Shown here piece after piece: positions 1 through 64,000 of a stretch of DNA of 64,000 bases. The number at the start of each line of letters is the position of its first letter. Within the stretch, counting starts at the first letter, position 1. Position numbers and translations under genes: made by a program. The notes below the pieces were generated by a model. The model saw only the letters and a list, made by a program, of their open reading frames with translations, had not been told where the DNA came from and ran no database searches. Origin of the DNA: a virus. Its lineage: Duplodnaviria; Heunggongvirae; Uroviricota; Caudoviricetes. The DNA is taken from IMG/VR virus record IMGVR_UViG_3300037488_002392, one strand, 5' to 3'.

Positions 1-10
1 GAAGCTAATT

Positions 11-3000
11 GTGGGATATAGTGCTGCTGCAACAGGCGAGAATGTTGATTGCAATTCACATTGCCAAACAGATTTTGATGATTTAAGATTTACTACAGCA
101 AACGAGACTACATTATTAGATTACTGGATAGAGCAATCACAAGCAGATGGGGCATCATATAATGCAACAGTATGGGTAGAGGTAGATTCAATCAGTTCAG
201 CTAACACAACAGTCATCTACATGTACTATGGTAATGCAGGAGCAGGTGCAGCAAGTAATGGGGCAAATACCTTTGGTGCAGGAATGTTTGATGATTTTGA
301 AGATTATGCTGATGAGGAAAATATAAGCAATAAGGGTAACATAACGTGGACACCTACTGAGGCAGGAGGAGGAACTATAAAAGTAGATACAGCCACTTTT
401 TATTCGGGTTCACGTTCTATGAGAATTACCAGAGCGACAGCAGATATAAATGTTGCGATGCCACTAATTGCGGGTACTAGCTATGCTATAAGATATTGGT
501 TTAAAAAGGATACTGCTGCCGCATCATATCTGTATCATGGTAATGGTACTAATCTTATATATTTTATAGTTAATCAAGGAGAGACTATTTCCTACTATGA
601 TAGTGCTTCTCATGCGACAGGGAGTAGTGTTAATAATGATTGGCAAGTTTTTGAACTTAATGATATAAACTATGCCACGCCTAAATTTGATATATGGTTC
701 CAGAACGAGAAAATAACAAATGATGCAGGAATGTTCGTATTTGGGGGCCTATCCAATGTACTTGCATTTTATGGTGTAGAAATTGCAGGGACTTCATGGA
801 TTGATGCTATGATAGTCCGCAAATGGACAGCCGATGAACCAACATGGGGTAGTTTTGGGGCAGAGGTAGGCTATTCATCGGAATTATTTCCTTCCACTAC
901 GACCAACAATGCCACCAACGTGCAGGATACCACAGCGACCTTTAACGCTACTACAACGGCAGGGTCATCACTTACGTTAAGGGGATTTGCATGGGGCACA
1001 ACTTCGAACACGACCACAATAACAGGTGAGGTTCCCCCCGCCTGTTACACTTCAAACTGGACAGAGAGTGGGGCATTCTCTTTGGGGAATTTTAGTTATA
1101 ACAAGACAGGATTAACAGCAGGGACTACGTATTATTATAGAGGATACTCATACAATGCTACTGGGTATGGATGGGGTAATGAGGTATCATTTTTAACTAA
1201 ACCAGCAGCCCCAACAAATGTGGCAGCTAGTAATGGTACGTCAACTGCTAATGTTACAGTTACGTGGACTGCGTCAACAGGTGCCACAAATTATTATGTG
1301 TTTAGAGACGCAGTGCAGATATCGGGGACATTGGGGGCGGTTACAACCTACAACGATACTACTGCTGCGCCACCCACAGTTGGTGGTGGGGTAGTTACAG
1401 CATCAGATGGTACGTATGTTAACTATGTTAACTTAAGTGTTGGGGGGGAGAGTTCCGCAAATGGCACAACTTATGCATATAGAGTTAGGGCAGGCAATGT
1501 TACGGGGAACAGTACGGATAGCAGCCCTGATGACGGATGGAGAGGGGCAGGTGCATTAAACTATCAATGGTTAAGAAGCTCCACGGATGCGGATGTTGTA
1601 GCGAATTATTCAACACTTGGGGTGGGTGCTATAACTGACCCTTATAACGATACTACTGCGCCCTCTGATGGGAGTGGGAGATATTTCAAAGCGGTCATAT
1701 CATCTCCTGATGCTGCCTCCGCCAATGCTACAGCAAATAGGGGGCATAGGTCACCAACGCCTACGGTTTCTACTACAGGGAGCACTGGATTGGGAGATAC
1801 GTGGGCAGTAGGTAGCGGGAACTTTACTGCCAATGTCCCTATAGTTGCAACACAATTGGGGGTTGATTACGGACTAACCAATGCATATGGCAATAGTTAT
1901 GTTACGTCTGGGGTATATAGCGCAGGGGCGTTCAGTATTTATATATCAGCGTTATCATCAGGAACAGTCTACCATTACCGTGCTAAAGCGTTGGTAGAAG
2001 GTGTTTGGTATTATGGCGGGGATAGTGTGTTTTCTACTATAGGTGCGGCTACACCATTTGTGTCGTGGGGAGTAGGAGGAGGGCCTGATTCTGGTTATAT
2101 TAACTCATCTAACATAACCTACCAAACCTTTACTACGAACGAAACTGCTACCCCCTATTCAGTTACAAAAATAAATTTAATGCTTAGAAGAGTTGGGTTA
2201 CCTGGGATAGTCACTGCCAGTGTTAGGGCGACTACCTTACCCCCCACTACATTGATGTCAGGGAATACGACTACCACAAGCAATGCAACAGGTTTTGTGT
2301 GGGGGACTACATCGAATGCTACCTATACGGGGAATATATCCCCTCCTGCTACCTATACCTCAAATTACACGGCGTATAGCACCAATCTGGCAGCGGGCGC
2401 ATTCACCTACGGTGCTTCATTGGTTCCGAGTCAATTATATTATTATAGGGGAGATTCCTATAATACTACAGGGTGGTATTATAGTGCCAACAATACTGCC
2501 ATATATGGTACTCCCCCATATCCAGTTGGGGTGGATATCCTATCTGGGACATTAGATGGGGCAACATTAGGGTTAGGATATTCGTGGTATACATTTACTA
2601 TGGCTACAGAAACCTGCCTTACCCCCAATACTGTGTACGCCATAGTATTACAATGTGCAGATGCTGATATATCTAACTATGTTCTATGGCAAGCGCAAGC
2701 GGTGGGCGCATATGCAGGAGGAAATTCAGGGCATTCGGTTGATAGTGGGACAACATGGACGCATGACTTACCCAAAGACCAGTTGTTTGAAGTATGGGGG
2801 AATCCGTGTTTCACTTTATCAGATGCTAAAGTATTCTCGTCTTATATAAATACAGGAGATTGGCTAATTACATGCCTTTATAAGAATCTTTACCCGCCTT
2901 ATTATGCTCAAGCTAAAGATGTTTCGTCATTGTTTGTAATACAATTGTATAATCCTGCTACCGCTACGGTTATTGCACAGACGAAATGCTTTGAGTGGGG

Positions 3001-3673
3001 ATACAAGCCTGGGGCTATCTATATTGCCCCATCTGGGACAACCCATTTACAATGGGGTTATCCTTATAGGGTTCGTTTATATGGATTGTTTTCAGGTAAC
3101 CCATATACTGAATATGTACTACAACCCACGGATTATTTAGGGTCTGACCTAACCCGATTAGATGCATGGGTAAGGTCTTGTGCTTCTTTGATGGAGACGT
3201 ATTATGGGACTTCGTTAACTACCTATCTAACAGGTAGGGGTATAGTGTTGAATTCAGCAGGTGGGGTTATATTTGCCACAGATATCCCTCAATTGTCAGT
3301 AATAAGACCAAATCTGTTCTCAATCGTTAGTGCTACAACTACTCCAACAACAGGGGAATATGGCCAGTTATACCAAGATATTCTCAGGTGGGAAGTGCTG
3401 TTAGGGCCTCAACTAACAAGAGCATTTACCTCAACAGGTAATACTGTTGGTGTCAGCGGGGCAACCATAGGCTCTTGGTTGGGGTTCTTGATTTATGCTC
3501 TAGTAGCATTGTTCTGCTTCAGACCAGGACATGCAATTGCAGCTATGGTCATTCCTGTGCCTCTTCTATTGATAGCCTTTGGGACGGGGTTAGCTGAGTT
3601 AGCATTAATGGGAATCCTTATAGCGGTTGCGATAGTCCTATTTTCCTGGCAAGTATGGTTCAAGGGAGGATGA
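11..3673 (+). CDS. Surface/structural protein, 5'-truncated, with repeated FN3-like beta-sandwich modules and a C-terminal transmembrane anchor. It is extremely rich in N-x-S/T.
   Basis: The ORF is open from the window edge. A repeated module (LRGFAWGTTSNTT...PPA.YTS...GTTYYYRG...G.EVSF) occurs at least 3 times. The hydrophobic C-terminus (LIYALVALFCF...ILIAVAIVLF) is a predicted TM helix. Confidence 0.75.
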   Translation: MGYSAAATGENVDCNSHCQTDFDDLRFTTANETTLLDYWIEQSQADGASYNATVWVEVDSISSANTTVIYMYYGNAGAGAASNGANTFGAGMFDDFEDYADEENISNKGNITWTPTEAGGGTIKVDTATFYSGSRSMRITRATADINVAMPLIAGTSYAIRYWFKKDTAAASYLYHGNGTNLIYFIVNQGETISYYDSASHATGSSVNNDWQVFELNDINYATPKFDIWFQNEKITNDAGMFVFGGLSNVLAFYGVEIAGTSWIDAMIVRKWTADEPTWGSFGAEVGYSSELFPSTTTNNATNVQDTTATFNATTTAGSSLTLRGFAWGTTSNTTTITGEVPPACYTSNWTESGAFSLGNFSYNKTGLTAGTTYYYRGYSYNATGYGWGNEVSFLTKPAAPTNVAASNGTSTANVTVTWTASTGATNYYVFRDAVQISGTLGAVTTYNDTTAAPPTVGGGVVTASDGTYVNYVNLSVGGESSANGTTYAYRVRAGNVTGNSTDSSPDDGWRGAGALNYQWLRSSTDADVVANYSTLGVGAITDPYNDTTAPSDGSGRYFKAVISSPDAASANATANRGHRSPTPTVSTTGSTGLGDTWAVGSGNFTANVPIVATQLGVDYGLTNAYGNSYVTSGVYSAGAFSIYISALSSGTVYHYRAKALVEGVWYYGGDSVFSTIGAATPFVSWGVGGGPDSGYINSSNITYQTFTTNETATPYSVTKINLMLRRVGLPGIVTASVRATTLPPTTLMSGNTTTTSNATGFVWGTTSNATYTGNISPPATYTSNYTAYSTNLAAGAFTYGASLVPSQLYYYRGDSYNTTGWYYSANNTAIYGTPPYPVGVDILSGTLDGATLGLGYSWYTFTMATETCLTPNTVYAIVLQCADADISNYVLWQAQAVGAYAGGNSGHSVDSGTTWTHDLPKDQLFEVWGNPCFTLSDAKVFSSYINTGDWLITCLYKNLYPPYYAQAKDVSSLFVIQLYNPATATVIAQTKCFEWGYKPGAIYIAPSGTTHLQWGYPYRVRLYGLFSGNPYTEYVLQPTDYLGSDLTRLDAWVRSCASLMETYYGTSLTTYLTGRGIVLNSAGGVIFATDIPQLSVIRPNLFSIVSATTTPTTGEYGQLYQDILRWEVLLGPQLTRAFTSTGNTVGVSGATIGSWLGFLIYALVALFCFRPGHAIAAMVIPVPLLLIAFGTGLAELALMGILIAVAIVLFSWQVWFKGG

Positions 3674-3677
3674 GCGT

Positions 3678-5465
3678 ATGCGATATATGAAATATGTTAC
3701 TAATTTCACCATTTTGTTGATAGTATTACTGTCAATGATGCCTTATGAGGTAGAGGCTGCTACAGTTAGCCTTGCCGTTATTGGGGATGGAGTTGATGTA
3801 GGCGGGGCATATAACGGTAGTACATGGGCAGGGATGAATCTAGACGATGACGATGTTACTTATAAAAGCAATGGGGCATGGAGTTCGTGGGAATTCACCC
3901 ATACTGCCGTTACCCCGATACAATCTGTAGCATTATATTATAAGATAAGGAATATAGCTCCCGCCCCGTTAACAGCACGGGGATATACTAAAATAGGCGG
4001 TATGCCTTATTATGGTAGTGACCACAGTGTAATCAGCGGGACTTATGAACTGAAGAATGATGTGTGGGCGGTAAACCCTGCTACTGGGGTTGCCTGGACA
4101 GCAGCGGATGTAAATAATGCCCAATTTGGTGTAGGGTCTCTTGCTGATGAATGGAGATGCTCTTATATTTATTTAGTAGTTACCTATACTACAGATACTC
4201 CAACTGTAACCACTTCGGCGGCGACATTGTTGACCTATGTGGGTGCAACCTACGGGGTTACGTTAAACGGAGCAGTAACTGTTGTAGGTTCATCAGCTAT
4301 TGATTTAAGGGGTTTTGCGTGGTCTACAACATCAAATACAACTGCTCCAGGAAACATAGTTCCTCCCGCAACATATGCGGTAAGTTGGACAGAGGGGGCG
4401 TATAATGTTGCTACATATTCACATATTGCCACAGGGCTAATTATAGGCACAACATATTATTACCGTGCCTGTGCTCATAACACACAGGGTTGGGCGTGGG
4501 GTGATGAGGTGTCGTTTACTTCGTTGGGCAATCCTGTTATTGCCAGACTGGATGCGACCAATGTTTCTTATAGCACGGCGAGGTTGAATGCAAGGGTCAC
4601 GGATAGTGGGGGGCAATTAGCTGGGGTAAGATTTGTTTACGGGCTTGTTCCTGGGTTTGTGTTTGCTGATTATGCGAGGAATACTCCTTTGGTGGATAAT
4701 ACTTATACTACAGGGGACACTCCGTATGCTGATATAACAGGACTGACAGGGAACACCACGTATTACTATAGGGCACAGATAGTTAATGATGTGTCTACTC
4801 AGCTAAGTTCGGAGGGCAGTTTCATCACAGAGTTAGGGGTTACTGCTCCGTCAAGTTTAACAGGCACTCCTTCTGCCACATCTATATCGTTAGCATGGGT
4901 AAAGGGGGCAGGGTCAAACAGGACATTAATAAGGTATAAGATAGGGGCATATCCTACAGCAACTACGGACGGCACACAAACTTATCTTGATACTGAGACA
5001 TCTAAAGTGGTAACAGGGTTGTCAATTGGTGTCACATATTATTTTATGGCGTGGGGAGAAACTGCGGGGGCATATTCTTCCAGCAATACAACTGTGATGG
5101 TCACTACGTTGGCGGGTAACCCTGCTGCGACTAACCTCCCTGCCCCTGCAACTCCAAATAATTGGTTCCAAGCACCAGATTATACTAATATGGTTAATAC
5201 CCCATTCTACACGATAGTAAATTTTGCTGCGGATGCTTTTGAGATGCCAAAAGGTACGTTGTGGTATATGTGTGCATTATTCTTCTGCGTAGCAGTGGGG
5301 GTGTTTTTCTACTCTACAGTGGGGAATGCGAACCTATTCTTATCGGTTTGTGCCGTGGGTGCTATGATGTTAGTATGTTCAGCGATAAAACTGGTTCCAA
5401 TGTGGCAGATAATTCCCTTTGGGGTATTTGCGGCGGTGGGTATATTTGTGGGAGAAAGACGATGA
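3678..5465 (+). CDS. Secreted, membrane-anchored FN3-repeat protein, a paralog of the upstream gene.
   Basis: A GGAGGA SD sits 7 nt upstream. The N-terminal signal peptide is MRYMKYVTNFTILLIVLLSMMPYEVEA. The same LRGFAWSTTSNTT...TTYYYRA...EVSFTS module is present. The C-terminus has 2-3 hydrophobic helices. Confidence 0.75.
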   Translation: MRYMKYVTNFTILLIVLLSMMPYEVEAATVSLAVIGDGVDVGGAYNGSTWAGMNLDDDDVTYKSNGAWSSWEFTHTAVTPIQSVALYYKIRNIAPAPLTARGYTKIGGMPYYGSDHSVISGTYELKNDVWAVNPATGVAWTAADVNNAQFGVGSLADEWRCSYIYLVVTYTTDTPTVTTSAATLLTYVGATYGVTLNGAVTVVGSSAIDLRGFAWSTTSNTTAPGNIVPPATYAVSWTEGAYNVATYSHIATGLIIGTTYYYRACAHNTQGWAWGDEVSFTSLGNPVIARLDATNVSYSTARLNARVTDSGGQLAGVRFVYGLVPGFVFADYARNTPLVDNTYTTGDTPYADITGLTGNTTYYYRAQIVNDVSTQLSSEGSFITELGVTAPSSLTGTPSATSISLAWVKGAGSNRTLIRYKIGAYPTATTDGTQTYLDTETSKVVTGLSIGVTYYFMAWGETAGAYSSSNTTVMVTTLAGNPAATNLPAPATPNNWFQAPDYTNMVNTPFYTIVNFAADAFEMPKGTLWYMCALFFCVAVGVFFYSTVGNANLFLSVCAVGAMMLVCSAIKLVPMWQIIPFGVFAAVGIFVGERR

Positions 5466-6493
5466 TTAAGTGTGAGATTTGTGGGAAAGGAATGGCGGCG
5501 GTTAATTGGTTGCATTTACGTACACATGGAGTAGATGTGGACGAGTATAGAATCTTGTATCCTAATAGTATTATAGTTAGCGAAGAGGCTAGGAGCAAAC
5601 ATTCTGATTCAATGTGTGAGCAATATGCGAATGGTGGGCGAGTTAGTGGTTTGATTAAATATATGAAGGAGCATGGTGAAGAACATAGAGAGTATATGTC
5701 AGGCGTTATAAAAGAGCAATATGCCTCAGGTAAAAGAGACAGGGGTATTGGTCGCAAAGTGAATTGGTCAGAGAAGGGCATGGAGTCCTTGAAGGTTCAA
5801 GGTAAACGATTAGGTCAATCTAATGTTGGTAGGAAACATAGTAAGGAATCTACTGAGAGACGGGCCGCTAAAATACGTGGTAAGTCTTATGAAGAGATGA
5901 TGGGTAAAGAAAAAGCAGATGCCTTGAAAGAGGATAGGAAGAGATGCTTTAATTGGATAGATGAACGTGGTCTACGCAAAGAGACTGCAACTCGTGGTTC
6001 AAGAGCACATAGGGGGTTAATGGACACAAACCCTGAATATAAAGAGAAATACCTCAAAAACCTTGGAGAATCCCATAAGGAAAGATGGACGGAGGCAACC
6101 AAGGAAGTGCGTACTAGTTGGGTATCTAACTGGATAAAAGCAGCGGGCATGAAACCCAATAATATAGAATTATATATCAAAGAGTTTTTAGACTTTACCT
6201 ATCCCAATGATTGGAAATATGTAGGTGATGGAAGTGTGGTATTAAACGGATTCAACCCAGATTTTATTAATGCAAATGGTAAGAAGCAAATTATTGAAAT
6301 CTTTGGGGATTATTGGCATTCCGAGAGGGTTAAGCATAGGACGAAAGTTGAGGAAGAGGAGTTGAGGTGTAGCAGATATGCAGAGTATGGGTATAGGACT
6401 CTTATTATTTGGGAGAATGAGGTGAAGAATAATATACAAAATGTAATGAAAAGAATCAATGTCTTTTGTGAGGAGGAAACAAAAATTGGGTAG
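5462..6493 (+). CDS. Homing-endonuclease-like protein with NUMOD3 repeats and a C-terminal Vsr/EDxHD-like (PD-(D/E)xK superfamily) nuclease domain.
   Basis: ATGA overlap with the upstream stop. Repeated G(R/Q)KHS.E.T-type NUMOD3 motifs. The C-terminal motifs EIFGDYWH and YGYRTLIIWENE resemble Vsr (FVDGCFWH / VIWECE). Paralogous to 28978..29865 and 60419..62011. Confidence 0.6.
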   Translation: MIKCEICGKGMAAVNWLHLRTHGVDVDEYRILYPNSIIVSEEARSKHSDSMCEQYANGGRVSGLIKYMKEHGEEHREYMSGVIKEQYASGKRDRGIGRKVNWSEKGMESLKVQGKRLGQSNVGRKHSKESTERRAAKIRGKSYEEMMGKEKADALKEDRKRCFNWIDERGLRKETATRGSRAHRGLMDTNPEYKEKYLKNLGESHKERWTEATKEVRTSWVSNWIKAAGMKPNNIELYIKEFLDFTYPNDWKYVGDGSVVLNGFNPDFINANGKKQIIEIFGDYWHSERVKHRTKVEEEELRCSRYAEYGYRTLIIWENEVKNNIQNVMKRINVFCEEETKIG

Positions 6494-6923
6494 CCCTAGA
6501 TGGTTGGTTGGGACAGTTCTTATCTGGTTATTGCTTACAATAGTAGGTAATATAATCGAGTATGCTGATGTGCTTACGGCAACGCAGGTAGCGGAAATAC
6601 AGAGTATGACAAATGTGAACGTAGCTGAGGCTGCTGACCCCACAGTTGGTGGGGTATTAACGTATGGTGGTGCGCCAAAGAACGTAATAGACGCTGTCAT
6701 CAAAGCAATAATGATGGATTTTACTTGGTTATACACTATAGATAAGACAAAAAACCAAGCGGAGTGCGCATTGGTGATTGGGTCGAAGTGGAGGGCATCT
6801 ATCCCTGCTTGCCAGATTCCCAATCAGTATTATTGGATATGGGCGTTATTATGGTGGCCTATTATGATTGGTATATTATTTGAGCTAGTTATTATGTTAG
6901 CGAGGTTGATAAGAGGTGTTTAA
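6459..6923 (+). CDS. Small membrane protein. The start is uncertain; an in-frame TTG at 6486 is possible.
   Basis: Long ORF with hydrophobic segments at the N- and C-termini. A GAGGAGG SD lies before the TTG at 6486. Confidence 0.5.
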   Translation: MSFVRRKQKLGSPRWLVGTVLIWLLLTIVGNIIEYADVLTATQVAEIQSMTNVNVAEAADPTVGGVLTYGGAPKNVIDAVIKAIMMDFTWLYTIDKTKNQAECALVIGSKWRASIPACQIPNQYYWIWALLWWPIMIGILFELVIMLARLIRGV

Positions 6924-7233
6924 AAGAATAGAGTTTTTATTTTGGATGCTGGTGGCATTGTTCATCCTTATTCCAATCCTAAATATGGTTGTTCAGAATT
7001 GGGTAAAGGACGGTGGAGCGTTAGACCAAACCTTTAATGCTTCTGATGTCAGTACGTGGAATGTTACGGGAGAAATAGTCACTGCAAATCAAACGGCGGC
7101 TATTGGTTTAACTCCACTAGAAAGGGCAGTTACACAGATGTATGTGCCTGCCTTTATCATATTCTTTGCGGTTATTACTCTCTATGTTTTGAGTAAAGGC
7201 GGTAACAATGGTGGGGGAGGGGCGTATAATTAG
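6916..7233 (+). CDS. Small membrane protein with a Gly-rich C-terminus.
   Basis: ORF with an N-terminal TM helix (FLFWMLVALFILIPIL) and a second TM near the C-terminus. The start codon is uncertain. Confidence 0.45.
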   Translation: MFKRIEFLFWMLVALFILIPILNMVVQNWVKDGGALDQTFNASDVSTWNVTGEIVTANQTAAIGLTPLERAVTQMYVPAFIIFFAVITLYVLSKGGNNGGGGAYN

Positions 7234-7290
7234 CTAAAATAGTTGATTATAATGATGAACTATGCTATAAAGATTGTATAGGAGTTTATT

Positions 7291-8250
7291 GTGGCTGATA
7301 TAAATAAAGACTCATACATAGCATCAAATGCAGTTCCTCCTATTAATGTGGAGCCATATAAAGATGGAAATCTCTGGGCACGGGATGGTCAGACGGTATG
7401 GGATGATAAAAAGAAGATGTGGGGGCAAACTAAATATATATACAAACCTGAAGTCATCCCTAATACAAAAGACCCCTATATAGTAACTGATGAGAGTGAG
7501 CCTTATGATAGTGGTGGTGGTATATGGAAACAAAGGGGGGTGACTTATTGGGATAGTGCCAAAAACATGTGGGTAACTGGTGACTATACATACCATCCTG
7601 AGATTACTGTCGCTGCAGATAAGGAAGCATATATAAAGAGACATAATGTAGGAGTGGCACAGAACAAAGCGGAAGAGTTAAGGGTCTTCAATGAGGGGCA
7701 ACTTAGAATGGCTATTTATCAAGGGATAAGGAATCGGAATACTGAGGCTGGAGTGTATGGGAATGAACAGGCATCATCGGTACCGTATACTTACCAAGAA
7801 TTTATTCCATCTCCTGCCGCAGCCCCTCTATCCCCTGATGCCATTAAGGAATGGGAAGATGCAAGATGGCGATGGGAAGCAGAAAACAGGGGGATTACAG
7901 AAAGAGTAGCAGATAGACCTGCATATTGGGAAGAGAAGACGGAATACATAAGTGCTGATGCTAAACCAGAGTGGGATATAAATATACCAAAGTGGGAAGA
8001 AGAGGTTGAATATATAAGTGCTGAAGACAAGCCAGAGTGGGAACAATATCGTACTCCGCCGTGGATAGAAAGGAGGAAAGAGGCTGAACAAAAAGCCATT
8101 GTTGCACCAATGCCGCAAGGGGACAAGTTGAGAATAAAGGATAGCCAGAGGGTTTCCCCAAGGCGTGATAATGTAATACAACGAGCTAAGTTAACTGCTG
8201 CCGTCAGTAAGGACAATATGACTCAAAGGACAGGTAGGGTATTAAGGTGA
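7291..8250 (+). CDS. Hypothetical protein with tandem KPEW(D/E) repeats and a C-terminal IVAPMPQG motif.
   Basis: GTG start with a TAGGAG SD. A sigma70-like promoter lies upstream. Repeated EYISA.DKPEWD segments. Shares the N-terminal G.W.RDG.T.WD...K.W motif with 32546..33112. Confidence 0.65.
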   Translation: MADINKDSYIASNAVPPINVEPYKDGNLWARDGQTVWDDKKKMWGQTKYIYKPEVIPNTKDPYIVTDESEPYDSGGGIWKQRGVTYWDSAKNMWVTGDYTYHPEITVAADKEAYIKRHNVGVAQNKAEELRVFNEGQLRMAIYQGIRNRNTEAGVYGNEQASSVPYTYQEFIPSPAAAPLSPDAIKEWEDARWRWEAENRGITERVADRPAYWEEKTEYISADAKPEWDINIPKWEEEVEYISAEDKPEWEQYRTPPWIERRKEAEQKAIVAPMPQGDKLRIKDSQRVSPRRDNVIQRAKLTAAVSKDNMTQRTGRVLR

Positions 8251-8834
8251 TACAAACACAGGACGTAAAACCAATGTTAGGGGGAATAAATTCTCCAGGC
8301 ACATTAGTAGGATTTTTACAGGCATTCGCAGCGAGTGCTGAAATAACAACATGGGTAGATAAGGTTAGTTATAAATATGTTGCTGACCAATATGTCAATA
8401 AGGATAGCATTTGCTCATCTACATTCCAATCAAGTGGTTCATTTTTAACAAATAGGTCTGGTTCATGTTATGACCTTGCAATGTTCTCAGCCAATATACT
8501 CAGGTTACTTGGTTATGAATGTGATATGCTGAACTTTGGTTGGATATCAGATATCAAGACAGTCCATGCTGCGTGTAGGTTTTGGCACAATGATGAATGG
8601 TATATTGTTCACGGGTTTTTAAATGGCAGGATAACCTCTATAGAGGGTTCTTTCTTCTCAATAAAAGACTTTATTGAGAAGTTTGCTGTAATGGAGAAGG
8701 AAGAAACTGGCAAAGATATTAAGATGATATTCATCGATAGTTTCGGGTTTGAAAAATTTGGCGAGCCAACTTCATTAACAAGGCTTTATCCTTCTAAGCA
8801 AGAAACAGTTAAATTAGGATATTGGGAACTTTAA
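8247..8834 (+). CDS. Transglutaminase-like (papain-fold) cysteine peptidase domain protein.
   Basis: GSCYDLAMFSANILRLLGYEC matches the Cys motif of transglutaminase-like proteases (G.C..fA..f..llR..GIP.R). The downstream HAACRFWHNDEWYIVHG matches the His motif (H.W.E.y). Confidence 0.5.
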   Translation: MIQTQDVKPMLGGINSPGTLVGFLQAFAASAEITTWVDKVSYKYVADQYVNKDSICSSTFQSSGSFLTNRSGSCYDLAMFSANILRLLGYECDMLNFGWISDIKTVHAACRFWHNDEWYIVHGFLNGRITSIEGSFFSIKDFIEKFAVMEKEETGKDIKMIFIDSFGFEKFGEPTSLTRLYPSKQETVKLGYWEL

Positions 8835-8848
8835 ATTAAAGGGATACT

Positions 8849-23800: not shown

Positions 23801-26800
23801 TTAGATAAAGCGTGGAAAGAATATGACGGAGCAAGGAAAGACGTTGGAGTTGTTATTGAGAGTCCAAGTTTGCCAAGGGTTCCTTCGGAGTTAGATGAAT
23901 GGTTTGATACTATATGGATAAGGGCAAGCAAGGGTGAGAATATAGAGACTGAATATGTAGGATATCTGAATAGGGTATATCCAAAACAATATGATATGCC
24001 TACTGCTATCAGGATGGCACGCTCTATTATGAATGAGGCTACTAAAGCTGGTTCTATAGTTGATGACATCCAAACTGGCAGATTGTCTAGAATAAGGGAT
24101 AAGGCAAGTAAGGGTGAAGATATAACAGATGAATATGCGCAATGGTCAGCAGACGTTTATAAAGGTTTTTATACTCCTGAGCAAGTTAAGCAATTTGCGA
24201 AGGTACTTATGGAAGAGGCTGGTAAAGAAAAGGCAGGTCTTGAAGATGCCCAATATCAAAGATTGGTCGACATTAGGGAGAGGGCTAAGAAGGGTGAGGA
24301 TATTAGTCAAGAGTATGCACAGTGGTTAGAAGAAACCTACAAAGGCTTTTATGATGAGGCGCAGGTTGCGACTCTGACTAAGGAGTTGATTGACGATTCC
24401 AAGCTGGCTAATACTGATAGTTATTTATTGAAAGTAATGCGTGATAGCGGATTGGTGAAGATTCCCAAGACCCTCGCTGAGAAGGTGTCAGATGGAACTG
24501 CTACCGAGAAGGAGTTCAAGCAATATCACGTAGTGCAGTTTAAGGATACTACTGGTAACAGGATATCATCCAAACGTCTTCAGAAAGATTGGGAGACTTA
24601 TCAGGCTGGAGTTAGAGAAGCAGCTATTGATAGGGGGGTAGCATATGACCCGTATACATATCTGCTGAGCAGATATAGGGAAACAGGTGAGAAGGTTCTG
24701 TCTGATGCAGTCAAAGAACAATATATTAAGTACAGGGCATTAGAATATCCTGAATTGGCGGAACAGGCGCAGAAAGCGATTGATGGCGTTTTGAGCCAAG
24801 CGGAATATGCGGCATTTATAGAGAGAGCCATTGACTTAACTGGGCTATATCCTTCTACTGAACAAATGAGTTTTGTCCCCTTAAACAGGATAACACTTGC
24901 GATGGAAAGCGCAGAATGGAAAATTAATAGGGCACGGGACAGTATAGCAAGGTTGAATAACATGTTGGTTGACACTACTAAGTTGTCGATTGATAAGATT
25001 ACGAAGACTGCTAATGATTTGAATGTCATATTAAGCAGCGTGGCAAGGGATGCCTCGACTTATGTGAATTCAAAGTTATACTTTGTTCAGGATTGGGCAG
25101 ATAGTATTCAGATAGCGTCACAGGTAGCAAATTTATTGATGCAGCAGATAGCTAGCAAAGCATGGGATAAAGCAAGGACTTCTTTGGTTAAGATTAGTAA
25201 TGCTTTGGCAGGGTATGAAGTCCGATTAGCCAAATCAGTAAATACTGCGTGGACTAAAGTGAGTGATACTGCATATGATAGGGTGGGCAAACCTATTGGT
25301 GAAGCGGCATTGAAGATTTCTACTCTAACCACTGACCTGCTGAATACAGTCAGGAATGCCACAGTTGAGAATTGGGATAAGGCAAAGGTCAATATTAGCG
25401 AGAAAGTGGATAGGTTATCAACACAGGTAAATGATGTTTATCGAAGTTTTGGATATGTGAAGGATGTAATGGATTCTGCCTTGAGTGCGAGGATAGAGTC
25501 TGTTCTCAACGATGCGAGGAACAATATTGAAAACGTAAGACAGTTTGTAAATAGCACTACGGTAGAACTACTAAATGAGAACCGTGCTAAATTATTAGCT
25601 GCTATGGAAGACATTAATAATAAGGTGTCACCAATACTAGAGGAAACAGGTAGGTTTATTAAAGAGAATTCAGCGATGTTGAGTGATGCAGTTAATATGG
25701 CTTGGGGAGTGAGGTCAGCGCAGTTTGTCGATATGGCTACAAATATTAGTAGAGATATAAGTGATGTGGGCAAGAAGGTCGCTGCTCAAACATCAGTGCT
25801 GTGGAGCAAATCAAAAGCTGGTATAGTGGCAAGCATCGAATCTATCGAAGCAAACGTGGCGGAGTTGAGGAAGCAATTGGACTATGTGGGCACGCAGCTT
25901 GATTCCATATCTAGAGCAAGGATAGAGGGTATTCTCAATGATGCACAAGTTAATATAAGTAGTTGGAAAGAGATGGTGCAAAATACCACAGTAAAGTTGC
26001 TAGATGAGAATCGTGCCAAGATAGTGCAGCTATCCGTGGATATAAATAGTAAGGTAACTCCTATGGTGGAAGATGCCAGCCGTGCCTTCAAAGAAGGTAC
26101 TGCGATATTAGGGGATGCTGCCAGCATGGTATGGAATGTGCGTTCAGTACAGTTTATTGATATGGTTAATAAGATAAGCAGTGATATAGCTGATATCAGC
26201 AATCAGCTTGCTTCACAGGCAGTTGGAACGTGGAACACATCTAAGGCATTAATCATAGTGAATATCAGCAAAATAAATGCTGATATAGTTAGCTTGAAAC
26301 AGCAACTAGATTACGTTGGTACACAGGTTGATTCTTTAGCACGGGCAAGGGTAGAGAGTGCCCTTGATGAGGCGCAATCCAAATTGAGCGTATGGGGCGA
26401 GCTGGTGAAGAACACCACGGCAAAGACATTATCTGATAATAGGGCTAAGATGGTTGAGGTAGCTACGGACATTAATAACAGGATTACTCCTATAGTGGAT
26501 GACATATCAAACAAAGTTGGTACGGCTGCTTGGGAGTCATACAGGAAATTGTCACAAATAAGTACTAATATATCTAACGAGTTGCAATCGTTTTATAATA
26601 CGGTTGCTAACTACACAAGAACCTACAAGGATTTGACTGTTGCAGGGATAGAGGCAAGGATGACCACTTTGCGTGCGATGATAGCGGAAGCTAAGTTAGT
26701 TGGTGATGAGGTAGCTATTCTTGCCAAGAATAACCTTATATCTGAAAGGGTGAATGACTATTATAATGATATTAGTAGCAATTTAGATATAATGTTCAAC

Positions 26801-28975
26801 GGATTGAAACGGGCTATTGATGAGAAGCGTGCTGACTTGAGTCCTGCATTAAGTAGAACCGTGATGGATGCTATCGCTATGAACGATAATGCTAAGAAAG
26901 CAGTGTCAGGGATGATTGCAGAGGTTGCGTTAGTAAGCATGGCTGCATTACGAGAATGGAATATGAAGGTAGTCAACCCTTTGATTGATGTGTCTGCCAA
27001 GATTGATAGTGCTATAGATAATGCCGCTTTGCTGACATCGTTATATGCAAAGGGTAAATTAGCAGAGGGTCAGGCAAATGTCCAGAAGCTAGCAGCCACC
27101 CTTGCCCCTTATATAGATGATGCTAGATACACTGCAAGTGAAATTGCACGGTTAACGAAGAATAACTTATTATCGGAGAAAGTAGCTAACTCCTTTAACG
27201 ATGTGAAGATAAATGTAGATGGGTTGTTAAAATCATTATCTGATGATATATCAAATGGTCGGGCTGACTTAAGCGCAAAGAGTCAGGAGTTAGTTACTAA
27301 GTTGTTAGATGCTAATAGCAAATTCAACGATATAGTCAGCGATACAAAGTTGATGGCGAGTCTTATATCAGAGGCTATGGTTGGAGCAGTAGATGAAGCA
27401 GTATTCAGGTCTGAAATGCTGATGGATAATATGGGAAGGGCAATCGATAACTTAGCGACACAGATTAAGCAGTCTGAGTTTACTCAAGCAACGATTAATA
27501 ATATCAATAATGGGATTGATGGATTCAATGGTAAGGTTGAGGAACTCAAGTTGATGAGTGAATTTTTGAAGAATGCTTATAGCAATAAGGCACATGAGAA
27601 GTATACAGACATGATAAGCAAGATGGGGAATGCCGTTGGCTCATTGCGTAAGTTTGCAATAGAAATACAGGGCAAGACTGGGGCAGCATTAGGAGCAGTT
27701 CAGGCACGATGGGCTGCTCTGTTGGATGATATTAAGCTCTATATGTCAGCAAGCAAATACAATTTTGGTGAATATAAGAATGACTTGAAACAGGGTGAAG
27801 TGCTAGGGGCAACTAACGTCAGAAAGTCTAATAAAGCTGATGCGGTCAATCAGTACAAACAAGCCTATGTGCGGATACAGGAACAGATAGCTAGGGAAAG
27901 GATAAAGCAGGGCCAATGGATGAGGGATGCCGCTAAGGTATTTGATGACAATCCAAGGCTGGCAGATAGGATGAGGGATGCAACTATATCTGCAACAGAA
28001 ATGCATAATCTCTTTGATGGGATATTGCCTAAAGATATTCTGGATAATGAGATAGCACGCATAGAGGCTATAAAGGCATCTAAGGGAACAGTTGGAGATA
28101 TTCCAAGCAAGTTATTAGATGAGGCACGCAGGGCAAGGCGTACAGATGAACCGAGGGTAGCACCTTTCAAACCAAGTATCTCTGTTCTTGTTCCAGCTAC
28201 CATACCTGATAGGGTAGATGCAGGGGGAAGACCAAGAGATTTCCTTACATCCTCAAGGATGATTTTGGCTGAGAGGAAAGAGCCACGACCCAGTGTTACT
28301 CCTCGTCCTGAACCACGACCTGTGCCCGCTATACGTCCTGAACCACGACCTGTGCCCGCTATACGTCCTGAACCACGTCCTGAACCAAATCCTCGTCCTG
28401 AACCACGACCTGATGGCGGAAGAGGAGATGGTGGTAGAGGCGGTGGAGGCAGAGGAGGCGGAGAACGTGGCGGAGGAGACAGGGGTGGTGGTGGTCGAGG
28501 GGGAGGAGGTCGTGGCGGTGGTGGTCGTGGTGGTGGGACTGGAGGGGGAATACGTAGTTTCCCTGTTATCCCGAAAGAGAAGAAGCGCACTTGGGATTCT
28601 CTGACTCGTGAAGAAAAGCTCGCATCCATAGTTTGGAAACAGGGTTGGGCATTTTGGTGTCTACCCCCGATGTACTCCCAAAAAGATTTGATTTACAGTA
28701 ATAAGCCATTTGCAGGGACTAAAATACATTCAGGCCCTAAATCAGCTTACAAGTCTGTGGCCAAAGTGAAAGGTGCCCAGCTTCCAGACAGAATAGATAT
28801 CGACCTAGGCATCATGGATTTATCTTTTGTAAGAGACAAAGATAGTAAAGATGTGAAAGTTTTCTACCGTGCAGACCCACTCCAAAAGACAACTGGTCAA
28901 GGGCCTTCCAATGTTCCAGAGACATTAACTCATCGTACTGGTCATGTTATAACGCAAGTTTCTTCAGTAGGTTGA
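8849..28975 (+). CDS. Giant multidomain protein of 6708 aa. It has a Pro/Ala/Gly-rich N-terminus, a three-fold repeated module bearing three zincin-like HExxH motifs, a CxxC thioredoxin-like segment, a GNAT-like segment, three tandem ~130-aa coiled-coil repeats and a C-terminal (PEPRP)n + (RGG)n tail.
   Basis: The 20,127-nt ORF is uninterrupted, with AAAGGGA SD before the ATG. The three HExxH motifs are HELSH (~14020), HEFGH (~15800) and HESGH (~16950), each preceded by a paralogous P(V/I)E.QQK..DAG segment. Internal repeats are visible at the protein and DNA level. Confidence 0.85.
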   Translation: MNYEELLRRLPVQRSLRYCNSPAPAAVAAAPPSPPSPSSLGDISPSSLDGGWGNTPGAAPPAAPPPGMATQAGAMQGILSNLGIALSTGGGASAPTGAPSIAWNPSQSLAFSQKYQMEPTGLTPQGFVYGTHGLDNGGGGGGGGDGKYRVGASPLVPDEDAKTMVTEGPYMGWTDSGTTKGSKGALTSIIGYAKGFGVPTGLSNLGFTYSSNPMAATAHNNNIGEKHDVDLTNTFEGYYRAVNAAIPPAKGVPAFNPGEKAWSEMWGRANVYTTQHEGDASPKNMVAILGAGPNSEIDSGSNTSVEDLIGVNGKILLYSDNKPVKGYVTRDNEGKIIAQSHVAYNADGSVASVSGALVGTGFMKAGQKIISLITVTPSEGNIWAQLRAGVSPNTDLLVEAEHQAYVNGVANGENVDGISNRPATAYGVLAAAGYSQAANAAYGNAVNVAQMKANAEGTVGPITRANMELAEGVAVYDKKGNEKAPTLRWDLVTGKVLVLPGAVAPQPSSDGLVSVAPKNWIEWGDFVKMANSADFKGIGQILDSTERAKYIDVLQKAAELYVKAAEAAPSKFAIDNKLDGKEKEAIVAIINGAKTSGGTDWVKAKYNIEDMRRGINQALSMPLGTEYIPPYSSEIKPKIEDGAGRFNAVESVYNDMVKEYAPAVVAAVVDWGAALRKSYGEASVLAQEALNSYQVRLLQTYAKYKGDWSKIGPVMAKVVADAQSSAESMEGAPASILPMFSQTIFTTKAEIIPSNPNMSKIERLPNGSYLAQYAGKIFNIKIDGSWNRYISDGDKYVLVPESELVAEDAELANAIIAEIKNEGAAVVVPGKTEAKVESHLEEEMPLPYGAPSKPLRGELIHLKEGAITQVPTQQAEFTGMLTDNTSVKLPNVLNNPAIRVVGVADNLEAIGIEYGGHNWAVEKRVVDGKVVYAACWGGSCKPTIYDSYDSVVGAITSGKVKFSETEANDTWESLTKMYALKPVAVQYPSIQNLSPQQIVDNALATRSSWIEPKKAGYDPLKDSFWKTVVDSFSLLGISPSLELKSQTEKPLLTILAEADIKDSKRITGEAVIPFWFDPSNESLKVEAFPLQFRGVVKAVNTANAQVYGEKKLGEGIAYIGWLSAFATALKMQNLTELHDSLVATTKYDLDKIYNSTELSEAAKDSLFNINSTSRTIKSNDEVAKIFAQNGIKDDAYKVKGSATDLKYDLDKINNSKTIPQAVKDSLYDIAYGTDASARTRKSDSEITKILEQNNIPTEAYLRPEADILIDWVSKNIKPDKLIPFSAWTEPNANYTIEGIVDGAIVKLILTMEDVAIVALGPWMVQSLLRDVIQRTFAPATLITGEPAKAASLWVALKAIFSTTCTNGGCFSNALPAILSAIGDVTVKIAGGKIGGASLVTHLSSQPVDAETPSLMATAVSGKTIPYRGELTDEQMGTNKVDYGNAVIGPDGKMITVGDGELRDYIGKSKGIVVVQTISAGCRMCEQQFADARKAIGEKYGYDNPYITYVLLNKNDDGTLSLINSLVAQGAAFTLEGTPETQIIINGKLLSYKEGGFIDGYKSDFVGILEKIATEQGINIFKGGFEAKPVQGAIPPVVPISKGNANLILASAVSFVKYDPHTILPADAKEIGLPPIPIEPSKIDLEKLDPKSSDTIWLTCYKNYNIPVEEQQKYYDAGIMLYEDSLDSSNLGYFIPGEKKVSLNIPLLQELLSNDKSMVVERTFAHELSHYQWDTELSSGQKKAFAIDILRTIKDDPFSPLAQEMRDVVGLYSGHYEGDLSFLVDIDSMDFERWNPDGYTKSFIEWTANRIFNEMHSRIFEDTYRARRLNMQIPIPDNLKQYFVSGTMDNKPDAKPFDYQIFKSQLSGIGGSLPMLENKPVPGSYRVGPSNEVDGPPELSDQVVATFTGKGTVKGRGNAPDTDMTVFYAVVKNPDGSVGGLWYKDAGGKWQEGDYKYHPKTGEIETIVCDMGGACSLRASDWKEGIKYVVDSKWAMPTVSAPPTAGSLPKEKVWGAQPVEKGKDSDWWAFFKPVIFAVDSLMLQASGFTQDEIDSGIKKGYTIPQLKQIAEEANKDRNAPNIKKDGLLRYGEDTLKVQPEKPQHVSQEVTINTQYLAQDVVTPLVADATGKVETKKLSKSATLLGPSLELTSPGGTKFIFDDKGELVSATKDKFTDRSELNNGWERVDVTQLMKARLQLEKYGNEPPVPMDYTGKNDNYDITTAEGIWRTWYQDYKVPVELQQKIKDAGIRLNISELKAEYAAQYEETINIHKDENILGKIIREVLSGKDSNDYVINMAMPPEEGVIMLGGGPLASIGHEFGHFLYGRGSDEQHKQLIAASKTIPNYSEIKNRVISVLGYDADTISKVWSSAELDDRVANEIYASLFNKLFDSRSRDYGVDLKLVPDDVKDTFFKAFSIKDDKMTSLGLSYSDLVNGTGWAMDALLESGKTSQALDKVIEDSLYRSGTKEETAFDKEIIKWIRGEKGVERTIPSYSEVKGKLVQLAKDITDGKISLDGAPVDVMNAIAALAREMPELGAPEAKPMRGELIKDYKQRSLADTFLAQINAPAVGLLEQLGDEKTLPGVINTWNKNTLPPKPHQYTLAEREAILSKKPESTNDYWKYQYAKFETPIELQQKIYDAQPRIFLTSGMGVAMGGLAFANPLTMLITALGGKSPFVGTDSLMLVAKEGTPDDIAFTFAHESGHYLYNGLPQQDKAKVTESLLTLSSRTSMVSSVSDAYKRLYGDIIGGLKGQSAVDNETFAEIFATIMTGKKNEWGYLADARIGLKELMDFQSIVMPYINKGLPSTRLSEEYKTETMLNEIRQTIFHKESFDPTHVTEWDKQVLASFDAHKEGKDNGDGTWSTTFNYKDIKADLQKIIDANKSGMETVEGAPDELKPIGRTEVIREFPTEILEPIGKTEIIHLPIITSGVSSDIFAPKPTQEIIEPKTIQLIKDGKGGDFPRKDGIYYKGGSGGTVVEYFIERGAGDIPLSIWYRDPKGIWASENFSRVGTDVKIECTQGLCAFHAADLAAGVKYIIDKGWKSYEAPSGVMPPVTPPASSTESKPEYETRNGVRVLKPRDGMPKEGMKWDILAPAVSSEEGRLLRSLGFKQFEIQAGIEKGYSVPQLKQIADMASKEKAHPTILREGLLKWGEETLKVQPEMPQSLLNDIPTTKEMIAGIKDRQTLGTAGDLSPFENTALGIVVDNTDEQGNVAWGKVTNGIKGLIALANSGAYPLKGTPARLAKSEVTEIKPITATVGDMAAVMAGSAFGQGISLEPWRVEAEGGDNRLLPINGATVTPSKSPNAPGGKDVTYASGGIGYVLSFMDNGKLACVSIDIGGKGNPVILYPEQLRGDNKIECSGGQCINMSAGLKPGLDWADSYISSGMELPEGRVFRDKSEAEPLKQVVVPPAKAEVVTSADAVAVPITKWKAESLQDQSSGNKESILAGFNSYGDKLYVSIGQLKEYQETVGKDMFKLLWDSGGAHNVNKYIDSQKASEETMEDTFRDMTVNGFLKWDKGSWKGETVGVSGNVPSPQDVSKALKTEDGFKGWDFGFSGFANFLRDKNVPDVEIENRLCSVGCNNTVEVMKTIPPDHFMSNKEFGEKYGDSTLSRKIVPRIGDEYRMGEGKNDPRFATGITDYGLAAGTKQDNPWLGFSAQVLNRWTQFTMDLDKGMEPLNVKRSPEAERQAELAQAIIDNSTTIRLSGRGAKSDTELGAVLGVSTQSGLGIFSPPISTKAKEDVYKMYDSAGEELGVMYSTDNLHKQFMGGKQKPVGEDAGSDAMRLLAAATSGVVTVAKMVGWDVPITVNKMAIDTIQGQFGDAFKAATLTSAGILLSPLTQTATSAEFMGKGDWPRGLGEFTGFMIGMFVGPKEIFQAGRRVLNVIDPSRSTYRAGFVEISLPATIHKDMIDIAILTAQNMAMEKINEAYYRGEKLPSEYRIPTTQGIVRVRISPEAMVDPMPSLSHVTNNPGLITGLRHDGAFVVGDRGIGSPALSLFVTGVGSAGGTVHFGLRLKEGEVPYAIKTIVSPTEFTNIPPTVRNKLWWHKSTDAMKALTKAWLEGDFGEEFMIATAKFWHKAGNLVEYEEAAPFKMVFTAAEKKMLPGYVKYERIDKDGKLIPDGDNTTPVAREIPYTLMESPIEMANDKGIVVIPQYGTYKEYLTISRAAWDFAIENNRPLLPSLMDTYKRELISVQQQVKALLEGKLRVNVNLATPEDLLTTSSPFYLAEKGVEVQPLKQSMYDDYQMRLDEPNNVTGQMGGIIVRFPEPFPLGADHQPFKKVELSQFGRVGGLVRSGQTIIPIDFKKGELILAVAQTDPLPRGMTKNFMEVPPGAFQKMVRKNPKEKFLTHHSNNELADYKLVVNKQLNSGYAVTPSGELVNFFNNGKKGEGAIVLLDAIGKGARNLNAFDGWLVGYYKKFGFVEVGRKKSTQAGIPDTVDMEYKGPAMFDDLVDVAAKNLGHSAKWAGSVKKMFKNEGEPLTVWGDAGGAIDMFEVNNFTDAANHSLRHELGYNVAGNLLKYIGTLLSKRKDHSLPGAQVWIADVSGMGNPVLKNAWNDRYADGTHKMPEIAVWNRWNPRTERITVDVAVYHAIEKIAKDYPQLGIDMSKVTKYVGDDFYSRKNLLENEDVGFADRPAIPLDEVRNMGVERAILRDRMVASGQPIEITGPLYSTSEKISPIVEQMTLFAEALPGYVSLRQQKAFKDANALIESVKEGGAPTFVTVNVERIARDLGIDAETVAAYKFNPTELVKVMIEKVAEVEAELKKQEAAPVPTTAEIIGLNNLVEKMSKGKFEFTADELKLQIKFGKELLQMMEDKVAEMKQKGEGTQPVAQPPVQQTILTRDKNGVEVHEGDKLFYEKPDGTRVQVDLTIKDGGMSHEAIPYTIEGKETWLHNFRDTEGNAYWQVNRDRLVVEKVAQPKVAALDGVAKVALSQEQLDVIEAKIDNGSVSELEFKSFMADAIKKSDNVELSTIELDKAWKEYDGARKDVGVVIESPSLPRVPSELDEWFDTIWIRASKGENIETEYVGYLNRVYPKQYDMPTAIRMARSIMNEATKAGSIVDDIQTGRLSRIRDKASKGEDITDEYAQWSADVYKGFYTPEQVKQFAKVLMEEAGKEKAGLEDAQYQRLVDIRERAKKGEDISQEYAQWLEETYKGFYDEAQVATLTKELIDDSKLANTDSYLLKVMRDSGLVKIPKTLAEKVSDGTATEKEFKQYHVVQFKDTTGNRISSKRLQKDWETYQAGVREAAIDRGVAYDPYTYLLSRYRETGEKVLSDAVKEQYIKYRALEYPELAEQAQKAIDGVLSQAEYAAFIERAIDLTGLYPSTEQMSFVPLNRITLAMESAEWKINRARDSIARLNNMLVDTTKLSIDKITKTANDLNVILSSVARDASTYVNSKLYFVQDWADSIQIASQVANLLMQQIASKAWDKARTSLVKISNALAGYEVRLAKSVNTAWTKVSDTAYDRVGKPIGEAALKISTLTTDLLNTVRNATVENWDKAKVNISEKVDRLSTQVNDVYRSFGYVKDVMDSALSARIESVLNDARNNIENVRQFVNSTTVELLNENRAKLLAAMEDINNKVSPILEETGRFIKENSAMLSDAVNMAWGVRSAQFVDMATNISRDISDVGKKVAAQTSVLWSKSKAGIVASIESIEANVAELRKQLDYVGTQLDSISRARIEGILNDAQVNISSWKEMVQNTTVKLLDENRAKIVQLSVDINSKVTPMVEDASRAFKEGTAILGDAASMVWNVRSVQFIDMVNKISSDIADISNQLASQAVGTWNTSKALIIVNISKINADIVSLKQQLDYVGTQVDSLARARVESALDEAQSKLSVWGELVKNTTAKTLSDNRAKMVEVATDINNRITPIVDDISNKVGTAAWESYRKLSQISTNISNELQSFYNTVANYTRTYKDLTVAGIEARMTTLRAMIAEAKLVGDEVAILAKNNLISERVNDYYNDISSNLDIMFNGLKRAIDEKRADLSPALSRTVMDAIAMNDNAKKAVSGMIAEVALVSMAALREWNMKVVNPLIDVSAKIDSAIDNAALLTSLYAKGKLAEGQANVQKLAATLAPYIDDARYTASEIARLTKNNLLSEKVANSFNDVKINVDGLLKSLSDDISNGRADLSAKSQELVTKLLDANSKFNDIVSDTKLMASLISEAMVGAVDEAVFRSEMLMDNMGRAIDNLATQIKQSEFTQATINNINNGIDGFNGKVEELKLMSEFLKNAYSNKAHEKYTDMISKMGNAVGSLRKFAIEIQGKTGAALGAVQARWAALLDDIKLYMSASKYNFGEYKNDLKQGEVLGATNVRKSNKADAVNQYKQAYVRIQEQIARERIKQGQWMRDAAKVFDDNPRLADRMRDATISATEMHNLFDGILPKDILDNEIARIEAIKASKGTVGDIPSKLLDEARRARRTDEPRVAPFKPSISVLVPATIPDRVDAGGRPRDFLTSSRMILAERKEPRPSVTPRPEPRPVPAIRPEPRPVPAIRPEPRPEPNPRPEPRPDGGRGDGGRGGGGRGGGERGGGDRGGGGRGGGGRGGGGRGGGTGGGIRSFPVIPKEKKRTWDSLTREEKLASIVWKQGWAFWCLPPMYSQKDLIYSNKPFAGTKIHSGPKSAYKSVAKVKGAQLPDRIDIDLGIMDLSFVRDKDSKDVKVFYRADPLQKTTGQGPSNVPETLTHRTGHVITQVSSVG
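25430..26520 (+). repeat. Three tandem ~390-nt (about 130-aa) repeats inside the giant ORF encoding coiled-coil-like segments.
   Basis: The protein segments LDYVGTQLDSISRARIEGILNDAQVNIS..., LDYVGTQVDSLARARVESALDEAQSKLS... and ...ALSARIESVLNDARNNIE... align with matching downstream TTVKLLDENRAK / TTAKTLSDNRAK / TTVELLNENRAK. Confidence 0.75.
28306..28365 (+). repeat. Perfect 30-bp tandem duplication (CCTGAACCACGACCTGTGCCCGCTATACGT x2) encoding PEPRPVPAIR x2 inside the giant ORF. It is followed by PEPRP and RGG repeat coding.
   Basis: Direct inspection of 28306-28335 and 28336-28365. RGG-type repeats are encoded at 28420-28550. Confidence 0.9.
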
Positions 28976-28977
28976 TT

Positions 28978-29865
28978 ATGGGAACTATAGGAAATAAATC
29001 ACGCACAGGAATGACTAATTCTCCCGAAATGAGGGCAAATATTAGTAAGGCATTGATGGGTTCTAAATGTGGGCTAGGGAATAAGAGTAGAACAGGACAA
29101 AAGCGTTCACCTGAAGAGATTGCCAAGCAAGTAGCTGCTTATCATGCAGGTGGTTATAAGCCTACAGAGGAACATAAGAGAAAATGCTCAGAGGCATTAA
29201 AAGGCAGAAAAAAGCCAGATGGTTTTGGTAAAGCAGTTAGTGATGCGTGGAAGAATGGGCGTAAGGTATCTATTGTCACAAGAGAGAAATTGAGTAAAGC
29301 ATCAAAAGGCAAGAAATGGACTGATGAACATAAATATTATATGTCAGAGTTATTTAAAGGTAGACCAATAAGTGAAGAACAGAAAAAACAGATTAGTGAA
29401 ACATTGAAAAAACAAAGTAAAGAACTATCAGAACGTGGCAAGAAACTTTGGCAAGACCCTGAAAAAGTCAAAGTAATGGTCAAAAAGATGCGTTGGGCTA
29501 GGCAGCAAAGACCTAATAATCTAGAAGCAGGTGTTATGGAGATGCTGAATAAACATTTTCCTGATGAGTGGCAATATTCTGGGAATGGTGGATTAGTTTT
29601 AGGTAGATGTTGTCCCGATTTTGTTCGCAATCATGGGCATAACCAAGTGATAGAAATATATGGTGATTACTGGCATCGTGGAGAAAATCCCCAAGATAGA
29701 GTGGATTTGTTTGATACTTATGGTTATAAGACATTAGTTATATGGGAGAATGAGGTTCACTCAATGAGTGAGGATGATTTTGTTAAGTTAGTATTCAAGT
29801 TTATGCAGAAGGTAGATTTATTCTACTATACTACAGATAGGGCAAACCAAATATCATTGGCTTAA
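28978..29865 (+). CDS. Homing-endonuclease-like protein (NUMOD3 repeats + Vsr/EDxHD-like nuclease), paralog 2.
   Basis: Starts immediately after the giant ORF stop. NUMOD3-like KHS.E / SEE.K.KIS motifs. C-terminal EIYGDYWH and YGYKTLVIWENEV. Confidence 0.6.
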   Translation: MGTIGNKSRTGMTNSPEMRANISKALMGSKCGLGNKSRTGQKRSPEEIAKQVAAYHAGGYKPTEEHKRKCSEALKGRKKPDGFGKAVSDAWKNGRKVSIVTREKLSKASKGKKWTDEHKYYMSELFKGRPISEEQKKQISETLKKQSKELSERGKKLWQDPEKVKVMVKKMRWARQQRPNNLEAGVMEMLNKHFPDEWQYSGNGGLVLGRCCPDFVRNHGHNQVIEIYGDYWHRGENPQDRVDLFDTYGYKTLVIWENEVHSMSEDDFVKLVFKFMQKVDLFYYTTDRANQISLA

Positions 29866-29887
29866 TGCTCATAGCATTTGTATTTTG
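29864..29887 (+). terminator. Candidate rho-independent terminator.
   Basis: AATGCT-cat-AGCATT hairpin followed by TGTATTTT. Confidence 0.35.
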
Positions 29888-29935
29888 CACCCTCCCCCCT
29901 TTAATACATTTCAGTACCAATACGTATGACATTGA

Positions 29936-29964
29936 TTGACATAGATTGTATAATATGTTATATT
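29936..29964 (+). promoter_or_regulatory. Sigma70-like promoter, TTGACA-N17-TATATT.
   Basis: Exact -35 consensus with a 17-nt spacer and a TATATT -10. It is followed by an AGGAGG SD and the ATG at 29997. Confidence 0.5.
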
Positions 29965-29996
29965 AGGGGTAATAAGTAGGTATTAGGAGGATTAAT

Positions 29997-30107
29997 ATGA
30001 AAAGGTTTAGCAATATAGACTGGTATGGTATTTTGATGGTCTTGGCTCTAGTTGGATGGATAATGTTGATGGCTATTGTGTATATGGGGTATTTACCATA
30101 TAAATAA
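29997..30107 (+). CDS. Small hydrophobic peptide of 36 aa.
   Basis: AGGAGG SD 7 nt upstream. MKRFSNIDWYGILMVLALVGWIMLMAIVYMGYLPYK forms one TM helix. Confidence 0.5.
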   Translation: MKRFSNIDWYGILMVLALVGWIMLMAIVYMGYLPYK

Positions 30108-30318
30108 CAGCTTCTGTCTTGAAGGCTCTAGGTTATATATAAAGCTTTGGTTAATCTTTTGGGGAGGGTTACTACTGGGAACGATAACATTTCTTGCTAC
30201 CTTCCTTATGAAGGATGATTTTGCGTTTGCTATTATGATTGGTTTATTGCTGTGCCTATGTTCTTGGACAGTAGCCTGTATAATAGGGTGGATATTGGAT
30301 AAGTTGGAGAATAAATGA
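30076..30318 (+). CDS. Small membrane protein. The start is uncertain, possibly an internal ATG at 30208.
   Basis: Hydrophobic ORF with 2 TM segments. Overlaps the preceding small ORF. Confidence 0.35.
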   Translation: MCIWGIYHINNSFCLEGSRLYIKLWLIFWGGLLLGTITFLATFLMKDDFAFAIMIGLLLCLCSWTVACIIGWILDKLENK

Positions 30319-30587
30319 AGAAAGCATTGCCATTCCTTATCGGGTTCGTATGGTCATTTTGTTTGCTCTTTTCGTTTTCCTTAGTATCAGTATGGATATA
30401 TGGTTCAATCATAGCGTATATGAGAGAGTTGAAGATGCCTAATTGGGAGATTGAATTTACTGGCATAGTGTTAGCAGTAACAATAGTGGTGATAGCGATG
30501 AGGATTGCTTTATCTAAACAAGATATAGATGTGGGTAATTTGAAGAAAATGGTTACGGGTCGTTTTAAGAAAAACGATAAGGAGTAG
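30315..30587 (+). CDS. Small membrane protein.
   Basis: GGAG SD. Two TM helices. Confidence 0.55.
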   Translation: MKKALPFLIGFVWSFCLLFSFSLVSVWIYGSIIAYMRELKMPNWEIEFTGIVLAVTIVVIAMRIALSKQDIDVGNLKKMVTGRFKKNDKE

Positions 30588-30592
30588 AAACT

Positions 30593-30739
30593 ATGAATAC
30601 AATTATAGATTTTATATTATCTAATCTATTTGCCGTTGTTTCTTTAATAGGAATATTTACAGTATATTTGATGACAAGGACAATGGCAAAGTATGATAAA
30701 CTGAAGAATGAAAGAAGGATGGACGATAGTGAGTATTAA
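30593..30739 (+). CDS. Small membrane protein of 48 aa.
   Basis: AAGGAG SD 7 nt upstream. One TM helix (ILSNLFAVVSLIGIFTVYLM). Confidence 0.5.
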   Translation: MNTIIDFILSNLFAVVSLIGIFTVYLMTRTMAKYDKLKNERRMDDSEY

Positions 30740-30902
30740 GCGTTTTAATAAGGTGATGGTATGGGATGTAGTTGCTCTGCTTATAGGGACACTCATTGCA
30801 GTTTACTATAGGTCTGTATTTATAGAGAGTGTTGTGGTCATACTGGTTTTAGGCGTAATGCTTGGTTGTTTATTCTTAGTAGGGGCAAATTCAGATGAAT
30901 AA
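30708..30902 (+). CDS. Small membrane protein. The start is uncertain.
   Basis: Hydrophobic ORF (VVALLIGTLIAV...VVVILVLGVMLGCLFLV). Confidence 0.35.
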   Translation: MKEGWTIVSIKRFNKVMVWDVVALLIGTLIAVYYRSVFIESVVVILVLGVMLGCLFLVGANSDE

Positions 30903-31323
30903 CTTGAACAAGAGATTGCATTATGTGCAATCTGAACATAATCCGCAGGCTATGAAAGAATTATTATCACCAAAACATGATTATCACGGTGGGACTAAAC
31001 CAAGTATGAGGTTAATCATTGATGATATAAAGAAATCAAAAATGGAAGGGTTGGTGAATGGTATTGCTATTGTATTGCTTGCTGAATGGTTAGCAATAGA
31101 AGATGGCAAGACACGCTTACAATCAGCAGAATATCAAGAACAAGCTCAAGAATTAGCCGATTACCTAACTATTATTGGGTATGGACTTGTTATAGACACA
31201 AAAATTAACTTTATAAAATATATGGAAGGTACTTGCCCTCATCATGCTAAACCACGCAGAATACGTAAATTATGCATGCAGTGCTGGGAAGATGTCAAGA
31301 AGGAATGCGCTGATGGCAAATAG
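30895..31323 (+). CDS. Hypothetical protein with a C-terminal CxxC...CxxC cluster.
   Basis: ORF of 142 aa with a central TM-like segment and the Cys motifs CPHH...CMQC. Confidence 0.5.
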   Translation: MNNLNKRLHYVQSEHNPQAMKELLSPKHDYHGGTKPSMRLIIDDIKKSKMEGLVNGIAIVLLAEWLAIEDGKTRLQSAEYQEQAQELADYLTIIGYGLVIDTKINFIKYMEGTCPHHAKPRRIRKLCMQCWEDVKKECADGK

Positions 31324-31525
31324 TAATCATGTAAGTAGATTATTGGATTTAATCATGTCTATTTCTTGTTTAATTACTGTAGTGGTAATTGGCATCTTTA
31401 TGGTCTGTGATATATGTAGTCTAATTGCTGACCCACCTCCGCCCTATGTTAGATATGTACTTGGAGCAGTAATAGGCGTATGTGGCACAGCACCTTTTAT
31501 CAAAATGAGTGACATCCTTAATTGA
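31313..31525 (+). CDS. Small membrane protein.
   Basis: Internal ATG of track ORF 31244..31525. Two hydrophobic helices. Confidence 0.4.
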   Translation: MANSNHVSRLLDLIMSISCLITVVVIGIFMVCDICSLIADPPPPYVRYVLGAVIGVCGTAPFIKMSDILN

Positions 31526-31582
31526 CACATCCTTGTATAACCTGTTATACTCTACTATATAATAAATTATACGGAGGTATCC

Positions 31583-32464
31583 ATGGATATTATTTGCATG
31601 GTAACATTTGTTCTATCGTTTCTGGTGGTGGGTGTGTTATGGCTCTATAACAGGGAAGAGCAGCCTATCTCAAATTTATGGTGGTGTATCCCATCCATAT
31701 TCTTGTTTCTCTTTTTTTGTTTTGGCAGTTTCGCATCTGTTCCAGCAGGTCATCGTGGTGTGTTACTGAGGTTCGAAAAAGTAGAGAGTGTCCTTAGTGA
31801 AGGATTGAATGTTAAGATGCCATTGATAGACCATGTGGTGATGATGAGTGTCCAAACTCAAAAGTATGAAGAGCCAGCTACAGCAGCAAGTAAAGATTTG
31901 CAGGATGTCACTGCAAAAGTAGCAATCAACTATAGGGTAGACCCAGCGTTTATTGGAGAATTATATCGCACTCTTGGTGTTAATTACATAGACAGGATAG
32001 CAGCCCCTGCGGTTCAGGAAGTAGTTAAGGAGATTACTGCCCGTTATAATGCAGAGGACATGATACTCCGTAGGGCAGATGTAAAGAATGATATTACTAA
32101 CTCTCTTAGTCAGCGTCTTAGGGAACGTGGTATTATTACAGAAACAGTTAATATCGTAGATTTTAAGTTCTCGCCTGTATTCACTTCAGCTATTGAGTCT
32201 AAAGTGGCTGCGTTACAGGCAGTGTTAGAAGCTCAGAATAAGTTGGAGCGTGTTAAGATTGAGGCGCAACAGGCAGAAGCTCAGGCTAGAGGTGAGGCTG
32301 ATGCAGCCGTAGCAAGAGCAACTGGGCAGGTAAAGGCAATTGAAATATTGAAAGCCGCTTTAACTCCTGCATACTTGCAGTATATCTACATCGATAAATT
32401 GGCTAAGGATGCTAAGGTCATTGTAGTCCCTGCGGGTATGCCGTTGACTCTCTCTGGTTATTAA
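31583..32464 (+). CDS. SPFH/band-7 (prohibitin/HflKC-like) membrane protein.
   Basis: ACGGAGG SD. N-terminal TM helix. The SPFH core is VPAGHRGVLLRFEKV...INYRVDP... A C-terminal coiled coil is rich in AQ/EA. A possible promoter TTGACA-N17-TTATAC lies upstream. Confidence 0.7.
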   Translation: MDIICMVTFVLSFLVVGVLWLYNREEQPISNLWWCIPSIFLFLFFCFGSFASVPAGHRGVLLRFEKVESVLSEGLNVKMPLIDHVVMMSVQTQKYEEPATAASKDLQDVTAKVAINYRVDPAFIGELYRTLGVNYIDRIAAPAVQEVVKEITARYNAEDMILRRADVKNDITNSLSQRLRERGIITETVNIVDFKFSPVFTSAIESKVAALQAVLEAQNKLERVKIEAQQAEAQARGEADAAVARATGQVKAIEILKAALTPAYLQYIYIDKLAKDAKVIVVPAGMPLTLSGY

Positions 32465-32481
32465 ATTGTTTTCAGCAATCA

Positions 32482-32514
32482 GCCCTCTCTTTTCATAAGG
32501 GAGGGCTTTTTGTT
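32482..32514 (+). terminator. Rho-independent terminator.
   Basis: GCCCTC...GAGGGC hairpin followed by TTTTTGTT. Confidence 0.6.
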
Positions 32515-32545
32515 GACTTTTTTATTTTGAAAGCATAGAATAAGA

Positions 32546-33112
32546 ATGATGGCTACTAAGAAAATTTACAGAACAGTAGGCGTGGTTCCCCCCGCCACCA
32601 CTGAAATGTATCAGGATGCGGATGGCAATTGGATGAGGGATGGTGGAGCAACATGGGATGCAGACAGGAAGGCGTGGAGGAGGACGTTATGGAAGTTAAC
32701 GGAGCCAACCTATAGGGTTACGTATAATGATGGTACGCAAACAATCTGTGAGACTCCTCCCGAAGTTTATGTAGAACCCATTGAGCCTGTAAATCCAGTG
32801 GAACCGATAGATGAATCTGAATCATCTATAGATAGTGAACCAGTAATGGGAGAAGAGAGTCCTATTGAAGTTATGAGACCACATGTTGTATCAGTGGAAG
32901 ATGTACCTGCTCAATGGGAACTGAATAACGAATACACATCATCATCAGAAAGACCTGAATGGGATGAATACATGACCAGGGAAATAATTGGCATAGAACC
33001 TATAGTCGCTCCTCTCCCGCAACAAAGAGAAGATGGCGGTGATTGGCTGGCTCAAAAAGTTAAACGAGCAAAAGGGATAGGCGGTATGCCTACAGTTGGA
33101 ATATTTAGGTAG
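32546..33112 (+). CDS. Hypothetical acidic protein, paralog of 7291..8250 (W-rich N-terminus, PEWD repeat, IVAPLPQ motif).
   Basis: ORF of 188 aa with the motifs DGNWMRDGGATWDADRKAW, ERPEWDEY and PIVAPLPQQ. Confidence 0.6.
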   Translation: MMATKKIYRTVGVVPPATTEMYQDADGNWMRDGGATWDADRKAWRRTLWKLTEPTYRVTYNDGTQTICETPPEVYVEPIEPVNPVEPIDESESSIDSEPVMGEESPIEVMRPHVVSVEDVPAQWELNNEYTSSSERPEWDEYMTREIIGIEPIVAPLPQQREDGGDWLAQKVKRAKGIGGMPTVGIFR

Positions 33113-33159
33113 ACTGTGATATAATACCTTATACAAAATAATATAAGGTAGGTGTTTCT

Positions 33160-33726
33160 ATGAAAACTGGTGTTGTTCTATTAGGTTTTGCGTGTATCTC
33201 ATTGTTGGTGGTGGTTTCGGGAGTGATTGGTTACTCGTATTATGATAATGATAAACAACTTCAAACTGCCAAGGCTGTCATCAAATCGCAGGATGAAGAC
33301 ATTGCCAAACTGAATGCCGACTACACCAGAGTGGTTGCCGACAACGTGATATATATGAAAGAGTCAAGGCTCAAATCATTCACAACCCTCAAAGAACTGG
33401 AGAGGTTTGTAAAGGCTGACACAACTGACCAAGAATTCAAAGATGACTATGCCTCGTCCGCCTGTATTCACATGATGGTTAATGCCAGAGAGCAGGGATA
33501 CTGGTTAGGGATGGGAGTCCTCAACCAGACTCCAGAGAACCTGTACGCAGCGATTCTCAAAGATAGACAGGGCGTAAGGATATCGTGGACAACGTATTGC
33601 TTGGCAGTGGTTGGTGATGCTGACCTGTATCTGATAGACCCACAGAACGATACCTACATCTTCCTCGTCATGGCTATGAGTGCTGACTGGGCTGATTACT
33701 CTGGTCGGACGGTAGATTTTAAGTAA
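33160..33726 (+). CDS. Signal-anchored secreted protein, hypothetical.
   Basis: AGGTAGG SD. N-terminal hydrophobic helix followed by a soluble domain. Confidence 0.6.
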   Translation: MKTGVVLLGFACISLLVVVSGVIGYSYYDNDKQLQTAKAVIKSQDEDIAKLNADYTRVVADNVIYMKESRLKSFTTLKELERFVKADTTDQEFKDDYASSACIHMMVNAREQGYWLGMGVLNQTPENLYAAILKDRQGVRISWTTYCLAVVGDADLYLIDPQNDTYIFLVMAMSADWADYSGRTVDFK

Positions 33727-33733
33727 AAGAAAA

Positions 33734-33753
33734 GCCCCCTTGTTACAGGGGGC
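33734..33753. terminator. Bidirectional hairpin terminator between convergent gene blocks.
   Basis: GCCCCCT-tgttac-AGGGGGC. On the minus strand it is followed by a U-rich tract (CTTTTCTTTT). Confidence 0.55.
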
Positions 33754-33773
33754 GATTCCTTTGGGGTTGTGGG

Positions 33774-33965
33774 CTAAAGCCCTTTGAGTTCTCTGATGGC
33801 TTTGCGGATTTTGGCTTGCTTTCCTTTCCAGTAGCAGTAGGTATCGGTATTGTCCTGCTTGTGCTGGGGAACGAGTGCTGACAGTTCCCATGAGCTACTA
33901 TGGTCGTCCAGTTCCAGTTGCTCCAGAATGAATTCAAAGCTTTCTTGTGATATTACTGCATCCAT
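33774..33965 (-). CDS. Hypothetical small protein.
   Basis: AAGGAGGA SD on the minus strand upstream of the ATG. Confidence 0.5.
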   Translation of the reverse strand: MDAVISQESFEFILEQLELDDHSSSWELSALVPQHKQDNTDTYCYWKGKQAKIRKAIRELKGL

Positions 33966-33986
33966 GTTATTAATCCTCCTTTTAAA

Positions 33987-34178
33987 TTAAATACACATTA
34001 GAATTGGTAATTGATGGTTGAAAACATGGTTACGGCATACGTTCTTTTCGTAGACTTCAATATTTACAAAGTCCAGACGTTCACCTTCGTAATGCTGTTT
34101 GTAGATATCCTCTTTTAACTTGCCAGCCCGATAGGTTATCTTCCCCTGTCTGTCGGTGCATTGGTATATCTCCACCAC
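33987..34178 (-). CDS. Hypothetical small protein (GTG start).
   Basis: Abuts the upstream stop. A GGGAGGG SD-like sequence lies upstream. Confidence 0.4.
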   Translation of the reverse strand: MVEIYQCTDRQGKITYRAGKLKEDIYKQHYEGERLDFVNIEVYEKNVCRNHVFNHQLPILMCI

Positions 34179-34439
34179 TCAAAGCCCTCCCTTAGTGCTT
34201 ACAGGGGCGGTTCGCCCTATTTCCTTTTGGCATGCGGTGCAATCCCTCCTTGTCAGGGCAGTACCAAATCCTCTTAGTACGGGATGGTCTTCGCAGGGTT
34301 CTGTCAGCCAGCGTTGGAGTTTTCCCTGACCGTCCTGCCAGCCAGCGAGATAGGGGCAAGTATTGCTGTTAGCATCTACTCCAGCACAACGGAACTTGCA
34401 TTTTTCGCAGAGCATTATTCCATCGAATTTGTATGTCAT
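34179..34439 (-). CDS. Cys-rich zinc-finger protein.
   Basis: CEKCKFRC...CPY...C...CTAC. ACCTCCT on the plus strand gives a minus-strand AGGAGGT SD. Confidence 0.6.
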   Translation of the reverse strand: MTYKFDGIMLCEKCKFRCAGVDANSNTCPYLAGWQDGQGKLQRWLTEPCEDHPVLRGFGTALTRRDCTACQKEIGRTAPVSTKGGL

Positions 34440-34450
34440 TGTATTACCTC

Positions 34451-34651
34451 CTAATTAAATTCAAAGTCTATTGAGTATGCATCCCACCAGTTATCACGAT
34501 AGAACACTTGGAACGTGTTATCGTCTAAATAGCGGTATTCTCTCCATAAATTGCCATGTATGAAATGTTGTTTATCCTTTCGCATAATAGGTACGGCTGT
34601 TTCACTTTCTACTAATTCCTTGCGTATTCTGCAACTTGGCAATAGTGTCAT
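34451..34651 (-). CDS. Hypothetical small protein.
   Basis: SD GGAGGTGCAGTAATG on the minus strand. Confidence 0.55.
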   Translation of the reverse strand: MTLLPSCRIRKELVESETAVPIMRKDKQHFIHGNLWREYRYLDDNTFQVFYRDNWWDAYSIDFEFN

Positions 34652-35001
34652 TACTGCACCTCCTGTTGAACATCATACTCCATCATAGCACGGAAGGCTT
34701 CCATCATTGCTTCTCTGTATAGGCGTAGTGCCGTAGCCATGTTAGGTTTGCGGTTTCTCATAGCAGTCCAATGAGCATCGCACCACGTTTTGACGGCATC
34801 CTCCTGTTTCAGTCGGAAGACTGCCATCGCTCCCTGACATACTTTGTCCTCTATGAAGTTAGCAAGCGGTATCCAGTTCTCCACCACGATTTTGACCATC
34901 GCTGGAGTTATCTCACAGTTGTCGGGAAAGAGGTTGGTGTATTTCTTTATAACCTCACTTAATTGTTTCTGGTCGTGTAGGTCTTGGTAAGATAGTTTCA
35001 T
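34651..35001 (-). CDS. Hypothetical protein.
   Basis: Internal ATG preceded by AAAGGAGATGAA. The track ORF extends to 35037. Confidence 0.55.
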   Translation of the reverse strand: MKLSYQDLHDQKQLSEVIKKYTNLFPDNCEITPAMVKIVVENWIPLANFIEDKVCQGAMAVFRLKQEDAVKTWCDAHWTAMRNRKPNMATALRLYREAMMEAFRAMMEYDVQQEVQ

Positions 35002-35002
35002 T

Positions 35003-35179
35003 TCATCTCCTTTTAATTGGTGGCGTGGTTTCTTCACATTTGCCTAATGAGCAGCCAAGGATGGTTTTGTTCTTACACATTACTAAGTAATCACAATCGC
35101 TCTCATGAATATGCCTACGGGAGTGGTTACAATCTCCGCATTCCTTATTGCGTTTTTTGCATATCATCCACTTGCCCAT
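35003..35179 (-). CDS. Cys/His-rich zinc-finger small protein.
   Basis: CKKRNKECGDCNH...CDYLVMC...C. SD GGAGAAATAGAG before the ATG. The track ORF extends to 35221. Confidence 0.45.
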   Translation of the reverse strand: MGKWMICKKRNKECGDCNHSRRHIHESDCDYLVMCKNKTILGCSLGKCEETTPPIKRR

Positions 35180-35181
35180 CT

Positions 35182-35442
35182 CTATTTCTCCAGCGTGATT
35201 TCTTCGGCTACGGCATTGCACCGCTTGCAGACCATCTTTAATCCATTGAGTATGAATTCAACGTGATTGCCAATCATCACGCACTTGGGGCAGTACCAGA
35301 TGCGTTCCTTGCTGGCGAATTTGACCAGAGCGTTGTACTCAAAGTGATTCCATTCATCGCATCCCTTGCATTTCTCGCAGTCAGCCAATGCATTGTTGTC
35401 GCATTCCTTACAGTCGTTGATGATTCTCTTTGAAATATTCAT
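35182..35442 (-). CDS. Cys-rich zinc-finger protein.
   Basis: CKECDNNALADCEKCKGCDEW...CPKC...CKRC. AGGAGGT SD. Confidence 0.6.
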   Translation of the reverse strand: MNISKRIINDCKECDNNALADCEKCKGCDEWNHFEYNALVKFASKERIWYCPKCVMIGNHVEFILNGLKMVCKRCNAVAEEITLEK

Positions 35443-35546
35443 GTTAAAACCTCCTAAATTTTTAATACTGGCTAATGGTATCGGTAGGGTCTACCCTAAA
35501 AAACCGCAGGGCGGGCTTCTCAGGGGCTATTTTGTTGGGTAAATAG

Positions 35547-35747
35547 TTATTGATGTGGGTCATTGCCTATCTCCTTTTGATAAATTACCTCATAAAGGTA
35601 CGCATCTACGCCATAAATCAGATGCCACCGTCCATGTGCTATTTCGGGTGACCGCTGGCGGTTGTAGCGGTAGGACTGGTATTTTAGGTCGTTGATGGCG
35701 TTGCGGATATCATCCTCTGTGAAGTCTCCTAAATTAATTTTTTCCAT
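35547..35747 (-). CDS. Hypothetical small protein.
   Basis: AAGGAGGTG SD then ATG (MEKINLG...). Confidence 0.55.
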   Translation of the reverse strand: MEKINLGDFTEDDIRNAINDLKYQSYRYNRQRSPEIAHGRWHLIYGVDAYLYEVIYQKEIGNDPHQ

Positions 35748-35757
35748 GTTCACCTCC

Positions 35758-35922
35758 TTAATATTGAATACTTATCTTGAGTTTTTCCAGACCAGTCTGA
35801 ACGAGTCCTGTGATCCATCCCATGAGCTTAGCTATGGTGGCAAAGGCAAAGGTCACGATAATTAGAGACAGGTAGATGACCAGTAGGATGATTCCAAATA
35901 GGATTGCTAAGAATTTCTTCAT
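35758..35922 (-). CDS. Small single-TM membrane protein of 54 aa.
   Basis: MKKFLAILFGIILLVIYLSLIIVTFAFATIAKLMGW... SD from GGCGAGGAGTTAAC. Confidence 0.45.
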   Translation of the reverse strand: MKKFLAILFGIILLVIYLSLIIVTFAFATIAKLMGWITGLVQTGLEKLKISIQY

Positions 35923-35923
35923 G

Positions 35924-36139
35924 TTAACTCCTCGCCTTGTTTTTCAAGACTTCCAGTATCCTTTTAGCTTGGTCAAGTTCTGATGCCCTTATCTCTTTGT
36001 ATACGGTGAATTTGGCTTGGTCAATACAAACCCTGACCATATCAGCTAATGCGATGATGTCCTTATTGCGTGACCCTGTCTTCCACCACTTAGCTTCTTT
36101 GAGTTCAGCTACGGTGTAATAGGTGCGCTCGTTATCCAT
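35924..36139 (-). CDS. Hypothetical small protein.
   Basis: ORF packed tightly after its neighbour. SD GGCGAGGGGG. Confidence 0.5.
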   Translation of the reverse strand: MDNERTYYTVAELKEAKWWKTGSRNKDIIALADMVRVCIDQAKFTVYKEIRASELDQAKRILEVLKNKARS

Positions 36140-36140
36140 A

Positions 36141-36293
36141 TTAGTTATCCCCCTCGCCTATCACTATGTAGGCTATCGGGGTCGCCATTCCCCAGTTGGC
36201 ATCGTCAGGCGATTTGAGTCCAGCTTGTTTGAGTAGGCGTTCCTGAGCATCCTTGTTGAGGTCGTAGAATGTGATTTCAAATTCGGTTTCCAT
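36141..36293 (-). CDS. Hypothetical small acidic protein of 50 aa.
   Basis: AGGAGGCAAATAATATG on the minus strand. Confidence 0.45.
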   Translation of the reverse strand: METEFEITFYDLNKDAQERLLKQAGLKSPDDANWGMATPIAYIVIGEGDN

Positions 36294-36294
36294 A

Positions 36295-36495
36295 TTATTT
36301 GCCTCCTTTTTTATTTTTGTTTTCCATCATTTCTTGATAGTTCCAGATTATGGCTTCCCAGTCTGAGCGGTCAAACACAATGTATTCCATATCCTCTTCG
36401 CTGGTGGACTTCAGCACGATGCATTCATTCTCGTAGCTGGCTTCCACCGAATCTCCCTCACTGGGGCTTCGTGTCTGCTTGAAAAAAACTCTCAT
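36295..36495 (-). CDS. Hypothetical small protein.
   Basis: SD GCAGGAGCG. The track start at 36504 (MNNM) is probably too early. Confidence 0.5.
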   Translation of the reverse strand: MRVFFKQTRSPSEGDSVEASYENECIVLKSTSEEDMEYIVFDRSDWEAIIWNYQEMMENKNKKGGK

Positions 36496-36496
36496 A

Positions 36497-36691
36497 TTAT
36501 TCATCGCTCCTGCAATGCTTCATAAGCGTTTGAAGCAGATGGTCGTAATCGCTGGATTGACATTCGGTCATTACCGCTTCTATCTCTTTGGCATCCCAGC
36601 CCTCTCTCCGTGCTTGTTTACGGAATGCTCCCATGAGTGCGAAAGCATTCCCATCTAATCCTACTAAGTCCAAGCTTATTGTTTTTTCCAT
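36497..36691 (-). CDS. Hypothetical small protein.
   Basis: AAGGAGGGTG SD. ATG at MEKTISL. Confidence 0.5.
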   Translation of the reverse strand: MEKTISLDLVGLDGNAFALMGAFRKQARREGWDAKEIEAVMTECQSSDYDHLLQTLMKHCRSDE

Positions 36692-36705
36692 GTTATTCAC
36701 CCTCC

Positions 36706-36996
36706 TTAAATTTCATTCAATGCGTTGATAGTGTTCTCTATGGCATCCATAGCCTGTGATAGGTATTCTGCCGATTCCTCAACATAACTGATAGCCGTTT
36801 CAAGATTATCAATGTCAGTTTGGTATTTCTCAGCTTTTGATTGGAAGCTTTCGGGCAAGTTGTCCAGCTTGCCTTGTTCCTCGTCTACCATGTCTTGGAG
36901 CGATACATTGTCGGTGAATCCATAATCTATGTTGTCGTGTATCTTTTGTAGATATTCTATGGTTTCCTCAATTTGTTTTCTCTGTATCTTGTTCAT
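36706..36996 (-). CDS. Acidic coiled-coil protein.
   Basis: AAGGAGGAAATTAATATG. Predicted helical with E/D/Q-rich sequence. Confidence 0.55.
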   Translation of the reverse strand: MNKIQRKQIEETIEYLQKIHDNIDYGFTDNVSLQDMVDEEQGKLDNLPESFQSKAEKYQTDIDNLETAISYVEESAEYLSQAMDAIENTINALNEI

Positions 36997-36997
36997 A

Positions 36998-37336
36998 TTA
37001 ATTTCCTCCTTTGTTATAAATTAGGTTGCTCAGTTTATGGGTGAATTGCATCACGGCTTCTTCCAGAGTCTTACCGCTTGCGAATATGTTGCCGACCTCA
37101 GTATCGTTCCAGTAGCGATGCCTGTAGAGCCTCATGCTACCGTGTATATATGAGGTGATGTAGAAGAAACTCTTGGCAGCACCTTTGTACATCTCGCTAC
37201 TGATGTAGATGCTTCGGGATGTAGGTTTGAAGTGGTGCTTGCCTACATTGTACGGCTCTGGCTTGGTTGTGCCAAAGTACGAGCCGAATTCCTTATTATA
37301 CTTGAGGGCGATGCCGTTGATTACTATGCTATCCAT
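36998..37336 (-). CDS. Hypothetical protein.
   Basis: ORF of 112 aa. SD-like GGTGAGGTG upstream. Confidence 0.5.
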   Translation of the reverse strand: MDSIVINGIALKYNKEFGSYFGTTKPEPYNVGKHHFKPTSRSIYISSEMYKGAAKSFFYITSYIHGSMRLYRHRYWNDTEVGNIFASGKTLEEAVMQFTHKLSNLIYNKGGN

Positions 37337-37745
37337 ATATCACCTCACCAAATAGGCAACATTGCAAAAAACAATCACCTGTAATGGCATCGTCATTGTC
37401 AGCTAAGAACCCACTGAACTGGTAAGGGTATTTGTCGGTAAATGTCTGTACGCCCTTGGTGATGGACTTAAGGTCAAGGTGATAGGTCTTTTTGCCCTTG
37501 ACAGGCTCGTCATCCTCTTTATCACTGATGACCAATGCTCCACCCTCATTGAGGGGGTAATCAAGGTGCCAGTAGACCCGTTCGGGGTCGGCCTGCCACT
37601 CCAATTTGGGGGGCTTGATGAATTCGTCAATCATGTACCAGTAATTAGAGCCACCTCCAAATGCGGAGCATAAGAGGTCGCTGATGCGTTGCTTGGTTAT
37701 GGGAACTTTGACTGAGATTTCGGTGACTACGTTAGTATCTGCCAT
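37329..37745 (-). CDS. Hypothetical protein.
   Basis: AAGGGGGATGAATAACATG. Confidence 0.55.
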   Translation of the reverse strand: MADTNVVTEISVKVPITKQRISDLLCSAFGGGSNYWYMIDEFIKPPKLEWQADPERVYWHLDYPLNEGGALVISDKEDDEPVKGKKTYHLDLKSITKGVQTFTDKYPYQFSGFLADNDDAITGDCFLQCCLFGEVIYG

Positions 37746-37746
37746 G

Positions 37747-38595
37747 TTATTCATCCCCCTTGCCTATCTTGAGGGTCTTAATGAACTCTACCAGAGCCTT
37801 GAACTGGTCGGGGGTCATTTTGCCTGATATGGTAGTATTGTAGATATTGATGGCAGTACTCTCATGCATCCTTGCAACCCTACCCTTTATGAAGTTGTCT
37901 TCGCCCAGAGTAATCTTGGCGTACTCATGTTCGGTAGAATAGCCACTATTGTGATTGCTGGTGCGTACCCATTCCCTGTCAAACCCAAAACAGATTCCAA
38001 GGGTCTTCAGCTCCCCAGCTATCTGCTGGCGTTCTGCATTCTCCTTTTCTTTATATTCCCTATCACGCTCTTTGGAAGCGACCCTTCCGTCAATCTTCTT
38101 GATGGCGTTGGCGATGGCTTTCTCCAGAGTGGCGAACCGCTGGGATTTGTAATTGAATTCTACTTTCCACGGCATATCGGTAGTATGGGCATGGTAGCTA
38201 CCAGAACTATATACCTTGTCGCTGAAGTCTATGTCGGCATCCACTCCAGCTTTCTCCAGCCTGAACCTGCGAACATCACCACCGTAGTCTACGGCTCTTG
38301 AGAAGTCTGCTTCGAAACCATCGGGGATAAGCGGTGCGGCCTGACTTTTGAAGACTTCCAGTTCAGCCATCCGTCTTTTCTTCTCTTCAGCCTGTTTGGC
38401 TTTCTTTTCCCTCTCCACCCTCTTCTTGTACTCAGCTACCTCTTTTACCAGAGCCGTGGTAATCTTGTTGTACATGTCGGGGTTGACCTTTTTGACAAGG
38501 GTTTCACCTACCCCATCGTACTCCCACGTTTCCCTGAGAGTATTGTACTGAATCTCTTTGCCATTGTACGTGACTGCGATTGTTGTTTCTGCCAT
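37747..38595 (-). CDS. Hypothetical protein of 283 aa with a K/E-rich coiled-coil segment.
   Basis: AAAAGGAGGTACAAATATG leader. This leader is nearly identical to the one upstream of the GHKL gene 38659..40071. Confidence 0.6.
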   Translation of the reverse strand: MAETTIAVTYNGKEIQYNTLRETWEYDGVGETLVKKVNPDMYNKITTALVKEVAEYKKRVEREKKAKQAEEKKRRMAELEVFKSQAAPLIPDGFEADFSRAVDYGGDVRRFRLEKAGVDADIDFSDKVYSSGSYHAHTTDMPWKVEFNYKSQRFATLEKAIANAIKKIDGRVASKERDREYKEKENAERQQIAGELKTLGICFGFDREWVRTSNHNSGYSTEHEYAKITLGEDNFIKGRVARMHESTAINIYNTTISGKMTPDQFKALVEFIKTLKIGKGDE

Positions 38596-38658
38596 ATTTG
38601 TACCTCCTTTTAATTTTGAATAATCCATTATATCTTACCTGTCAATAGACCTTTACCA

Positions 38659-40071
38659 TCATACGTAAGGTGAGAACAGATGGGGCTTCTCAAGGGAGAG
38701 GTGGACGGCTGAGCCAGCCATTGCTTCAAATGCTCGTTGCCATTCATTGTTGTGCCAATCGCCTTTAGTGTGCGATATTTCGTGCAGTATGAGGGCAGTC
38801 ACGCTGGCGTTGATATTCTCAAACCATGCCTTGCCCAGTTTGGCAACATTGAATATCAGCGAACCCGAACCGTAACACGCTCCATATGCTCCTGTAAACT
38901 GGGAGACAAATTCTACATGGCATTCAGAGCCAACCAGTTCACGGTGGAGCATCTTGGCATACTCAGCTACCCTGAGCATCTCTGGAGTTGGGTCGTAGGG
39001 TTTGGCTACGCCAGCCTGAGCCTTGAAGATATCGCTGGAGCGTTGGAGTCCTTGGCCAGCGAATGCCTTGCGTTCCGCTTCGCTCAGGGTGCGACCATGA
39101 ATAACTTCATAGCCAGCCTGTACAGCTTTCTCATTGGCGTAGGCATCATTGCTCCATAATACGACCTTATCGCCATACCGTTTTGTCATGGTCTTTTTGA
39201 CGGCTTCGGGGTTGATATCGGGGTCTTCTACTGCCTGACGTACCCATGTGGCTGATGGGTCGGTGACCTCATCCACAACAGCCTCTAAGACCGTTTTGTA
39301 CACATCTTGCAGGTAGGAGTCACGGACGGTATCACGGTTGGGGGGGAGCGGTACTTTCTGAAGTACGTTAACGCTGAACTGGCAGGTTATTTCCTGTATT
39401 GGGATTCCCATCTCGTATAGGGTTGGCTTGACTCCGTTGGGCTGGTAGATTTCCAGAGTGGTCTGCCGTCTGGTAGGTCGCATCGGCTCTCCAGCACGTT
39501 CCTGTAATACGGTATCCAGCGTGGCTGGCAAAGTCTTGTATGGTTCATTGTACGGCATGGTCATGCCGTTTACGATGTAGGTAATTCCTTTCGGGGGAAG
39601 TAGTCTGCGTAGGTTCTCTACGATGCTGTCAGCCTGACGGTTTCCCCACGGCATGATGCACTCTACCGTTGTTCCTTTTGTAGCGGTGGGAGCGGTGCGT
39701 ACCTGTCTGCCACCGCTCTCAGGAAACAGGATGATTTTACCGCTGGTTATTATCCGTGCCGTTTTGGCTACGGAGATAATCTCCTTTTCTCCGATATTGA
39801 ACCTACCACGCACGGTGGGGTTCAATCGCTTGGGAGTGGTTCGCATGAGTATCCACGCATCGTCAATTTTGGAGAACCCAGCACCATCATCGTAACATAC
39901 GATTTTGGTCTTGCGTGGCTCAAGATTCGTGACCGTGACCTCACATCGGGTCACAGCTTCATCCCAACTATTGCTGACCAATTCCTTGACCAGTTGCCAC
40001 GGCTCACGACCCTCTTGCAGTTCCCTCATGCCTTGGTGGTCAATTTCAAAACGTGGTTTCTTATCTGTCAT
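38659..40071 (-). CDS. GHKL-type ATPase (HATPase_c-like N-terminal domain) fused to a C-terminal HExxH (ImmA/IrrE-like) metallopeptidase motif. Paralog A.
   Basis: N-box ELVSNSWDEA. G1 box DDGAGF. C-terminal ILHEISH...H. AAAAAGGAGGTGCAGATATG start context. A perfect TTGACA-N17-TATAAT promoter lies upstream on the minus strand. Confidence 0.6.
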   Translation of the reverse strand: MTDKKPRFEIDHQGMRELQEGREPWQLVKELVSNSWDEAVTRCEVTVTNLEPRKTKIVCYDDGAGFSKIDDAWILMRTTPKRLNPTVRGRFNIGEKEIISVAKTARIITSGKIILFPESGGRQVRTAPTATKGTTVECIMPWGNRQADSIVENLRRLLPPKGITYIVNGMTMPYNEPYKTLPATLDTVLQERAGEPMRPTRRQTTLEIYQPNGVKPTLYEMGIPIQEITCQFSVNVLQKVPLPPNRDTVRDSYLQDVYKTVLEAVVDEVTDPSATWVRQAVEDPDINPEAVKKTMTKRYGDKVVLWSNDAYANEKAVQAGYEVIHGRTLSEAERKAFAGQGLQRSSDIFKAQAGVAKPYDPTPEMLRVAEYAKMLHRELVGSECHVEFVSQFTGAYGACYGSGSLIFNVAKLGKAWFENINASVTALILHEISHTKGDWHNNEWQRAFEAMAGSAVHLSLEKPHLFSPYV

Positions 40072-40103
40072 ATCTGCACCTCCTTTTTTAATTTGTATAA
40101 TGG

Positions 40104-40132
40104 ATTATACTCGCATCGTAGCTAATTGTCAA
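40104..40132 (-). promoter_or_regulatory. Consensus sigma70-like promoter (TTGACA-N17-TATAAT) on the minus strand, driving 38659..40071.
   Basis: Plus-strand tgtcaa at 40127-40132 and attata at 40104-40109 with a 17-nt spacer. About 30 nt lie between the -10 and the ATG. Confidence 0.55.
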
Positions 40133-40254
40133 ATACCTATTGAGTATCGTGTGTGATGTTGGTATTTGCATTTTCCTAAATTCAGCCAGAATCTGTATCT
40201 GGAATATTTTTACCATAGTAAACCTACCTTTACCATCATACGAAATCTGATAGG

Positions 40255-40479
40255 CTATGGGTTCATATATCCCAGAGTCGTTATCCACGTGTTGTGACCA
40301 CGGTGGGCTTTGATGGCATCCACGCCAGTGCAGACGGCATGGAACTGGAAAGCCCTGTCGCAATCCTTGCACCAGAATTCATAGGTGCAGGGATTGGCAA
40401 GAGTTTCGTACCGCTCTCTGCCACGTAGGTAGTCCAGTTGTGACTGCTGGGTTAGAGTGAAAGTGGCTACTTGGTTCAT
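40255..40479 (-). CDS. Cys-rich small protein.
   Basis: SD CGAACAGGAGGTATTGTAATG. C..C...CTGVD...H.GH motif. Confidence 0.55.
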   Translation of the reverse strand: MNQVATFTLTQQSQLDYLRGRERYETLANPCTYEFWCKDCDRAFQFHAVCTGVDAIKAHRGHNTWITTLGYMNP

Positions 40480-41099
40480 TACAATACCTCCTGTTCGTAG
40501 TTCTTTTGCGATAATGTCCTGTACTCCCCATCAATTGGCAGTATGAGTAACTCAACCCAGCATCCACCGCCATTGGACTCAGGTCTGGCGATGCCGAATG
40601 CTGTTGTGCCGTCAGGTACCCTGTCTATCCAGTTGTTCCATGAGCGGTCACCAGCACCCAGTTTCATGCTGATGCGGTGGGATGCTCCAACCTGGACCTC
40701 GCACATGAGCCGTCCAGATTTAGACCTACGGATTTCAAAGCCACCGCATATGCTTCGCACGTGCAGATAATTCTCTGCGAATTGCACTCGCTGAATATTC
40801 CAGTTCATCAGTTCAAGGTTAGCTTTGTTCCACTCAGGTGTACCCCAATCCAATTGTGATAGAATAGTTGGATTAGTGAGCGTTGAAAGAAAGCCATCCA
40901 TTGCCTCTTTAGGGGTCGCTGTGACGGCATCTTCTCCTGACCAGTACGGTAGCACCCCTGACGGCAGATGGACTAAACCAGCGACCTCTGAGGTGCTGTT
41001 TTGACCAATAGGTATTGAGTACTGTGAACCATTGGCTTCGTTGCCAAAGTCCACGATAGTGGTGAAGTCTTCAAGTTTGGTTTGAAAGTAATGTTTCAT
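40479..41099 (-). CDS. Hypothetical protein.
   Basis: AAGGAGATGAAATAATG. ORF of 206 aa. Confidence 0.6.
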   Translation of the reverse strand: MKHYFQTKLEDFTTIVDFGNEANGSQYSIPIGQNSTSEVAGLVHLPSGVLPYWSGEDAVTATPKEAMDGFLSTLTNPTILSQLDWGTPEWNKANLELMNWNIQRVQFAENYLHVRSICGGFEIRRSKSGRLMCEVQVGASHRISMKLGAGDRSWNNWIDRVPDGTTAFGIARPESNGGGCWVELLILPIDGEYRTLSQKNYEQEVL

Positions 41100-41117
41100 T
41101 ATTTCATCTCCTTGAAT

Positions 41118-41750
41118 TTATTTTGAGAGGAAGTGTACCAGCTTTTCCAGCGTAGTTGGGGAGTAGTCCTTGAGGGCGATGGTGATTTTAACATCACCGT
41201 AGCCGTTATCAATGCTTATTTCACCTATGTCAGTCTGGCGTGAGATTTCAACATCCTCTGAACGGTAGATAGAGTCAGGTATTTCGCAGTCCCATCCATA
41301 TTGTTCAGCGAGTTGTGCCAACAGGAGAGCGAATGCTGTACGTTTGGCTTTATTACGTTGGCGTTCCTGCTCCACTTGTCCTTGGAATTCACATTCAGCC
41401 AGTAATGATGGCATCAGTTCAGTCATTTTCAAGCGTAGGCTGGAGAGGTCAAGCGTTGATATAGGGTTATAGATGTCTATGCGTGGCTTCAGTATGACCC
41501 TGCGGAATAGGTGGGTTGAGCCGTAGTGTGAGCGTTTGTCCATGCTGAGTTCAAAACCTAATACGTTTGTTCTGGAAGCCCACCTCTCCGATATTGTTTT
41601 GAGATGAAGCCCATCGGGGATATCAATCAGCTTCCTAATCCCAACCAGTAGAGCCTGACCGCCCTGCCAGACCAAGTCAAACTTGATTGCCTTGACCAGC
41701 TTGCCATCGTCCATAATCTTGAGTGTGCCTTGTTTAGTTTCGTTTTCCAT
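41118..41750 (-). CDS. Hypothetical protein.
   Basis: Internal ATG (MENETKQ) preceded by ATGGAGGCAAATAAT. The track ORF extends to 41825. Confidence 0.55.
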   Translation of the reverse strand: MENETKQGTLKIMDDGKLVKAIKFDLVWQGGQALLVGIRKLIDIPDGLHLKTISERWASRTNVLGFELSMDKRSHYGSTHLFRRVILKPRIDIYNPISTLDLSSLRLKMTELMPSLLAECEFQGQVEQERQRNKAKRTAFALLLAQLAEQYGWDCEIPDSIYRSEDVEISRQTDIGEISIDNGYGDVKITIALKDYSPTTLEKLVHFLSK

Positions 41751-41773
41751 ATTATTTGCCTCCATTATTTTAT

Positions 41774-42046
41774 TTAGCTTAACGCGATGCCCCAAGTCGG
41801 ATGAAATTTCACCGTTAGTAAGCAATCAACAGCATAATCTGGGTACATTTCACGATGATCGATTGTATCATTTACCACGTTGAACACGTGGTATTCGTAA
41901 TCTGGATTGAAATCACCGTCTGAGTTTTCGCAGCGATAGAGTTCCTCCTGTCCCTGTACGTATTCTATCGCCTCTGCTTCTGTTTCAAAAATTTGATGGT
42001 CACTATGTTCCTGTTTGTATAACTCGATTACTATTGATGCGCTCAT
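41774..42046 (-). CDS. Small acidic protein.
   Basis: SD from AGGAGAATAGATATG. Confidence 0.5.
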   Translation of the reverse strand: MSASIVIELYKQEHSDHQIFETEAEAIEYVQGQEELYRCENSDGDFNPDYEYHVFNVVNDTIDHREMYPDYAVDCLLTVKFHPTWGIALS

Positions 42047-42048
42047 AT

Positions 42049-42501
42049 CTATTCTCCTATCTGCCTTGCTATGCCGTACTCAGCTATAGTCTTATAGGTC
42101 TGATTTGTGATTGCTGCGGTATTGATTTCGCCAGATGCTACCACGGTGTAGTCACGTATAAGCCTTTTATTGGATACGCTCACGTGGTCACCGTGCATGT
42201 AATCGTTGGCGGTTGCCTGTTCATAGGCAGGGTCGTATCTGCCAGTTATGGGAGTCCAGATGATGCGGTCACCGATTGCCCCACCTGTTACCCTCTCACA
42301 GAGTGCTGAGAGCGTGGTGGCAGGGTTGCTCAGGTTCTTACGTGCTTCCAGTGTGTAGACCCACTCTGACGGCTCGCCAGCCATGCGGAACGCCAGCACG
42401 ATGCACCAAAGACTGCCCCTGCGGTCAGTCAAGAATTGCCCGATGTTGTATCTCATTTTAGGTGCTTTCATATTTAAACCCCCTTGATTATCATACTTCA
42501 T
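42049..42501 (-). CDS. Hypothetical protein. Alternative start at 42471 with an AAGGGGG SD.
   Basis: TAATG overlap with the stop of the upstream GHKL gene, suggesting translational coupling. Confidence 0.5.
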   Translation of the reverse strand: MKYDNQGGLNMKAPKMRYNIGQFLTDRRGSLWCIVLAFRMAGEPSEWVYTLEARKNLSNPATTLSALCERVTGGAIGDRIIWTPITGRYDPAYEQATANDYMHGDHVSVSNKRLIRDYTVVASGEINTAAITNQTYKTIAEYGIARQIGE

Positions 42502-44249
42502 TAGATAGCCACCTCAACCCCAAGGTCTTTGGATATCCGCTCTATCTCGCTCAGCAGTAGGTCAGGCTCATTCGCCCAGCACTCTATGAAAACAAATCCA
42601 TCGCAGTCGCTCTGCAAGAACCATTGCAATTTGGGGCTGAGAGTCCTGACCATATGATTGCGAACCGTATTTACCAGAGTGATATCGGGGGAGCGGAATA
42701 TGATGCCGTCATGCTTATCGTACATCATCTCGCCTTTAGCTACGAGTTTGAGTACAGTTGGCTCAGGCTCATGGCTGGCGTTCACGCCCATCTTGGCGTG
42801 TAGCTGGGCGGTCAGGCGTTCTACCTCACGCTCATCACGCTCTATCTGCTGAAGCAGTAGCAGTTCGGGAGCGTTGCCACCATCGGCTTTTTCGGGGTTC
42901 TCAGACCCCTCAGCGACCTCAACATCCTCAATAGGTATTGACGGGCAGGGGGCAGGGGATACCCTTTTCCTGAGCCTCTTAGGGGTCGTTTTGACGTTGG
43001 TCAGGAGTGCCATAGCTAATTTGCCACCGTAGTAGGTCAAATCAGCTTCAAACTCAGCGGAGCAGTCAGCATGACCGTAGACGAGATGGCACAATTCGTG
43101 GAAGAGGACTGCCATCGTTTTGTCAAGGTCATCGAGAATGGATATGTTGATGCGAATGACCTTGCCATCACACTCACCATCAGACCGCATTTTGCAAATC
43201 CTGACTGTATATTTGGTGGTTAGGTCGGGAGCGAATACTGGCTGTAGGATTGCCCTCGCTTTTGCAAGTATTGCACGTTGGCTGTCGGTCACGTTGACCA
43301 TGGAAGAGCGTGATGTATCCTTATGTACGACCTCGTAGTCCAGCTTTACGCCAGCATTGTTGAGGGTATGGCGTATGCTCCACGGCAGGGTTATGCATTT
43401 GAATCCCAGATAGCTGGCACGTGACGCTTGTCGTTCGGTCAGGCAAGCTTTGTTGCCATGTAACTCGTTGAAAGCTTTTTTCCATAGCCGTTTGTGTTCT
43501 GGAGTAAAGTAACAGTCAGCTTCCAAGCTATTACGCATCCCCTCGTCCTCGCAAGCTCTGATGATATCAGTGATGGCTTCATAGCTTTTGGTCTGCCTGA
43601 GAATGTTCTTGACCTCACGTGATACTACGTCACGATTGAGGACTGTTCTATCACGGTTCATGGCATCCTTGGCGGTGATGTTGTAACTGAGGATTGATTT
43701 CAGTTGTTCAGTCAATAGACCCTGCACGTAGATTGACCCAGCGTGATGCAGAATGTTCTTGTCGTACCTGTCACGTGGGGTGATGGCAAGGAAGAGTGAT
43801 TTGGCTTCGTCCAGTTCTGCCTGAGTGCAAGCGAACCTGACGATAGTGCCTTCTTTAGGGGTCACGCACTCGTCTATGTATATGGTCAAGACAGCCGTTC
43901 CTACGATGGAGTCTTCCATCTTGAACGTATACCGCTTGACAAGGCTCTCAGCGGTAATCCAGCTACCATTGCGGAGTAGCACCATAGCCCCCACTTTCAA
44001 GCCCTCACCGTACTGACCGATATCGTTGTTGGTTTTGGTAGTCTCACCAATAAGGAGACCGTTGGGGTGGAAGCCAGAGCCAAAGTCGGTGACCGTAGCT
44101 ACTCCAGCTTCCCACGTGATTACTGGCTTGGTGTGGGTATCCAGAGCGTTGGCAAGTATCTCACGTATGGCTTGGACTACAGTCCAGCCTTTGCAGTAAT
44201 TGGCGGTAAGACCCAAGGTTATGCTATTGGTCATTGTAGCTGTCGGCAT
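42501..44249 (-). CDS. GHKL-type ATPase fused to a C-terminal HExxH (ImmA/IrrE-like) metallopeptidase motif. Paralog B.
   Basis: N-box IREILANALDTH. G1 box TDFGSGF. G2 box GQYGEGLKVG. FHELCHLVYGH at about 43081-43110. SD GAGGTGGACGAATAATG. Confidence 0.65.
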   Translation of the reverse strand: MPTATMTNSITLGLTANYCKGWTVVQAIREILANALDTHTKPVITWEAGVATVTDFGSGFHPNGLLIGETTKTNNDIGQYGEGLKVGAMVLLRNGSWITAESLVKRYTFKMEDSIVGTAVLTIYIDECVTPKEGTIVRFACTQAELDEAKSLFLAITPRDRYDKNILHHAGSIYVQGLLTEQLKSILSYNITAKDAMNRDRTVLNRDVVSREVKNILRQTKSYEAITDIIRACEDEGMRNSLEADCYFTPEHKRLWKKAFNELHGNKACLTERQASRASYLGFKCITLPWSIRHTLNNAGVKLDYEVVHKDTSRSSMVNVTDSQRAILAKARAILQPVFAPDLTTKYTVRICKMRSDGECDGKVIRINISILDDLDKTMAVLFHELCHLVYGHADCSAEFEADLTYYGGKLAMALLTNVKTTPKRLRKRVSPAPCPSIPIEDVEVAEGSENPEKADGGNAPELLLLQQIERDEREVERLTAQLHAKMGVNASHEPEPTVLKLVAKGEMMYDKHDGIIFRSPDITLVNTVRNHMVRTLSPKLQWFLQSDCDGFVFIECWANEPDLLLSEIERISKDLGVEVAI

Positions 44250-44443
44250 TATTCGTCCACCTCTTTCAGATTCTTTTTACATATTTCACAGCGGTAGTCT
44301 GTTTCATCGTAAGGGGGATGCTCTTCATCGTAGCTGATATCCTTGTATTTCTTGGTGGCAGTAGCTTCTGATGGAAAGCATGATTTGCAGAAGTCTTTGG
44401 GGTCGCTGTTTTCGTCACCGTAGTACACTCGTATCCTTGGCAT
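44249..44443 (-). CDS. Zinc-ribbon small protein.
   Basis: CKSCF...CEICKK. SD GGCGGTGAAG. Confidence 0.5.
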   Translation of the reverse strand: MPRIRVYYGDENSDPKDFCKSCFPSEATATKKYKDISYDEEHPPYDETDYRCEICKKNLKEVDE

Positions 44444-44678
44444 TATGACTTCACCGCCTTGCCAGTAATGCCATCAATCCTATACTCAGGCTTGGTCGCT
44501 CCGTACCAATAGGCATAGGCAATGCGGAATGCCTTGGTAATTTCTGCCAGAGCGGTAGATTTGCCCTGACCGTCACCGCTCTCAATCAGAGCGTACATGA
44601 TTTTAGCCATGCCATCGGGGGTCGGGGTCAGGTCGATGTATTTCTGAGTCTGGGTCTGCTTGGTTTCCTTTGTCATAT
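44443..44678 (-). CDS. Hypothetical small protein.
   Basis: AAAAGGAGAGTGACAATATG. The track ORF extends to 44766. Confidence 0.5.
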
Positions 44679-44806
44679 TGTCACTCTCCTTTTTATCCTG
44701 CCTTGAGTTAGCTCTAAGGTCTTTATGGACTCGTCCTTTTGGCACTTGAGAGCCACTACAGCCCACCTGCTGACCAGATGGGCTGGGTATGGCTGTCAGG
44801 GGCGAT

Positions 44807-45865
44807 TTAGAAGCTTTCCGCAGTCGCTCCTACTGGCAAAGCCAGACGGTCAGGCTGAATCGGGCGGTCAAGGTAATCGTAGGCAAGCTGGTGGATGGCG
44901 AGTGCTTTCTCGTTGTTGTAGTAATTGGCGGTTTCGGTGATAGCTGAGTAGATGCCGTACTTGGTGCGGTAATCGTCACCATGTACGTTGGCGGTCATGA
45001 CGTTAATCATCTGCTTGTACTCTTCAGCGGTCATAGCCGTTTTAGCTACACGTGCAATCTCGTCTGAGGTGCTGGTCACGAAAGTGGTGACAGCTTCCTT
45101 GAGTTTGGCGAGGATGCCAGAAGCTGTCAGCAAGCTGGAGTCTATGGCAGAGTTGATGCGGTCTTCCCAGCGGTCAGAATCACCGATATGCCTGATGCGG
45201 TAGGTCGTGCCATGTTTCATGGCTACTGCCTGATTACCGCAGAAGCATTGCCAGAGCAAATCAGCTACGGTGAACGAGCGGAGTCCAGTTTCGGAATTCA
45301 TAATGTACAGACCTGTCTTGGCTATATCCCCGACTCGCAAGGTCATCTTGGTTGCAGTATCGGGGAGAGCAAGGCTCATGTAAAAGCCGTCCATTGTGCA
45401 TTCAGAGTAGGTGACCTCAGTCTGACGACCAGCCAGTTTTCGCATTACATACTGGACGGCTTTGAGGTCAGGCATTTCGGTGCGGTACTCATCGGTTAGG
45501 ACTGCACGGCAAGCTGGTACGCCATTTGCACCGTGGAAGCCACGTATCAGCATCGGCTTTTTTTCAAAGTAGTTTGCGAACAAATAGCCGATGGCGTTTT
45601 CGGTCATGGAATTCGGGAGGCGGTCAACAAGGGTCTGATTGAAGCCAATCTTCTGGAGAAGCTGGCTCTGAGCATTGGGGGTAAGGGTCAGGGTCGGGTT
45701 ACCTTTATCAAATGGTACGAGGGCGAGGTCGCTGGGGCGAGTGAATGCTACACGGTACTGGTTGAGGGTGGTCATCTGGTCAAAGGGTTGCATGATTTTC
45801 TCACGGGCTTCAAGGGCTTCTGCTACTGCTTCAAGGGTCTTGTACTTAGTCAACATATGGGTCAC
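44807..45865 (-). CDS. DUF932-like phage/plasmid protein. This is the first gene of the leftward operon.
   Basis: AAAAGGAGAGTGACCCATATG. The motif IMNSETGLRSFTVADLLWQCFCGNQ resembles the DUF932 core (NS.DGS...R.vC.N). The assignment is tentative. Confidence 0.4.
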   Translation of the reverse strand: MTHMLTKYKTLEAVAEALEAREKIMQPFDQMTTLNQYRVAFTRPSDLALVPFDKGNPTLTLTPNAQSQLLQKIGFNQTLVDRLPNSMTENAIGYLFANYFEKKPMLIRGFHGANGVPACRAVLTDEYRTEMPDLKAVQYVMRKLAGRQTEVTYSECTMDGFYMSLALPDTATKMTLRVGDIAKTGLYIMNSETGLRSFTVADLLWQCFCGNQAVAMKHGTTYRIRHIGDSDRWEDRINSAIDSSLLTASGILAKLKEAVTTFVTSTSDEIARVAKTAMTAEEYKQMINVMTANVHGDDYRTKYGIYSAITETANYYNNEKALAIHQLAYDYLDRPIQPDRLALPVGATAESF

Positions 45866-46000
45866 TCTCCTTTTGCCTTAACCTTTTCGGTCAGGCTGTT
45901 TTTTATTTTGGTCGGGATTTTGCCCGACCCTGATAGTATGGACTCTTTTTTTGGATTTGTCAATACCTATTTATATACAGCTTCAAAATGTGGTCGGGGT

Positions 46001-46056
46001 GGACATATATAGAGGTAAAGCGGTCAGGCTGGGTCGGACATATATAGATGTAAAGC
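46001..46056. repeat. Two direct copies of a 21-bp motif, GGACATATATAGAGGTAAAGC and GGACATATATAGATGTAAAGC.
   Basis: 46001-46021 and 46036-46056, identical at 20 of 21 positions. Confidence 0.8.
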
Positions 46057-46394
46057 ATCTCCCAGCCGTCAGGGTCGGCTGTTTTTCAAGGGTTTAGGTC
46101 AATGGGTATTGAGAATACCGTGCTTTTTTAGGGGCAAACAGGCGATTCTGAGCGTTTTATGGGGGTAGGTCAGGGGTTAGTACCAATGGGGTGTAGGAAG
46201 TGAAAGTTGATGCTGTCCTACGTTCAGAAAATACGGCTCGTTTTTACATATGGGACTATACATAATGCGTTGTTTTCGGGGTCGTTTTTACCCTGTTTTC
46301 GGGGGTCTAAAATGCCCATTTCGGGTCAGCCGTTCTGTTTGACATAATCAATGGTCGGGGGCATGGATGGTCGCAATTGATTATAAATATCAAC

Positions 46395-46519
46395 ATTGAT
46401 TATGAATATCATTGATGATATGCAGGGTCGGTGACCCTGACCTCTCTGGCAGGGTCGGCAGGGGCGATTATGCAGAGTCGGGGTCGGTAGCTATAACATA
46501 AATGATATTCATAATCAAT
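46395..46519. repeat. 19-bp perfect inverted repeat (ATTGATTATGAATATCATT / AATGATATTCATAATCAAT) flanking a GC-rich core with GGGTCGG motifs. ATTGATTAT(A/G)AATATC direct repeats lie upstream.
   Basis: The arms are at 46395-46413 and 46501-46519. Direct repeats are at 46375-46410. Confidence 0.75.
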
Positions 46520-46611
46520 ATCGGTATCAGGGTGTTTTGGTTTTGAACCGTTTCGGTCAGGTTCTGGAGCGTATTCGTCCATAGCGGTGGCTATGCAGGC
46601 GGTGGCTTGGC

Positions 46612-46703
46612 TATGGACGAGCCAGCTTCAATTATGGACGAATAGCTTTAGCTTATGGACGAATAGCTTTAGCTTATAGACGAATAGCTTTAGCTTATGG
46701 ACG
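46612..46703. repeat. Tandem array of about 4.5 copies of the 21-bp unit TATGGACGAATAGCTTTAGCT.
   Basis: Copies are at 46633-46653, 46654-46674 and 46675-46695 (one mismatch), with degenerate flanking copies. Confidence 0.85.
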
Positions 46704-46784
46704 TTTTTAGCTTGCGAGCATAGGCAACCACCCACGTGGATAAGCTCTCAATCCGTGAGCAAACGGTTTCGGATTGGAACGCTC

Positions 46785-46825
46785 TATAGCCGTGCGAGAG
46801 TAGGCTTATGCTCGTGACTGAGCAT
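46785..46825. repeat. Palindrome GCTTATGCTC-gtgact-GAGCATAAGC.
   Basis: Perfect 10-bp inverted arms. Related GAGCATAG(G) words recur nearby (46725, 46870). Confidence 0.6.
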
Positions 46826-47065
46826 AAGCGGGGAGTCCACGTGCATAGGCTTGGCTTTGCCTGTGGGCGAGCATAGTCTCCTGGGGAGGGGAAGGGGCAA
46901 GGACGGGGTTGAAATCGGGGGTTGATGATGATTATAGTAAATTTATCATCATTATGGTTGACATAATACGTTCAGTAGAATGGAGTAGGGGTTGGTGCAA
47001 CGCAAATCATATTGCTAATATTTAACGCAACACAAAGGTAAAGGCGAACTATTTTAGAAAGAAAC

Positions 47066-47094
47066 TTGACAGTGAAATCAACCTATTGTATATT
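47066..47094 (+). promoter_or_regulatory. Sigma70-like promoter TTGACA-N17-TATATT for the rightward small-gene array.
   Basis: Exact -35 consensus with a 17-nt spacer and a TATATT -10. The first gene ATG at 47137 is 43 nt downstream. Confidence 0.5.
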
Positions 47095-47136
47095 TGAATC
47101 ATAAAGGTTGATTATAATAATCAAGTTGAAAAAGAA

Positions 47137-47457
47137 ATGTACAGACAGAGTAAGCAGGACAAAATAGCCAAGGATGTGAAGAAACTGGTGTTGGGCAAGT
47201 CTCGTTATCATGATGGGAATTGGAGTTTTGCGGGGTTCAAGGTTACGAAAACTAAGTCAAAAGTAAGGAAACCTTTAATTGATATTAAGACAAGCAAGGG
47301 AGAGCGTGGTGCTACCAATATCAGTATTGACTATCCAGATTCATGGCGTAATCCTTTTAAAAAGAAATCTCCTGCAAAGAAGGCTATCAGGATAAAGGTT
47401 AAGAACAAGGCTGACTTCATAGTCGATAGTAAGGGCAACGTCAGAAGGAATATATAA
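47137..47457 (+). CDS. Small basic protein.
   Basis: First ORF after the promoter. K/R-rich, 106 aa. Confidence 0.5.
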   Translation: MYRQSKQDKIAKDVKKLVLGKSRYHDGNWSFAGFKVTKTKSKVRKPLIDIKTSKGERGATNISIDYPDSWRNPFKKKSPAKKAIRIKVKNKADFIVDSKGNVRRNI

Positions 47458-47482
47458 TAAAGGATATAGAAGGAGAAAGAAA

Positions 47483-47653
47483 ATGGCAGTAAAAAAGAAG
47501 GTTTGTAAGAAGAAGGGAAGTTGGAATAGTGTTGTAGTAGGACATACCAAAGAGGTTACTGATATAATGGAAAAAAAGTTTAGAAAAGAAGGCAGGTTTG
47601 TCAAAAGGGTAGGAAGGACTATAACTTATAAAGAGAAAGATAGAAAATGGTAA
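47483..47653 (+). CDS. Small basic protein of 56 aa (MAVKKKVCKKKGSW...).
   Basis: AAGGAGAAAGAAAATG context. Confidence 0.55.
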   Translation: MAVKKKVCKKKGSWNSVVVGHTKEVTDIMEKKFRKEGRFVKRVGRTITYKEKDRKW

Positions 47654-47667
47654 TAAGGAGAAAGAAA

Positions 47668-47922
47668 ATGACGGTTAAAAAGAGTTACACTTTGACACCC
47701 AAGGCAATATGGGACAAGGCGTGTAAGTATGATAAAATTCCTACGGGTTCAAAGTTCGTGGTATTCAGCCCCAAGAACCCTTGGGCAAAAGAATATGATA
47801 AAGCCATGAAAATGGTTGGAACAGCACACAAACACGGGTTAATGGACGTTAGTAACTGGTCAAAGGTAAAAAAGGCGGGGGAGTGGGGGAAAAGGAAGGC
47901 TTGCACAAAGAAAAAGAAATAA
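47668..47922 (+). CDS. Small basic protein of 84 aa.
   Basis: AAGGAGAAAGAAAATG context, identical to the previous gene's RBS. Confidence 0.6.
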   Translation: MTVKKSYTLTPKAIWDKACKYDKIPTGSKFVVFSPKNPWAKEYDKAMKMVGTAHKHGLMDVSNWSKVKKAGEWGKRKACTKKKK

Positions 47923-47936
47923 AGGAGATTAGTTAT

Positions 47937-48179
47937 ATGAAGTATGTAGCTTATAAAGGAACACCTTACGAGAAGAAGGTAATAATCCCAGAGAAAAAGA
48001 AGTTTGGAAGCCAAAGTTATGAGTTAGCTGATGTATTTGATAATTATGGTAGGCATCAGTTCCATGAGACGGCTATACGCTTTGCAGAACATGTCAGGTA
48101 TTATCGGGGTAATAACGCAAGGGTGGTAGCAAGTTCAGGTTTTACGGCTGTTTATGCAGGTAACAAGAAAAAGAAATAA
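47937..48179 (+). CDS. Small basic protein of 80 aa.
   Basis: AAAGGAG SD. Ends in ...GNKKKK. Confidence 0.55.
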   Translation: MKYVAYKGTPYEKKVIIPEKKKFGSQSYELADVFDNYGRHQFHETAIRFAEHVRYYRGNNARVVASSGFTAVYAGNKKKK

Positions 48180-48202
48180 AGGATATACAGGAGAATAATA
48201 AG

Positions 48203-48337
48203 ATGGCAGTAAAACAGAAAAACCCGTGGGACGGCAAGAAGCCCAAGAAAAGCATTGACTCATACCCCAATCCCTTCAAGAAAATGGGGGGATTGCCATC
48301 CAACCCTTGGAAGAAAAAGGCTAAGAAAGATAAATAA
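48203..48337 (+). CDS. Small basic protein of 44 aa.
   Basis: CAGGAGAATAATAAGATG. NPW repeats and a K-rich tail. Confidence 0.45.
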   Translation: MAVKQKNPWDGKKPKKSIDSYPNPFKKMGGLPSNPWKKKAKKDK

Positions 48338-48369
48338 TTATTATAAAATAATTTTGCAGGAGAAATAAT

Positions 48370-48645
48370 ATGACAACACAACCAAGGTCAGAACCGATTC
48401 CAGTCCGCACTATGATGATGCCGAACCCCGCAGAGGTGCTGCCAATGTACGAATGTAAGTTCTGTGGTAATCAGTGGATACCCCGAAAGAACGTGCCCAA
48501 GGTGTGCCCGTCATGCCACAGAAAAAAATGGTGGACAGGCGATGTTCGCATAGAACATAGGGAAGCTAATATTGGAATAGCGAGAGTGCGTCCTGCAACT
48601 ACGGTAAGGAAGAGGGTTGTTAAAAGGACACCAAGGGGTAAGTAA
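48370..48645 (+). CDS. Zinc-ribbon small basic protein.
   Basis: CAGGAG SD. CKFC...CPSC. Confidence 0.6.
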   Translation: MTTQPRSEPIPVRTMMMPNPAEVLPMYECKFCGNQWIPRKNVPKVCPSCHRKKWWTGDVRIEHREANIGIARVRPATTVRKRVVKRTPRGK

Positions 48646-49317
48646 ATGGAAAGTGGCGACCAATCTCAGATAGTTGATTCCAAAGGTAGGCATCGTGGTC
48701 TGAAGCAATGGGTCATTTGCCCATCTTGTGAAGTTGGTAGGTGGCAAAGGATAGACCACGTAAAGACTACTGCTCATACTGGTTTTTGCCAAAAGTGCCA
48801 TAATAAATATCGCACTTTACATATGGAAGAACATGGTAGCTGGAAAGGTGGACGAGTTGTCAGGAAAGATGGTTATATAGATGTCCATCTTGCCAAAGAC
48901 GACCCCTTCTATCCAATGACAAGAGTAGATGGGTATATCCGTGAACATAGGCTTGTTATGGCACGCCATTTGGGGAGATGCTTATTCTCTTGGGAAGTAG
49001 TGCGTCACCTTAATGGCAACAGGAGCGATAATAGGATAGAGAATCTCCAGTTACTGAGTAATAAAAATACTCATATGCCATCAATGGTTGTGCAGGCTAC
49101 TATAAAAAGGATGCAAAAGAAGATTGATACCCTAGAGGGGCAATTGATTGAGGCTCATAGGCAACTTAAAACTGAAGGCTATGAGATAATATCAGAAGCT
49201 GAAGACATAATAGAGTCTAAGAGCCAAAAGATTAAACATTATGATAATTCCAAGCAACAAGGTGTCCAATATACTTTGTGGCAACAGGGTAGAGAAACAA
49301 ACGGATACTTAGTATAA
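48646..49317 (+). CDS. HNH endonuclease (homing-endonuclease type).
   Basis: Zn-ribbon N-terminus (CPSC...CQKCH). The HNH motif HRLVMARHLGR...VVRHLNGNRSDNRIENLQLL. Confidence 0.7.
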   Translation: MESGDQSQIVDSKGRHRGLKQWVICPSCEVGRWQRIDHVKTTAHTGFCQKCHNKYRTLHMEEHGSWKGGRVVRKDGYIDVHLAKDDPFYPMTRVDGYIREHRLVMARHLGRCLFSWEVVRHLNGNRSDNRIENLQLLSNKNTHMPSMVVQATIKRMQKKIDTLEGQLIEAHRQLKTEGYEIISEAEDIIESKSQKIKHYDNSKQQGVQYTLWQQGRETNGYLV

Positions 49318-49336
49318 AGGAATAAGGAGAAAGTAA

Positions 49337-49606
49337 ATGATATTAAGACAGAAGTTAGCAAAGCCCGTTAATGGTTACTGGGATGGTGGAGCCAAACAAG
49401 TGTTTGAGTGGGAGATAGAGGGAAGACCAAAGAAGGACAAGGGTGGTACATATGTAAAAGTGGGAAGCTTTGAAGCCAACCATTTCTTTCATGTAGCCAA
49501 AGGAAAGACAGAGAAGCAAACACTTAGTTATGCTCGACAGCATCTTAAAGCATCTACACGTATTCCAAGCACTTTTGAAATTGTAAAAAAGGAAAAATAT
49601 AGGTAA
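49337..49606 (+). CDS. Small basic protein.
   Basis: AAGGAGAAAGTAAATG. Confidence 0.55.
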   Translation: MILRQKLAKPVNGYWDGGAKQVFEWEIEGRPKKDKGGTYVKVGSFEANHFFHVAKGKTEKQTLSYARQHLKASTRIPSTFEIVKKEKYR

Positions 49607-49620
49607 GAAGGAGAAAGAAA

Positions 49621-49884
49621 ATGAGTAGACCAATCAGGGCAACAATAGAAAACATAAAGAAGTATGGTAACCAGAAGGGAGTAGTTATGTATTGCCCAAG
49701 GACTGGAGAGCAGTACAGTGCTACTCCAGGTGATTACTTCATGACTCCGCCAAAGCACGTATTCAAAGGAGAAAAGGGTGCTCCAATGTATCTTGGTAGA
49801 CCGTTTTCGGGTATACAGCCTATTACGGGCACTAAAAAGAAAAAGTCGGGGACTTGGTCAAAGACAAATAAAAGGAGGAAATAG
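49621..49884 (+). CDS. Small basic protein with a ...TKKKKSGTWSKTNKRRK tail.
   Basis: AAGGAGAAAGAAAATG context. The tail is related to the KKKGTFAKK family. Confidence 0.6.
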   Translation: MSRPIRATIENIKKYGNQKGVVMYCPRTGEQYSATPGDYFMTPPKHVFKGEKGAPMYLGRPFSGIQPITGTKKKKSGTWSKTNKRRK

Positions 49885-49886
49885 AA

Positions 49887-50090
49887 ATGGACTTTTATAC
49901 GTTAGAAGGAGCAAGCAATCTTGCCAAGAAGAGAGGCAAGGCAACGTGTTTTTGGAACCCCACAGGAGTAAGCGGGATGGGTAACCATAAATGGTGTTAT
50001 GACTCCAGTGGTACGCTCAAAGAGTACAAGAAACCCAGCAAATATTCCACAAAAATAGCATTTGATGGAAAGGGTAAAAGAGTAATTTAA
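49887..50090 (+). CDS. Small basic protein.
   Basis: AAAAGGAGGAAATAGAAATG. Confidence 0.55.
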   Translation: MDFYTLEGASNLAKKRGKATCFWNPTGVSGMGNHKWCYDSSGTLKEYKKPSKYSTKIAFDGKGKRVI

Positions 50091-50105
50091 AAGGAGGAAG
50101 TCTTA

Positions 50106-50252
50106 ATGAAAATCTATTGTCTACAGTGCAAAAAGAGGTACGAAATCGACAAGGTCACCTACCGCATAATAAAAGGTAGGGGCGGAAAGCGTAAGATGGC
50201 ACAGGGACGATGCCCAAAGGGGCACAAGGTCAATAAGTTTGTAAAGATGTAA
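50106..50252 (+). CDS. Zinc-ribbon small basic protein of 48 aa.
   Basis: AAGGAGGAAGTCTTAATG. CLQC...CPKGH. Confidence 0.55.
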   Translation: MKIYCLQCKKRYEIDKVTYRIIKGRGGKRKMAQGRCPKGHKVNKFVKM

Positions 50253-50268
50253 AAAGGAGTGGAATAAG

Positions 50269-50565
50269 ATGTTAAAGAAAAAGAAAACCTGTAAAAGGGT
50301 AGTTAGGAAATCTCCAATAAAGAGGGCTACCAGACGAAGGGGTAAATGGGCTGAAGAGTCTGGTGGTGTTCATGTTATATCAGACCCCAAGGGCATCTCT
50401 CGCTACCATATGCTGAGTCAATACCATGCTGCTAAATTAGAAGGGTTAGGAATGAAACATAGTAGTGGTAGGTCTATCTTGGCTCACATAAAGAAAACGT
50501 ATGGCTATAAAGGCTCAAGGGATGAAGTTCTGAAAAAATTCAGGTCTAAAATAGATAATATGTAG
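50269..50565 (+). CDS. Small basic protein (MLKKKKTCKR... family).
   Basis: AAAAAGGAG SD. Confidence 0.6.
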   Translation: MLKKKKTCKRVVRKSPIKRATRRRGKWAEESGGVHVISDPKGISRYHMLSQYHAAKLEGLGMKHSSGRSILAHIKKTYGYKGSRDEVLKKFRSKIDNM

Positions 50566-50577
50566 GAGATATGCAAA

Positions 50578-50736
50578 ATGGGAGTAAGGACAAAGAGAGC
50601 AGGAAGCCACCCATTTGCTAAGAAAATAAAAAAGGAGGAGAAAAAGATGGCATACACGAAAGCAAAGAGAAAGGCAGCCGCAAAGAAAGCCCTCAAGACT
50701 AAGAGGAAGAGGTACGGCAAGAAACTGCACAGGTAA
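50578..50736 (+). CDS. Small very basic protein. Alternative start at 50647 (MAYTKAKRKAAAKK...).
   Basis: GTAGGAG SD for the 50578 start. AAGGAGGAG SD for the internal ATG. Confidence 0.4.
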   Translation: MGVRTKRAGSHPFAKKIKKEEKKMAYTKAKRKAAAKKALKTKRKRYGKKLHR

Positions 50737-50802
50737 AAACCTTGGGGGATGATAGTATCATAATGGTACTGGCATCCCTTAGAAGGTAAAAGGAGAATCG
50801 AA

Positions 50803-51036
50803 ATGGCAACAAAGAAAGTAGTAAAGTGGTATAACCCTATGGTTCACTCAGGGTGGGACAAAGATATGACTACACTTGGGCGAAGGCGAAAAGCGATAAT
50901 TGCCCATAAAACGTATTTGGCTGCGGGACGTAGTTTACAAGCCTTATCGAATGTTACGAGAGACCCGAAGACGAAACGTCTAAGTGCATTGGACGCTCGT
51001 TATTTCTTCAGGAAACATCAGGAGACAGGGAAGTAG
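50803..51036 (+). CDS. Small basic protein.
   Basis: AAAAGGAGAATCGAAATG. Confidence 0.55.
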   Translation: MATKKVVKWYNPMVHSGWDKDMTTLGRRRKAIIAHKTYLAAGRSLQALSNVTRDPKTKRLSALDARYFFRKHQETGK

Positions 51037-51045
51037 GAGAATATT

Positions 51046-51225
51046 ATGGACAATTGGCGAAGATGGTATAGTTTCAGGACTAAGAAAGAGTTACAGAAGG
51101 CTGACAATATGTTACGCAAATCTTCAGTAGGTTTTGTCACTAAGATACGTAAGGATGAGCCTAATAGTGTGTATACAAAAGGTAGTTATACCTTATTATA
51201 TCGTAAGAAGAAAGGGAAAATGTAA
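51046..51225 (+). CDS. Small basic protein of 59 aa.
   Basis: GTAGGAGAATATTATG. Confidence 0.5.
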   Translation: MDNWRRWYSFRTKKELQKADNMLRKSSVGFVTKIRKDEPNSVYTKGSYTLLYRKKKGKM

Positions 51226-51243
51226 ATAAAAGGAGATAATAAA

Positions 51244-51435
51244 ATGAGAAAAGTAAAAACACTTCAGGGATTACATGATATCAGTACATATCGTAACTGG
51301 AAAATCACCTTTCCTTCAATGACCAAGAAGTATATGTATAGTGGCAGTAAGGCGGATGCAGTAGCAAAGGCTAATGCTATTGGCAAGAGCGCAAAATGGC
51401 CTTACAGTCCTAAAATACGTGAGATAAAGATTTAA
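51244..51435 (+). CDS. Small basic protein.
   Basis: AAAAGGAGATAATAAAATG. Confidence 0.55.
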   Translation: MRKVKTLQGLHDISTYRNWKITFPSMTKKYMYSGSKADAVAKANAIGKSAKWPYSPKIREIKI

Positions 51436-51446
51436 GGATATTTGAA

Positions 51447-51713
51447 ATGAAAAAGAAGAATACTGGTCAAACAAGGTTTGTGGCAGAATACACATCATCT
51501 TTGGGGCAACATGGAACTGCGAGTTTTAACGCAAAGACGTATGCTTCTGCCTACAAGAAAGCAGCTAATAAGATTAAAGATAAGCCTAAGTGGGCAATTG
51601 GTGCAGTAGCCCCAAAAAGTGATAAAAAATTGGACACTACTCCATTAGGCAGTAAATATCGTGAGACAGTTAATAAAATAAAGAAAGAAGGATACTTTAA
51701 GTATAGGTCGTAA
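51447..51713 (+). CDS. Small basic protein.
   Basis: AAGGA SD. K-rich. Confidence 0.5.
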   Translation: MKKKNTGQTRFVAEYTSSLGQHGTASFNAKTYASAYKKAANKIKDKPKWAIGAVAPKSDKKLDTTPLGSKYRETVNKIKKEGYFKYRS

Positions 51714-51716
51714 ATT

Positions 51717-52181
51717 ATGCCAACAAATTGGTCAGTAATGCTCAAGGATAATCCTTTAATTGTAAATACATACAAAAGAAAGGTTGAGTTCGCACGGCAA
51801 CAAAAGAGAGACAAAAGCCAAAGTGATGAACTTACAAGGGAAGATTTGGAGCCAATACTGAAGAATGCATTAAATATGGTAAAGACTAATACTCCCCCTG
51901 GCATGAAAGCCCCCAAAGATACCGATGAGTTAATAATGATGTTCAGGGACAGTGGAATAGCAGGAGTATTTGGAATAAGGGACAGTGAAATGAGCGCAAT
52001 AGGCGGGGCTGCAATAGAGCAACCAACAGGCGGAGAAGGCGGAATTACTTTAGAACAATTGATGGCGATGGCTCAACAGCAACAGCCGATAGTGGCTCCG
52101 ATGCCCCAGGGATATCCACAAGCACCAAGGATGCCAATGCAGAAAATAAGTCCCCAAACGGGTAAAATGGGGGGATTTTGA
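51717..52181 (+). CDS. Hypothetical protein with a Q/P/M-rich C-terminus carrying a PIVAPMPQG motif. Paralog of 52400..53128.
   Basis: N-terminal similarity (LKDNPLIVNTYKRKV vs LKNYPIILTHYKKKI). The shared motif sits near the C-terminus. Confidence 0.55.
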   Translation: MPTNWSVMLKDNPLIVNTYKRKVEFARQQKRDKSQSDELTREDLEPILKNALNMVKTNTPPGMKAPKDTDELIMMFRDSGIAGVFGIRDSEMSAIGGAAIEQPTGGEGGITLEQLMAMAQQQQPIVAPMPQGYPQAPRMPMQKISPQTGKMGGF

Positions 52182-52390
52182 CTATGAGTAACAAAGGTTT
52201 CTTAGTAGGAATAAATAGGATTGCTTCAGATGAATTGTGTGGCAAGAAACGTAAATCTGCTACTATAACTAAACATAATCTACCAAAAGCAGAGGCTAAT
52301 TCTTTGAAGGAAAAGAAGAAGTCATCTGGCAAGGCGTGTAAAGTTACACAACAGGCTAATAAAAAGTGGACTGTAAAATATTTTAGGTAG
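52178..52390 (+). CDS. Small basic protein.
   Basis: ATGA overlap with the upstream gene. K-rich. Confidence 0.45.
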   Translation: MTMSNKGFLVGINRIASDELCGKKRKSATITKHNLPKAEANSLKEKKKSSGKACKVTQQANKKWTVKYFR

Positions 52391-52399
52391 GTAAATAAT

Positions 52400-53128
52400 A
52401 TGAGATGGACAGAAACCTTAAAGAATTACCCCATCATCCTTACTCATTACAAGAAGAAAATCGCTGCGAAGCGAAGGATGAAAGCCTCACAGGGGCTGGA
52501 TGAAACTCTGACTACGCAGGATATGGAACAGATAGGAAACGATATTATCAAGACGATGAAGGAGAACCTTCCTGACGATGTAATTAAGCCTGCGAATTAT
52601 GATGATGTGGTAAACAGTTTAAGAGGAAATGATGTAGGCAGGTCACTGGGATTCAGGGATGGCGATTTCAACGCTAAACCCGCTCCAGTAGAAAATCCTC
52701 CTTACCAAGAAACTGTCACGGAAGAGGTAGTTACTGAGCAAATGAATCCTTCCGCAGATGTTCCGACTACTGAAGAGATTGCACAAGCGGAATCAATGGC
52801 GACAGAACAACCATCGGAAGATGCTCTTGTAGAAGAGGCACTTCCTGTAGAGGAACCTTTGCCAGTTGAAGAACCTGTAGTAGAAGAAACAGTTACTGAA
52901 GAAGTTGTTGCTCCCGTAGTGACTGATGTAATAGAGGGGGTAGGGAATGTGGCACAGCGGATAGCGGATGAATTCAAACCCCTCTCTCCGATTGCTGCTC
53001 CTCTTCCATACCAGACACAGTATGGGCAGACTAATACAAATAGACCAGCGGGTGTTCCGAAACCCAATAATGTCCCACAGGTAGGCACATCAAAATTTTG
53101 GAATGATGACCTCAAATTCTGGAGTTAG
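52400..53128 (+). CDS. Hypothetical acidic protein with a (V/E/T)-rich repeat region and a PIAAPLP motif.
   Basis: Paralogous N-terminus to 51717..52181. Low-complexity EE/VT/PV repeats. Confidence 0.55.
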   Translation: MRWTETLKNYPIILTHYKKKIAAKRRMKASQGLDETLTTQDMEQIGNDIIKTMKENLPDDVIKPANYDDVVNSLRGNDVGRSLGFRDGDFNAKPAPVENPPYQETVTEEVVTEQMNPSADVPTTEEIAQAESMATEQPSEDALVEEALPVEEPLPVEEPVVEETVTEEVVAPVVTDVIEGVGNVAQRIADEFKPLSPIAAPLPYQTQYGQTNTNRPAGVPKPNNVPQVGTSKFWNDDLKFWS

Positions 53129-53133
53129 AATTG

Positions 53134-53307
53134 ATGATGTACGAATCATGGAACAAATACGGTAAGATGCTCATAGCACTCCATGCTGTTGAAGCGTTAC
53201 GCAGAGAAGGCTACGGAGCATTTGTGAAGAAACGTAAGGATAGTAAAGGAAAGATATCATACGTAGTATATAAATCAACAAGGAAGAAGGTAAAACAGGA
53301 GAAATAG
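53134..53307 (+). CDS. Small basic protein of 57 aa.
   Basis: GGAG SD 8 nt upstream. Confidence 0.4.
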   Translation: MMYESWNKYGKMLIALHAVEALRREGYGAFVKKRKDSKGKISYVVYKSTRKKVKQEK

Positions 53308-53309
53308 AA

Positions 53310-53645
53310 ATGATTTGCGAAAAATGTGAGAATGAAGGACATTATTGGTTCTCTCCCGATTGGGAAGATAATCCTAATGGGATGGATGCTAAGACTACGA
53401 AGAAAGTTGGGATATATGGGCACTGTGATATGCGGCAAGTATTTGACAAGGGAGTAGGTTGTCAATGTGGTTGCCATAAGAGGAATAAACCTACGTCAAA
53501 GGTAATTAGAACCTTACCTTTTAATAGTGGCATGCTAACTTATAAGAAAACCAAAAAGGGTACTTTCGCAAAGAAGGGGATAACTCGTGCGGTATCGTCA
53601 GTAAGGGCACATAAATCAAAAAGAAAATCTTGTAAAAGGAAATAA
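53310..53645 (+). CDS. Cys-rich small protein with a KKTKKGTFAKKG...KRKSCKRK tail.
   Basis: CEKCENEGH...HCD...CQCGCH metal-binding cluster. The tail belongs to the KKKGTFAKK family. Confidence 0.6.
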   Translation: MICEKCENEGHYWFSPDWEDNPNGMDAKTTKKVGIYGHCDMRQVFDKGVGCQCGCHKRNKPTSKVIRTLPFNSGMLTYKKTKKGTFAKKGITRAVSSVRAHKSKRKSCKRK

Positions 53646-53660
53646 AAGGAGGCAAATAAA

Positions 53661-53885
53661 ATGGTCAACAAAAAGGTAGATTTAAAGAAGTTCGTCAAAA
53701 AGGGGTTAGAGATATCAGGGATAGAGAAGAAGCTCTTGAAGGGAACCAAGAGGCTCAAACATGGAGCATGGGGTTCACAGTCTCTGGATAACCTCAAGAG
53801 GCGCACCCTTACTAAAAAGAAGATACGGGCAAAGGTTACGAAGTACAAACGTAAAGGCTATACCCCGAAAAGTAGATTAAAGTAG
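53661..53885 (+). CDS. Small basic protein (KHGAWGSQ motif).
   Basis: AAAAGGAGGCAAATAAAATG. Confidence 0.6.
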   Translation: MVNKKVDLKKFVKKGLEISGIEKKLLKGTKRLKHGAWGSQSLDNLKRRTLTKKKIRAKVTKYKRKGYTPKSRLK

Positions 53886-53897
53886 GAGGAAAATAAA

Positions 53898-54164
53898 ATG
53901 GCAGATTATATGGCAGTAGACCAATATGGTTATACCTTTCATGGATTAAAGCATCCACGCAAAGACTTGATGAAAAAAATAGGTAGTAAGCATGCAGATA
54001 TAATGTATGTTGACCAAAAATCAGGTGGTTCAAGGAAGAAGGGTTATGTAATAGGCGGTCACTGGCTTGATGTCTATGAAGTAACTCCAATGGGTGGTAA
54101 AAAGAAATCGGGGACTTTTGCAAAGAAAAGGGTTGCAAAGAAATCCTGCAAAAAGAGAAAGTAG
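53898..54164 (+). CDS. Small basic protein with a GGKKKSGTFAKKRVAKKSCKKRK tail.
   Basis: GTAGGAGGAAAATAAAATG. Tail family A. Confidence 0.6.
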   Translation: MADYMAVDQYGYTFHGLKHPRKDLMKKIGSKHADIMYVDQKSGGSRKKGYVIGGHWLDVYEVTPMGGKKKSGTFAKKRVAKKSCKKRK

Positions 54165-54166
54165 CA

Positions 54167-54442
54167 ATGGAAAGAAAGATTTATCTAGTCTATACGGGCA
54201 AGAAATCTAAACTTGTAACTAATAAGCAAGATGCAATAAGTTTAGCTAAAAGGGAAGGAGCGCAAATAAGGCAGTATCCCTTAAAGGCATATAATGAAGG
54301 AAATAAACCACGCAGGGGTGAGTTTTCTGGATGGGATTTTCCAACCCTACATATGCTATCCGACCCCTTAGAGATAAAGAAGAAGAAGGGAACATTTGCA
54401 AAGGAAAAAGTTGCAAAGAAAACTTGCAAAAGGAGAAAGTAG
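54167..54442 (+). CDS. Small basic protein with a KKKKGTFAKEKVAKKTCKRRK tail.
   Basis: Tail family A paralog. Confidence 0.55.
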   Translation: MERKIYLVYTGKKSKLVTNKQDAISLAKREGAQIRQYPLKAYNEGNKPRRGEFSGWDFPTLHMLSDPLEIKKKKGTFAKEKVAKKTCKRRK

Positions 54443-54444
54443 AA

Positions 54445-54750
54445 ATGATAAAAGCATCAGGAATGAGGTCAGGCGGTTCGTCACGCCGCAGGGTACATAA
54501 GCCCGTGAGGAGAGCAGTACGCCGTGTTGCTCAGGGCAACTGGAACCTATTCGGGTTAGTCCACGGAGGCAAAGAAGGCAAACAGTGGCAGAAAGCCAAT
54601 GATGCGGTCACTACCGCACAGACCCATATCCAGTCAACGGTACAGAAGATGAAGCAAGATTACATAATCGTAATTATGAAGAAGGGTAAGCTGAGTGCCA
54701 ATGACAAAGCGAAGCTTGTGGCCCAAATCCGTGGCATGACCTTTAGGTAG
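54445..54750 (+). CDS. Small basic protein.
   Basis: AAAGGAGAAAGTAGAAATG. The track ORF extends upstream to 54331. Confidence 0.55.
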   Translation: MIKASGMRSGGSSRRRVHKPVRRAVRRVAQGNWNLFGLVHGGKEGKQWQKANDAVTTAQTHIQSTVQKMKQDYIIVIMKKGKLSANDKAKLVAQIRGMTFR

Positions 54751-54757
54751 GATTGTT

Positions 54758-54925
54758 ATGGCTAAAGCGAAGTCAAAACAGGAACATAAAAGTAAACCAA
54801 AGCTTAAAAAGGTACGGGCAATATCCAAAGTTATCCCTAAGAGATGCCCAGCCTGCGGAGGCTCTGTGTTTGTCAGTAAGTGTTCTTGTTGTGGCAGTCC
54901 AATACCTTACGGGAGGAGCAAATAA
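54758..54925 (+). CDS. Zinc-ribbon small basic protein of 55 aa.
   Basis: CPACGG...CSCCG. Confidence 0.45.
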   Translation: MAKAKSKQEHKSKPKLKKVRAISKVIPKRCPACGGSVFVSKCSCCGSPIPYGRSK

Positions 54926-54926
54926 A

Positions 54927-55130
54927 ATGGGTAAAAGAATTATGGTAGTCGATGATGTGCGCCTTGGTCGTGTAGACGTAAAAGGGAAGGGTGCTGCATT
55001 AAAAGTGGCGAAGGCGAGATATTCAAAGTATACTGTTACAAAGGTAGTCCCTTATATGGGACATACCACATTGCACGATGTTTATGGGCATCCAAAAGGA
55101 TTTACAAGCTCAGGAAAGTGCAGAGGATAA
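54927..55130 (+). CDS. Small basic protein of 67 aa.
   Basis: GGGAGGAGCAAATAAAATG. Confidence 0.5.
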   Translation: MGKRIMVVDDVRLGRVDVKGKGAALKVAKARYSKYTVTKVVPYMGHTTLHDVYGHPKGFTSSGKCRG

Positions 55131-55168
55131 GCAAAAGGAGAAAGAAATGCCAGAAGGAGTACATTGAA

Positions 55169-55603
55169 ATGAAAGTAGAAAAACAAGGAAACCGAATCAT
55201 TGTCACAAAACAAAAGGGTGACCCATATATTAAATCTTCGGATTGGAACCCCGATGCCGAATCCACTTTATTGTATCATGTGAAGAAGGAGTTGAATAAA
55301 GAGGGATACAATCTTGCTAAGGTCAGGATGGCTAAAGATGGTCATCTGGTGAGTGATATCCAACATTATCTAAGACCCTTGAAGGAGAACAAGGATAATT
55401 CCAAGAACATATATATCTATAATCCACATTGGGCAATTGCTGGAGAAGAAGAGTCATTTAATAAACATGGTAAGGCAGAATTCATGATAGTGCCTGATAT
55501 ATATGAAAAACGAAAAGCAAAACCAGTGAGACTTCCTTCACAAGGTACTTGGAGCAAATGTAAGAAAAAGAAGGTCAGAGCAAAAGCTAGCAAATGTAGG
55601 TAA
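55169..55603 (+). CDS. Basic protein of 144 aa.
   Basis: AGGAG SD 8 nt upstream. The track ORF has a GTG at 55118. Confidence 0.5.
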   Translation: MKVEKQGNRIIVTKQKGDPYIKSSDWNPDAESTLLYHVKKELNKEGYNLAKVRMAKDGHLVSDIQHYLRPLKENKDNSKNIYIYNPHWAIAGEEESFNKHGKAEFMIVPDIYEKRKAKPVRLPSQGTWSKCKKKKVRAKASKCR

Positions 55604-55616
55604 AAGGAGTAGAGTA

Positions 55617-56126
55617 ATGGGTTACGAATATTTTATGAATCCACCGAATGCAGTCAAGTTCAGTCAAATAAAGACTGACGTAGAGAAAGGGTTGATAGGA
55701 GGTTTAACGCCTTTCCAAGAAATAAACATAGAGCCAGGGCAGTTCTACATTGATGACGGAGCAGGCAATGTCCTCTATATAGAGAAAGGAAAGGATAATG
55801 TAGGATTCGCACGAACTTATTACTCTAACTACGAATGGAAAATACTACAGAGACTTATGAGGTATTACGGGTTCAATGTAGTGGTGCCAGCCATGAATAA
55901 TAACCTTAATGATATAGTCTACGAAGCAGATGACTTTGAAGGATTGGACGATTTCATAGGCAGTGGAAAATTCAATCAAGTACCAGAAGGTTATGCCAGT
56001 ATGTTCAAGAAAGGAGTCAGTGCTATTCCTGCTCCCATGCCACGTGATATGTCAGGTGAATGGGGAAGGAAATATCGTTATATAAAGTACAGAGAGATAA
56101 ATGGAAAAGTAAGCAGGATAATCTAA
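55617..56126 (+). CDS. Hypothetical protein, paralog of 56908..57363. Contains an AIPAPMP motif.
   Basis: AAAAGGAG SD. Shared AVKFSQIKTDVEKG and C-terminal GKVSRII. Confidence 0.6.
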   Translation: MGYEYFMNPPNAVKFSQIKTDVEKGLIGGLTPFQEINIEPGQFYIDDGAGNVLYIEKGKDNVGFARTYYSNYEWKILQRLMRYYGFNVVVPAMNNNLNDIVYEADDFEGLDDFIGSGKFNQVPEGYASMFKKGVSAIPAPMPRDMSGEWGRKYRYIKYREINGKVSRII

Positions 56127-56127
56127 A

Positions 56128-64000: not shown

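Follow-up and report, generated by a model that had tools for sequence, protein, structure and literature searches.

A conserved AP[ML]P motif in the C-terminal tails of three protein families of a phage-like element, possibly part of a docking label

Proline-rich short linear motifs, including viral late domains, are bound by SH3, WW and UEV-type modules (PxxP, P(T/S)AP), and SH3 ligands of class I and class II read +xxPxxP and PxxPx+, respectively. Some proteins of phage T4 share only a short targeting peptide, the capsid-targeting sequence (CTS) (PMC3012670; PMC7411985). The T4 CTS carriers travel with the DNA, and giant polyvalent proteins have been proposed to do likewise (PMC5512222). 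C-terminal cargo-loading peptides, such as LTVGSLRR and GGDLGIRKL, load encapsulin shells of the HK97 fold (PMC11190991). In addition, a C-terminal targeting propeptide is known for the prohead protease of SPN3US, whose cleavage motif AXE is reminiscent of T4 gp21 (PMC7411985).

Then, could a peptide of this kind occur in a genome where almost no protein has a family match? The stretch of DNA analysed here (the window, 64,000 nucleotides) belongs to an uncultivated phage-like element of Firmicutes type, for which the signs of phage nature are indirect. Its host is probably bacterial and Clostridia-like, based on the strong Shine-Dalgarno sites, the TTGACA-17-TATAAT promoters and a relative binned in a Clostridiales MAG. 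The sigma-70 promoters and strong Shine-Dalgarno sites, together with intrinsic terminators and that relative, also led us to drop the idea of an archaeal virus with an ESCRT late domain. Among the curated collections, no relatives were found in GenBank phages, IMG/VR or PLSDB plasmids, and the back-translated PIVAPMPQG pattern found none in IMG/VR.

Five window proteins carry a motif with the consensus P-[IV]-x-A-P-[ML]-P-[QYR] and the core AP[ML]P, and in all of them 24-44 residues lie between the motif and the C-terminus. A preliminary description had placed the motif in these five ORFs, and translation confirms every copy at its site, in frame and on the + strand:

7291..8250, + strand: g7291, family A, 319 aa, with W-rich mini-repeats and a disordered-type C-terminal half; motif AIVAPMP at nt 8095 (aa 269/319)
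8062..8247, + strand: tail of g7291, with helix-like WIERRKEAEQK (8062-8094), AIVAPMPQG (8095-8121) and C-terminal TGRVLR (8230-8247)
32546..33112, + strand: g32546, family A, 188 aa, with its own terminator and promoter unit; motif PIVAPLP at nt 32999 (aa 152/188)
32960..33109, + strand: tail of g32546, with WDEYMTREII (32960-32989), PIVAPLPQQ (32999-33025) and C-terminal TVGIFR (33092-33109)
51717..52181, + strand: g51717, family B, 154 aa, with a helical domain (aa 1-97) and then a disordered tail; motif PIVAPMP at nt 52086 (aa 124/154)
52044..52178, + strand: tail of g51717, with predicted helix ITLEQLMAM (52044-52070), PIVAPMPQG (52086-52112) and C-terminal PQTGKMGGF (52152-52178)
52400..53128, + strand: g52400, family B paralogue, 242 aa, with a long acidic disordered linker; motif PIAAPLP at nt 52988 (aa 197/242)
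52949..53098, + strand: tail of g52400, with VAQRIADEF (52949-52975), PIAAPLPYQ (52988-53014) and PQVGTSKF (53075-53098)
55617..56126, + strand: g55617, family C, 169 aa, whose alpha/beta domain (aa 1-108) precedes a disordered tail (AlphaFold2); motif AIPAPMP at nt 56022 (aa 136/169)
55986..56123, + strand: tail of g55617, with predicted helix EGYASMFKKG (55986-56015), AIPAPMPRD (56022-56048) and C-terminal NGKVSRII (56100-56123)

The recurrence is indeed non-random, as had been supposed. Against 300 within-protein shuffles of the 91 window proteins (19,957 aa), AP[ML]P was observed 5 times with a mean of 0.34 expected (maximum 3), I.AP[ML]P 5 times with 0.013 expected, and the full motif regex 5 times with 0 expected. 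Every coding AP[ML]P (5/5) stands within the full motif, while the six-frame scan revealed just two further copies of the core, both in non-coding frames; the motif is absent from the giant protein described below and from all other window ORFs. The 8-mer IVAPMPQG, common to g7291 and g51717, is among 4 shared 8-mers, with 0.023 expected. The copies differ at synonymous sites, for example ATTGTTGCACCAATGCCG versus ATAGTGGCTCCGATGCCC, which indicates selection on the peptide. Therefore, the motif is a peptide feature, and a DNA-level repeat as its source is ruled out.

It should be noted that the carriers, previously taken for five otherwise dissimilar proteins, fall into three families. The family A proteins g7291 and g32546 have N-terminal and internal mini-repeats in common (BLASTP E 2e-6 to 2e-5), and the family B proteins g51717 and g52400 are paralogues with 28% identity over 99 aa (E 5e-14). 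Three independent families still suffice for significance. One might suspect chance or a composition artefact, considering that the regex was written once the instances had been seen and that two carrier pairs are paralogous. However, the shuffles gave 0 to 0.34 expected against 5 observed, and the motif is found in three unrelated families and conserved in dozens of orthologues from independent metagenomes, by which the artefact is refuted and its probability becomes practically negligible.

Metagenomic orthologues in all three families retain the motif, at identities as low as 34%. For g51717 there are 34 metagenomic homologues, and across 37 family B sequences (again down to 34% identity) either [AT]P[ML]P or SLP is kept, the Pro at aa 130 of g51717 is invariant, and no other stretch of the tail is as well conserved as the motif, whereas its flanks drift. 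The g52400 orthologues read TPV[LP]APLPYQ or TPITAPLPYQ, and differ from one another in nothing but the x residue, which is A, L, P or T ahead of APLP. In family C, the g55617 orthologues P0037-P0043 keep IPAPMP or RIAPMP, and a tandem unit of about 22 aa, PEDYAxxFKEGV-IPAPMP, is present in two copies in P0037 and three in P0039, a modularity typical of multivalent binding motifs. In family A, VAP[ML]PQ is kept both in P0044, a g32546 orthologue (61% identity) with PIVAPMPQE, and in P0049, a distant relative of g7291 with VVVAPLPQY, whereas the motif is degenerate or deleted in other distant relatives, such as P0045 and P0046 on the g32546 side (PITVQVPLS and PQPSQIPLS). As for homology to described proteins, scanning the five carriers together with neighbouring proteins against Pfam and PHROGs assigned no carrier to a family, except for a weak match of g52400 to phrog_14971 'virion structural protein' (E 0.0055) that is reproduced by no orthologue. 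For g7291, the sole exact match in the databases is the protein itself, encoded on a 92,815-bp JGI contig.

The AlphaFold2 models of families B and C consist of a folded N-domain and a tail with pLDDT <50, in which a short helix is predicted 4-5 residues ahead of the motif. For example, pLDDT is 80-90 for residues 1-97 of g51717 and <50 for residues 98-110 and 120-154. A composition-based score also assigns disorder to all five carriers. The motif is the best-conserved part of the low-confidence tail in families B and C, while acidic and Pro-rich linkers elsewhere in the carriers show no conservation. Families A and B have a second element in common, namely an end of the form T(G/V)x-hydrophobic-x-R, so that what is shared amounts to a tail of about 30-50 residues in two parts. 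Among the 91 window proteins, only g7291 and g32546 end in T[GV].[IVLM].R, with 0.009 expected and P(>=2) = 5e-5 from tail shuffles, for a pattern generalised post hoc, after the data had been seen. The pattern also fits many family B orthologues, and those of g51717 have PQTGG[IM]xR in place of PQTGKMGGF. In a sortase- or exosortase-type sorting signal, a transmembrane helix and a basic cluster would come after the motif, whereas the residues past it here are polar or basic and form no hydrophobic helix. In short, the motif is real, enriched, conserved and a property of the peptide, and in families B and C its place is within a tail modelled at low confidence.

Could such tails simply be remnants of a single ancestral C-terminal module that recombination or duplication has spread, serving as a flexible proline hinge or linker with no specific partner in common? 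The in-genome paralogues in two of the three families would suit this origin, the two-part likeness of the A and B tails is compatible with common descent, and the genomes are mosaic, with giant proteins sharing only patches. However, a plain linker would not hold an exact A-P-[ML]-P at 34-60% identity with its neighbours varying freely, the diverged synonymous codons imply long purifying selection, and the other acidic and Pro-rich linkers of the same proteins are not conserved. We therefore regard a mere leftover as improbable.

Three further features of the window have to be considered together with the carriers:

8247..8834, + strand: g8247, transglutaminase-like (papain-fold), candidate protease, between g7291 and the giant gene
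8849..28975, + strand: giant ORF, 6708 aa, with three HExxH repeat modules; candidate hub or co-packaged partner
56128..57363, + strand: g56128 and g56908, tandem family C paralogues, both keeping C-terminal G.W...K..SRI[WV]

The tandem paralogue g56128 has a degenerate KVAPNP at 56788-56805, and g56908 is without the motif; the post-motif C-terminal sequence is nevertheless conserved and common to g56908 and g55617. Good conservation of the giant protein in relatives is confined to its last ~110 aa (within 28526-28972), whereas the giant proteins of this mosaic lineage otherwise share only patches and differ in domain content. HExxH is invariant in the three repeat modules, and the giant-protein domains have no significant Pfam or PDB match; the modules are accordingly rejected as recognisable peptidases. 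The neighbouring g8247 scores 23.1 bits with Pfam DUF553 (cutoff 20.5; E 5.6e-5), and tblastn found no match to it in the fetched loci of the relatives, including those with a motif-keeping family B gene. A Gln-donor site for a transglutaminase is rejected, since the Gln past the motif is not retained from family to family (the residue is Q, Q, Y or R, with N in the relative L016) and g8247 is absent from those loci. The SPFH protein g31583, likewise absent from the relatives' fetched loci, is unsupported as an obligatory partner.

Four divergent relatives (L001, L014, L015 and L016) have the start of the family B gene at, or right behind, the stop codon of the giant gene. In the window, both family A genes belong to the same + strand module as the giant gene, and the family B and C genes are located 23-27 kb from it, amid small early-type genes. 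Another relative, L018, has the giant protein's C-terminal domain, with no family B gene and no motif in the 20 kb covered.

With these neighbours in view, the motif could also be the recognition or cleavage site of a maturation protease, which would remove a C-terminal propeptide of 24-44 residues from each carrier. Alternating prolines are atypical for endopeptidase sites, and tandem helix-plus-motif repeats would be cut into useless fragments of ~22 aa; a motif that is Pro-rich, free of Glu and tandemly repeated is thus less likely to be a protease site. The candidate enzymes would be a prohead protease encoded outside the window, the papain-fold g8247, which adjoins g7291, or the three HExxH modules of the giant protein, as zincin-like peptidases have been proposed to process polyvalent proteins (PMC5512222). 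The fairly constant distance from motif to C-terminus fits cleavage, as does the natural family B variant P0028, which ends 3 residues past the motif, and prohead proteases do remove targeting propeptides, one of them C-terminal in SPN3US gp245 (PMC7411985). However, known prohead-protease motifs are cut after Glu (PMC7411985) and the motif here has no acidic residue, the giant protein itself is without the motif, g8247 is missing from loci with motif-keeping family B, and the HExxH modules have no profile support as peptidases. Moreover, a conserved post-motif tail, kept even in the motif-less g56908, would be unexpected for a discarded propeptide. Cleavage at the motif is therefore considered unlikely.

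A second alternative is that the tail binds a hub protein in a host of Firmicutes type, with the carriers being take-over or early effectors instead of virion components. Hub-binding peptides common to unrelated phage proteins are a known strategy, for example the clamp-binding tails of T4. The genes g51717, g52400 and g55617 lie within a 13-kb block of ~40 small genes with an early-region look, which lies downstream of non-coding DNA that contains iterons and strong sigma-70-type promoters, and the probable host is bacterial and Clostridia-like, both of which suit this alternative. On the other hand, no match was seen by eye to the clamp motif QL[SD]LF, the SSB tip, the FtsZ C-terminal peptide or SH3 class I/II ligands, four relatives show synteny between family B and the giant gene, and the family A genes stand within the giant-gene module. 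A host hub as the common target appears rather unlikely.

We return to docking or targeting within the element. The preliminary description had offered as options a prohead or maturation protease site and a common docking or targeting peptide, the second perhaps connected with incorporation into the capsid or with the giant protein, and this second option fits best. It is favoured by the enrichment, the conservation of the motif in orthologues amid drifting flanks, the disordered tails, the tandem copies, the second element, the synteny of family B with the giant gene and the precedents described above, whereas the protease option is disfavoured by the Pro-rich, Glu-free motif, the conserved post-motif sequence and the lack of g8247 in the relatives' loci. 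Counted against docking are L018, which lacks both the family B gene and the motif, the 23-27 kb between the B and C genes and the giant gene, the degeneration or deletion of the motif in distant family A relatives, and the post hoc nature of the C-terminal pattern. On balance, our leading but tentative reading, held with slightly less than even confidence, is a short linear motif for docking or targeting, with the conserved peptide as its core and with a common partner that is probably connected with the giant protein or with particle loading.

In such a mechanism, a short amphipathic helix followed by the motif, within an intrinsically disordered C-terminal tail of ~30-50 residues, would be carried by three unrelated N-terminal domains (families A, B and C), and the motif would probably be bound as a short polyproline-type stretch. 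The tail may thus be a transferable address label, by which different proteins reach a single shared partner, most likely encoded by the element and connected with the giant multi-domain protein or with protein loading into the particle. This would be cargo or co-packaging recruitment, by a logic perhaps analogous to that of the T4 CTS or the encapsulin cargo-loading peptides. We infer that the motif binds something, that the partner would be phage-encoded and that the purpose would be association with the virion or the giant protein; association with the virion is conjecture, because Pfam and PHROGs scans pointed to no capsid, portal or scaffold gene in the window, ~29 kb of the source contig lying outside it. 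A bolder version, decidedly doubtful at present, is that a two-part, disordered C-terminal tag in this Firmicutes phage lineage, built from a helix, P[IV]xAP[ML]P and a terminal T(G/V)x-hydrophobic-x-R-COOH, loads several unrelated small proteins into the particle with a polyvalent protein of multiple thousand residues. If the address label is genuine, it would give a handle on an otherwise dark genome by naming a set of co-acting proteins, point to a hidden receptor and provide a tag that could be transplanted to foreign proteins so as to load them into or onto the particle or the giant protein, just as the T4 CTS and encapsulin peptides are already exploited as loading tags. It would also illustrate that motif-level comparison can link proteins left unconnected by homology searches.

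How does this locus compare with the known systems? Polyvalent proteins and P1 Dar-type co-packaged sets resemble it in having a mosaic of multiple thousand residues with repeated HExxH and small partner genes, according to the available part of PMC5512222, which mentions no shared docking peptide; the giant protein here differs in that none of its domains is significant against Pfam or PDB. Like the ligands of SH3, WW and UEV modules, the motif comprises 6-8 residues with fixed prolines, lies in a disordered region, is position-independent and sometimes occurs in tandem. However, its spacing, P-3-P-1-P, is not that of SH3 class I or II, the system is bacterial, and Pfam detected no SH3, WW or UEV domain in the window proteins scanned, most of which are without any match.

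The prohead-protease motifs (T4 gp21; AXE of SPN3US/phiKZ) likewise recur as short motifs in several head or ejection proteins of one phage. Their last residue is Glu, cleavage at them mostly releases N-terminal propeptides, and they are found in major structural proteins, whereas the motif here is Pro-rich, Glu-free, unlike the known specificities (AXE, L/IxE) and carried by small non-annotated proteins; among the window ORFs, in which no capsid protein was recognised, neither the large 6708-aa protein nor any other ORF besides the five carriers has it. The T4 CTS (IPI-III, Alt) is comparable in that a short peptide is the sole feature common to diverse proteins, there as a prohead address label. 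That sequence spans ~10-20 aa at the N-terminus and is cut off by gp21 at a site with Glu, while the tail here is C-terminal in 5/5 proteins, Pro-rich, two-part and without Glu, with QG, QQ, YQ or RD following the motif.

The encapsulin system comes with a shell gene of the HK97 fold, whereas no shell or capsid gene was found among the window proteins scanned (Pfam, PHROGs), and AP[ML]P has no counterpart in the encapsulin peptides. The location, however, is the same: the peptides (LTVGSLRR, GGSENTGGDLGIRKL) sit at the C-terminus past a flexible linker on unrelated cargo proteins, as do the tails here (pLDDT <50 in families B and C, and a final T[GV].[IVLM].R in family A and in family B orthologues), and the ends TVGIFR, TGGIGR, TGRVLR and TGEIR resemble their Gly/hydrophobic consensus by eye over 6 residues, not statistically. 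Encapsulin cargo reaches one shell protein of the phage-capsid (HK97) fold (PMC11190991). If the two-part tag were true, these phages would have their own version of encapsulin cargo loading, based on a new motif and perhaps on a new receptor for proline peptides, located on the capsid or the giant protein.

Could the peptide (P/A)I(V/A/P)AP(M/L)P, reported in the preliminary description from five proteins, recur by chance? Translation of the five ORFs (each named by its first nucleotide) placed all five instances exactly where they had been claimed, with 24-44 residues C-terminal to the motif.

Motif-bearing ORFs and the start of the motif, from ORF translation
7291..8250, + strand: g7291, family A; AIVAPMPQG from nt 8095, residue 269 of 319
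32546..33112, + strand: g32546, family A; PIVAPLPQQ from nt 32999, residue 152 of 188
51717..52181, + strand: g51717, family B; PIVAPMPQG from nt 52086, residue 124 of 154
52400..53128, + strand: g52400, family B; PIAAPLPYQ from nt 52988, residue 197 of 242
55617..56126, + strand: g55617, family C; AIPAPMPRD from nt 56022, residue 136 of 169

In the comparison with a shuffled proteome that had been proposed, five instances were observed against 0-0.34 expected. Within-protein shuffles of the 91 window proteins (19,957 residues) gave 0.34 for AP[ML]P (maximum 3 in 300 shuffles), 0.013 for I.AP[ML]P and 0 for the full pattern. Four 8-mers, among them IVAPMPQG of g7291 and g51717, are common to more than one of the 91 proteins (0.023 expected from shuffles). 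Chance recurrence is excluded, its probability being next to nothing. In a six-frame scan of the 64 kb, AP[ML]P occurs seven times; five are the coding instances, and the remaining two are on the minus strand, in frames that are not coding. Synonymous positions differ between the DNA copies, so the peptide is conserved and a nucleotide element is ruled out as the conserved object.

The carriers had been described as otherwise dissimilar, but BLASTP paralogy within A and within B reduces them to three families. In family A, g7291 and g32546 are similar (E 2e-6 to 2e-5): both have a W-rich segment at the N-terminus and a WE...EY(I/T)S...(K/R)PEW unit in one or two copies. Mini-repeats make up the proteins of this family; those of g7291 comprise two copies of W.RDG.T.WD..K.W, a type weakly matching residues 1933-1959 of the giant protein (E 0.036), and two of WE...EYIS...KPEW. 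The g32546 gene is a separate transcription unit, with an intrinsic terminator (32481-32507) followed by a promoter (TTGACT-17-TAGAAT, 32513-32541); its ATG lies 5 nt past the -10 box, which suggests a leaderless mRNA, and the sequence upstream of g60102 is similar by eye. The family B pair, g51717 and g52400, is paralogous along the N-terminal ~100 residues (28% identity, E 5e-14). In family C, two tandem paralogues accompany g55617, namely g56128 with a degenerate KVAPNP in place of the motif and g56908 without it; all three share the C-terminal end G.W...K...SRI[IWV]. Comparison of the carrier proteins found no similarity between the families outside the tail.

No relatives of the element were found in GenBank phages, IMG/VR or PLSDB; orthologues are present in metagenomic protein and contig collections. 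Family B has 34 homologues there, plus copies at the relatives' loci L001 and L014-L016. Close homologues have an invariant QQPIVAPMPQG followed by a variable residue (Y, R, K, N, F), while relatives with 34-56% identity carry KPAPTPMPQR, KPAPLPQR, VQAPMPNK or VPVSLPQR. In an alignment of 37 family B sequences, no other stretch of the tail is as conserved as the motif, whose last Pro never varies. Orthologues of g52400 have TPV[LP]APLPYQ or TPITAPLPYQ, which shows that the residue preceding Ala is free. IPAPMP is retained in family C orthologues, apart from one that has RIAPMP. For family A, an exhaustive HMMER search found relatives with PIVAPMPQE (P0044) and VVVAPLPQY (P0049), two distant members with degenerate PITVQVPLS and PQPSQIPLS, and another member from which the motif is lost. 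P-[IV]-x-A-P-[ML]-P-[QYR] serves as the working consensus.

In AlphaFold2 models, residues 1-97 of family B form a confident helical domain (pLDDT 80-90) and residues 98-154 a low-confidence tail, where a predicted helix (112-120) directly precedes the motif (124-130). For family C, residues 1-108 are modelled as an alpha/beta domain and 109-169 as a low-confidence tail, again with a predicted helix (124-131) directly before the motif (136-142). All five motifs lie in disorder-prone sequence by a composition-based index, and an amphipathic-looking stretch stands 2-5 residues before each: WIERRKEAEQK (g7291), WDEYMTREII (g32546), ITLEQLMAM (g51717), VAQRIADEF (g52400) and EGYASMFKKG (g55617). 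In two family C orthologues a ~22-residue unit, PEDYAxxFKEGV-IPAPMP, is repeated in tandem, twice in P0037 and three times in P0039. Family B orthologues end in TGGIGR, TGGMAR and others, from which the pattern T[GV].[IVLM].R was derived. At the extreme C-terminus it occurs in 2 of the 91 window proteins, both family A carriers (TGRVLR, TVGIFR), against 0.009 expected from tail shuffles (P(>=2) = 5e-5); having been generalised after inspection, it carries less weight than the main motif. Family C ends in a similar NGKVSRII. What the carriers have in common is thus a two-part disordered tail, made up of a helix, the proline motif, 15-40 variable residues and a basic or hydrophobic C-terminal tip.

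What does this tail do? Of the two functions proposed beforehand, a protease site is the less favoured and appears unlikely: the fairly constant distance from motif to C-terminus, the transglutaminase-like (papain-fold) neighbour of g7291 (g8247; 8247..8834, + strand), the HExxH modules of the giant protein and the C-terminal targeting propeptide known in SPN3US (PMC7411985) speak for it, but the motif is Pro-rich and Glu-free compared with the prohead-protease motifs of SPN3US and T4 (PMC7411985), the giant protein lacks it, the unit is tandemly repeated, and the post-motif tail is conserved, even in a motif-less paralogue. The other function, docking or targeting of families A, B and C to a single partner, is tentatively favoured. 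It is supported by features that typify short linear interaction motifs: a fixed-Pro core of 6-8 residues in a disordered tail, strong purifying selection that acts on this core and leaves the flanks free, no dependence on the type of N-terminal domain, and occasional tandem amplification together with the preceding helix. That the tail is a conserved hinge, inherited as part of a shuffled module, is very unlikely, as this leaves the residue-specific conservation unexplained. In the docking model, the tail would bind a partner common to the three families, most likely encoded by the phage or element, and would most likely serve connection to the giant protein or loading into the particle.

The giant ORF (8849-28975, + strand) encodes 6708 aa. 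HExxH is invariant in its three ~220-residue repeat modules (aa 1725, 2318, 2701), and it also has long helical repeats, followed by PEPRP and RGG low-complexity repeats (aa ~6480-6570) and a C-terminal domain. Relatives' giant proteins (2906-3463 aa) have only patches in common with it, and the C-terminal domain (~110 aa) is the sole part well conserved (54-70% identity). The main result from gene context is synteny: family B starts at or directly after the giant-gene stop codon in the four divergent relatives L001, L014, L015 and L016. In the window, the giant gene is followed by a homing-endonuclease-like gene and several genes for membrane proteins, g32546 sits directly ahead of the g33160 homologue, and family B is 23 kb distant, within a block of ~40 small, very basic proteins. 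In L018, the giant-protein C-terminal domain is present and neither a family B gene nor the motif was found in 20 kb; the link of family B to the giant protein is therefore not strict, though suggestive. L018 (DHFP01000089.1, Clostridiales bacterium UBA4821 MAG, 23-10393) encodes a 3456-aa giant protein whose two H-x-T-L motifs (HITLRYIG ... HITLAEI) are suggestive of a 2H phosphoesterase/LigT-like domain, which is missing from the window's giant protein and illustrates domain turnover among these proteins. Because g8247, g7291 and the SPFH protein g31583 were not found in relatives' fetched loci where the family B motif is kept, they are rejected as obligatory partners. Docking to a host hub would fit the early-region placement of the B and C genes; it is rather unlikely, given the synteny of family B with the giant gene.

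Almost no protein of the element has a family match. It looks bacterial and Firmicutes-like, based on AGGAGG-type Shine-Dalgarno sites upstream of most genes, TTGACA-17-TATAAT promoters and intrinsic terminators in intergenic regions, a sole relative in a genome collection (the contig binned as Clostridiales bacterium UBA4821), and an ATPase-like protein with best phage matches in Moorella and Exiguobacterium phages. Homing-endonuclease-like genes and PHROGs matches favour a phage; no capsid, portal or terminase genes were found in the window, and ~29 kb of the 92.8-kb source contig lie outside it. These endonuclease-like genes are at 28972-29865, 48646-49317 and 60419-62011 (NUMOD3; HNH_3; an HTH-rich 530-aa paralogue of g28972), the first adjoining the giant gene at the position of the relatives' family B gene. 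At 2-7233, the large g2_3673 (DUF2341) and g3678 (fn3 domains) are paralogous in patches, each ending in a transmembrane helix, and are followed by small membrane proteins g6459 and g6916, conserved beside the giant gene in relatives; tailed-phage structural genes are not usually arranged like this. The minus-strand stretch 33743-45865 (GC 0.44-0.50 vs ~0.40 elsewhere), with two HATPase_c_3-like genes (g38659, g42501), DUF932-like g44807 and many small ORFs, may have been acquired as a separate module. The non-coding region 45900-47130, between divergent gene modules, has four 21-bp iterons TTATGGACGAATAGCTTTAGC (46611-46703) and inverted repeats of 17-35 nt (46376-46527), and is by its appearance a candidate origin of replication or regulatory hub. 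Nearly all of the ~40 small ORFs at 47137-60010 have pI of at least 10, the motif-bearing proteins being the few acidic or neutral exceptions; basic motifs recur in the block, namely G[STAEK][WF][GSAN] in Lys-rich context (16 observed vs 1.4 expected) and NP[WF] (5 vs 0.4). At 58064-59208, g58645 and g58951 start with an identical MLKKKKCATK, and g58064 also has KCATKK, so that they may form a small paralogous family or carry a common N-terminal signal.

No description of the motif, of the two-part tail or of the lineage exists in the collections and literature searched; the principle of a common address peptide on unrelated phage proteins is known already. The giant protein, whose domains have no significant match in Pfam or PDB, resembles polyvalent proteins, for which transfer along with phage or plasmid DNA and processing by zincin-like peptidases have been proposed (PMC5512222). 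The T4 capsid-targeting sequence, the sole feature common to diverse internal proteins (PMC3012670; PMC7411985), is a precedent for the logic of one address peptide on diverse proteins, and it shows that docking and cleavage are compatible. That the element is a phage which loads cargo by an encapsulin-like system and packages a giant polyvalent protein as well is improbable. In encapsulins, which are HK97-fold shells, the C-terminal peptides LTVGSLRR and GGDLGIRKL load unrelated cargo (PMC11190991), and the ends TVGIFR, TGGIGR and TGRVLR are like them by eye, a likeness that is a lead and no test.

Follow-up and report, generated by a model that had tools for sequence, protein, structure and literature searches.

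A giant gene and its surroundings

The window, a stretch of DNA of 64 kb, carries a giant gene, a single open reading frame (ORF) for a protein of 6,708 aa, with an AGGGA motif resembling a ribosome-binding site 5 nt upstream of its ATG. The interval 25430-28560, which a first-pass annotation had singled out for its coiled-coil repeats and its low-complexity tail, lies entirely and in frame within this gene, and the repeats and the tail make up the C-terminal sixth of the protein. The features of the locus are summarized in Table 1. An antisense ORF (27865-28629) and an ORF in the +2 frame (28293-28604) were rejected as genes; both are low-complexity shadows of the repeats.

Table 1. Positions of the giant gene, its parts and its neighbours in the window.
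Feature	Position (nt)	Strand	Residues (aa)	Remarks
Two small proteins (154 and 106 aa)	6459..7230	+		Each with an N- and a C-terminal hydrophobic segment; directly upstream of the giant gene in relatives (synteny)
Giant gene	8849..28975	+
Three paralogous HExxH modules	14021..16963	+		Invariant HExxH at aa 1725, 2318 and 2701; zincin-like at motif level only
GNAT-like acetyltransferase domain	21866..22279	+	~4340-4477	phrog_2563, E = 1.3e-19; tblastn matches to annotated phage acetyltransferases
Predicted hendecad (11/3) helical rod	24689..27493	+	~5281-6215	From sliding-window power at period 3.667, spectra, shuffles and a-d-e-h register
143-aa repeat, copy 1	25094..25522	+	5416-5558	Degenerate
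143-aa repeat, copy 2	25523..25951	+	5559-5701	Well kept
143-aa repeat, copy 3	25952..26380	+	5702-5844	Well kept
143-aa repeat, copy 4	26381..26809	+	5845-5987	Degenerate, first half recognisable
Second, weaker repeat pair	26642..27274	+	5932-5998 / 6076-6142	Offset 144 aa, 39% identity
Post-rod sequence up to the spacer	27494..28276	+	6216-6476	End (NF..Y..D...LG ... RI..Q) can be aligned by eye with P0011 and P0013
Pro/Arg/Glu-rich half of the spacer	28277..28411	+	6477-6521	19 P, 9 R, 6 E; PEPRPVPAIR x2 + PEPRPEPNPRPEPRP
Perfect 30-nt-periodic stretch	28304..28377	+		2.47 copies of cgtcctgaaccacgacctgtgcccgctata; recent in-frame duplication of 10 codons
Gly-Arg half of the spacer	28412..28549	+	6522-6567	(GGGxR)x8, 15-nt period, diversified codons
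Conserved C-terminal alpha/beta domain	28550..28888	+	6568-6680	Motifs ASIVWKQGW, KPFAGTKIH.GPK.AYKSV, LP..I.IDLGIMD; defines the family
Disordered basic tail and terminal peptide	28889..28972	+		pLDDT < 50; ends TQVSSVG
NUMOD3 homing-endonuclease gene	28978..29865	+		Starts 3 nt past the stop codon of the giant gene
Conserved downstream 188-aa protein	32546..33112	+		C-terminus …KRAKGIGGMPTVGIFR resembles the terminal peptide of the giant protein

The gene order is shared among the related loci, in which a DUF2341 protein, a protein of ~600 aa and small two-transmembrane (two-TM) proteins precede the giant gene. Small two-TM proteins stand beside the giant gene in the window, in L011, L013, L020 and L021, and partly in L022, and their hydrophobic segments suggest that they may be membrane-active. 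The two small upstream ORFs were considered as G/GT chaperones, an identity that was rejected: both are two-TM membrane proteins and neither has a tail-chaperone match. Neighbouring proteins with a DUF2341 domain, which we take to be lectin-like, and with fn3 domains weakly resemble minor tail proteins. On the downstream side, an 80% identical copy of the NUMOD3 gene occupies the same place in L008 and L009, and a NUMOD3 gene also follows P0011. Capsid, portal, terminase, tail hallmark and T4SS genes were found neither in the 64-kb window nor in the related loci examined; further upstream, L021 and L022 encode TSCPD, KH, DUF4379, a DNA methyltransferase and a radical SAM enzyme, with no virion family among them. 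The tRNA and Rfam scans of the window were empty. The phage nature of the element is indicated by the homing endonucleases, a few PHROG matches and tblastn matches to phage genes.

An identical protein (P0005), encoded on a 92.8-kb JGI contig, is present in a public protein collection, and a word-index search with 5,000 aa of the giant protein returned this self-match only. Its JGI name, 'YgcG membrane protein', was rejected; the name is probably an artefact of Gly-rich composition, and the giant protein has no signal peptide, no transmembrane segment and no hydrophobic membrane-insertion segment. Neither the region (compared as DNA and by tblastn with 50,697 phage records) nor the N-terminal 3,000 aa found a match among the phage records, in which the giant protein resembles nothing except through its GNAT domain. 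IMG/VR was also scanned, for the C-terminal domain, for the repeats and with the alignment of the family, and gave no match. Pfam and PHROG searches, in three segments spanning the whole protein, returned only a sub-threshold Apolipoprotein match, phrog_2563 and composition-driven matches to PARP, GUCT and transposase families, while sequence searches of the PDB with both parts of the protein and with profiles of the C-terminal domain and of the HExxH modules yielded nothing meaningful. The HExxH modules matched no Pfam or PDB profile. The enzyme domains identified in relatives, namely NUDIX, LigT 2H-phosphoesterase and Metallophos, all score above the Pfam cut-offs.

The helical rod and the low-complexity spacer

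Tandem repeats had been described at this site as three units of about 130 aa starting at 25430. Their tandem nature stands, but the unit is 143 aa, two clear and two degenerate copies are present, and the array begins ~340 nt earlier. When fragments were compared by BLAST with the remainder of the protein, aa 5559-5700 aligned with aa 5702-5843 at 49% identity (E = 4.5e-43), and weaker flanking copies were detected. Compared in register and without gaps, copies 2 and 3 are 48% identical in amino acids and 58% in nucleotides, with a null of 7 +/- 2%.

The coiled-coil, helical nature ascribed to the repeats appears to hold, on a hendecad periodicity and not on the heptad-like one first proposed. 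The power of the hydrophobic signal reaches 293 at 3.667 residues (shuffle maximum, 103) and only 30 at 3.5 residues. The residues V/I/L/M/F/W/Y occupy 53-69% of positions a, d, e and h and at most 27% of the other positions, and the spectrum contains the harmonics 11, 11/3 and 11/5, coherent over long stretches. Proline makes up 0.9% of aa 5350-6420, and there is one per 143 aa. This suggests that the rod, of roughly 900-1,000 residues, is probably a coiled coil. As 143 is exactly 13 x 11, duplication of the unit keeps the core in register. The Pfam family Apolipoprotein, a family of 11-mer repeats, scores 54.9, far under its 90-bit cut-off. The helical sequence of about 1.5 kb that had been noted behind the repeats corresponds to a further ~490 aa of Pro-poor sequence with hendecad or mixed periodicity, which is consistent with that description.

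The rod and the post-rod sequence are followed by a spacer of 91 aa with a net charge of +9, in which 45 aa rich in Pro, Arg and Glu precede (GGGxR)x8. The elements first listed here, (PEPRPVPAIR)x2 (aa 6487-6506), PEPRPEPNPRPEPRP (aa 6507-6521) and a block of GGRG/RGGG repeats, are all present. The perfect 30-bp tandem, earlier placed at 28306-28365, is real, but it starts at 28304 and its periodicity runs to 28377: positions 28304..28347 are identical to 28334..28377, giving 74 nt with a perfect 30-nt period, the longest perfect tandem of period 6-60 within the window. The Gly-Arg block of 46 aa contains 33 Gly and 8 Arg, the latter at exact 5-residue spacing, and matches RGG seven times, RGGG seven times and GGRG six times; it has the cluster of close RGG motifs in a Gly-rich, presumably disordered segment that is expected of an RGG box. 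Four Gly and four Arg codons are used in this block, which is therefore not a product of recent slippage, in contrast to the 30-bp unit, for which the proposed recent slippage stands.

A conserved C-terminal domain behind a changing spacer

The first-pass annotation overlooked a conserved domain behind the spacer. From two collections of 5.8 billion and 1.84 billion proteins, ~25 metagenome relatives were recovered, mostly giants of 1.9-5.4 thousand aa, which share this C-terminal domain of ~105 aa and the terminal peptide. The domain occurs only in giant proteins or in fragments ended by contig ends. Identity in the C-terminal domain reaches 87% in comparisons in which the rod has only 25-26%, and the remainder is often not alignable. 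Spacer types and types of the C-terminal domain are combined as a mosaic among the members, which may reflect recombination or chimeric assembly. An AF2 model of the domain attained a pLDDT of 70.8 from an alignment of 10 sequences (five sequences gave 42, which is unusable); no structural neighbour and no fold match was found for the model, and the domain belongs to no Pfam or PHROG family. The terminal peptide follows the degenerate pattern [TS]-x-[VILMFG]-[GS]-x-[VILMF]-[RKG]-COOH, which is found in 8 of 982 ORFs, each of them a giant or the conserved downstream protein. All giants carry it, as does one member of the downstream 188-aa family; the 188-aa protein of the window itself fits a looser pattern only. 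One relative sits in a Clostridiales MAG, and the hosts are probably Firmicutes.

The rod is ~770-1,200 aa long in five distant relatives, although the repeat units differ (143 versus 149 aa). It is not obligatory, because a long hendecad rod is absent from a subfamily of 2.9-3.5 thousand aa (L011, L015 and L017) and L013 has only ~275 aa of it.

A Pro-rich repeat spacer precedes the C-terminal domain in every relative, with a length of 42-101 aa and a Pro content of 17-45%. Its sequence is wholly different in each lineage (TTPI, TTPP, EYKP, PSERTT, polyP and others), so that the spacers of the relatives are T/P-, E/K/Y/P-, D/Y/P- or polyP-rich, and the net charge ranges from -10, in L011, to +11. 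The spacer is thus hypervariable between lineages, and the tail was rightly described as a hypervariable site: each lineage has another repeat peptide at the same position. RGG is confined to the present sequence, apart from a Gly/Arg-rich stretch at the truncated end of L001, and is not conserved at the orthologous position. Because every lineage has a different Pro-rich spacer at that position, RGG is lineage-specific; from the sequences compared, the Gly-Arg block is the form that the spacer takes in one lineage, not a nucleic-acid-binding module conserved in the family.

The comparison of copy number across relatives, which the first-pass annotation had proposed, revealed one difference: a single 12-nt unit separates the spacers of L002 and L006, which are close relatives. 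None of the close relatives covers the 30-bp unit of the window. Apart from that 12-nt indel, codon differences in the spacer within a lineage are 38 synonymous versus 1 non-synonymous, and purifying selection acts strongly on the spacer peptide within one lineage. A spacer that is swapped wholesale between lineages and yet shows such a ratio within one represents an unusual case of selection on a 'disordered' sequence. The same counts speak against the suggestion of a contingency site subject to phase variation. The repeat units of 30, 15 and 12 nt are all in frame inside the coding sequence, and because all are multiples of 3, changes in copy number alter only the length of the spacer and provide no on/off switch.

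Proposed role and comparison with known systems

With moderate confidence in it as a whole, we favour the reading that this multi-enzyme giant comes from a phage-like, unclassified element and is a polyvalent protein delivered by the virion, in which a rod, a tether and a docking domain follow one another. By analogy with polyvalent proteins and with the giant ejected protein of N4, it would be packed in the virion and enter the host with the DNA. The C-terminal domain and the terminal peptide would serve as an unvarying 'address' by which a highly variable cargo docks on conserved virion machinery, a role argued from the pattern of conservation. If the C-terminal module were a loading tag, it would offer a handle on the packing and expulsion of very large phage cargo and a portable tag for foreign cargo. 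The Pro-rich spacer may be an extended tether whose length (~40-100 aa) would matter and whose sequence would not, while the rod, which would have grown by tandem duplication of the 143-aa unit, may oligomerise the protein or set a distance. In the present protein the spacer is predicted to be disordered and to combine a recent duplication of 10 codons with an older (GGGxR)x8 block; the latter would be this lineage's version of the tether, adding positive charge and perhaps an incidental affinity for nucleic acids. The enzyme domains, GNAT here and NUDIX, LigT and Metallophos in relatives, are typical of injected effectors and count for delivery. Counted against it are the lack of a virion hallmark gene, the absence of the contig and its relatives from IMG/VR, HExxH modules that have no profile support, a C-terminal domain for which no structural neighbour was found and a rod that is not obligatory; moreover, the strong purifying selection on the spacer exceeds the needs of a passive tether.

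The main rival, which we consider unlikely, holds that the rod is a tail tape measure fused to effector domains, that each 143-aa duplication lengthens the tail (by ~21 nm at 0.15 nm per residue), and that the tail tip contains the C-terminal domain, which nucleates tail assembly there. A long, Pro-poor rod with tandem duplications is what this explanation expects, and the rod length is broadly alike in the five distant relatives despite their differing units. SPP1 gp18, a genuine tape-measure protein, has an equally strong hendecad segment (aa 661-880). The strongly conserved C-terminus would fit contact with conserved tail-tip proteins, and the upstream genes have their weak resemblance to minor tail proteins. 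Nevertheless, the pair directly upstream consists of membrane proteins and not of G/GT chaperones, and no tube, sheath, Dit or Tal gene flanks the giant gene in any locus; a homing endonuclease and small proteins lie downstream, and the situation is likewise in L020-L022. Neither Pfam nor PHROGs gave a tape-measure match in the three segments searched, hydrophobic membrane-insertion segments are absent, the rod is only ~15% of the protein, and the subfamily of 2.9-3.5 thousand aa has the same C-terminal domain without a long rod.

It is quite unlikely that the family belongs to a rare, undescribed phage-like group with a dedicated loading system, in which the ~105-aa domain and an encapsulin-like terminal peptide, carried on a lineage-specific Pro-rich tether, load freely shuffled effector polyproteins of megadalton scale. 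In such a system, the tether would be under diversifying selection between lineages and purifying selection within them, which would suggest a partner in the host or the virion that recognises it.

RGG boxes bind nucleic acids in eukaryotes, and the view that goes back to the first-pass annotation is that the RGG/PEPRP tail binds nucleic acids or drives phase separation and that the function of the region lies there. The seven RGG motifs, the regularly spaced Arg residues and the charge of +9 favour this view, and the diversified codons imply that the peptide has been maintained for some time. We regard it as distinctly improbable. The motif is absent at orthologous positions, the Gly/Arg remnant of L001 excepted, and relatives have spacers that are neutral or strongly acidic; because RGG is missing from the orthologous spacers, an Arg-Gly-dependent function cannot be a conserved one. 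What is kept is a Pro-rich spacer before a conserved domain. A literature search on RGG in phage proteins found nothing relevant. Eye-catching as it is, the RGG box here would be one version of a spacer that changes with the lineage, and not a conserved RNA-binding module of eukaryotic type.

An exposed, envelope-spanning fibre or adhesin is highly improbable. Here, the rod would point outward, the Pro-rich segment would span the wall or periplasm, the C-terminal domain would bind the host surface and the spacer would diversify under host or immune pressure. A rod followed by a Pro-rich spacer and a small domain at the C-terminus recalls TonB and TolA, T/P-rich linkers are typical of extracellular proteins, neighbours carry DUF2341 and fn3 domains, and the variability of the spacer between lineages would be expected. 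On the other hand, a signal peptide and a transmembrane segment are absent, no TonB_C or other Pfam match was obtained, and nucleotide-directed enzymes (NUDIX, LigT and GNAT) fit the cell interior and not a fibre. It is scarcely credible that assembly produced the 30-bp duplication as an artefact, or that its site is a slippage-driven on/off contingency locus. Contigs of relatives often break in the spacer (L001, L003, L007 and L012), which indicates repeats that are hard to assemble, and one copy-number difference separates close relatives, but a typical read is longer than the 74-nt periodic stretch, which sits within a 92.8-kb contig, and units that are multiples of three make a frameshift switch impossible.

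The relatives constitute a new small family of giant, apparently multi-enzyme proteins with a constant C-terminal module of no known fold or family. The 143-aa (13 x 11) duplications provide an example of how a coiled-coil rod may grow in register-preserving units. In TonB/TolA and in M13 g3p, a rigid or flexible spacer, rich in Pro or in Gly, connects a part that is helical or serves as an anchor to a small docking domain at the C-terminus, a layout akin to the present one; homology is not indicated (no Pfam match), the giant protein has no membrane anchor, and size and context are very different. Hendecad coiled coils and the 11-mers of apolipoproteins share with the rod the period of 3.67 and the a-d-e-h core, in line with the weak Pfam match, whereas the 11/22-mers of apolipoproteins are punctuated by prolines, unlike the rod. 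Tape-measure proteins such as lambda gpH and SPP1 gp18 likewise contain long helical segments with repeats, in the latter with a strong hendecad segment. A long coiled-coil body with tandem repeats is, however, a minor part of the giant protein, which also lacks a family match and lies in the wrong neighbourhood.

Encapsulin cargo-loading peptides (PMC8346489) are, like the terminal peptide, short conserved sequences at the extreme C-terminus after a disordered segment, and the T-x-G/S-x-hydrophobic-R/K flavour of the latter comes near 'TVGSL'. The resemblance is loose and the motif degenerate; a folded 105-aa domain intervenes here between spacer and peptide, and no capsid gene was found in the window or the related loci. 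Polyvalent proteins, which phages pack into the particle and inject (Iyer, Burroughs, Anand, de Souza & Aravind 2017, PMC5512222), are giant multidomain polypeptides that join unrelated enzymatic domains and are predicted to be delivered with the DNA. Their genes lie beside packaging or late genes in phages and beside transfer genes in conjugative elements; the neighbours here are the DUF2341- and fn3-domain proteins. Their 2-15 unrelated, mostly enzymatic domains have a counterpart in the GNAT-like domain and the three HExxH modules, the latter at motif level, and in the NUDIX, LigT and Metallophos domains of relatives. In contrast, hallmark domains such as MuF, DarB-type helicase/methylase, ART, ArdC and others were not detected here, and the text of PMC5512222 does not mention a coiled coil, a tape measure or a low-complexity segment.

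Another parallel is the gp50/gp51/gp52 ejection cassette of Schitoviridae (N4-like phages). The present protein has no RNA polymerase domain or RNAP family match and no sequence similarity to that cassette, and its hosts are probably Firmicutes and not Gram-negative bacteria. The N4 virion RNA polymerase, with ~3,500 residues, is termed giant in the literature; at 6.7 thousand aa the protein described here is about twice that size. The giant gp50 of N4 is encoded beside small membrane-active ejection proteins and behaves like a string of beads with linkers between them (PMC13434306). The giant gene of the window likewise stands beside small proteins, the two two-TM proteins upstream, and would encode a giant protein of the same linker-joined kind.

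A giant reading frame and its hendecad rod

The interval 25430-28560, described in the first-pass annotation as coiled-coil repeats with a PEPRP/RGG tail, is no separate gene; it is an in-frame part (aa 5528-6571) of one uninterrupted ORF encoding a giant protein of 6,708 aa. A ribosome-binding-like AGGGA lies 5 nt upstream of the ATG. The ORF covers 20.1 kb, about 22% of a 92.8-kb JGI contig, from which the public protein collection holds an identical protein, P0005. The label 'YgcG' on P0005 was rejected as uninformative and is ascribed to the Gly-rich tail, because no transmembrane segment was found. Two overlapping frames, 27865-28629 (-) and 28293-28604 (+, other frame), were also rejected as genes, being PPPRPPPP or VVVE mirrors of the low-complexity coding repeats.

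When 200-aa fragments were searched against the remainder of the giant protein, a tandem array with an offset of 143 aa emerged. The top pair, aa 5559-5700 and 5702-5843 (49% identity, E = 4.5e-43), is flanked on both sides by weaker copies, and a second, weak pair lies at aa 5932-5998 / 6076-6142. An ungapped, in-register comparison gives an identity of 48% (aa) and 58% (nt) between copies 2 and 3 and of 14-21% for the outer copies, against a random-offset null of 7 +/- 2%. These low identities make the array an old one, in which two copies are well preserved and two have decayed; the tandem repetition reported earlier stands, and its three units of ~130 aa do not. Other internal duplications were found at aa 1146/1206, 1632/2205/2594, 1940-2116 versus 2994-3180, and 5043/5103.

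The hydrophobicity Fourier spectrum of aa 5460-5950 peaks at 3.66 residues with a power of 293 (shuffles: mean 63, maximum 103), with harmonics at 2.2 and 11.0 and a power of only 30 at period 3.5. Folding the rod on 11 positions reveals four hydrophobic positions with 3-1-3-4 spacing (a, d, e and h), occupied by V/I/L/M/F/W/Y at 53-69%, compared with 27% or less elsewhere. The core is a canonical hendecad rather than the heptad-like repeat first described. Since 143 = 13 x 11, the register was kept at each duplication. In a sliding window the signal spans aa about 5281-6215; proline amounts to 0.9% over aa 5350-6420, one per repeat unit. The sole Pfam match of the rod, Apolipoprotein (an 11-mer repeat family), falls far below its cut-off.

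Among the relatives, the P0011 rod contains at least four copies of a 139-143-aa unit, the rods of P0014, P0015 and P0016 contain four or five of a 149-aa unit, and in P0013 the repeat (128 aa) is only weak. Identity is 27-49% between copies of the same protein and 25-26% between rods of different proteins; amplification has therefore been independent or concerted.

The main rival to the interpretation favored below sees the rod as a tape measure with effectors fused to it; we consider this unlikely. The repeats of the rod and its roughly conserved length (in five proteins it measures about 770-1,200 aa) favor such a role. Of the periodicity controls, lambda gpH is mostly heptad, while a strongly hendecad segment occurs in SPP1 gp18; hendecads therefore fit this role without proving it. 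However, no tape-measure family was matched, the neighboring genes are wrong for one, and rod-less relatives exist. Loci L011, L015 and L017, a subfamily of 2.9-3.5-thousand-aa proteins, have no long hendecad rod and L013 has only about 275 aa of it, while all four keep a proline-rich spacer followed by a conserved C-terminal domain (C-domain). Thus the rod is an optional module, and the constant of the family is the spacer together with the C-domain, the latter overlooked in the first-pass annotation.

The C-domain family and its spacers

The 141 aa following the low-complexity tail, used as query, retrieved four homologues on short JGI contigs. A metagenome scan with the homologue alignment gave 12 loci, a genome scan one match in a Clostridiales MAG (DHFP01000089.1), and a profile search five further proteins; neither the window's contig nor any of the relatives (loci L005-L022) was found in IMG/VR. 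When the rod (aa 5300-6440) was searched exhaustively with HMMER against 1.84 billion representatives, only six proteins were returned; three of them, examined over their full length, are giants of 3,949-5,389 aa, each ending in the C-domain. Where the contig permits, C-domain-bearing frames measure 1,854 to 5,389 aa. Identity to the giant protein reaches 87% in the C-domain and 25-26% in the rod; most other parts are not alignable.

Behind the C-domain lie a basic patch and a conserved end peptide, [TS]-x-[VILMFG]-[GS]-x-[VILMF]-[RKG]-COOH. This motif occurs in 8 of 982 six-frame ORFs from the window and nine loci, namely seven giant proteins and one member of a conserved downstream 188-aa family. 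The ends of that family (window, L004, L005, L012, L013) resemble the terminal peptide, combining a basic patch with ...TVGIFR, ...RVGVVR or ...QVGMLR, and are loosely like the encapsulin targeting motif TVGSL. The window's own 188-aa protein matches a looser pattern only.

The tail itself, aa 6477-6567, is the sole long low-entropy stretch of the giant protein apart from a short N-terminal Ala/Pro/Ser-rich patch. In its (GGGxR)x8 block, Gly is encoded by all of its four codons and Arg by four; the block is therefore kept at the protein level and is no recent slippage product. In every relative a proline-rich repeat segment precedes the C-domain, and its peptide varies by lineage: TTPI repeats (L002, L006, L007), TTPP repeats (L004, L009, L013, L014, P0011), EYKPTEYPP (L005, L008), PSERTT x11 (L010), YDGGDDYTPPP then about 30 Pro (L011), KYPPxGEYPP (L015), TPT repeats with polyP (L016), PRVxxPR (P0006), ERP/EKP repeats (P0013, P0016), and, where contig L001 breaks off, a Gly/Arg-rich stretch. 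Measured spacers have 42-101 aa, 17-45% Pro and a net charge of -10 to +11. The RGG repeats had been likened to classic nucleic-acid-binding or phase-separation motifs. Given the different peptides at the same position in relatives, they are peculiar to the giant protein's own lineage; a nucleic-acid or phase-separation module fails this conservation test and is improbable.

Residues 1-5,000 of the giant protein gave no Pfam match. A GNAT-like domain was identified (phrog_2563, E = 1.3e-19; tblastn matches to annotated phage acetyltransferases), together with three paralogous modules, supported at motif level only, in each of which HExxH is invariant. Relatives carry NUDIX, LigT 2H-phosphoesterase and Metallophos domains, all above Pfam cut-offs. 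This enzyme content conflicts with a surface fiber, and the giant protein is without a signal peptide, which makes that assignment highly improbable.

Spacer turnover, junction mosaic and gene neighborhood

Features of the giant gene and its surroundings in the window
Feature	nt	aa	Strand	Description
Endonuclease-like gene	5261-6493			DUF559-like C-terminus; splits gene order otherwise kept in relatives
319-aa ORF and 195-aa transglutaminase-like ORF	7291-8834			195-aa ORF of cysteine-protease fold; between small membrane proteins and giant gene
Giant gene	8849..28975	1-6708	+	
Tail, first half	28277-28411	6477-6521	+	19 Pro, 9 Arg, 6 Glu; decapeptide-built
Perfect 30-nt periodicity	28304-28377			74 nt; longest perfect tandem in the 64-kb window
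Tail, second half	28412-28549	6522-6567	+	(GGGxR)x8; 33 Gly, 8 Arg
NUMOD3 homing-endonuclease gene	28978-29865			starts 3 nt past giant gene's stop codon
Small-protein cluster	30076-32464			four very small proteins, 1-2 hydrophobic segments each, then SPFH/Band-7 protein (Pfam E = 3.9e-29)
188-aa protein	32546-33112			ends ...PTVGIFR
GHKL/HATPase_c_3 protein	38659-40071		-	domain N-terminal
GHKL/HATPase_c_3 protein	42501-44249		-	domain N-terminal
AT-rich 19-bp repeat	46376-46420			adjoins 21-bp repeat
21-bp repeat	46632-46703			TTATGGACGAATAGCTTTAGC, 3.4 copies, 96% identity; ORF-poor, at coding-strand switch
Endonuclease-like gene	48646-49317			HNH_3
Endonuclease-like gene	60419-62011			HNH; PHROG matches

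The TTPI spacers of two close relatives, L002 and L006, are one 12-nt unit apart. Over 70 codons these spacers show 38 synonymous versus 1 non-synonymous differences; within a lineage the peptide is therefore under purifying selection, and between lineages it is replaced wholesale. Most of the first-pass observation holds, and part of its interpretation. The site is hypervariable as proposed, each lineage having its own peptide. It is no contingency switch: the repeat units are all multiples of 3 nt, so that length can vary and the frame cannot switch. The perfect 30-bp tandem is real, although its extent differs from the 28306-28365 first given; being short and built of in-frame units, it is most unlikely to reflect an assembly artefact or contingency switching.

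Upstream of the spacer/C-domain junction L005 and L008 are 100% identical in DNA, whereas their C-domains are only 76% identical; L009 and L014 likewise combine identical upstream DNA with diverged C-domains. One C-domain type is common to L005 and L014 (99.7% identical) and the other to L008 and L009 (100%), and therefore each of the two spacers occurs with each of the two C-domains. Directly downstream of the second type (L008, L009) lies a NUMOD3 homing endonuclease, 80% identical to that of the window and at the same position; a NUMOD3 gene also follows the gene of P0011 (L020 23787-24623). Real recombination, possibly co-conversion driven by the endonuclease, could have produced the mosaic, as could chimeric assembly across the conserved junction.

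In the window, L011, L013 and L020-L022 the genes are arranged alike: first one for a large DUF2341 protein, next one for a protein of ~600 aa (carrying fn3 domains in the window), then two or three for small proteins, the giant gene, and finally further small-protein genes; L016 has the DUF2341 and ~600-aa genes in common with them. In most loci each small protein upstream of the giant gene bears two hydrophobic segments, one N-terminal and one C-terminal. The 319-aa and 195-aa ORFs are present in the window only, and the product of the latter could be a protease that processes the giant protein. The small-protein cluster downstream has no counterpart at the same position in relatives.

The search for capsid, portal, terminase or tail hallmark genes found none in the window or in any related locus. 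Support for the tentative phage assignment comes from several genes for homing endonucleases, from a few PHROG matches and from tblastn matches to phage genes; almost no gene of the window and loci L005-L022 was assigned a Pfam family, and no tRNA or Rfam match was found in the window. The 42501-44249 product has homologues in 77 phage records, best in Moorella phage MTATph1 and Exiguobacterium phage vB_EalM-132. The 21-bp and 19-bp repeats are iteron-like and may mark an origin or regulatory region.

Comparison with polyvalent proteins

With its anatomy, family, selection and synteny as observed, we put at about an even chance that the giant protein is a virion-delivered polyvalent protein with a docking C-terminus, a Pro-rich tether and a hendecad rod; packaging, ejection and docking are the predicted steps. 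The constant C-domain and terminal peptide would dock variable cargo onto conserved machinery, the Pro-rich spacer would act as an extended tether, and the rod would oligomerize the giant protein or set distance.

Polyvalent proteins have a multi-enzyme architecture and are predicted to be packaged and injected by phages (PMC5512222). The GNAT and HExxH modules observed here and the NUDIX, LigT and Metallophos domains of relatives represent the same architecture. A giant linker-joined protein beside small membrane-active proteins also recalls the N4 ejection cassette gp50/51/52 (PMC13434306). Systems of this kind are already known; new here is a 6.7-thousand-aa multi-enzyme protein that joins a hendecad rod, a lineage-specific spacer and a novel conserved C-terminal module.

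Follow-up and report, generated by a model that had tools for sequence, protein, structure and literature searches.

A conserved early-control region with a phased repeat array, a candidate replication origin, in an uncultured phage-like lineage

In a viral genome densely filled with open reading frames (ORFs), what is the role of one long stretch that encodes none? The DNA analyzed here, a 64-kb stretch referred to below as the window, makes up about two thirds of a 92.8-kb contig, and statements below about missing genes cover that part. The initial annotation singled out its sole long noncoding stretch, between a leftward and a rightward block of genes, as a replication origin or master regulatory region. 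The gene to the left starts at an ATG at 45856, with the SD sequence AAGGAG before the start codon, which sets the gene-free gap at 45857-47136 (~1.27 kb). As had been claimed, the gap lies between two oppositely directed blocks, a leftward operon (33.5-45.9 kb) and a set of small rightward genes (47.1-64 kb), and the remainder of the window is packed with ORFs.

Conservation of the gene-free region

Against a comparison set of at least seven distinct related metagenomic sequences, most modules in the core of the region (46200-47136) are 63-80% identical to their counterparts, whereas the protein encoded by the gene on the left flank shares only 30-33% amino acid identity. Conservation is lower in the left segment around 46001-46056 (33-46% identity) and stands at 61-78% in the block at 46714-46876. 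Differences in the spacing between modules are mostly ~10-11 bp or multiples of that value. Looking for the repeats in relatives had been suggested as a check, and there the core array, the operators, the promoters and the polarity and density of the GGTC motifs are all kept. Of all the features that we found in this lineage, the noncoding region is the best conserved and the easiest to interpret.

Searches of the region against phages in INPHARED and plasmids in PLSDB found nothing similar, and the phage-like lineage that carries it is uncultured, represented so far by metagenome assemblies only; nearly all of its genes lack resemblance to anything of assigned function. A protein-coding explanation was rejected, a 57-aa minus-strand ORF at 46409-46582 being broken in relatives, with no conserved ORF in the region. 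All of the repeats named in the initial annotation are present and above chance, with positions and counts partly amended below. The locally elevated GC content that accompanied them in that description did not hold up: GC is mostly 0.40-0.53, as in the left block, and 0.60 is reached only at 46800-46900.

Divergent promoters and operator sites

A promoter scan of the region returned candidates facing both gene blocks. P_L (45935-45963, minus strand), the leftward promoter of a DUF932-like operon, is of the sigma-70 type (TTGACA-17-CATACT), and its -35 element and spacing are kept as TTGACA-17-TAACAT in the relative L001 and as TTGACA-17-TACAAT in L128 (alignments A1 and A2). A stem-loop read from the sequence (GGTCGGG/CCCGACC; 45910-45929, minus strand), identical in L128 and variant in L001, falls where the leftward mRNA is predicted to begin and may act as a 5' stabilizer of that message. 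On the plus strand, P2 (46922-46949) is a promoter-like palindrome, TTGATG-16-TATCAT with arms ATGATGAT/ATCATCAT, in which many alignment columns are invariant among relatives. The consensus promoter annotated at 47066 proved to be a near-consensus early promoter, P_R (47066-47094, plus strand; TTGACA-17-TATATT with TGT upstream). It scores 11/12, the top match in 45-64 kb, and all 12 sequences compared keep its TTGACA and TGTATATTTGAAT unchanged. These positions indicate that P_L drives the DUF932-like operon and that P2 and P_R drive a run of small basic early genes.

Conserved block A (46201-46375, plus strand) comprises GGACTATACATAATG, three TTTTCGGGGTC units and, at 46339-46348, TTGACATAAT, which is present in every relative covering that site and may possibly serve as an extended -10 promoter. 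As promoter motifs repeated across the window, TTGACATAAT and GGACTATACATAATG are not enriched.

The operator has the form TTGATTAT-N-ATAATCAA, with copies at 46377, 46396, 46503 and 47108 and another at 7243; the pattern has seven matches in the window versus 0.85 expected. O1 (46377-46393) and O2 (46396-46412), both on the plus strand as TTGATTAT(A/G)AATATCA(A/T), are conserved among relatives, but L001 lacks O1. O3 (46502-46519, minus strand) is inverted and lies 109 bp from O2. The perfect 19-bp inverted repeat first noted at 46395 and 46501, and recovered in our analysis as I1/I3, has O3 as its right arm. Between these two operators, the O2-O3 core (46413-46501) contains three GGTCGG, TATGCAG(G/A) motifs and a small hairpin, GGGTC-GGT-GACCC; L130 has lost 33 nt from this core, with both operators retained. 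Complementarity of the inverted-repeat arms survives only in the TTGATTAT half in L129 and L130, which suggests that the arms evolve as separate sites and not as a stem. O4 (47108-47124, plus strand) is a perfect palindrome, TTGATTATAATAATCAA, located 13 nt past the -10 element of P_R and 12-15 nt past it in all relatives. An outlying copy, TTGATTATAATGATGAA (7225-7259, plus strand), lies 12 nt after a TATAAT and upstream of an ORF at 7291-8250.

Since copies follow both the P_R -10 element (by 13 nt) and, at 7243, a TATAAT, the ATTGATTAT(A/G)AATATC sites, real as they are, appear to act like operators and not like the origin iterons for which they had been taken. Across the cluster, O4 and the distant copy, the site is asymmetric or palindromic. 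Its placement, with one copy past P_R, three clustered ~600 bp upstream and one distant, looks like that of a target for a repressor or other regulator; no HTH or RHH protein was detected adjoining the region. Conserved P_R, P2 and P_L together with a repeated operator at a fixed distance are the marks of a promoter-operator control region. With its conserved promoters, its operators and the distant operator copy, the regulatory half of the original proposal, an early control region with divergent promoters and operators, is well supported by sequence and conservation.

Some observations from beyond the intergenic DNA of this contig touch on transcription. The 530-aa protein encoded at 60419-62011 gave weak HTH and sigma-70 region 4 hits, and relatives carry a small zinc anti-sigma-like ORF within the region. 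A giant 6,708-aa ORF might have revealed the type of phage, had it encoded, say, a virion RNA polymerase of the N4 kind that uses hairpin promoters, but it had no Pfam or PDB hits.

The phased array and the polar motif cluster

In the iteron array (46612-46703, plus strand), the core (Y)TATGGACG(T) recurs every 21 bp without deviation, at 46612, 46633, 46654, 46675 and 46696. TRF called 46632-46703 with 3.4 copies at 96%, and this call and the five cores agree with the 21-bp tandem array of about 4.5 copies previously described at 46612-46703. Ten relatives have 5-10 cores at a period of 20-21 bp, and a comparison of 47 distinct array units found the 8-bp core invariant and the spacers diverged to near randomness. 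At least three direct repeats, a conserved core and a period of about two helical turns, the hallmarks of an iteron origin, are all found here.

Other short sites flank the array. A single inverted iteron-type site, CGTCCATA (46576-46583, minus strand), aligns with ACGAGCATAG of relatives, and ACGAGCATAG-type sites (reverse complement CTATGCTCGT; compare CTATGGACGT) lie in phase at 46714-46876, where they include a palindrome with 10-bp arms. That palindrome had been placed at 46785-46825; it exists, at 46804-46829 (GCTTATGCTC/GAGCATAAGC). Within 46035-46875 are 10 of the 24 window copies of TATGNNCG, nine of them at 46576-46875. Together, the TATGGACG cores and the ACGAGCATAG sites on their flanks keep a common phase with a period of ~21 bp (Rayleigh p 1e-3 to 1e-5). 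The platform totals 12-20 short sites on one helix face, with the operator cluster on one side of it and the promoters on the other. From the array to the two conserved promoters downstream of it the distance is 200-370 bp, a spacing that relatives conserve. Farther left, two 21-nt direct repeats, GGACATATATAGAGGTAAAGC and GGACATATATAGATGTAAAGC (46001-46056, plus strand; family D4), are 20/21 identical, as had been reported for 46001 and 46036; two copies also occur in L131, and L001 and L128 differ there.

A G-run block (46881-46918, plus strand) contains a canonical G-quadruplex motif at 46883-46908, one of only two in the 64-kb window. The strict motif is present in five of eight relatives, and the remainder are still G-rich. 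The adjacent segment, 46920-47136, has a GC content of 25-40% and belongs to the ~1% least stable DNA of the window, where it ranks about 8th to 12th; the promoters inside it also account for its AT content.

On the left side, a polar GGTC(G/A)G cluster extends over 45602-46561 on the plus strand, with 27 GGTC on that strand and 3, all hairpin partners, on the other; it runs on for ~260 nt inside the start of the leftward gene (down to 45602). The plus strand of 45889-46555 carries 17 GGTC in total, 13 of them as GGTC[AG]G (8 GGTCGG, 4 GGTCAGG and 1 GGTCAGC), against 2-3 GGTC on the minus strand, and the 8 GGTCGG compare with 0.12 expected (p about 1e-12). The cluster reported earlier is thus confirmed, with a count of 13-17 in place of about 16 copies of GGTCGG and GGTCAGG. 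Polarity and density are conserved among relatives but positions are not, and no helical phasing of the GGTC sites was detected.

A replication origin and its alternatives

The interpretation that we favor, with a probability of roughly 40%, is early control exerted at the level of DNA, with the phased array serving as an origin of the iteron type. An oligomerizing protein, phage encoded or from the host, would coat the phased platform as Rep proteins do at iterons, and by bending or wrapping the DNA it would open the neighboring G-run and AT-rich segment (46881-47136), with transcription from P2 and P_R possibly assisting. The GGTC(G/A)G cluster on the left could then be where leftward synthesis is loaded or primed, or where an initiator of the helicase type binds. 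The replication half of this interpretation is plausible. Should the region simply be an origin with promoters, it would be a well-documented yet ordinary case.

The iteron signature and the nearby AT-rich stretch, a candidate unwinding element, count in favor of an origin; the results that follow count against it or are neutral. Initiator, helicase, primase and polymerase genes were not recognizable in the 64-kb window by Pfam and PHROGs, and the same searches found no Rep gene adjoining or overlapping the iterons among the flanking ORFs and most window ORFs. DnaA boxes (TTATCCACA, at most one mismatch) number 25 in the window versus 22.6 expected, with one in the region, and are not enriched. 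GC skew, put forward as an indicator that might flip here, follows gene orientation and has a shallow minimum at 40-43 kb, not at 46-47 kb. The first gene downstream (47137-47457) encodes a 106-aa basic protein, a candidate binding protein, for which a PDB profile search gave no hit and the structure model (pLDDT 50) is unusable.

Iteron-type origins such as lambda ori, P1 oriR/incA, R6K gamma, pSC101 and RK2 oriV resemble the region in several ways: the core of their direct repeats is conserved and recurs about every two helical turns, further sites are inverted or lie on the flanks, and AT-rich DNA adjoins the repeats. They differ from it in that here no recognizable Rep gene lies by the array, DnaA boxes are unenriched, and the core is only 8-10 bp long, in 5-10 copies plus a second site type. 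Short iterons of 5-8 bp do serve the helicase-initiators of P4, SaPIs and SV40. At P4 ori/crr and SaPI ori, sets of motifs flank an AT-rich region beside the initiator gene; many copies of a 6- to 8-bp motif within a few hundred base pairs, next to an AT-rich stretch, are common to those origins and this region, whereas here all copies have one orientation and no initiator gene was seen in the window. Origins also occur in divergent early/late intergenic regions, as in Lactococcus phage c2 and likewise in polyomavirus control regions, and that of SV40 contains GAGGC pentamers and 21-bp repeats as short repeated initiator sites. Like those, the region combines bidirectional promoters and short repeats in one gene-free region, which there holds the origin. 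There is no homology, however, and here GGTC(G/A)G runs on one strand over about 950 bp.

The same array could instead be a purely transcriptional platform, unconnected with replication, in which phage regulators on the phased TATGGACG/ACGAGCATAG sites and the TTGATTAT operators would turn the divergent early promoters on or off, much as in the nucleoprotein complexes of Mu O1-O3, phi29 p4/p6 or SPO1 TF1. We consider this possible, although doubtful. The conserved distance from the array to both rightward promoters would be expected of such a platform, as would the reuse of the operator at the promoter-like site at 7243 and the lack of a detectable replication gene nearby, and the anti-sigma-like ORF of relatives and the weak sigma-70 region 4 hit hint at phage-specific transcription control. 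Phased sites numbering 12-20 over 300-450 bp far exceed known phage operators, however, the polar and unphased GGTC(G/A)G cluster has no obvious part in promoter control, and no regulator gene was identified in the window.

That cluster draws attention to a signal at the physical ends, whereby the region would lie at or beside the ends or terminal repeat of the packaged DNA and serve its entry or packaging in a T5- or T7-like manner. The left end of T7 has one-strand heptamer repeats by the terminal repeat, followed by the tandem early promoters A1-A3, with all genes in one direction. In both, a short motif recurs irregularly on one strand, and strong early promoters of the host type follow in tandem; here, however, the flanks diverge, and the T7 repeats abut a terminal repeat. 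Repeat Region 3 of T5, an injection stop signal, is an untranslated stretch of ~1.2 kb that surpasses the neighboring ORFs in conservation. It contains palindromes, nine direct repeats and a 131-bp IR-spacer-IR unit, and its defining features are paired DnaA boxes and a location at the boundary of the left terminal repeat (Davison, bioRxiv 10.1101/866236). Our region closely fits that description in its ~1.2-kb untranslated extent, its IR-spacer-IR unit (O2 to O3 span 124 bp, versus 131 bp), its run of direct repeats, its palindromes, its conservation above nearby ORFs and its adjoining early genes. It also lies directly upstream of the first early genes, and a polar cluster would suit entry, packaging, exonuclease attenuation or another process that has a direction. 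We nevertheless judge it unlikely that the region is a genome-end signal: it lacks the DnaA box pairs by which the T5 element is defined, and sites of the TTGATTAT type make up the arms of its inverted repeat; the window holds no second copy of any part of it; the ends of at least 20 short related contigs are scattered, with no pile-up at one point; and neither T5-like genes, including those of the pre-early type, nor, by a tRNA search, any tRNAs were found.

It is a rather long shot that the one-strand GGTC(G/A)G cluster is a new polar cis signal of a new phage lineage, perhaps governing a directional process together with the phased two-motif array. Such a process might be T5-like staged DNA entry, one-strand helicase priming or loading, or Chi-like attenuation of a host exonuclease, and the cluster would then be a new example among the few known polar DNA signals.

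Two further explanations fare worse. Tandem phased repeats that vary between 5 and 10 copies among close relatives are typical of centromeres and inc arrays, and the array might be the centromere or copy-control site of a plasmid-like prophage, of the parC, sopC or incA type, for a partition adaptor or Rep handcuffing. This is improbable, given that no ParA-, ParM- or ParB-type gene occurs among the flanking or tested window ORFs, that the first downstream gene encodes the 106-aa basic protein and not an ATPase, and that integrase and plasmid replication genes were not detected, nor any similarity to PLSDB plasmids. Variable copy number is in general commoner in centromeres and control arrays than in minimal origins.

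Very improbable is a long structured noncoding RNA or 5' leader, transcribed either leftward or rightward, in the latter case from TTGACATAAT at 46339, whose repeats would work as RNA motifs, perhaps as a sponge for proteins; the initial annotation had named a long 5' UTR or noncoding RNA as the outcome that would speak against an origin. Possible extra rightward -10 elements (ACATAAT at 46258, 46340 and 46959) would accommodate it, a leftward transcript would be C-rich and G-poor, and block 46700-46935 folds better than shuffled sequences (z about -3.1). The opposite strand gives an equal z-score there, however, which points to palindromic DNA rather than RNA, and block A has a folding z of about 0. 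RNAalifold consensus structures are weak, with covariation terms of +0.23 and +0.39 kcal/mol and long-stem pairs that never vary, and an Rfam search of 45700-47300 (E up to 10) gave no hits at the gathering score and three at chance level (E about 5). With neither an Rfam hit nor covariation, the RNA reading is not supported. The strict 20- to 21-bp period and the ~10-bp steps in spacing are properties of duplex DNA, and the arms of the inverted repeat lose their complementarity in L129 and L130. Judging from these patterns, the region appears to function as DNA and not as RNA or protein.

The motifs TATGGACG, ACGAGCATAG, TTGATTAT-N-ATAATCAA and GGTC(G/A)G, with the promoters, offer handles for finding the binding proteins, the origin and the early switch, and they can be used to recognize relatives in metagenomes. 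As search patterns they differed in specificity. A two-copy TATGGACG scan of IMG/VR returned chance hits only, and scans with TATAGCCGTGCGAGAG and the block-D 21-mer gave one chance hit or nothing. The three-copy TATGGACG pattern matched 12 loci, 11 of which are perfect 21-bp tandem repeats inside genes, encoding 7-residue protein repeats, and the twelfth of which, L087, is an unrelated noncoding tandem repeat. The 76.9-kb contig behind L140/L151 was likewise dismissed as a relative, its P_R-operator pattern being a chance match in coding DNA. The P_R-operator pattern search (JGI) did yield further true relatives.

Setting and conservation of the region

The 1.27-kb region at 45857-47136 is very probably (probability of about 0.85) a control region that acts as DNA and binds proteins. 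The window seems to come from a large phage-like genome of great novelty, with tightly packed ORFs and a few family matches. These are all phage-type and comprise endonucleases (HNH_3 and NUMOD3), surface proteins (DUF2341/fn3), one SPFH protein, and several PHROGs without known function. Neither tRNAs nor Rfam families were found in the window. A rightward gene block (1-33.7 kb, +) is followed by a leftward block (33.8-45.9 kb, -) and, from 47137 (+), by a rightward series of short and strongly basic ORFs. The DUF932-like left gene starts at the ATG at 45856, with AAGGAG ahead of it, which sets the gap at 45857-47136; as the initial annotation had claimed, this is the sole long ORF-free stretch of the window and it divides the leftward from the rightward block. 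The region is not coding, has no second copy in the window, and has no nucleotide match among 50,697 phage records or 72,556 plasmids.

All relatives came from metagenome or sequencing-run assemblies (JGI, ENA, Logan). One close homologue cluster of the left gene led to loci L001-L003, the contigs of 14 further metagenomic homologue clusters of the 106-aa first rightward gene gave L128-L139, and a promoter-operator pattern search added JGI loci L143-L155. Distinct variants covering the region number at least seven; L001, L128, and L152 do so end to end and L131 in all except the part adjoining the leftward promoter, P_L. The relatives form two lineages, one of which (L128, L131, and L152) has a left DUF932-like gene of 30-33% amino-acid identity and an inserted small ORF with HxxxCxxC motifs that is missing from the window and L001. 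L128 and L131 share 63-80% identity with the window in most core modules (block A, 46201-46375; the inverted-repeat core with the operators; block D; and P2 to P_R) and 34-58% where the array and G-run differ in length. Distances between modules differ among relatives mostly by 10-11 bp or multiples (107/117; 195/226/237), which suggests a helical-phase constraint, with few independent events behind these steps. The weakly conserved stretch 45966-46200 (33-46%) is where the extra ORF of the relatives is located. This leftward ORF (L128, 791-1012, -; L131, 3-152, -; L152, ~1789-2060) lies between P_L and the conserved core, and its HxxxCxxC motifs, one or two in number, look like the motif with which anti-sigma factors bind zinc.

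Promoters, operator-like sites, and phased array

The sigma-70-type promoters include the consensus promoter previously placed at 47066, which was recovered as P_R (TTGACA-17-TATATT, 47066-47094, +); its TTGACA and TGTATATTTGAAT do not vary among 12 sequences. P2 (46922-46949, +) reads TTGATG-16-TATCAT inside a ATGATGAT/ATCATCAT palindrome. P_L (45963-45935, -) reads TTGACA-17-CATACT in the window, with a -10 of TAACAT in L001 and TACAAT in L128; at the 5' end predicted for its mRNA comes a conserved stem-loop.

An operator-like site, TTGATTAT-N-ATAATCAA, matches seven times in the window versus 0.85 expected. Four matches lie in the region, at 46377, 46396, 46503 (inverted), and 47108, the last standing 12-15 nt past the P_R -10 in every relative. 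Because sites lie at 46396 and, inverted, at 46503, the 19-bp perfect inverted repeat reported at 46395/46501, which is indeed present, amounts to two operator-like sites in opposite orientation. Only the TTGATTAT half remains complementary between the arms in L129 and L130, and 33 nt of the interior are gone from L130; what is conserved in the arms is the sites, not a stem. A fifth operator copy, at 7243, follows a TATAAT by 12 nt and has a G-run upstream. The stretch 7205-7260, upstream of the ORF at 7291-8250, reads G-run GGTGGGGGAGGGGCG, then TATAAT, then after 12 nt TTGATTATAATGATGAA, the same operator as at P_R, 19 nt of which exactly match the variant that L139 has at P_R.

In the 21-bp tandem array (46612-46703), also correctly described at the outset, TATGGACG cores follow one another at exactly 21 bp; in relatives the spacing is 20-21 bp and the number of cores 5, 7, 8, 9, or 10. 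Across the 47 distinct 21-nt units, the spacers carry little information (0.06-0.9 bit per position). Sites of the ACGAGCATAG type flank the array on both sides in 20-22-bp steps; CTATGCTCGT is the reverse complement of ACGAGCATAG, and compared with CTATGGACGT only the central dinucleotide differs. Cores and ACGAGCATAG-type sites combined have a period of ~21 bp (p 1e-3 to 1e-5). Selection for protein binding at a constant helical phase would yield just such a core/spacer pattern. Conservation of the repeats, proposed earlier as a check, was found for the iteron array and operator sites across related loci. The 20/21 direct repeat at 46001/46036 is likewise present, and the 10-bp-arm palindrome exists but lies at 46804-46829, not where first placed. 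Directly ahead of P2 is a G-run block (46881-46918) with a strict G-quadruplex motif in five of eight sequences. The 64-kb window has only two canonical G-quadruplex motifs on the + strand (45677-45698 and 46883-46908) and none on the - strand; both are in or beside the region.

Polar GGTC(G/A)G cluster and function

The roughly 16 copies of GGTCGG/GGTCAGG first noted correspond to a real cluster, counted here as 13 GGTC[AG]G on the + strand versus 2 on the - strand, with 17 GGTC in all (+ strand, 45889-46555) and 8 GGTCGG versus 0.12 expected; the accompanying claim of locally elevated GC needs correcting, as GC is not generally raised. The cluster runs ~260 nt on into the leftward gene (27 GGTC versus 3 GACC, 45602-46555), all three GACC being complementary arms of small hairpins, and within that gene the motif occurs 19 times versus 12.8 in synonymous-codon permutations (p = 0.0045). 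Information is confined to the six bases, and the GGTC(G/A)G sites have no helical phasing. Relatives carry 12-21 GGTC versus 0-8 GACC, keeping polarity and density even in unalignable sequence, and the motif is almost missing from the iteron/promoter half. The region offers a conserved and well-defined handle on a lineage in which hardly anything is functionally annotated, and this polar cluster is its one truly unexplained feature.

The region had been proposed as a replication origin or master regulatory region, and its regulatory character stands, while an origin is plausible but unproven. The promoter/operator part is, as its layout indicates, a putative switch regulating two early transcription units that diverge. 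Of the single readings of the phased array, the best supported, a tentative one at somewhat less than even odds, is an origin of the iteron type: an oligomerising protein would occupy one face of the DNA over 300-450 bp, next to it would lie the G-run and an AT-rich stretch, readily melted and in active transcription, and the GGTC(G/A)G cluster would supply loading or priming sites. Against an origin, DnaA boxes are not enriched and no initiator gene is recognisable in the 64-kb window, which covers about two thirds of the 92,815-bp JGI metagenome contig to which exact-identity protein matches trace it. Cumulative GC skew, the check suggested initially, climbs across the rightward blocks, stays level over the leftward one, and has a shallow minimum at 40-43 kb; because skew follows gene direction, it is uninformative on this window and says nothing on an origin in the region. 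The region is like iteron origins and control regions in its working, with no sequence match to any. A classical iteron origin would also have a recognisable Rep gene beside it and DnaA boxes, and on both counts the region falls short. A two-motif phased array, a reused operator, and a long one-strand hexamer cluster make an unusual combination, although each element is precedented.

A purely transcriptional nucleoprotein platform would fit the position upstream of promoters and the operator reuse but would leave the array size and the polar cluster unaccounted for, and we consider it rather unlikely. Less likely again is a genome-end, entry, or packaging signal: the region closely resembles T5 Repeat Region 3, the injection stop signal (Davison, bioRxiv 10.1101/866236), yet the DnaA-box pairs that define the T5 element are missing, which keeps it from classing as a T5-type iss, and contig ends are scattered. 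Variable copy number would suit a centromere or copy-control array, a very improbable reading, with no partition genes among the ORFs tested. Least credible is a long ncRNA, which, like the 5'UTR named with it in the initial annotation, found no support, the region having no Rfam family match and no covariation. Structured RNA likewise lacks support: the folding z of -3.1 for 46700-46935 is equal on both strands, that of block A is near 0, and RNAalifold structures are weak and without covariation.

Neighbouring genes

The DUF932-like gene (44807-45856, -) has distant homologues in Faecalibacterium phage Roos and Pelagibacter phage HTVC112P (PP479939.1, MN698246.1). The HTVC112P homologue lies near an operon start, divergent from an XRE-type regulator gene, and that of Roos lies in a rightward block, divergent from the integrase side. 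Genes at 42501-44249 (-) and 38659-40071 (-) form a paralogous pair with a GHKL-type ATPase domain (HATPase_c_3), for which only the second reaches the Pfam cut-off; distant relatives of the first protein occur in large phages, among them those of Moorella, Exiguobacterium, and Vibrio. Rightward of the region, 47137-52400 (+) holds ~20 successive small ORFs of 50-106 aa, extremely Lys/Arg-rich, none of those tested having a significant Pfam or PHROG match. The HNH_3 endonuclease gene at 48646-49317 is also in L129, L130, and L132 and is absent at the same position from L133, as would be expected for a mobile homing-endonuclease insertion. A single 6708-aa ORF (8849-28975, +), part of which is matched by one PHROG of unknown function (phrog_2563), matches no Pfam family above threshold and lacks sequence relatives in PDB; it carries 30-bp and 15-bp tandem repeats at 28304-28536.
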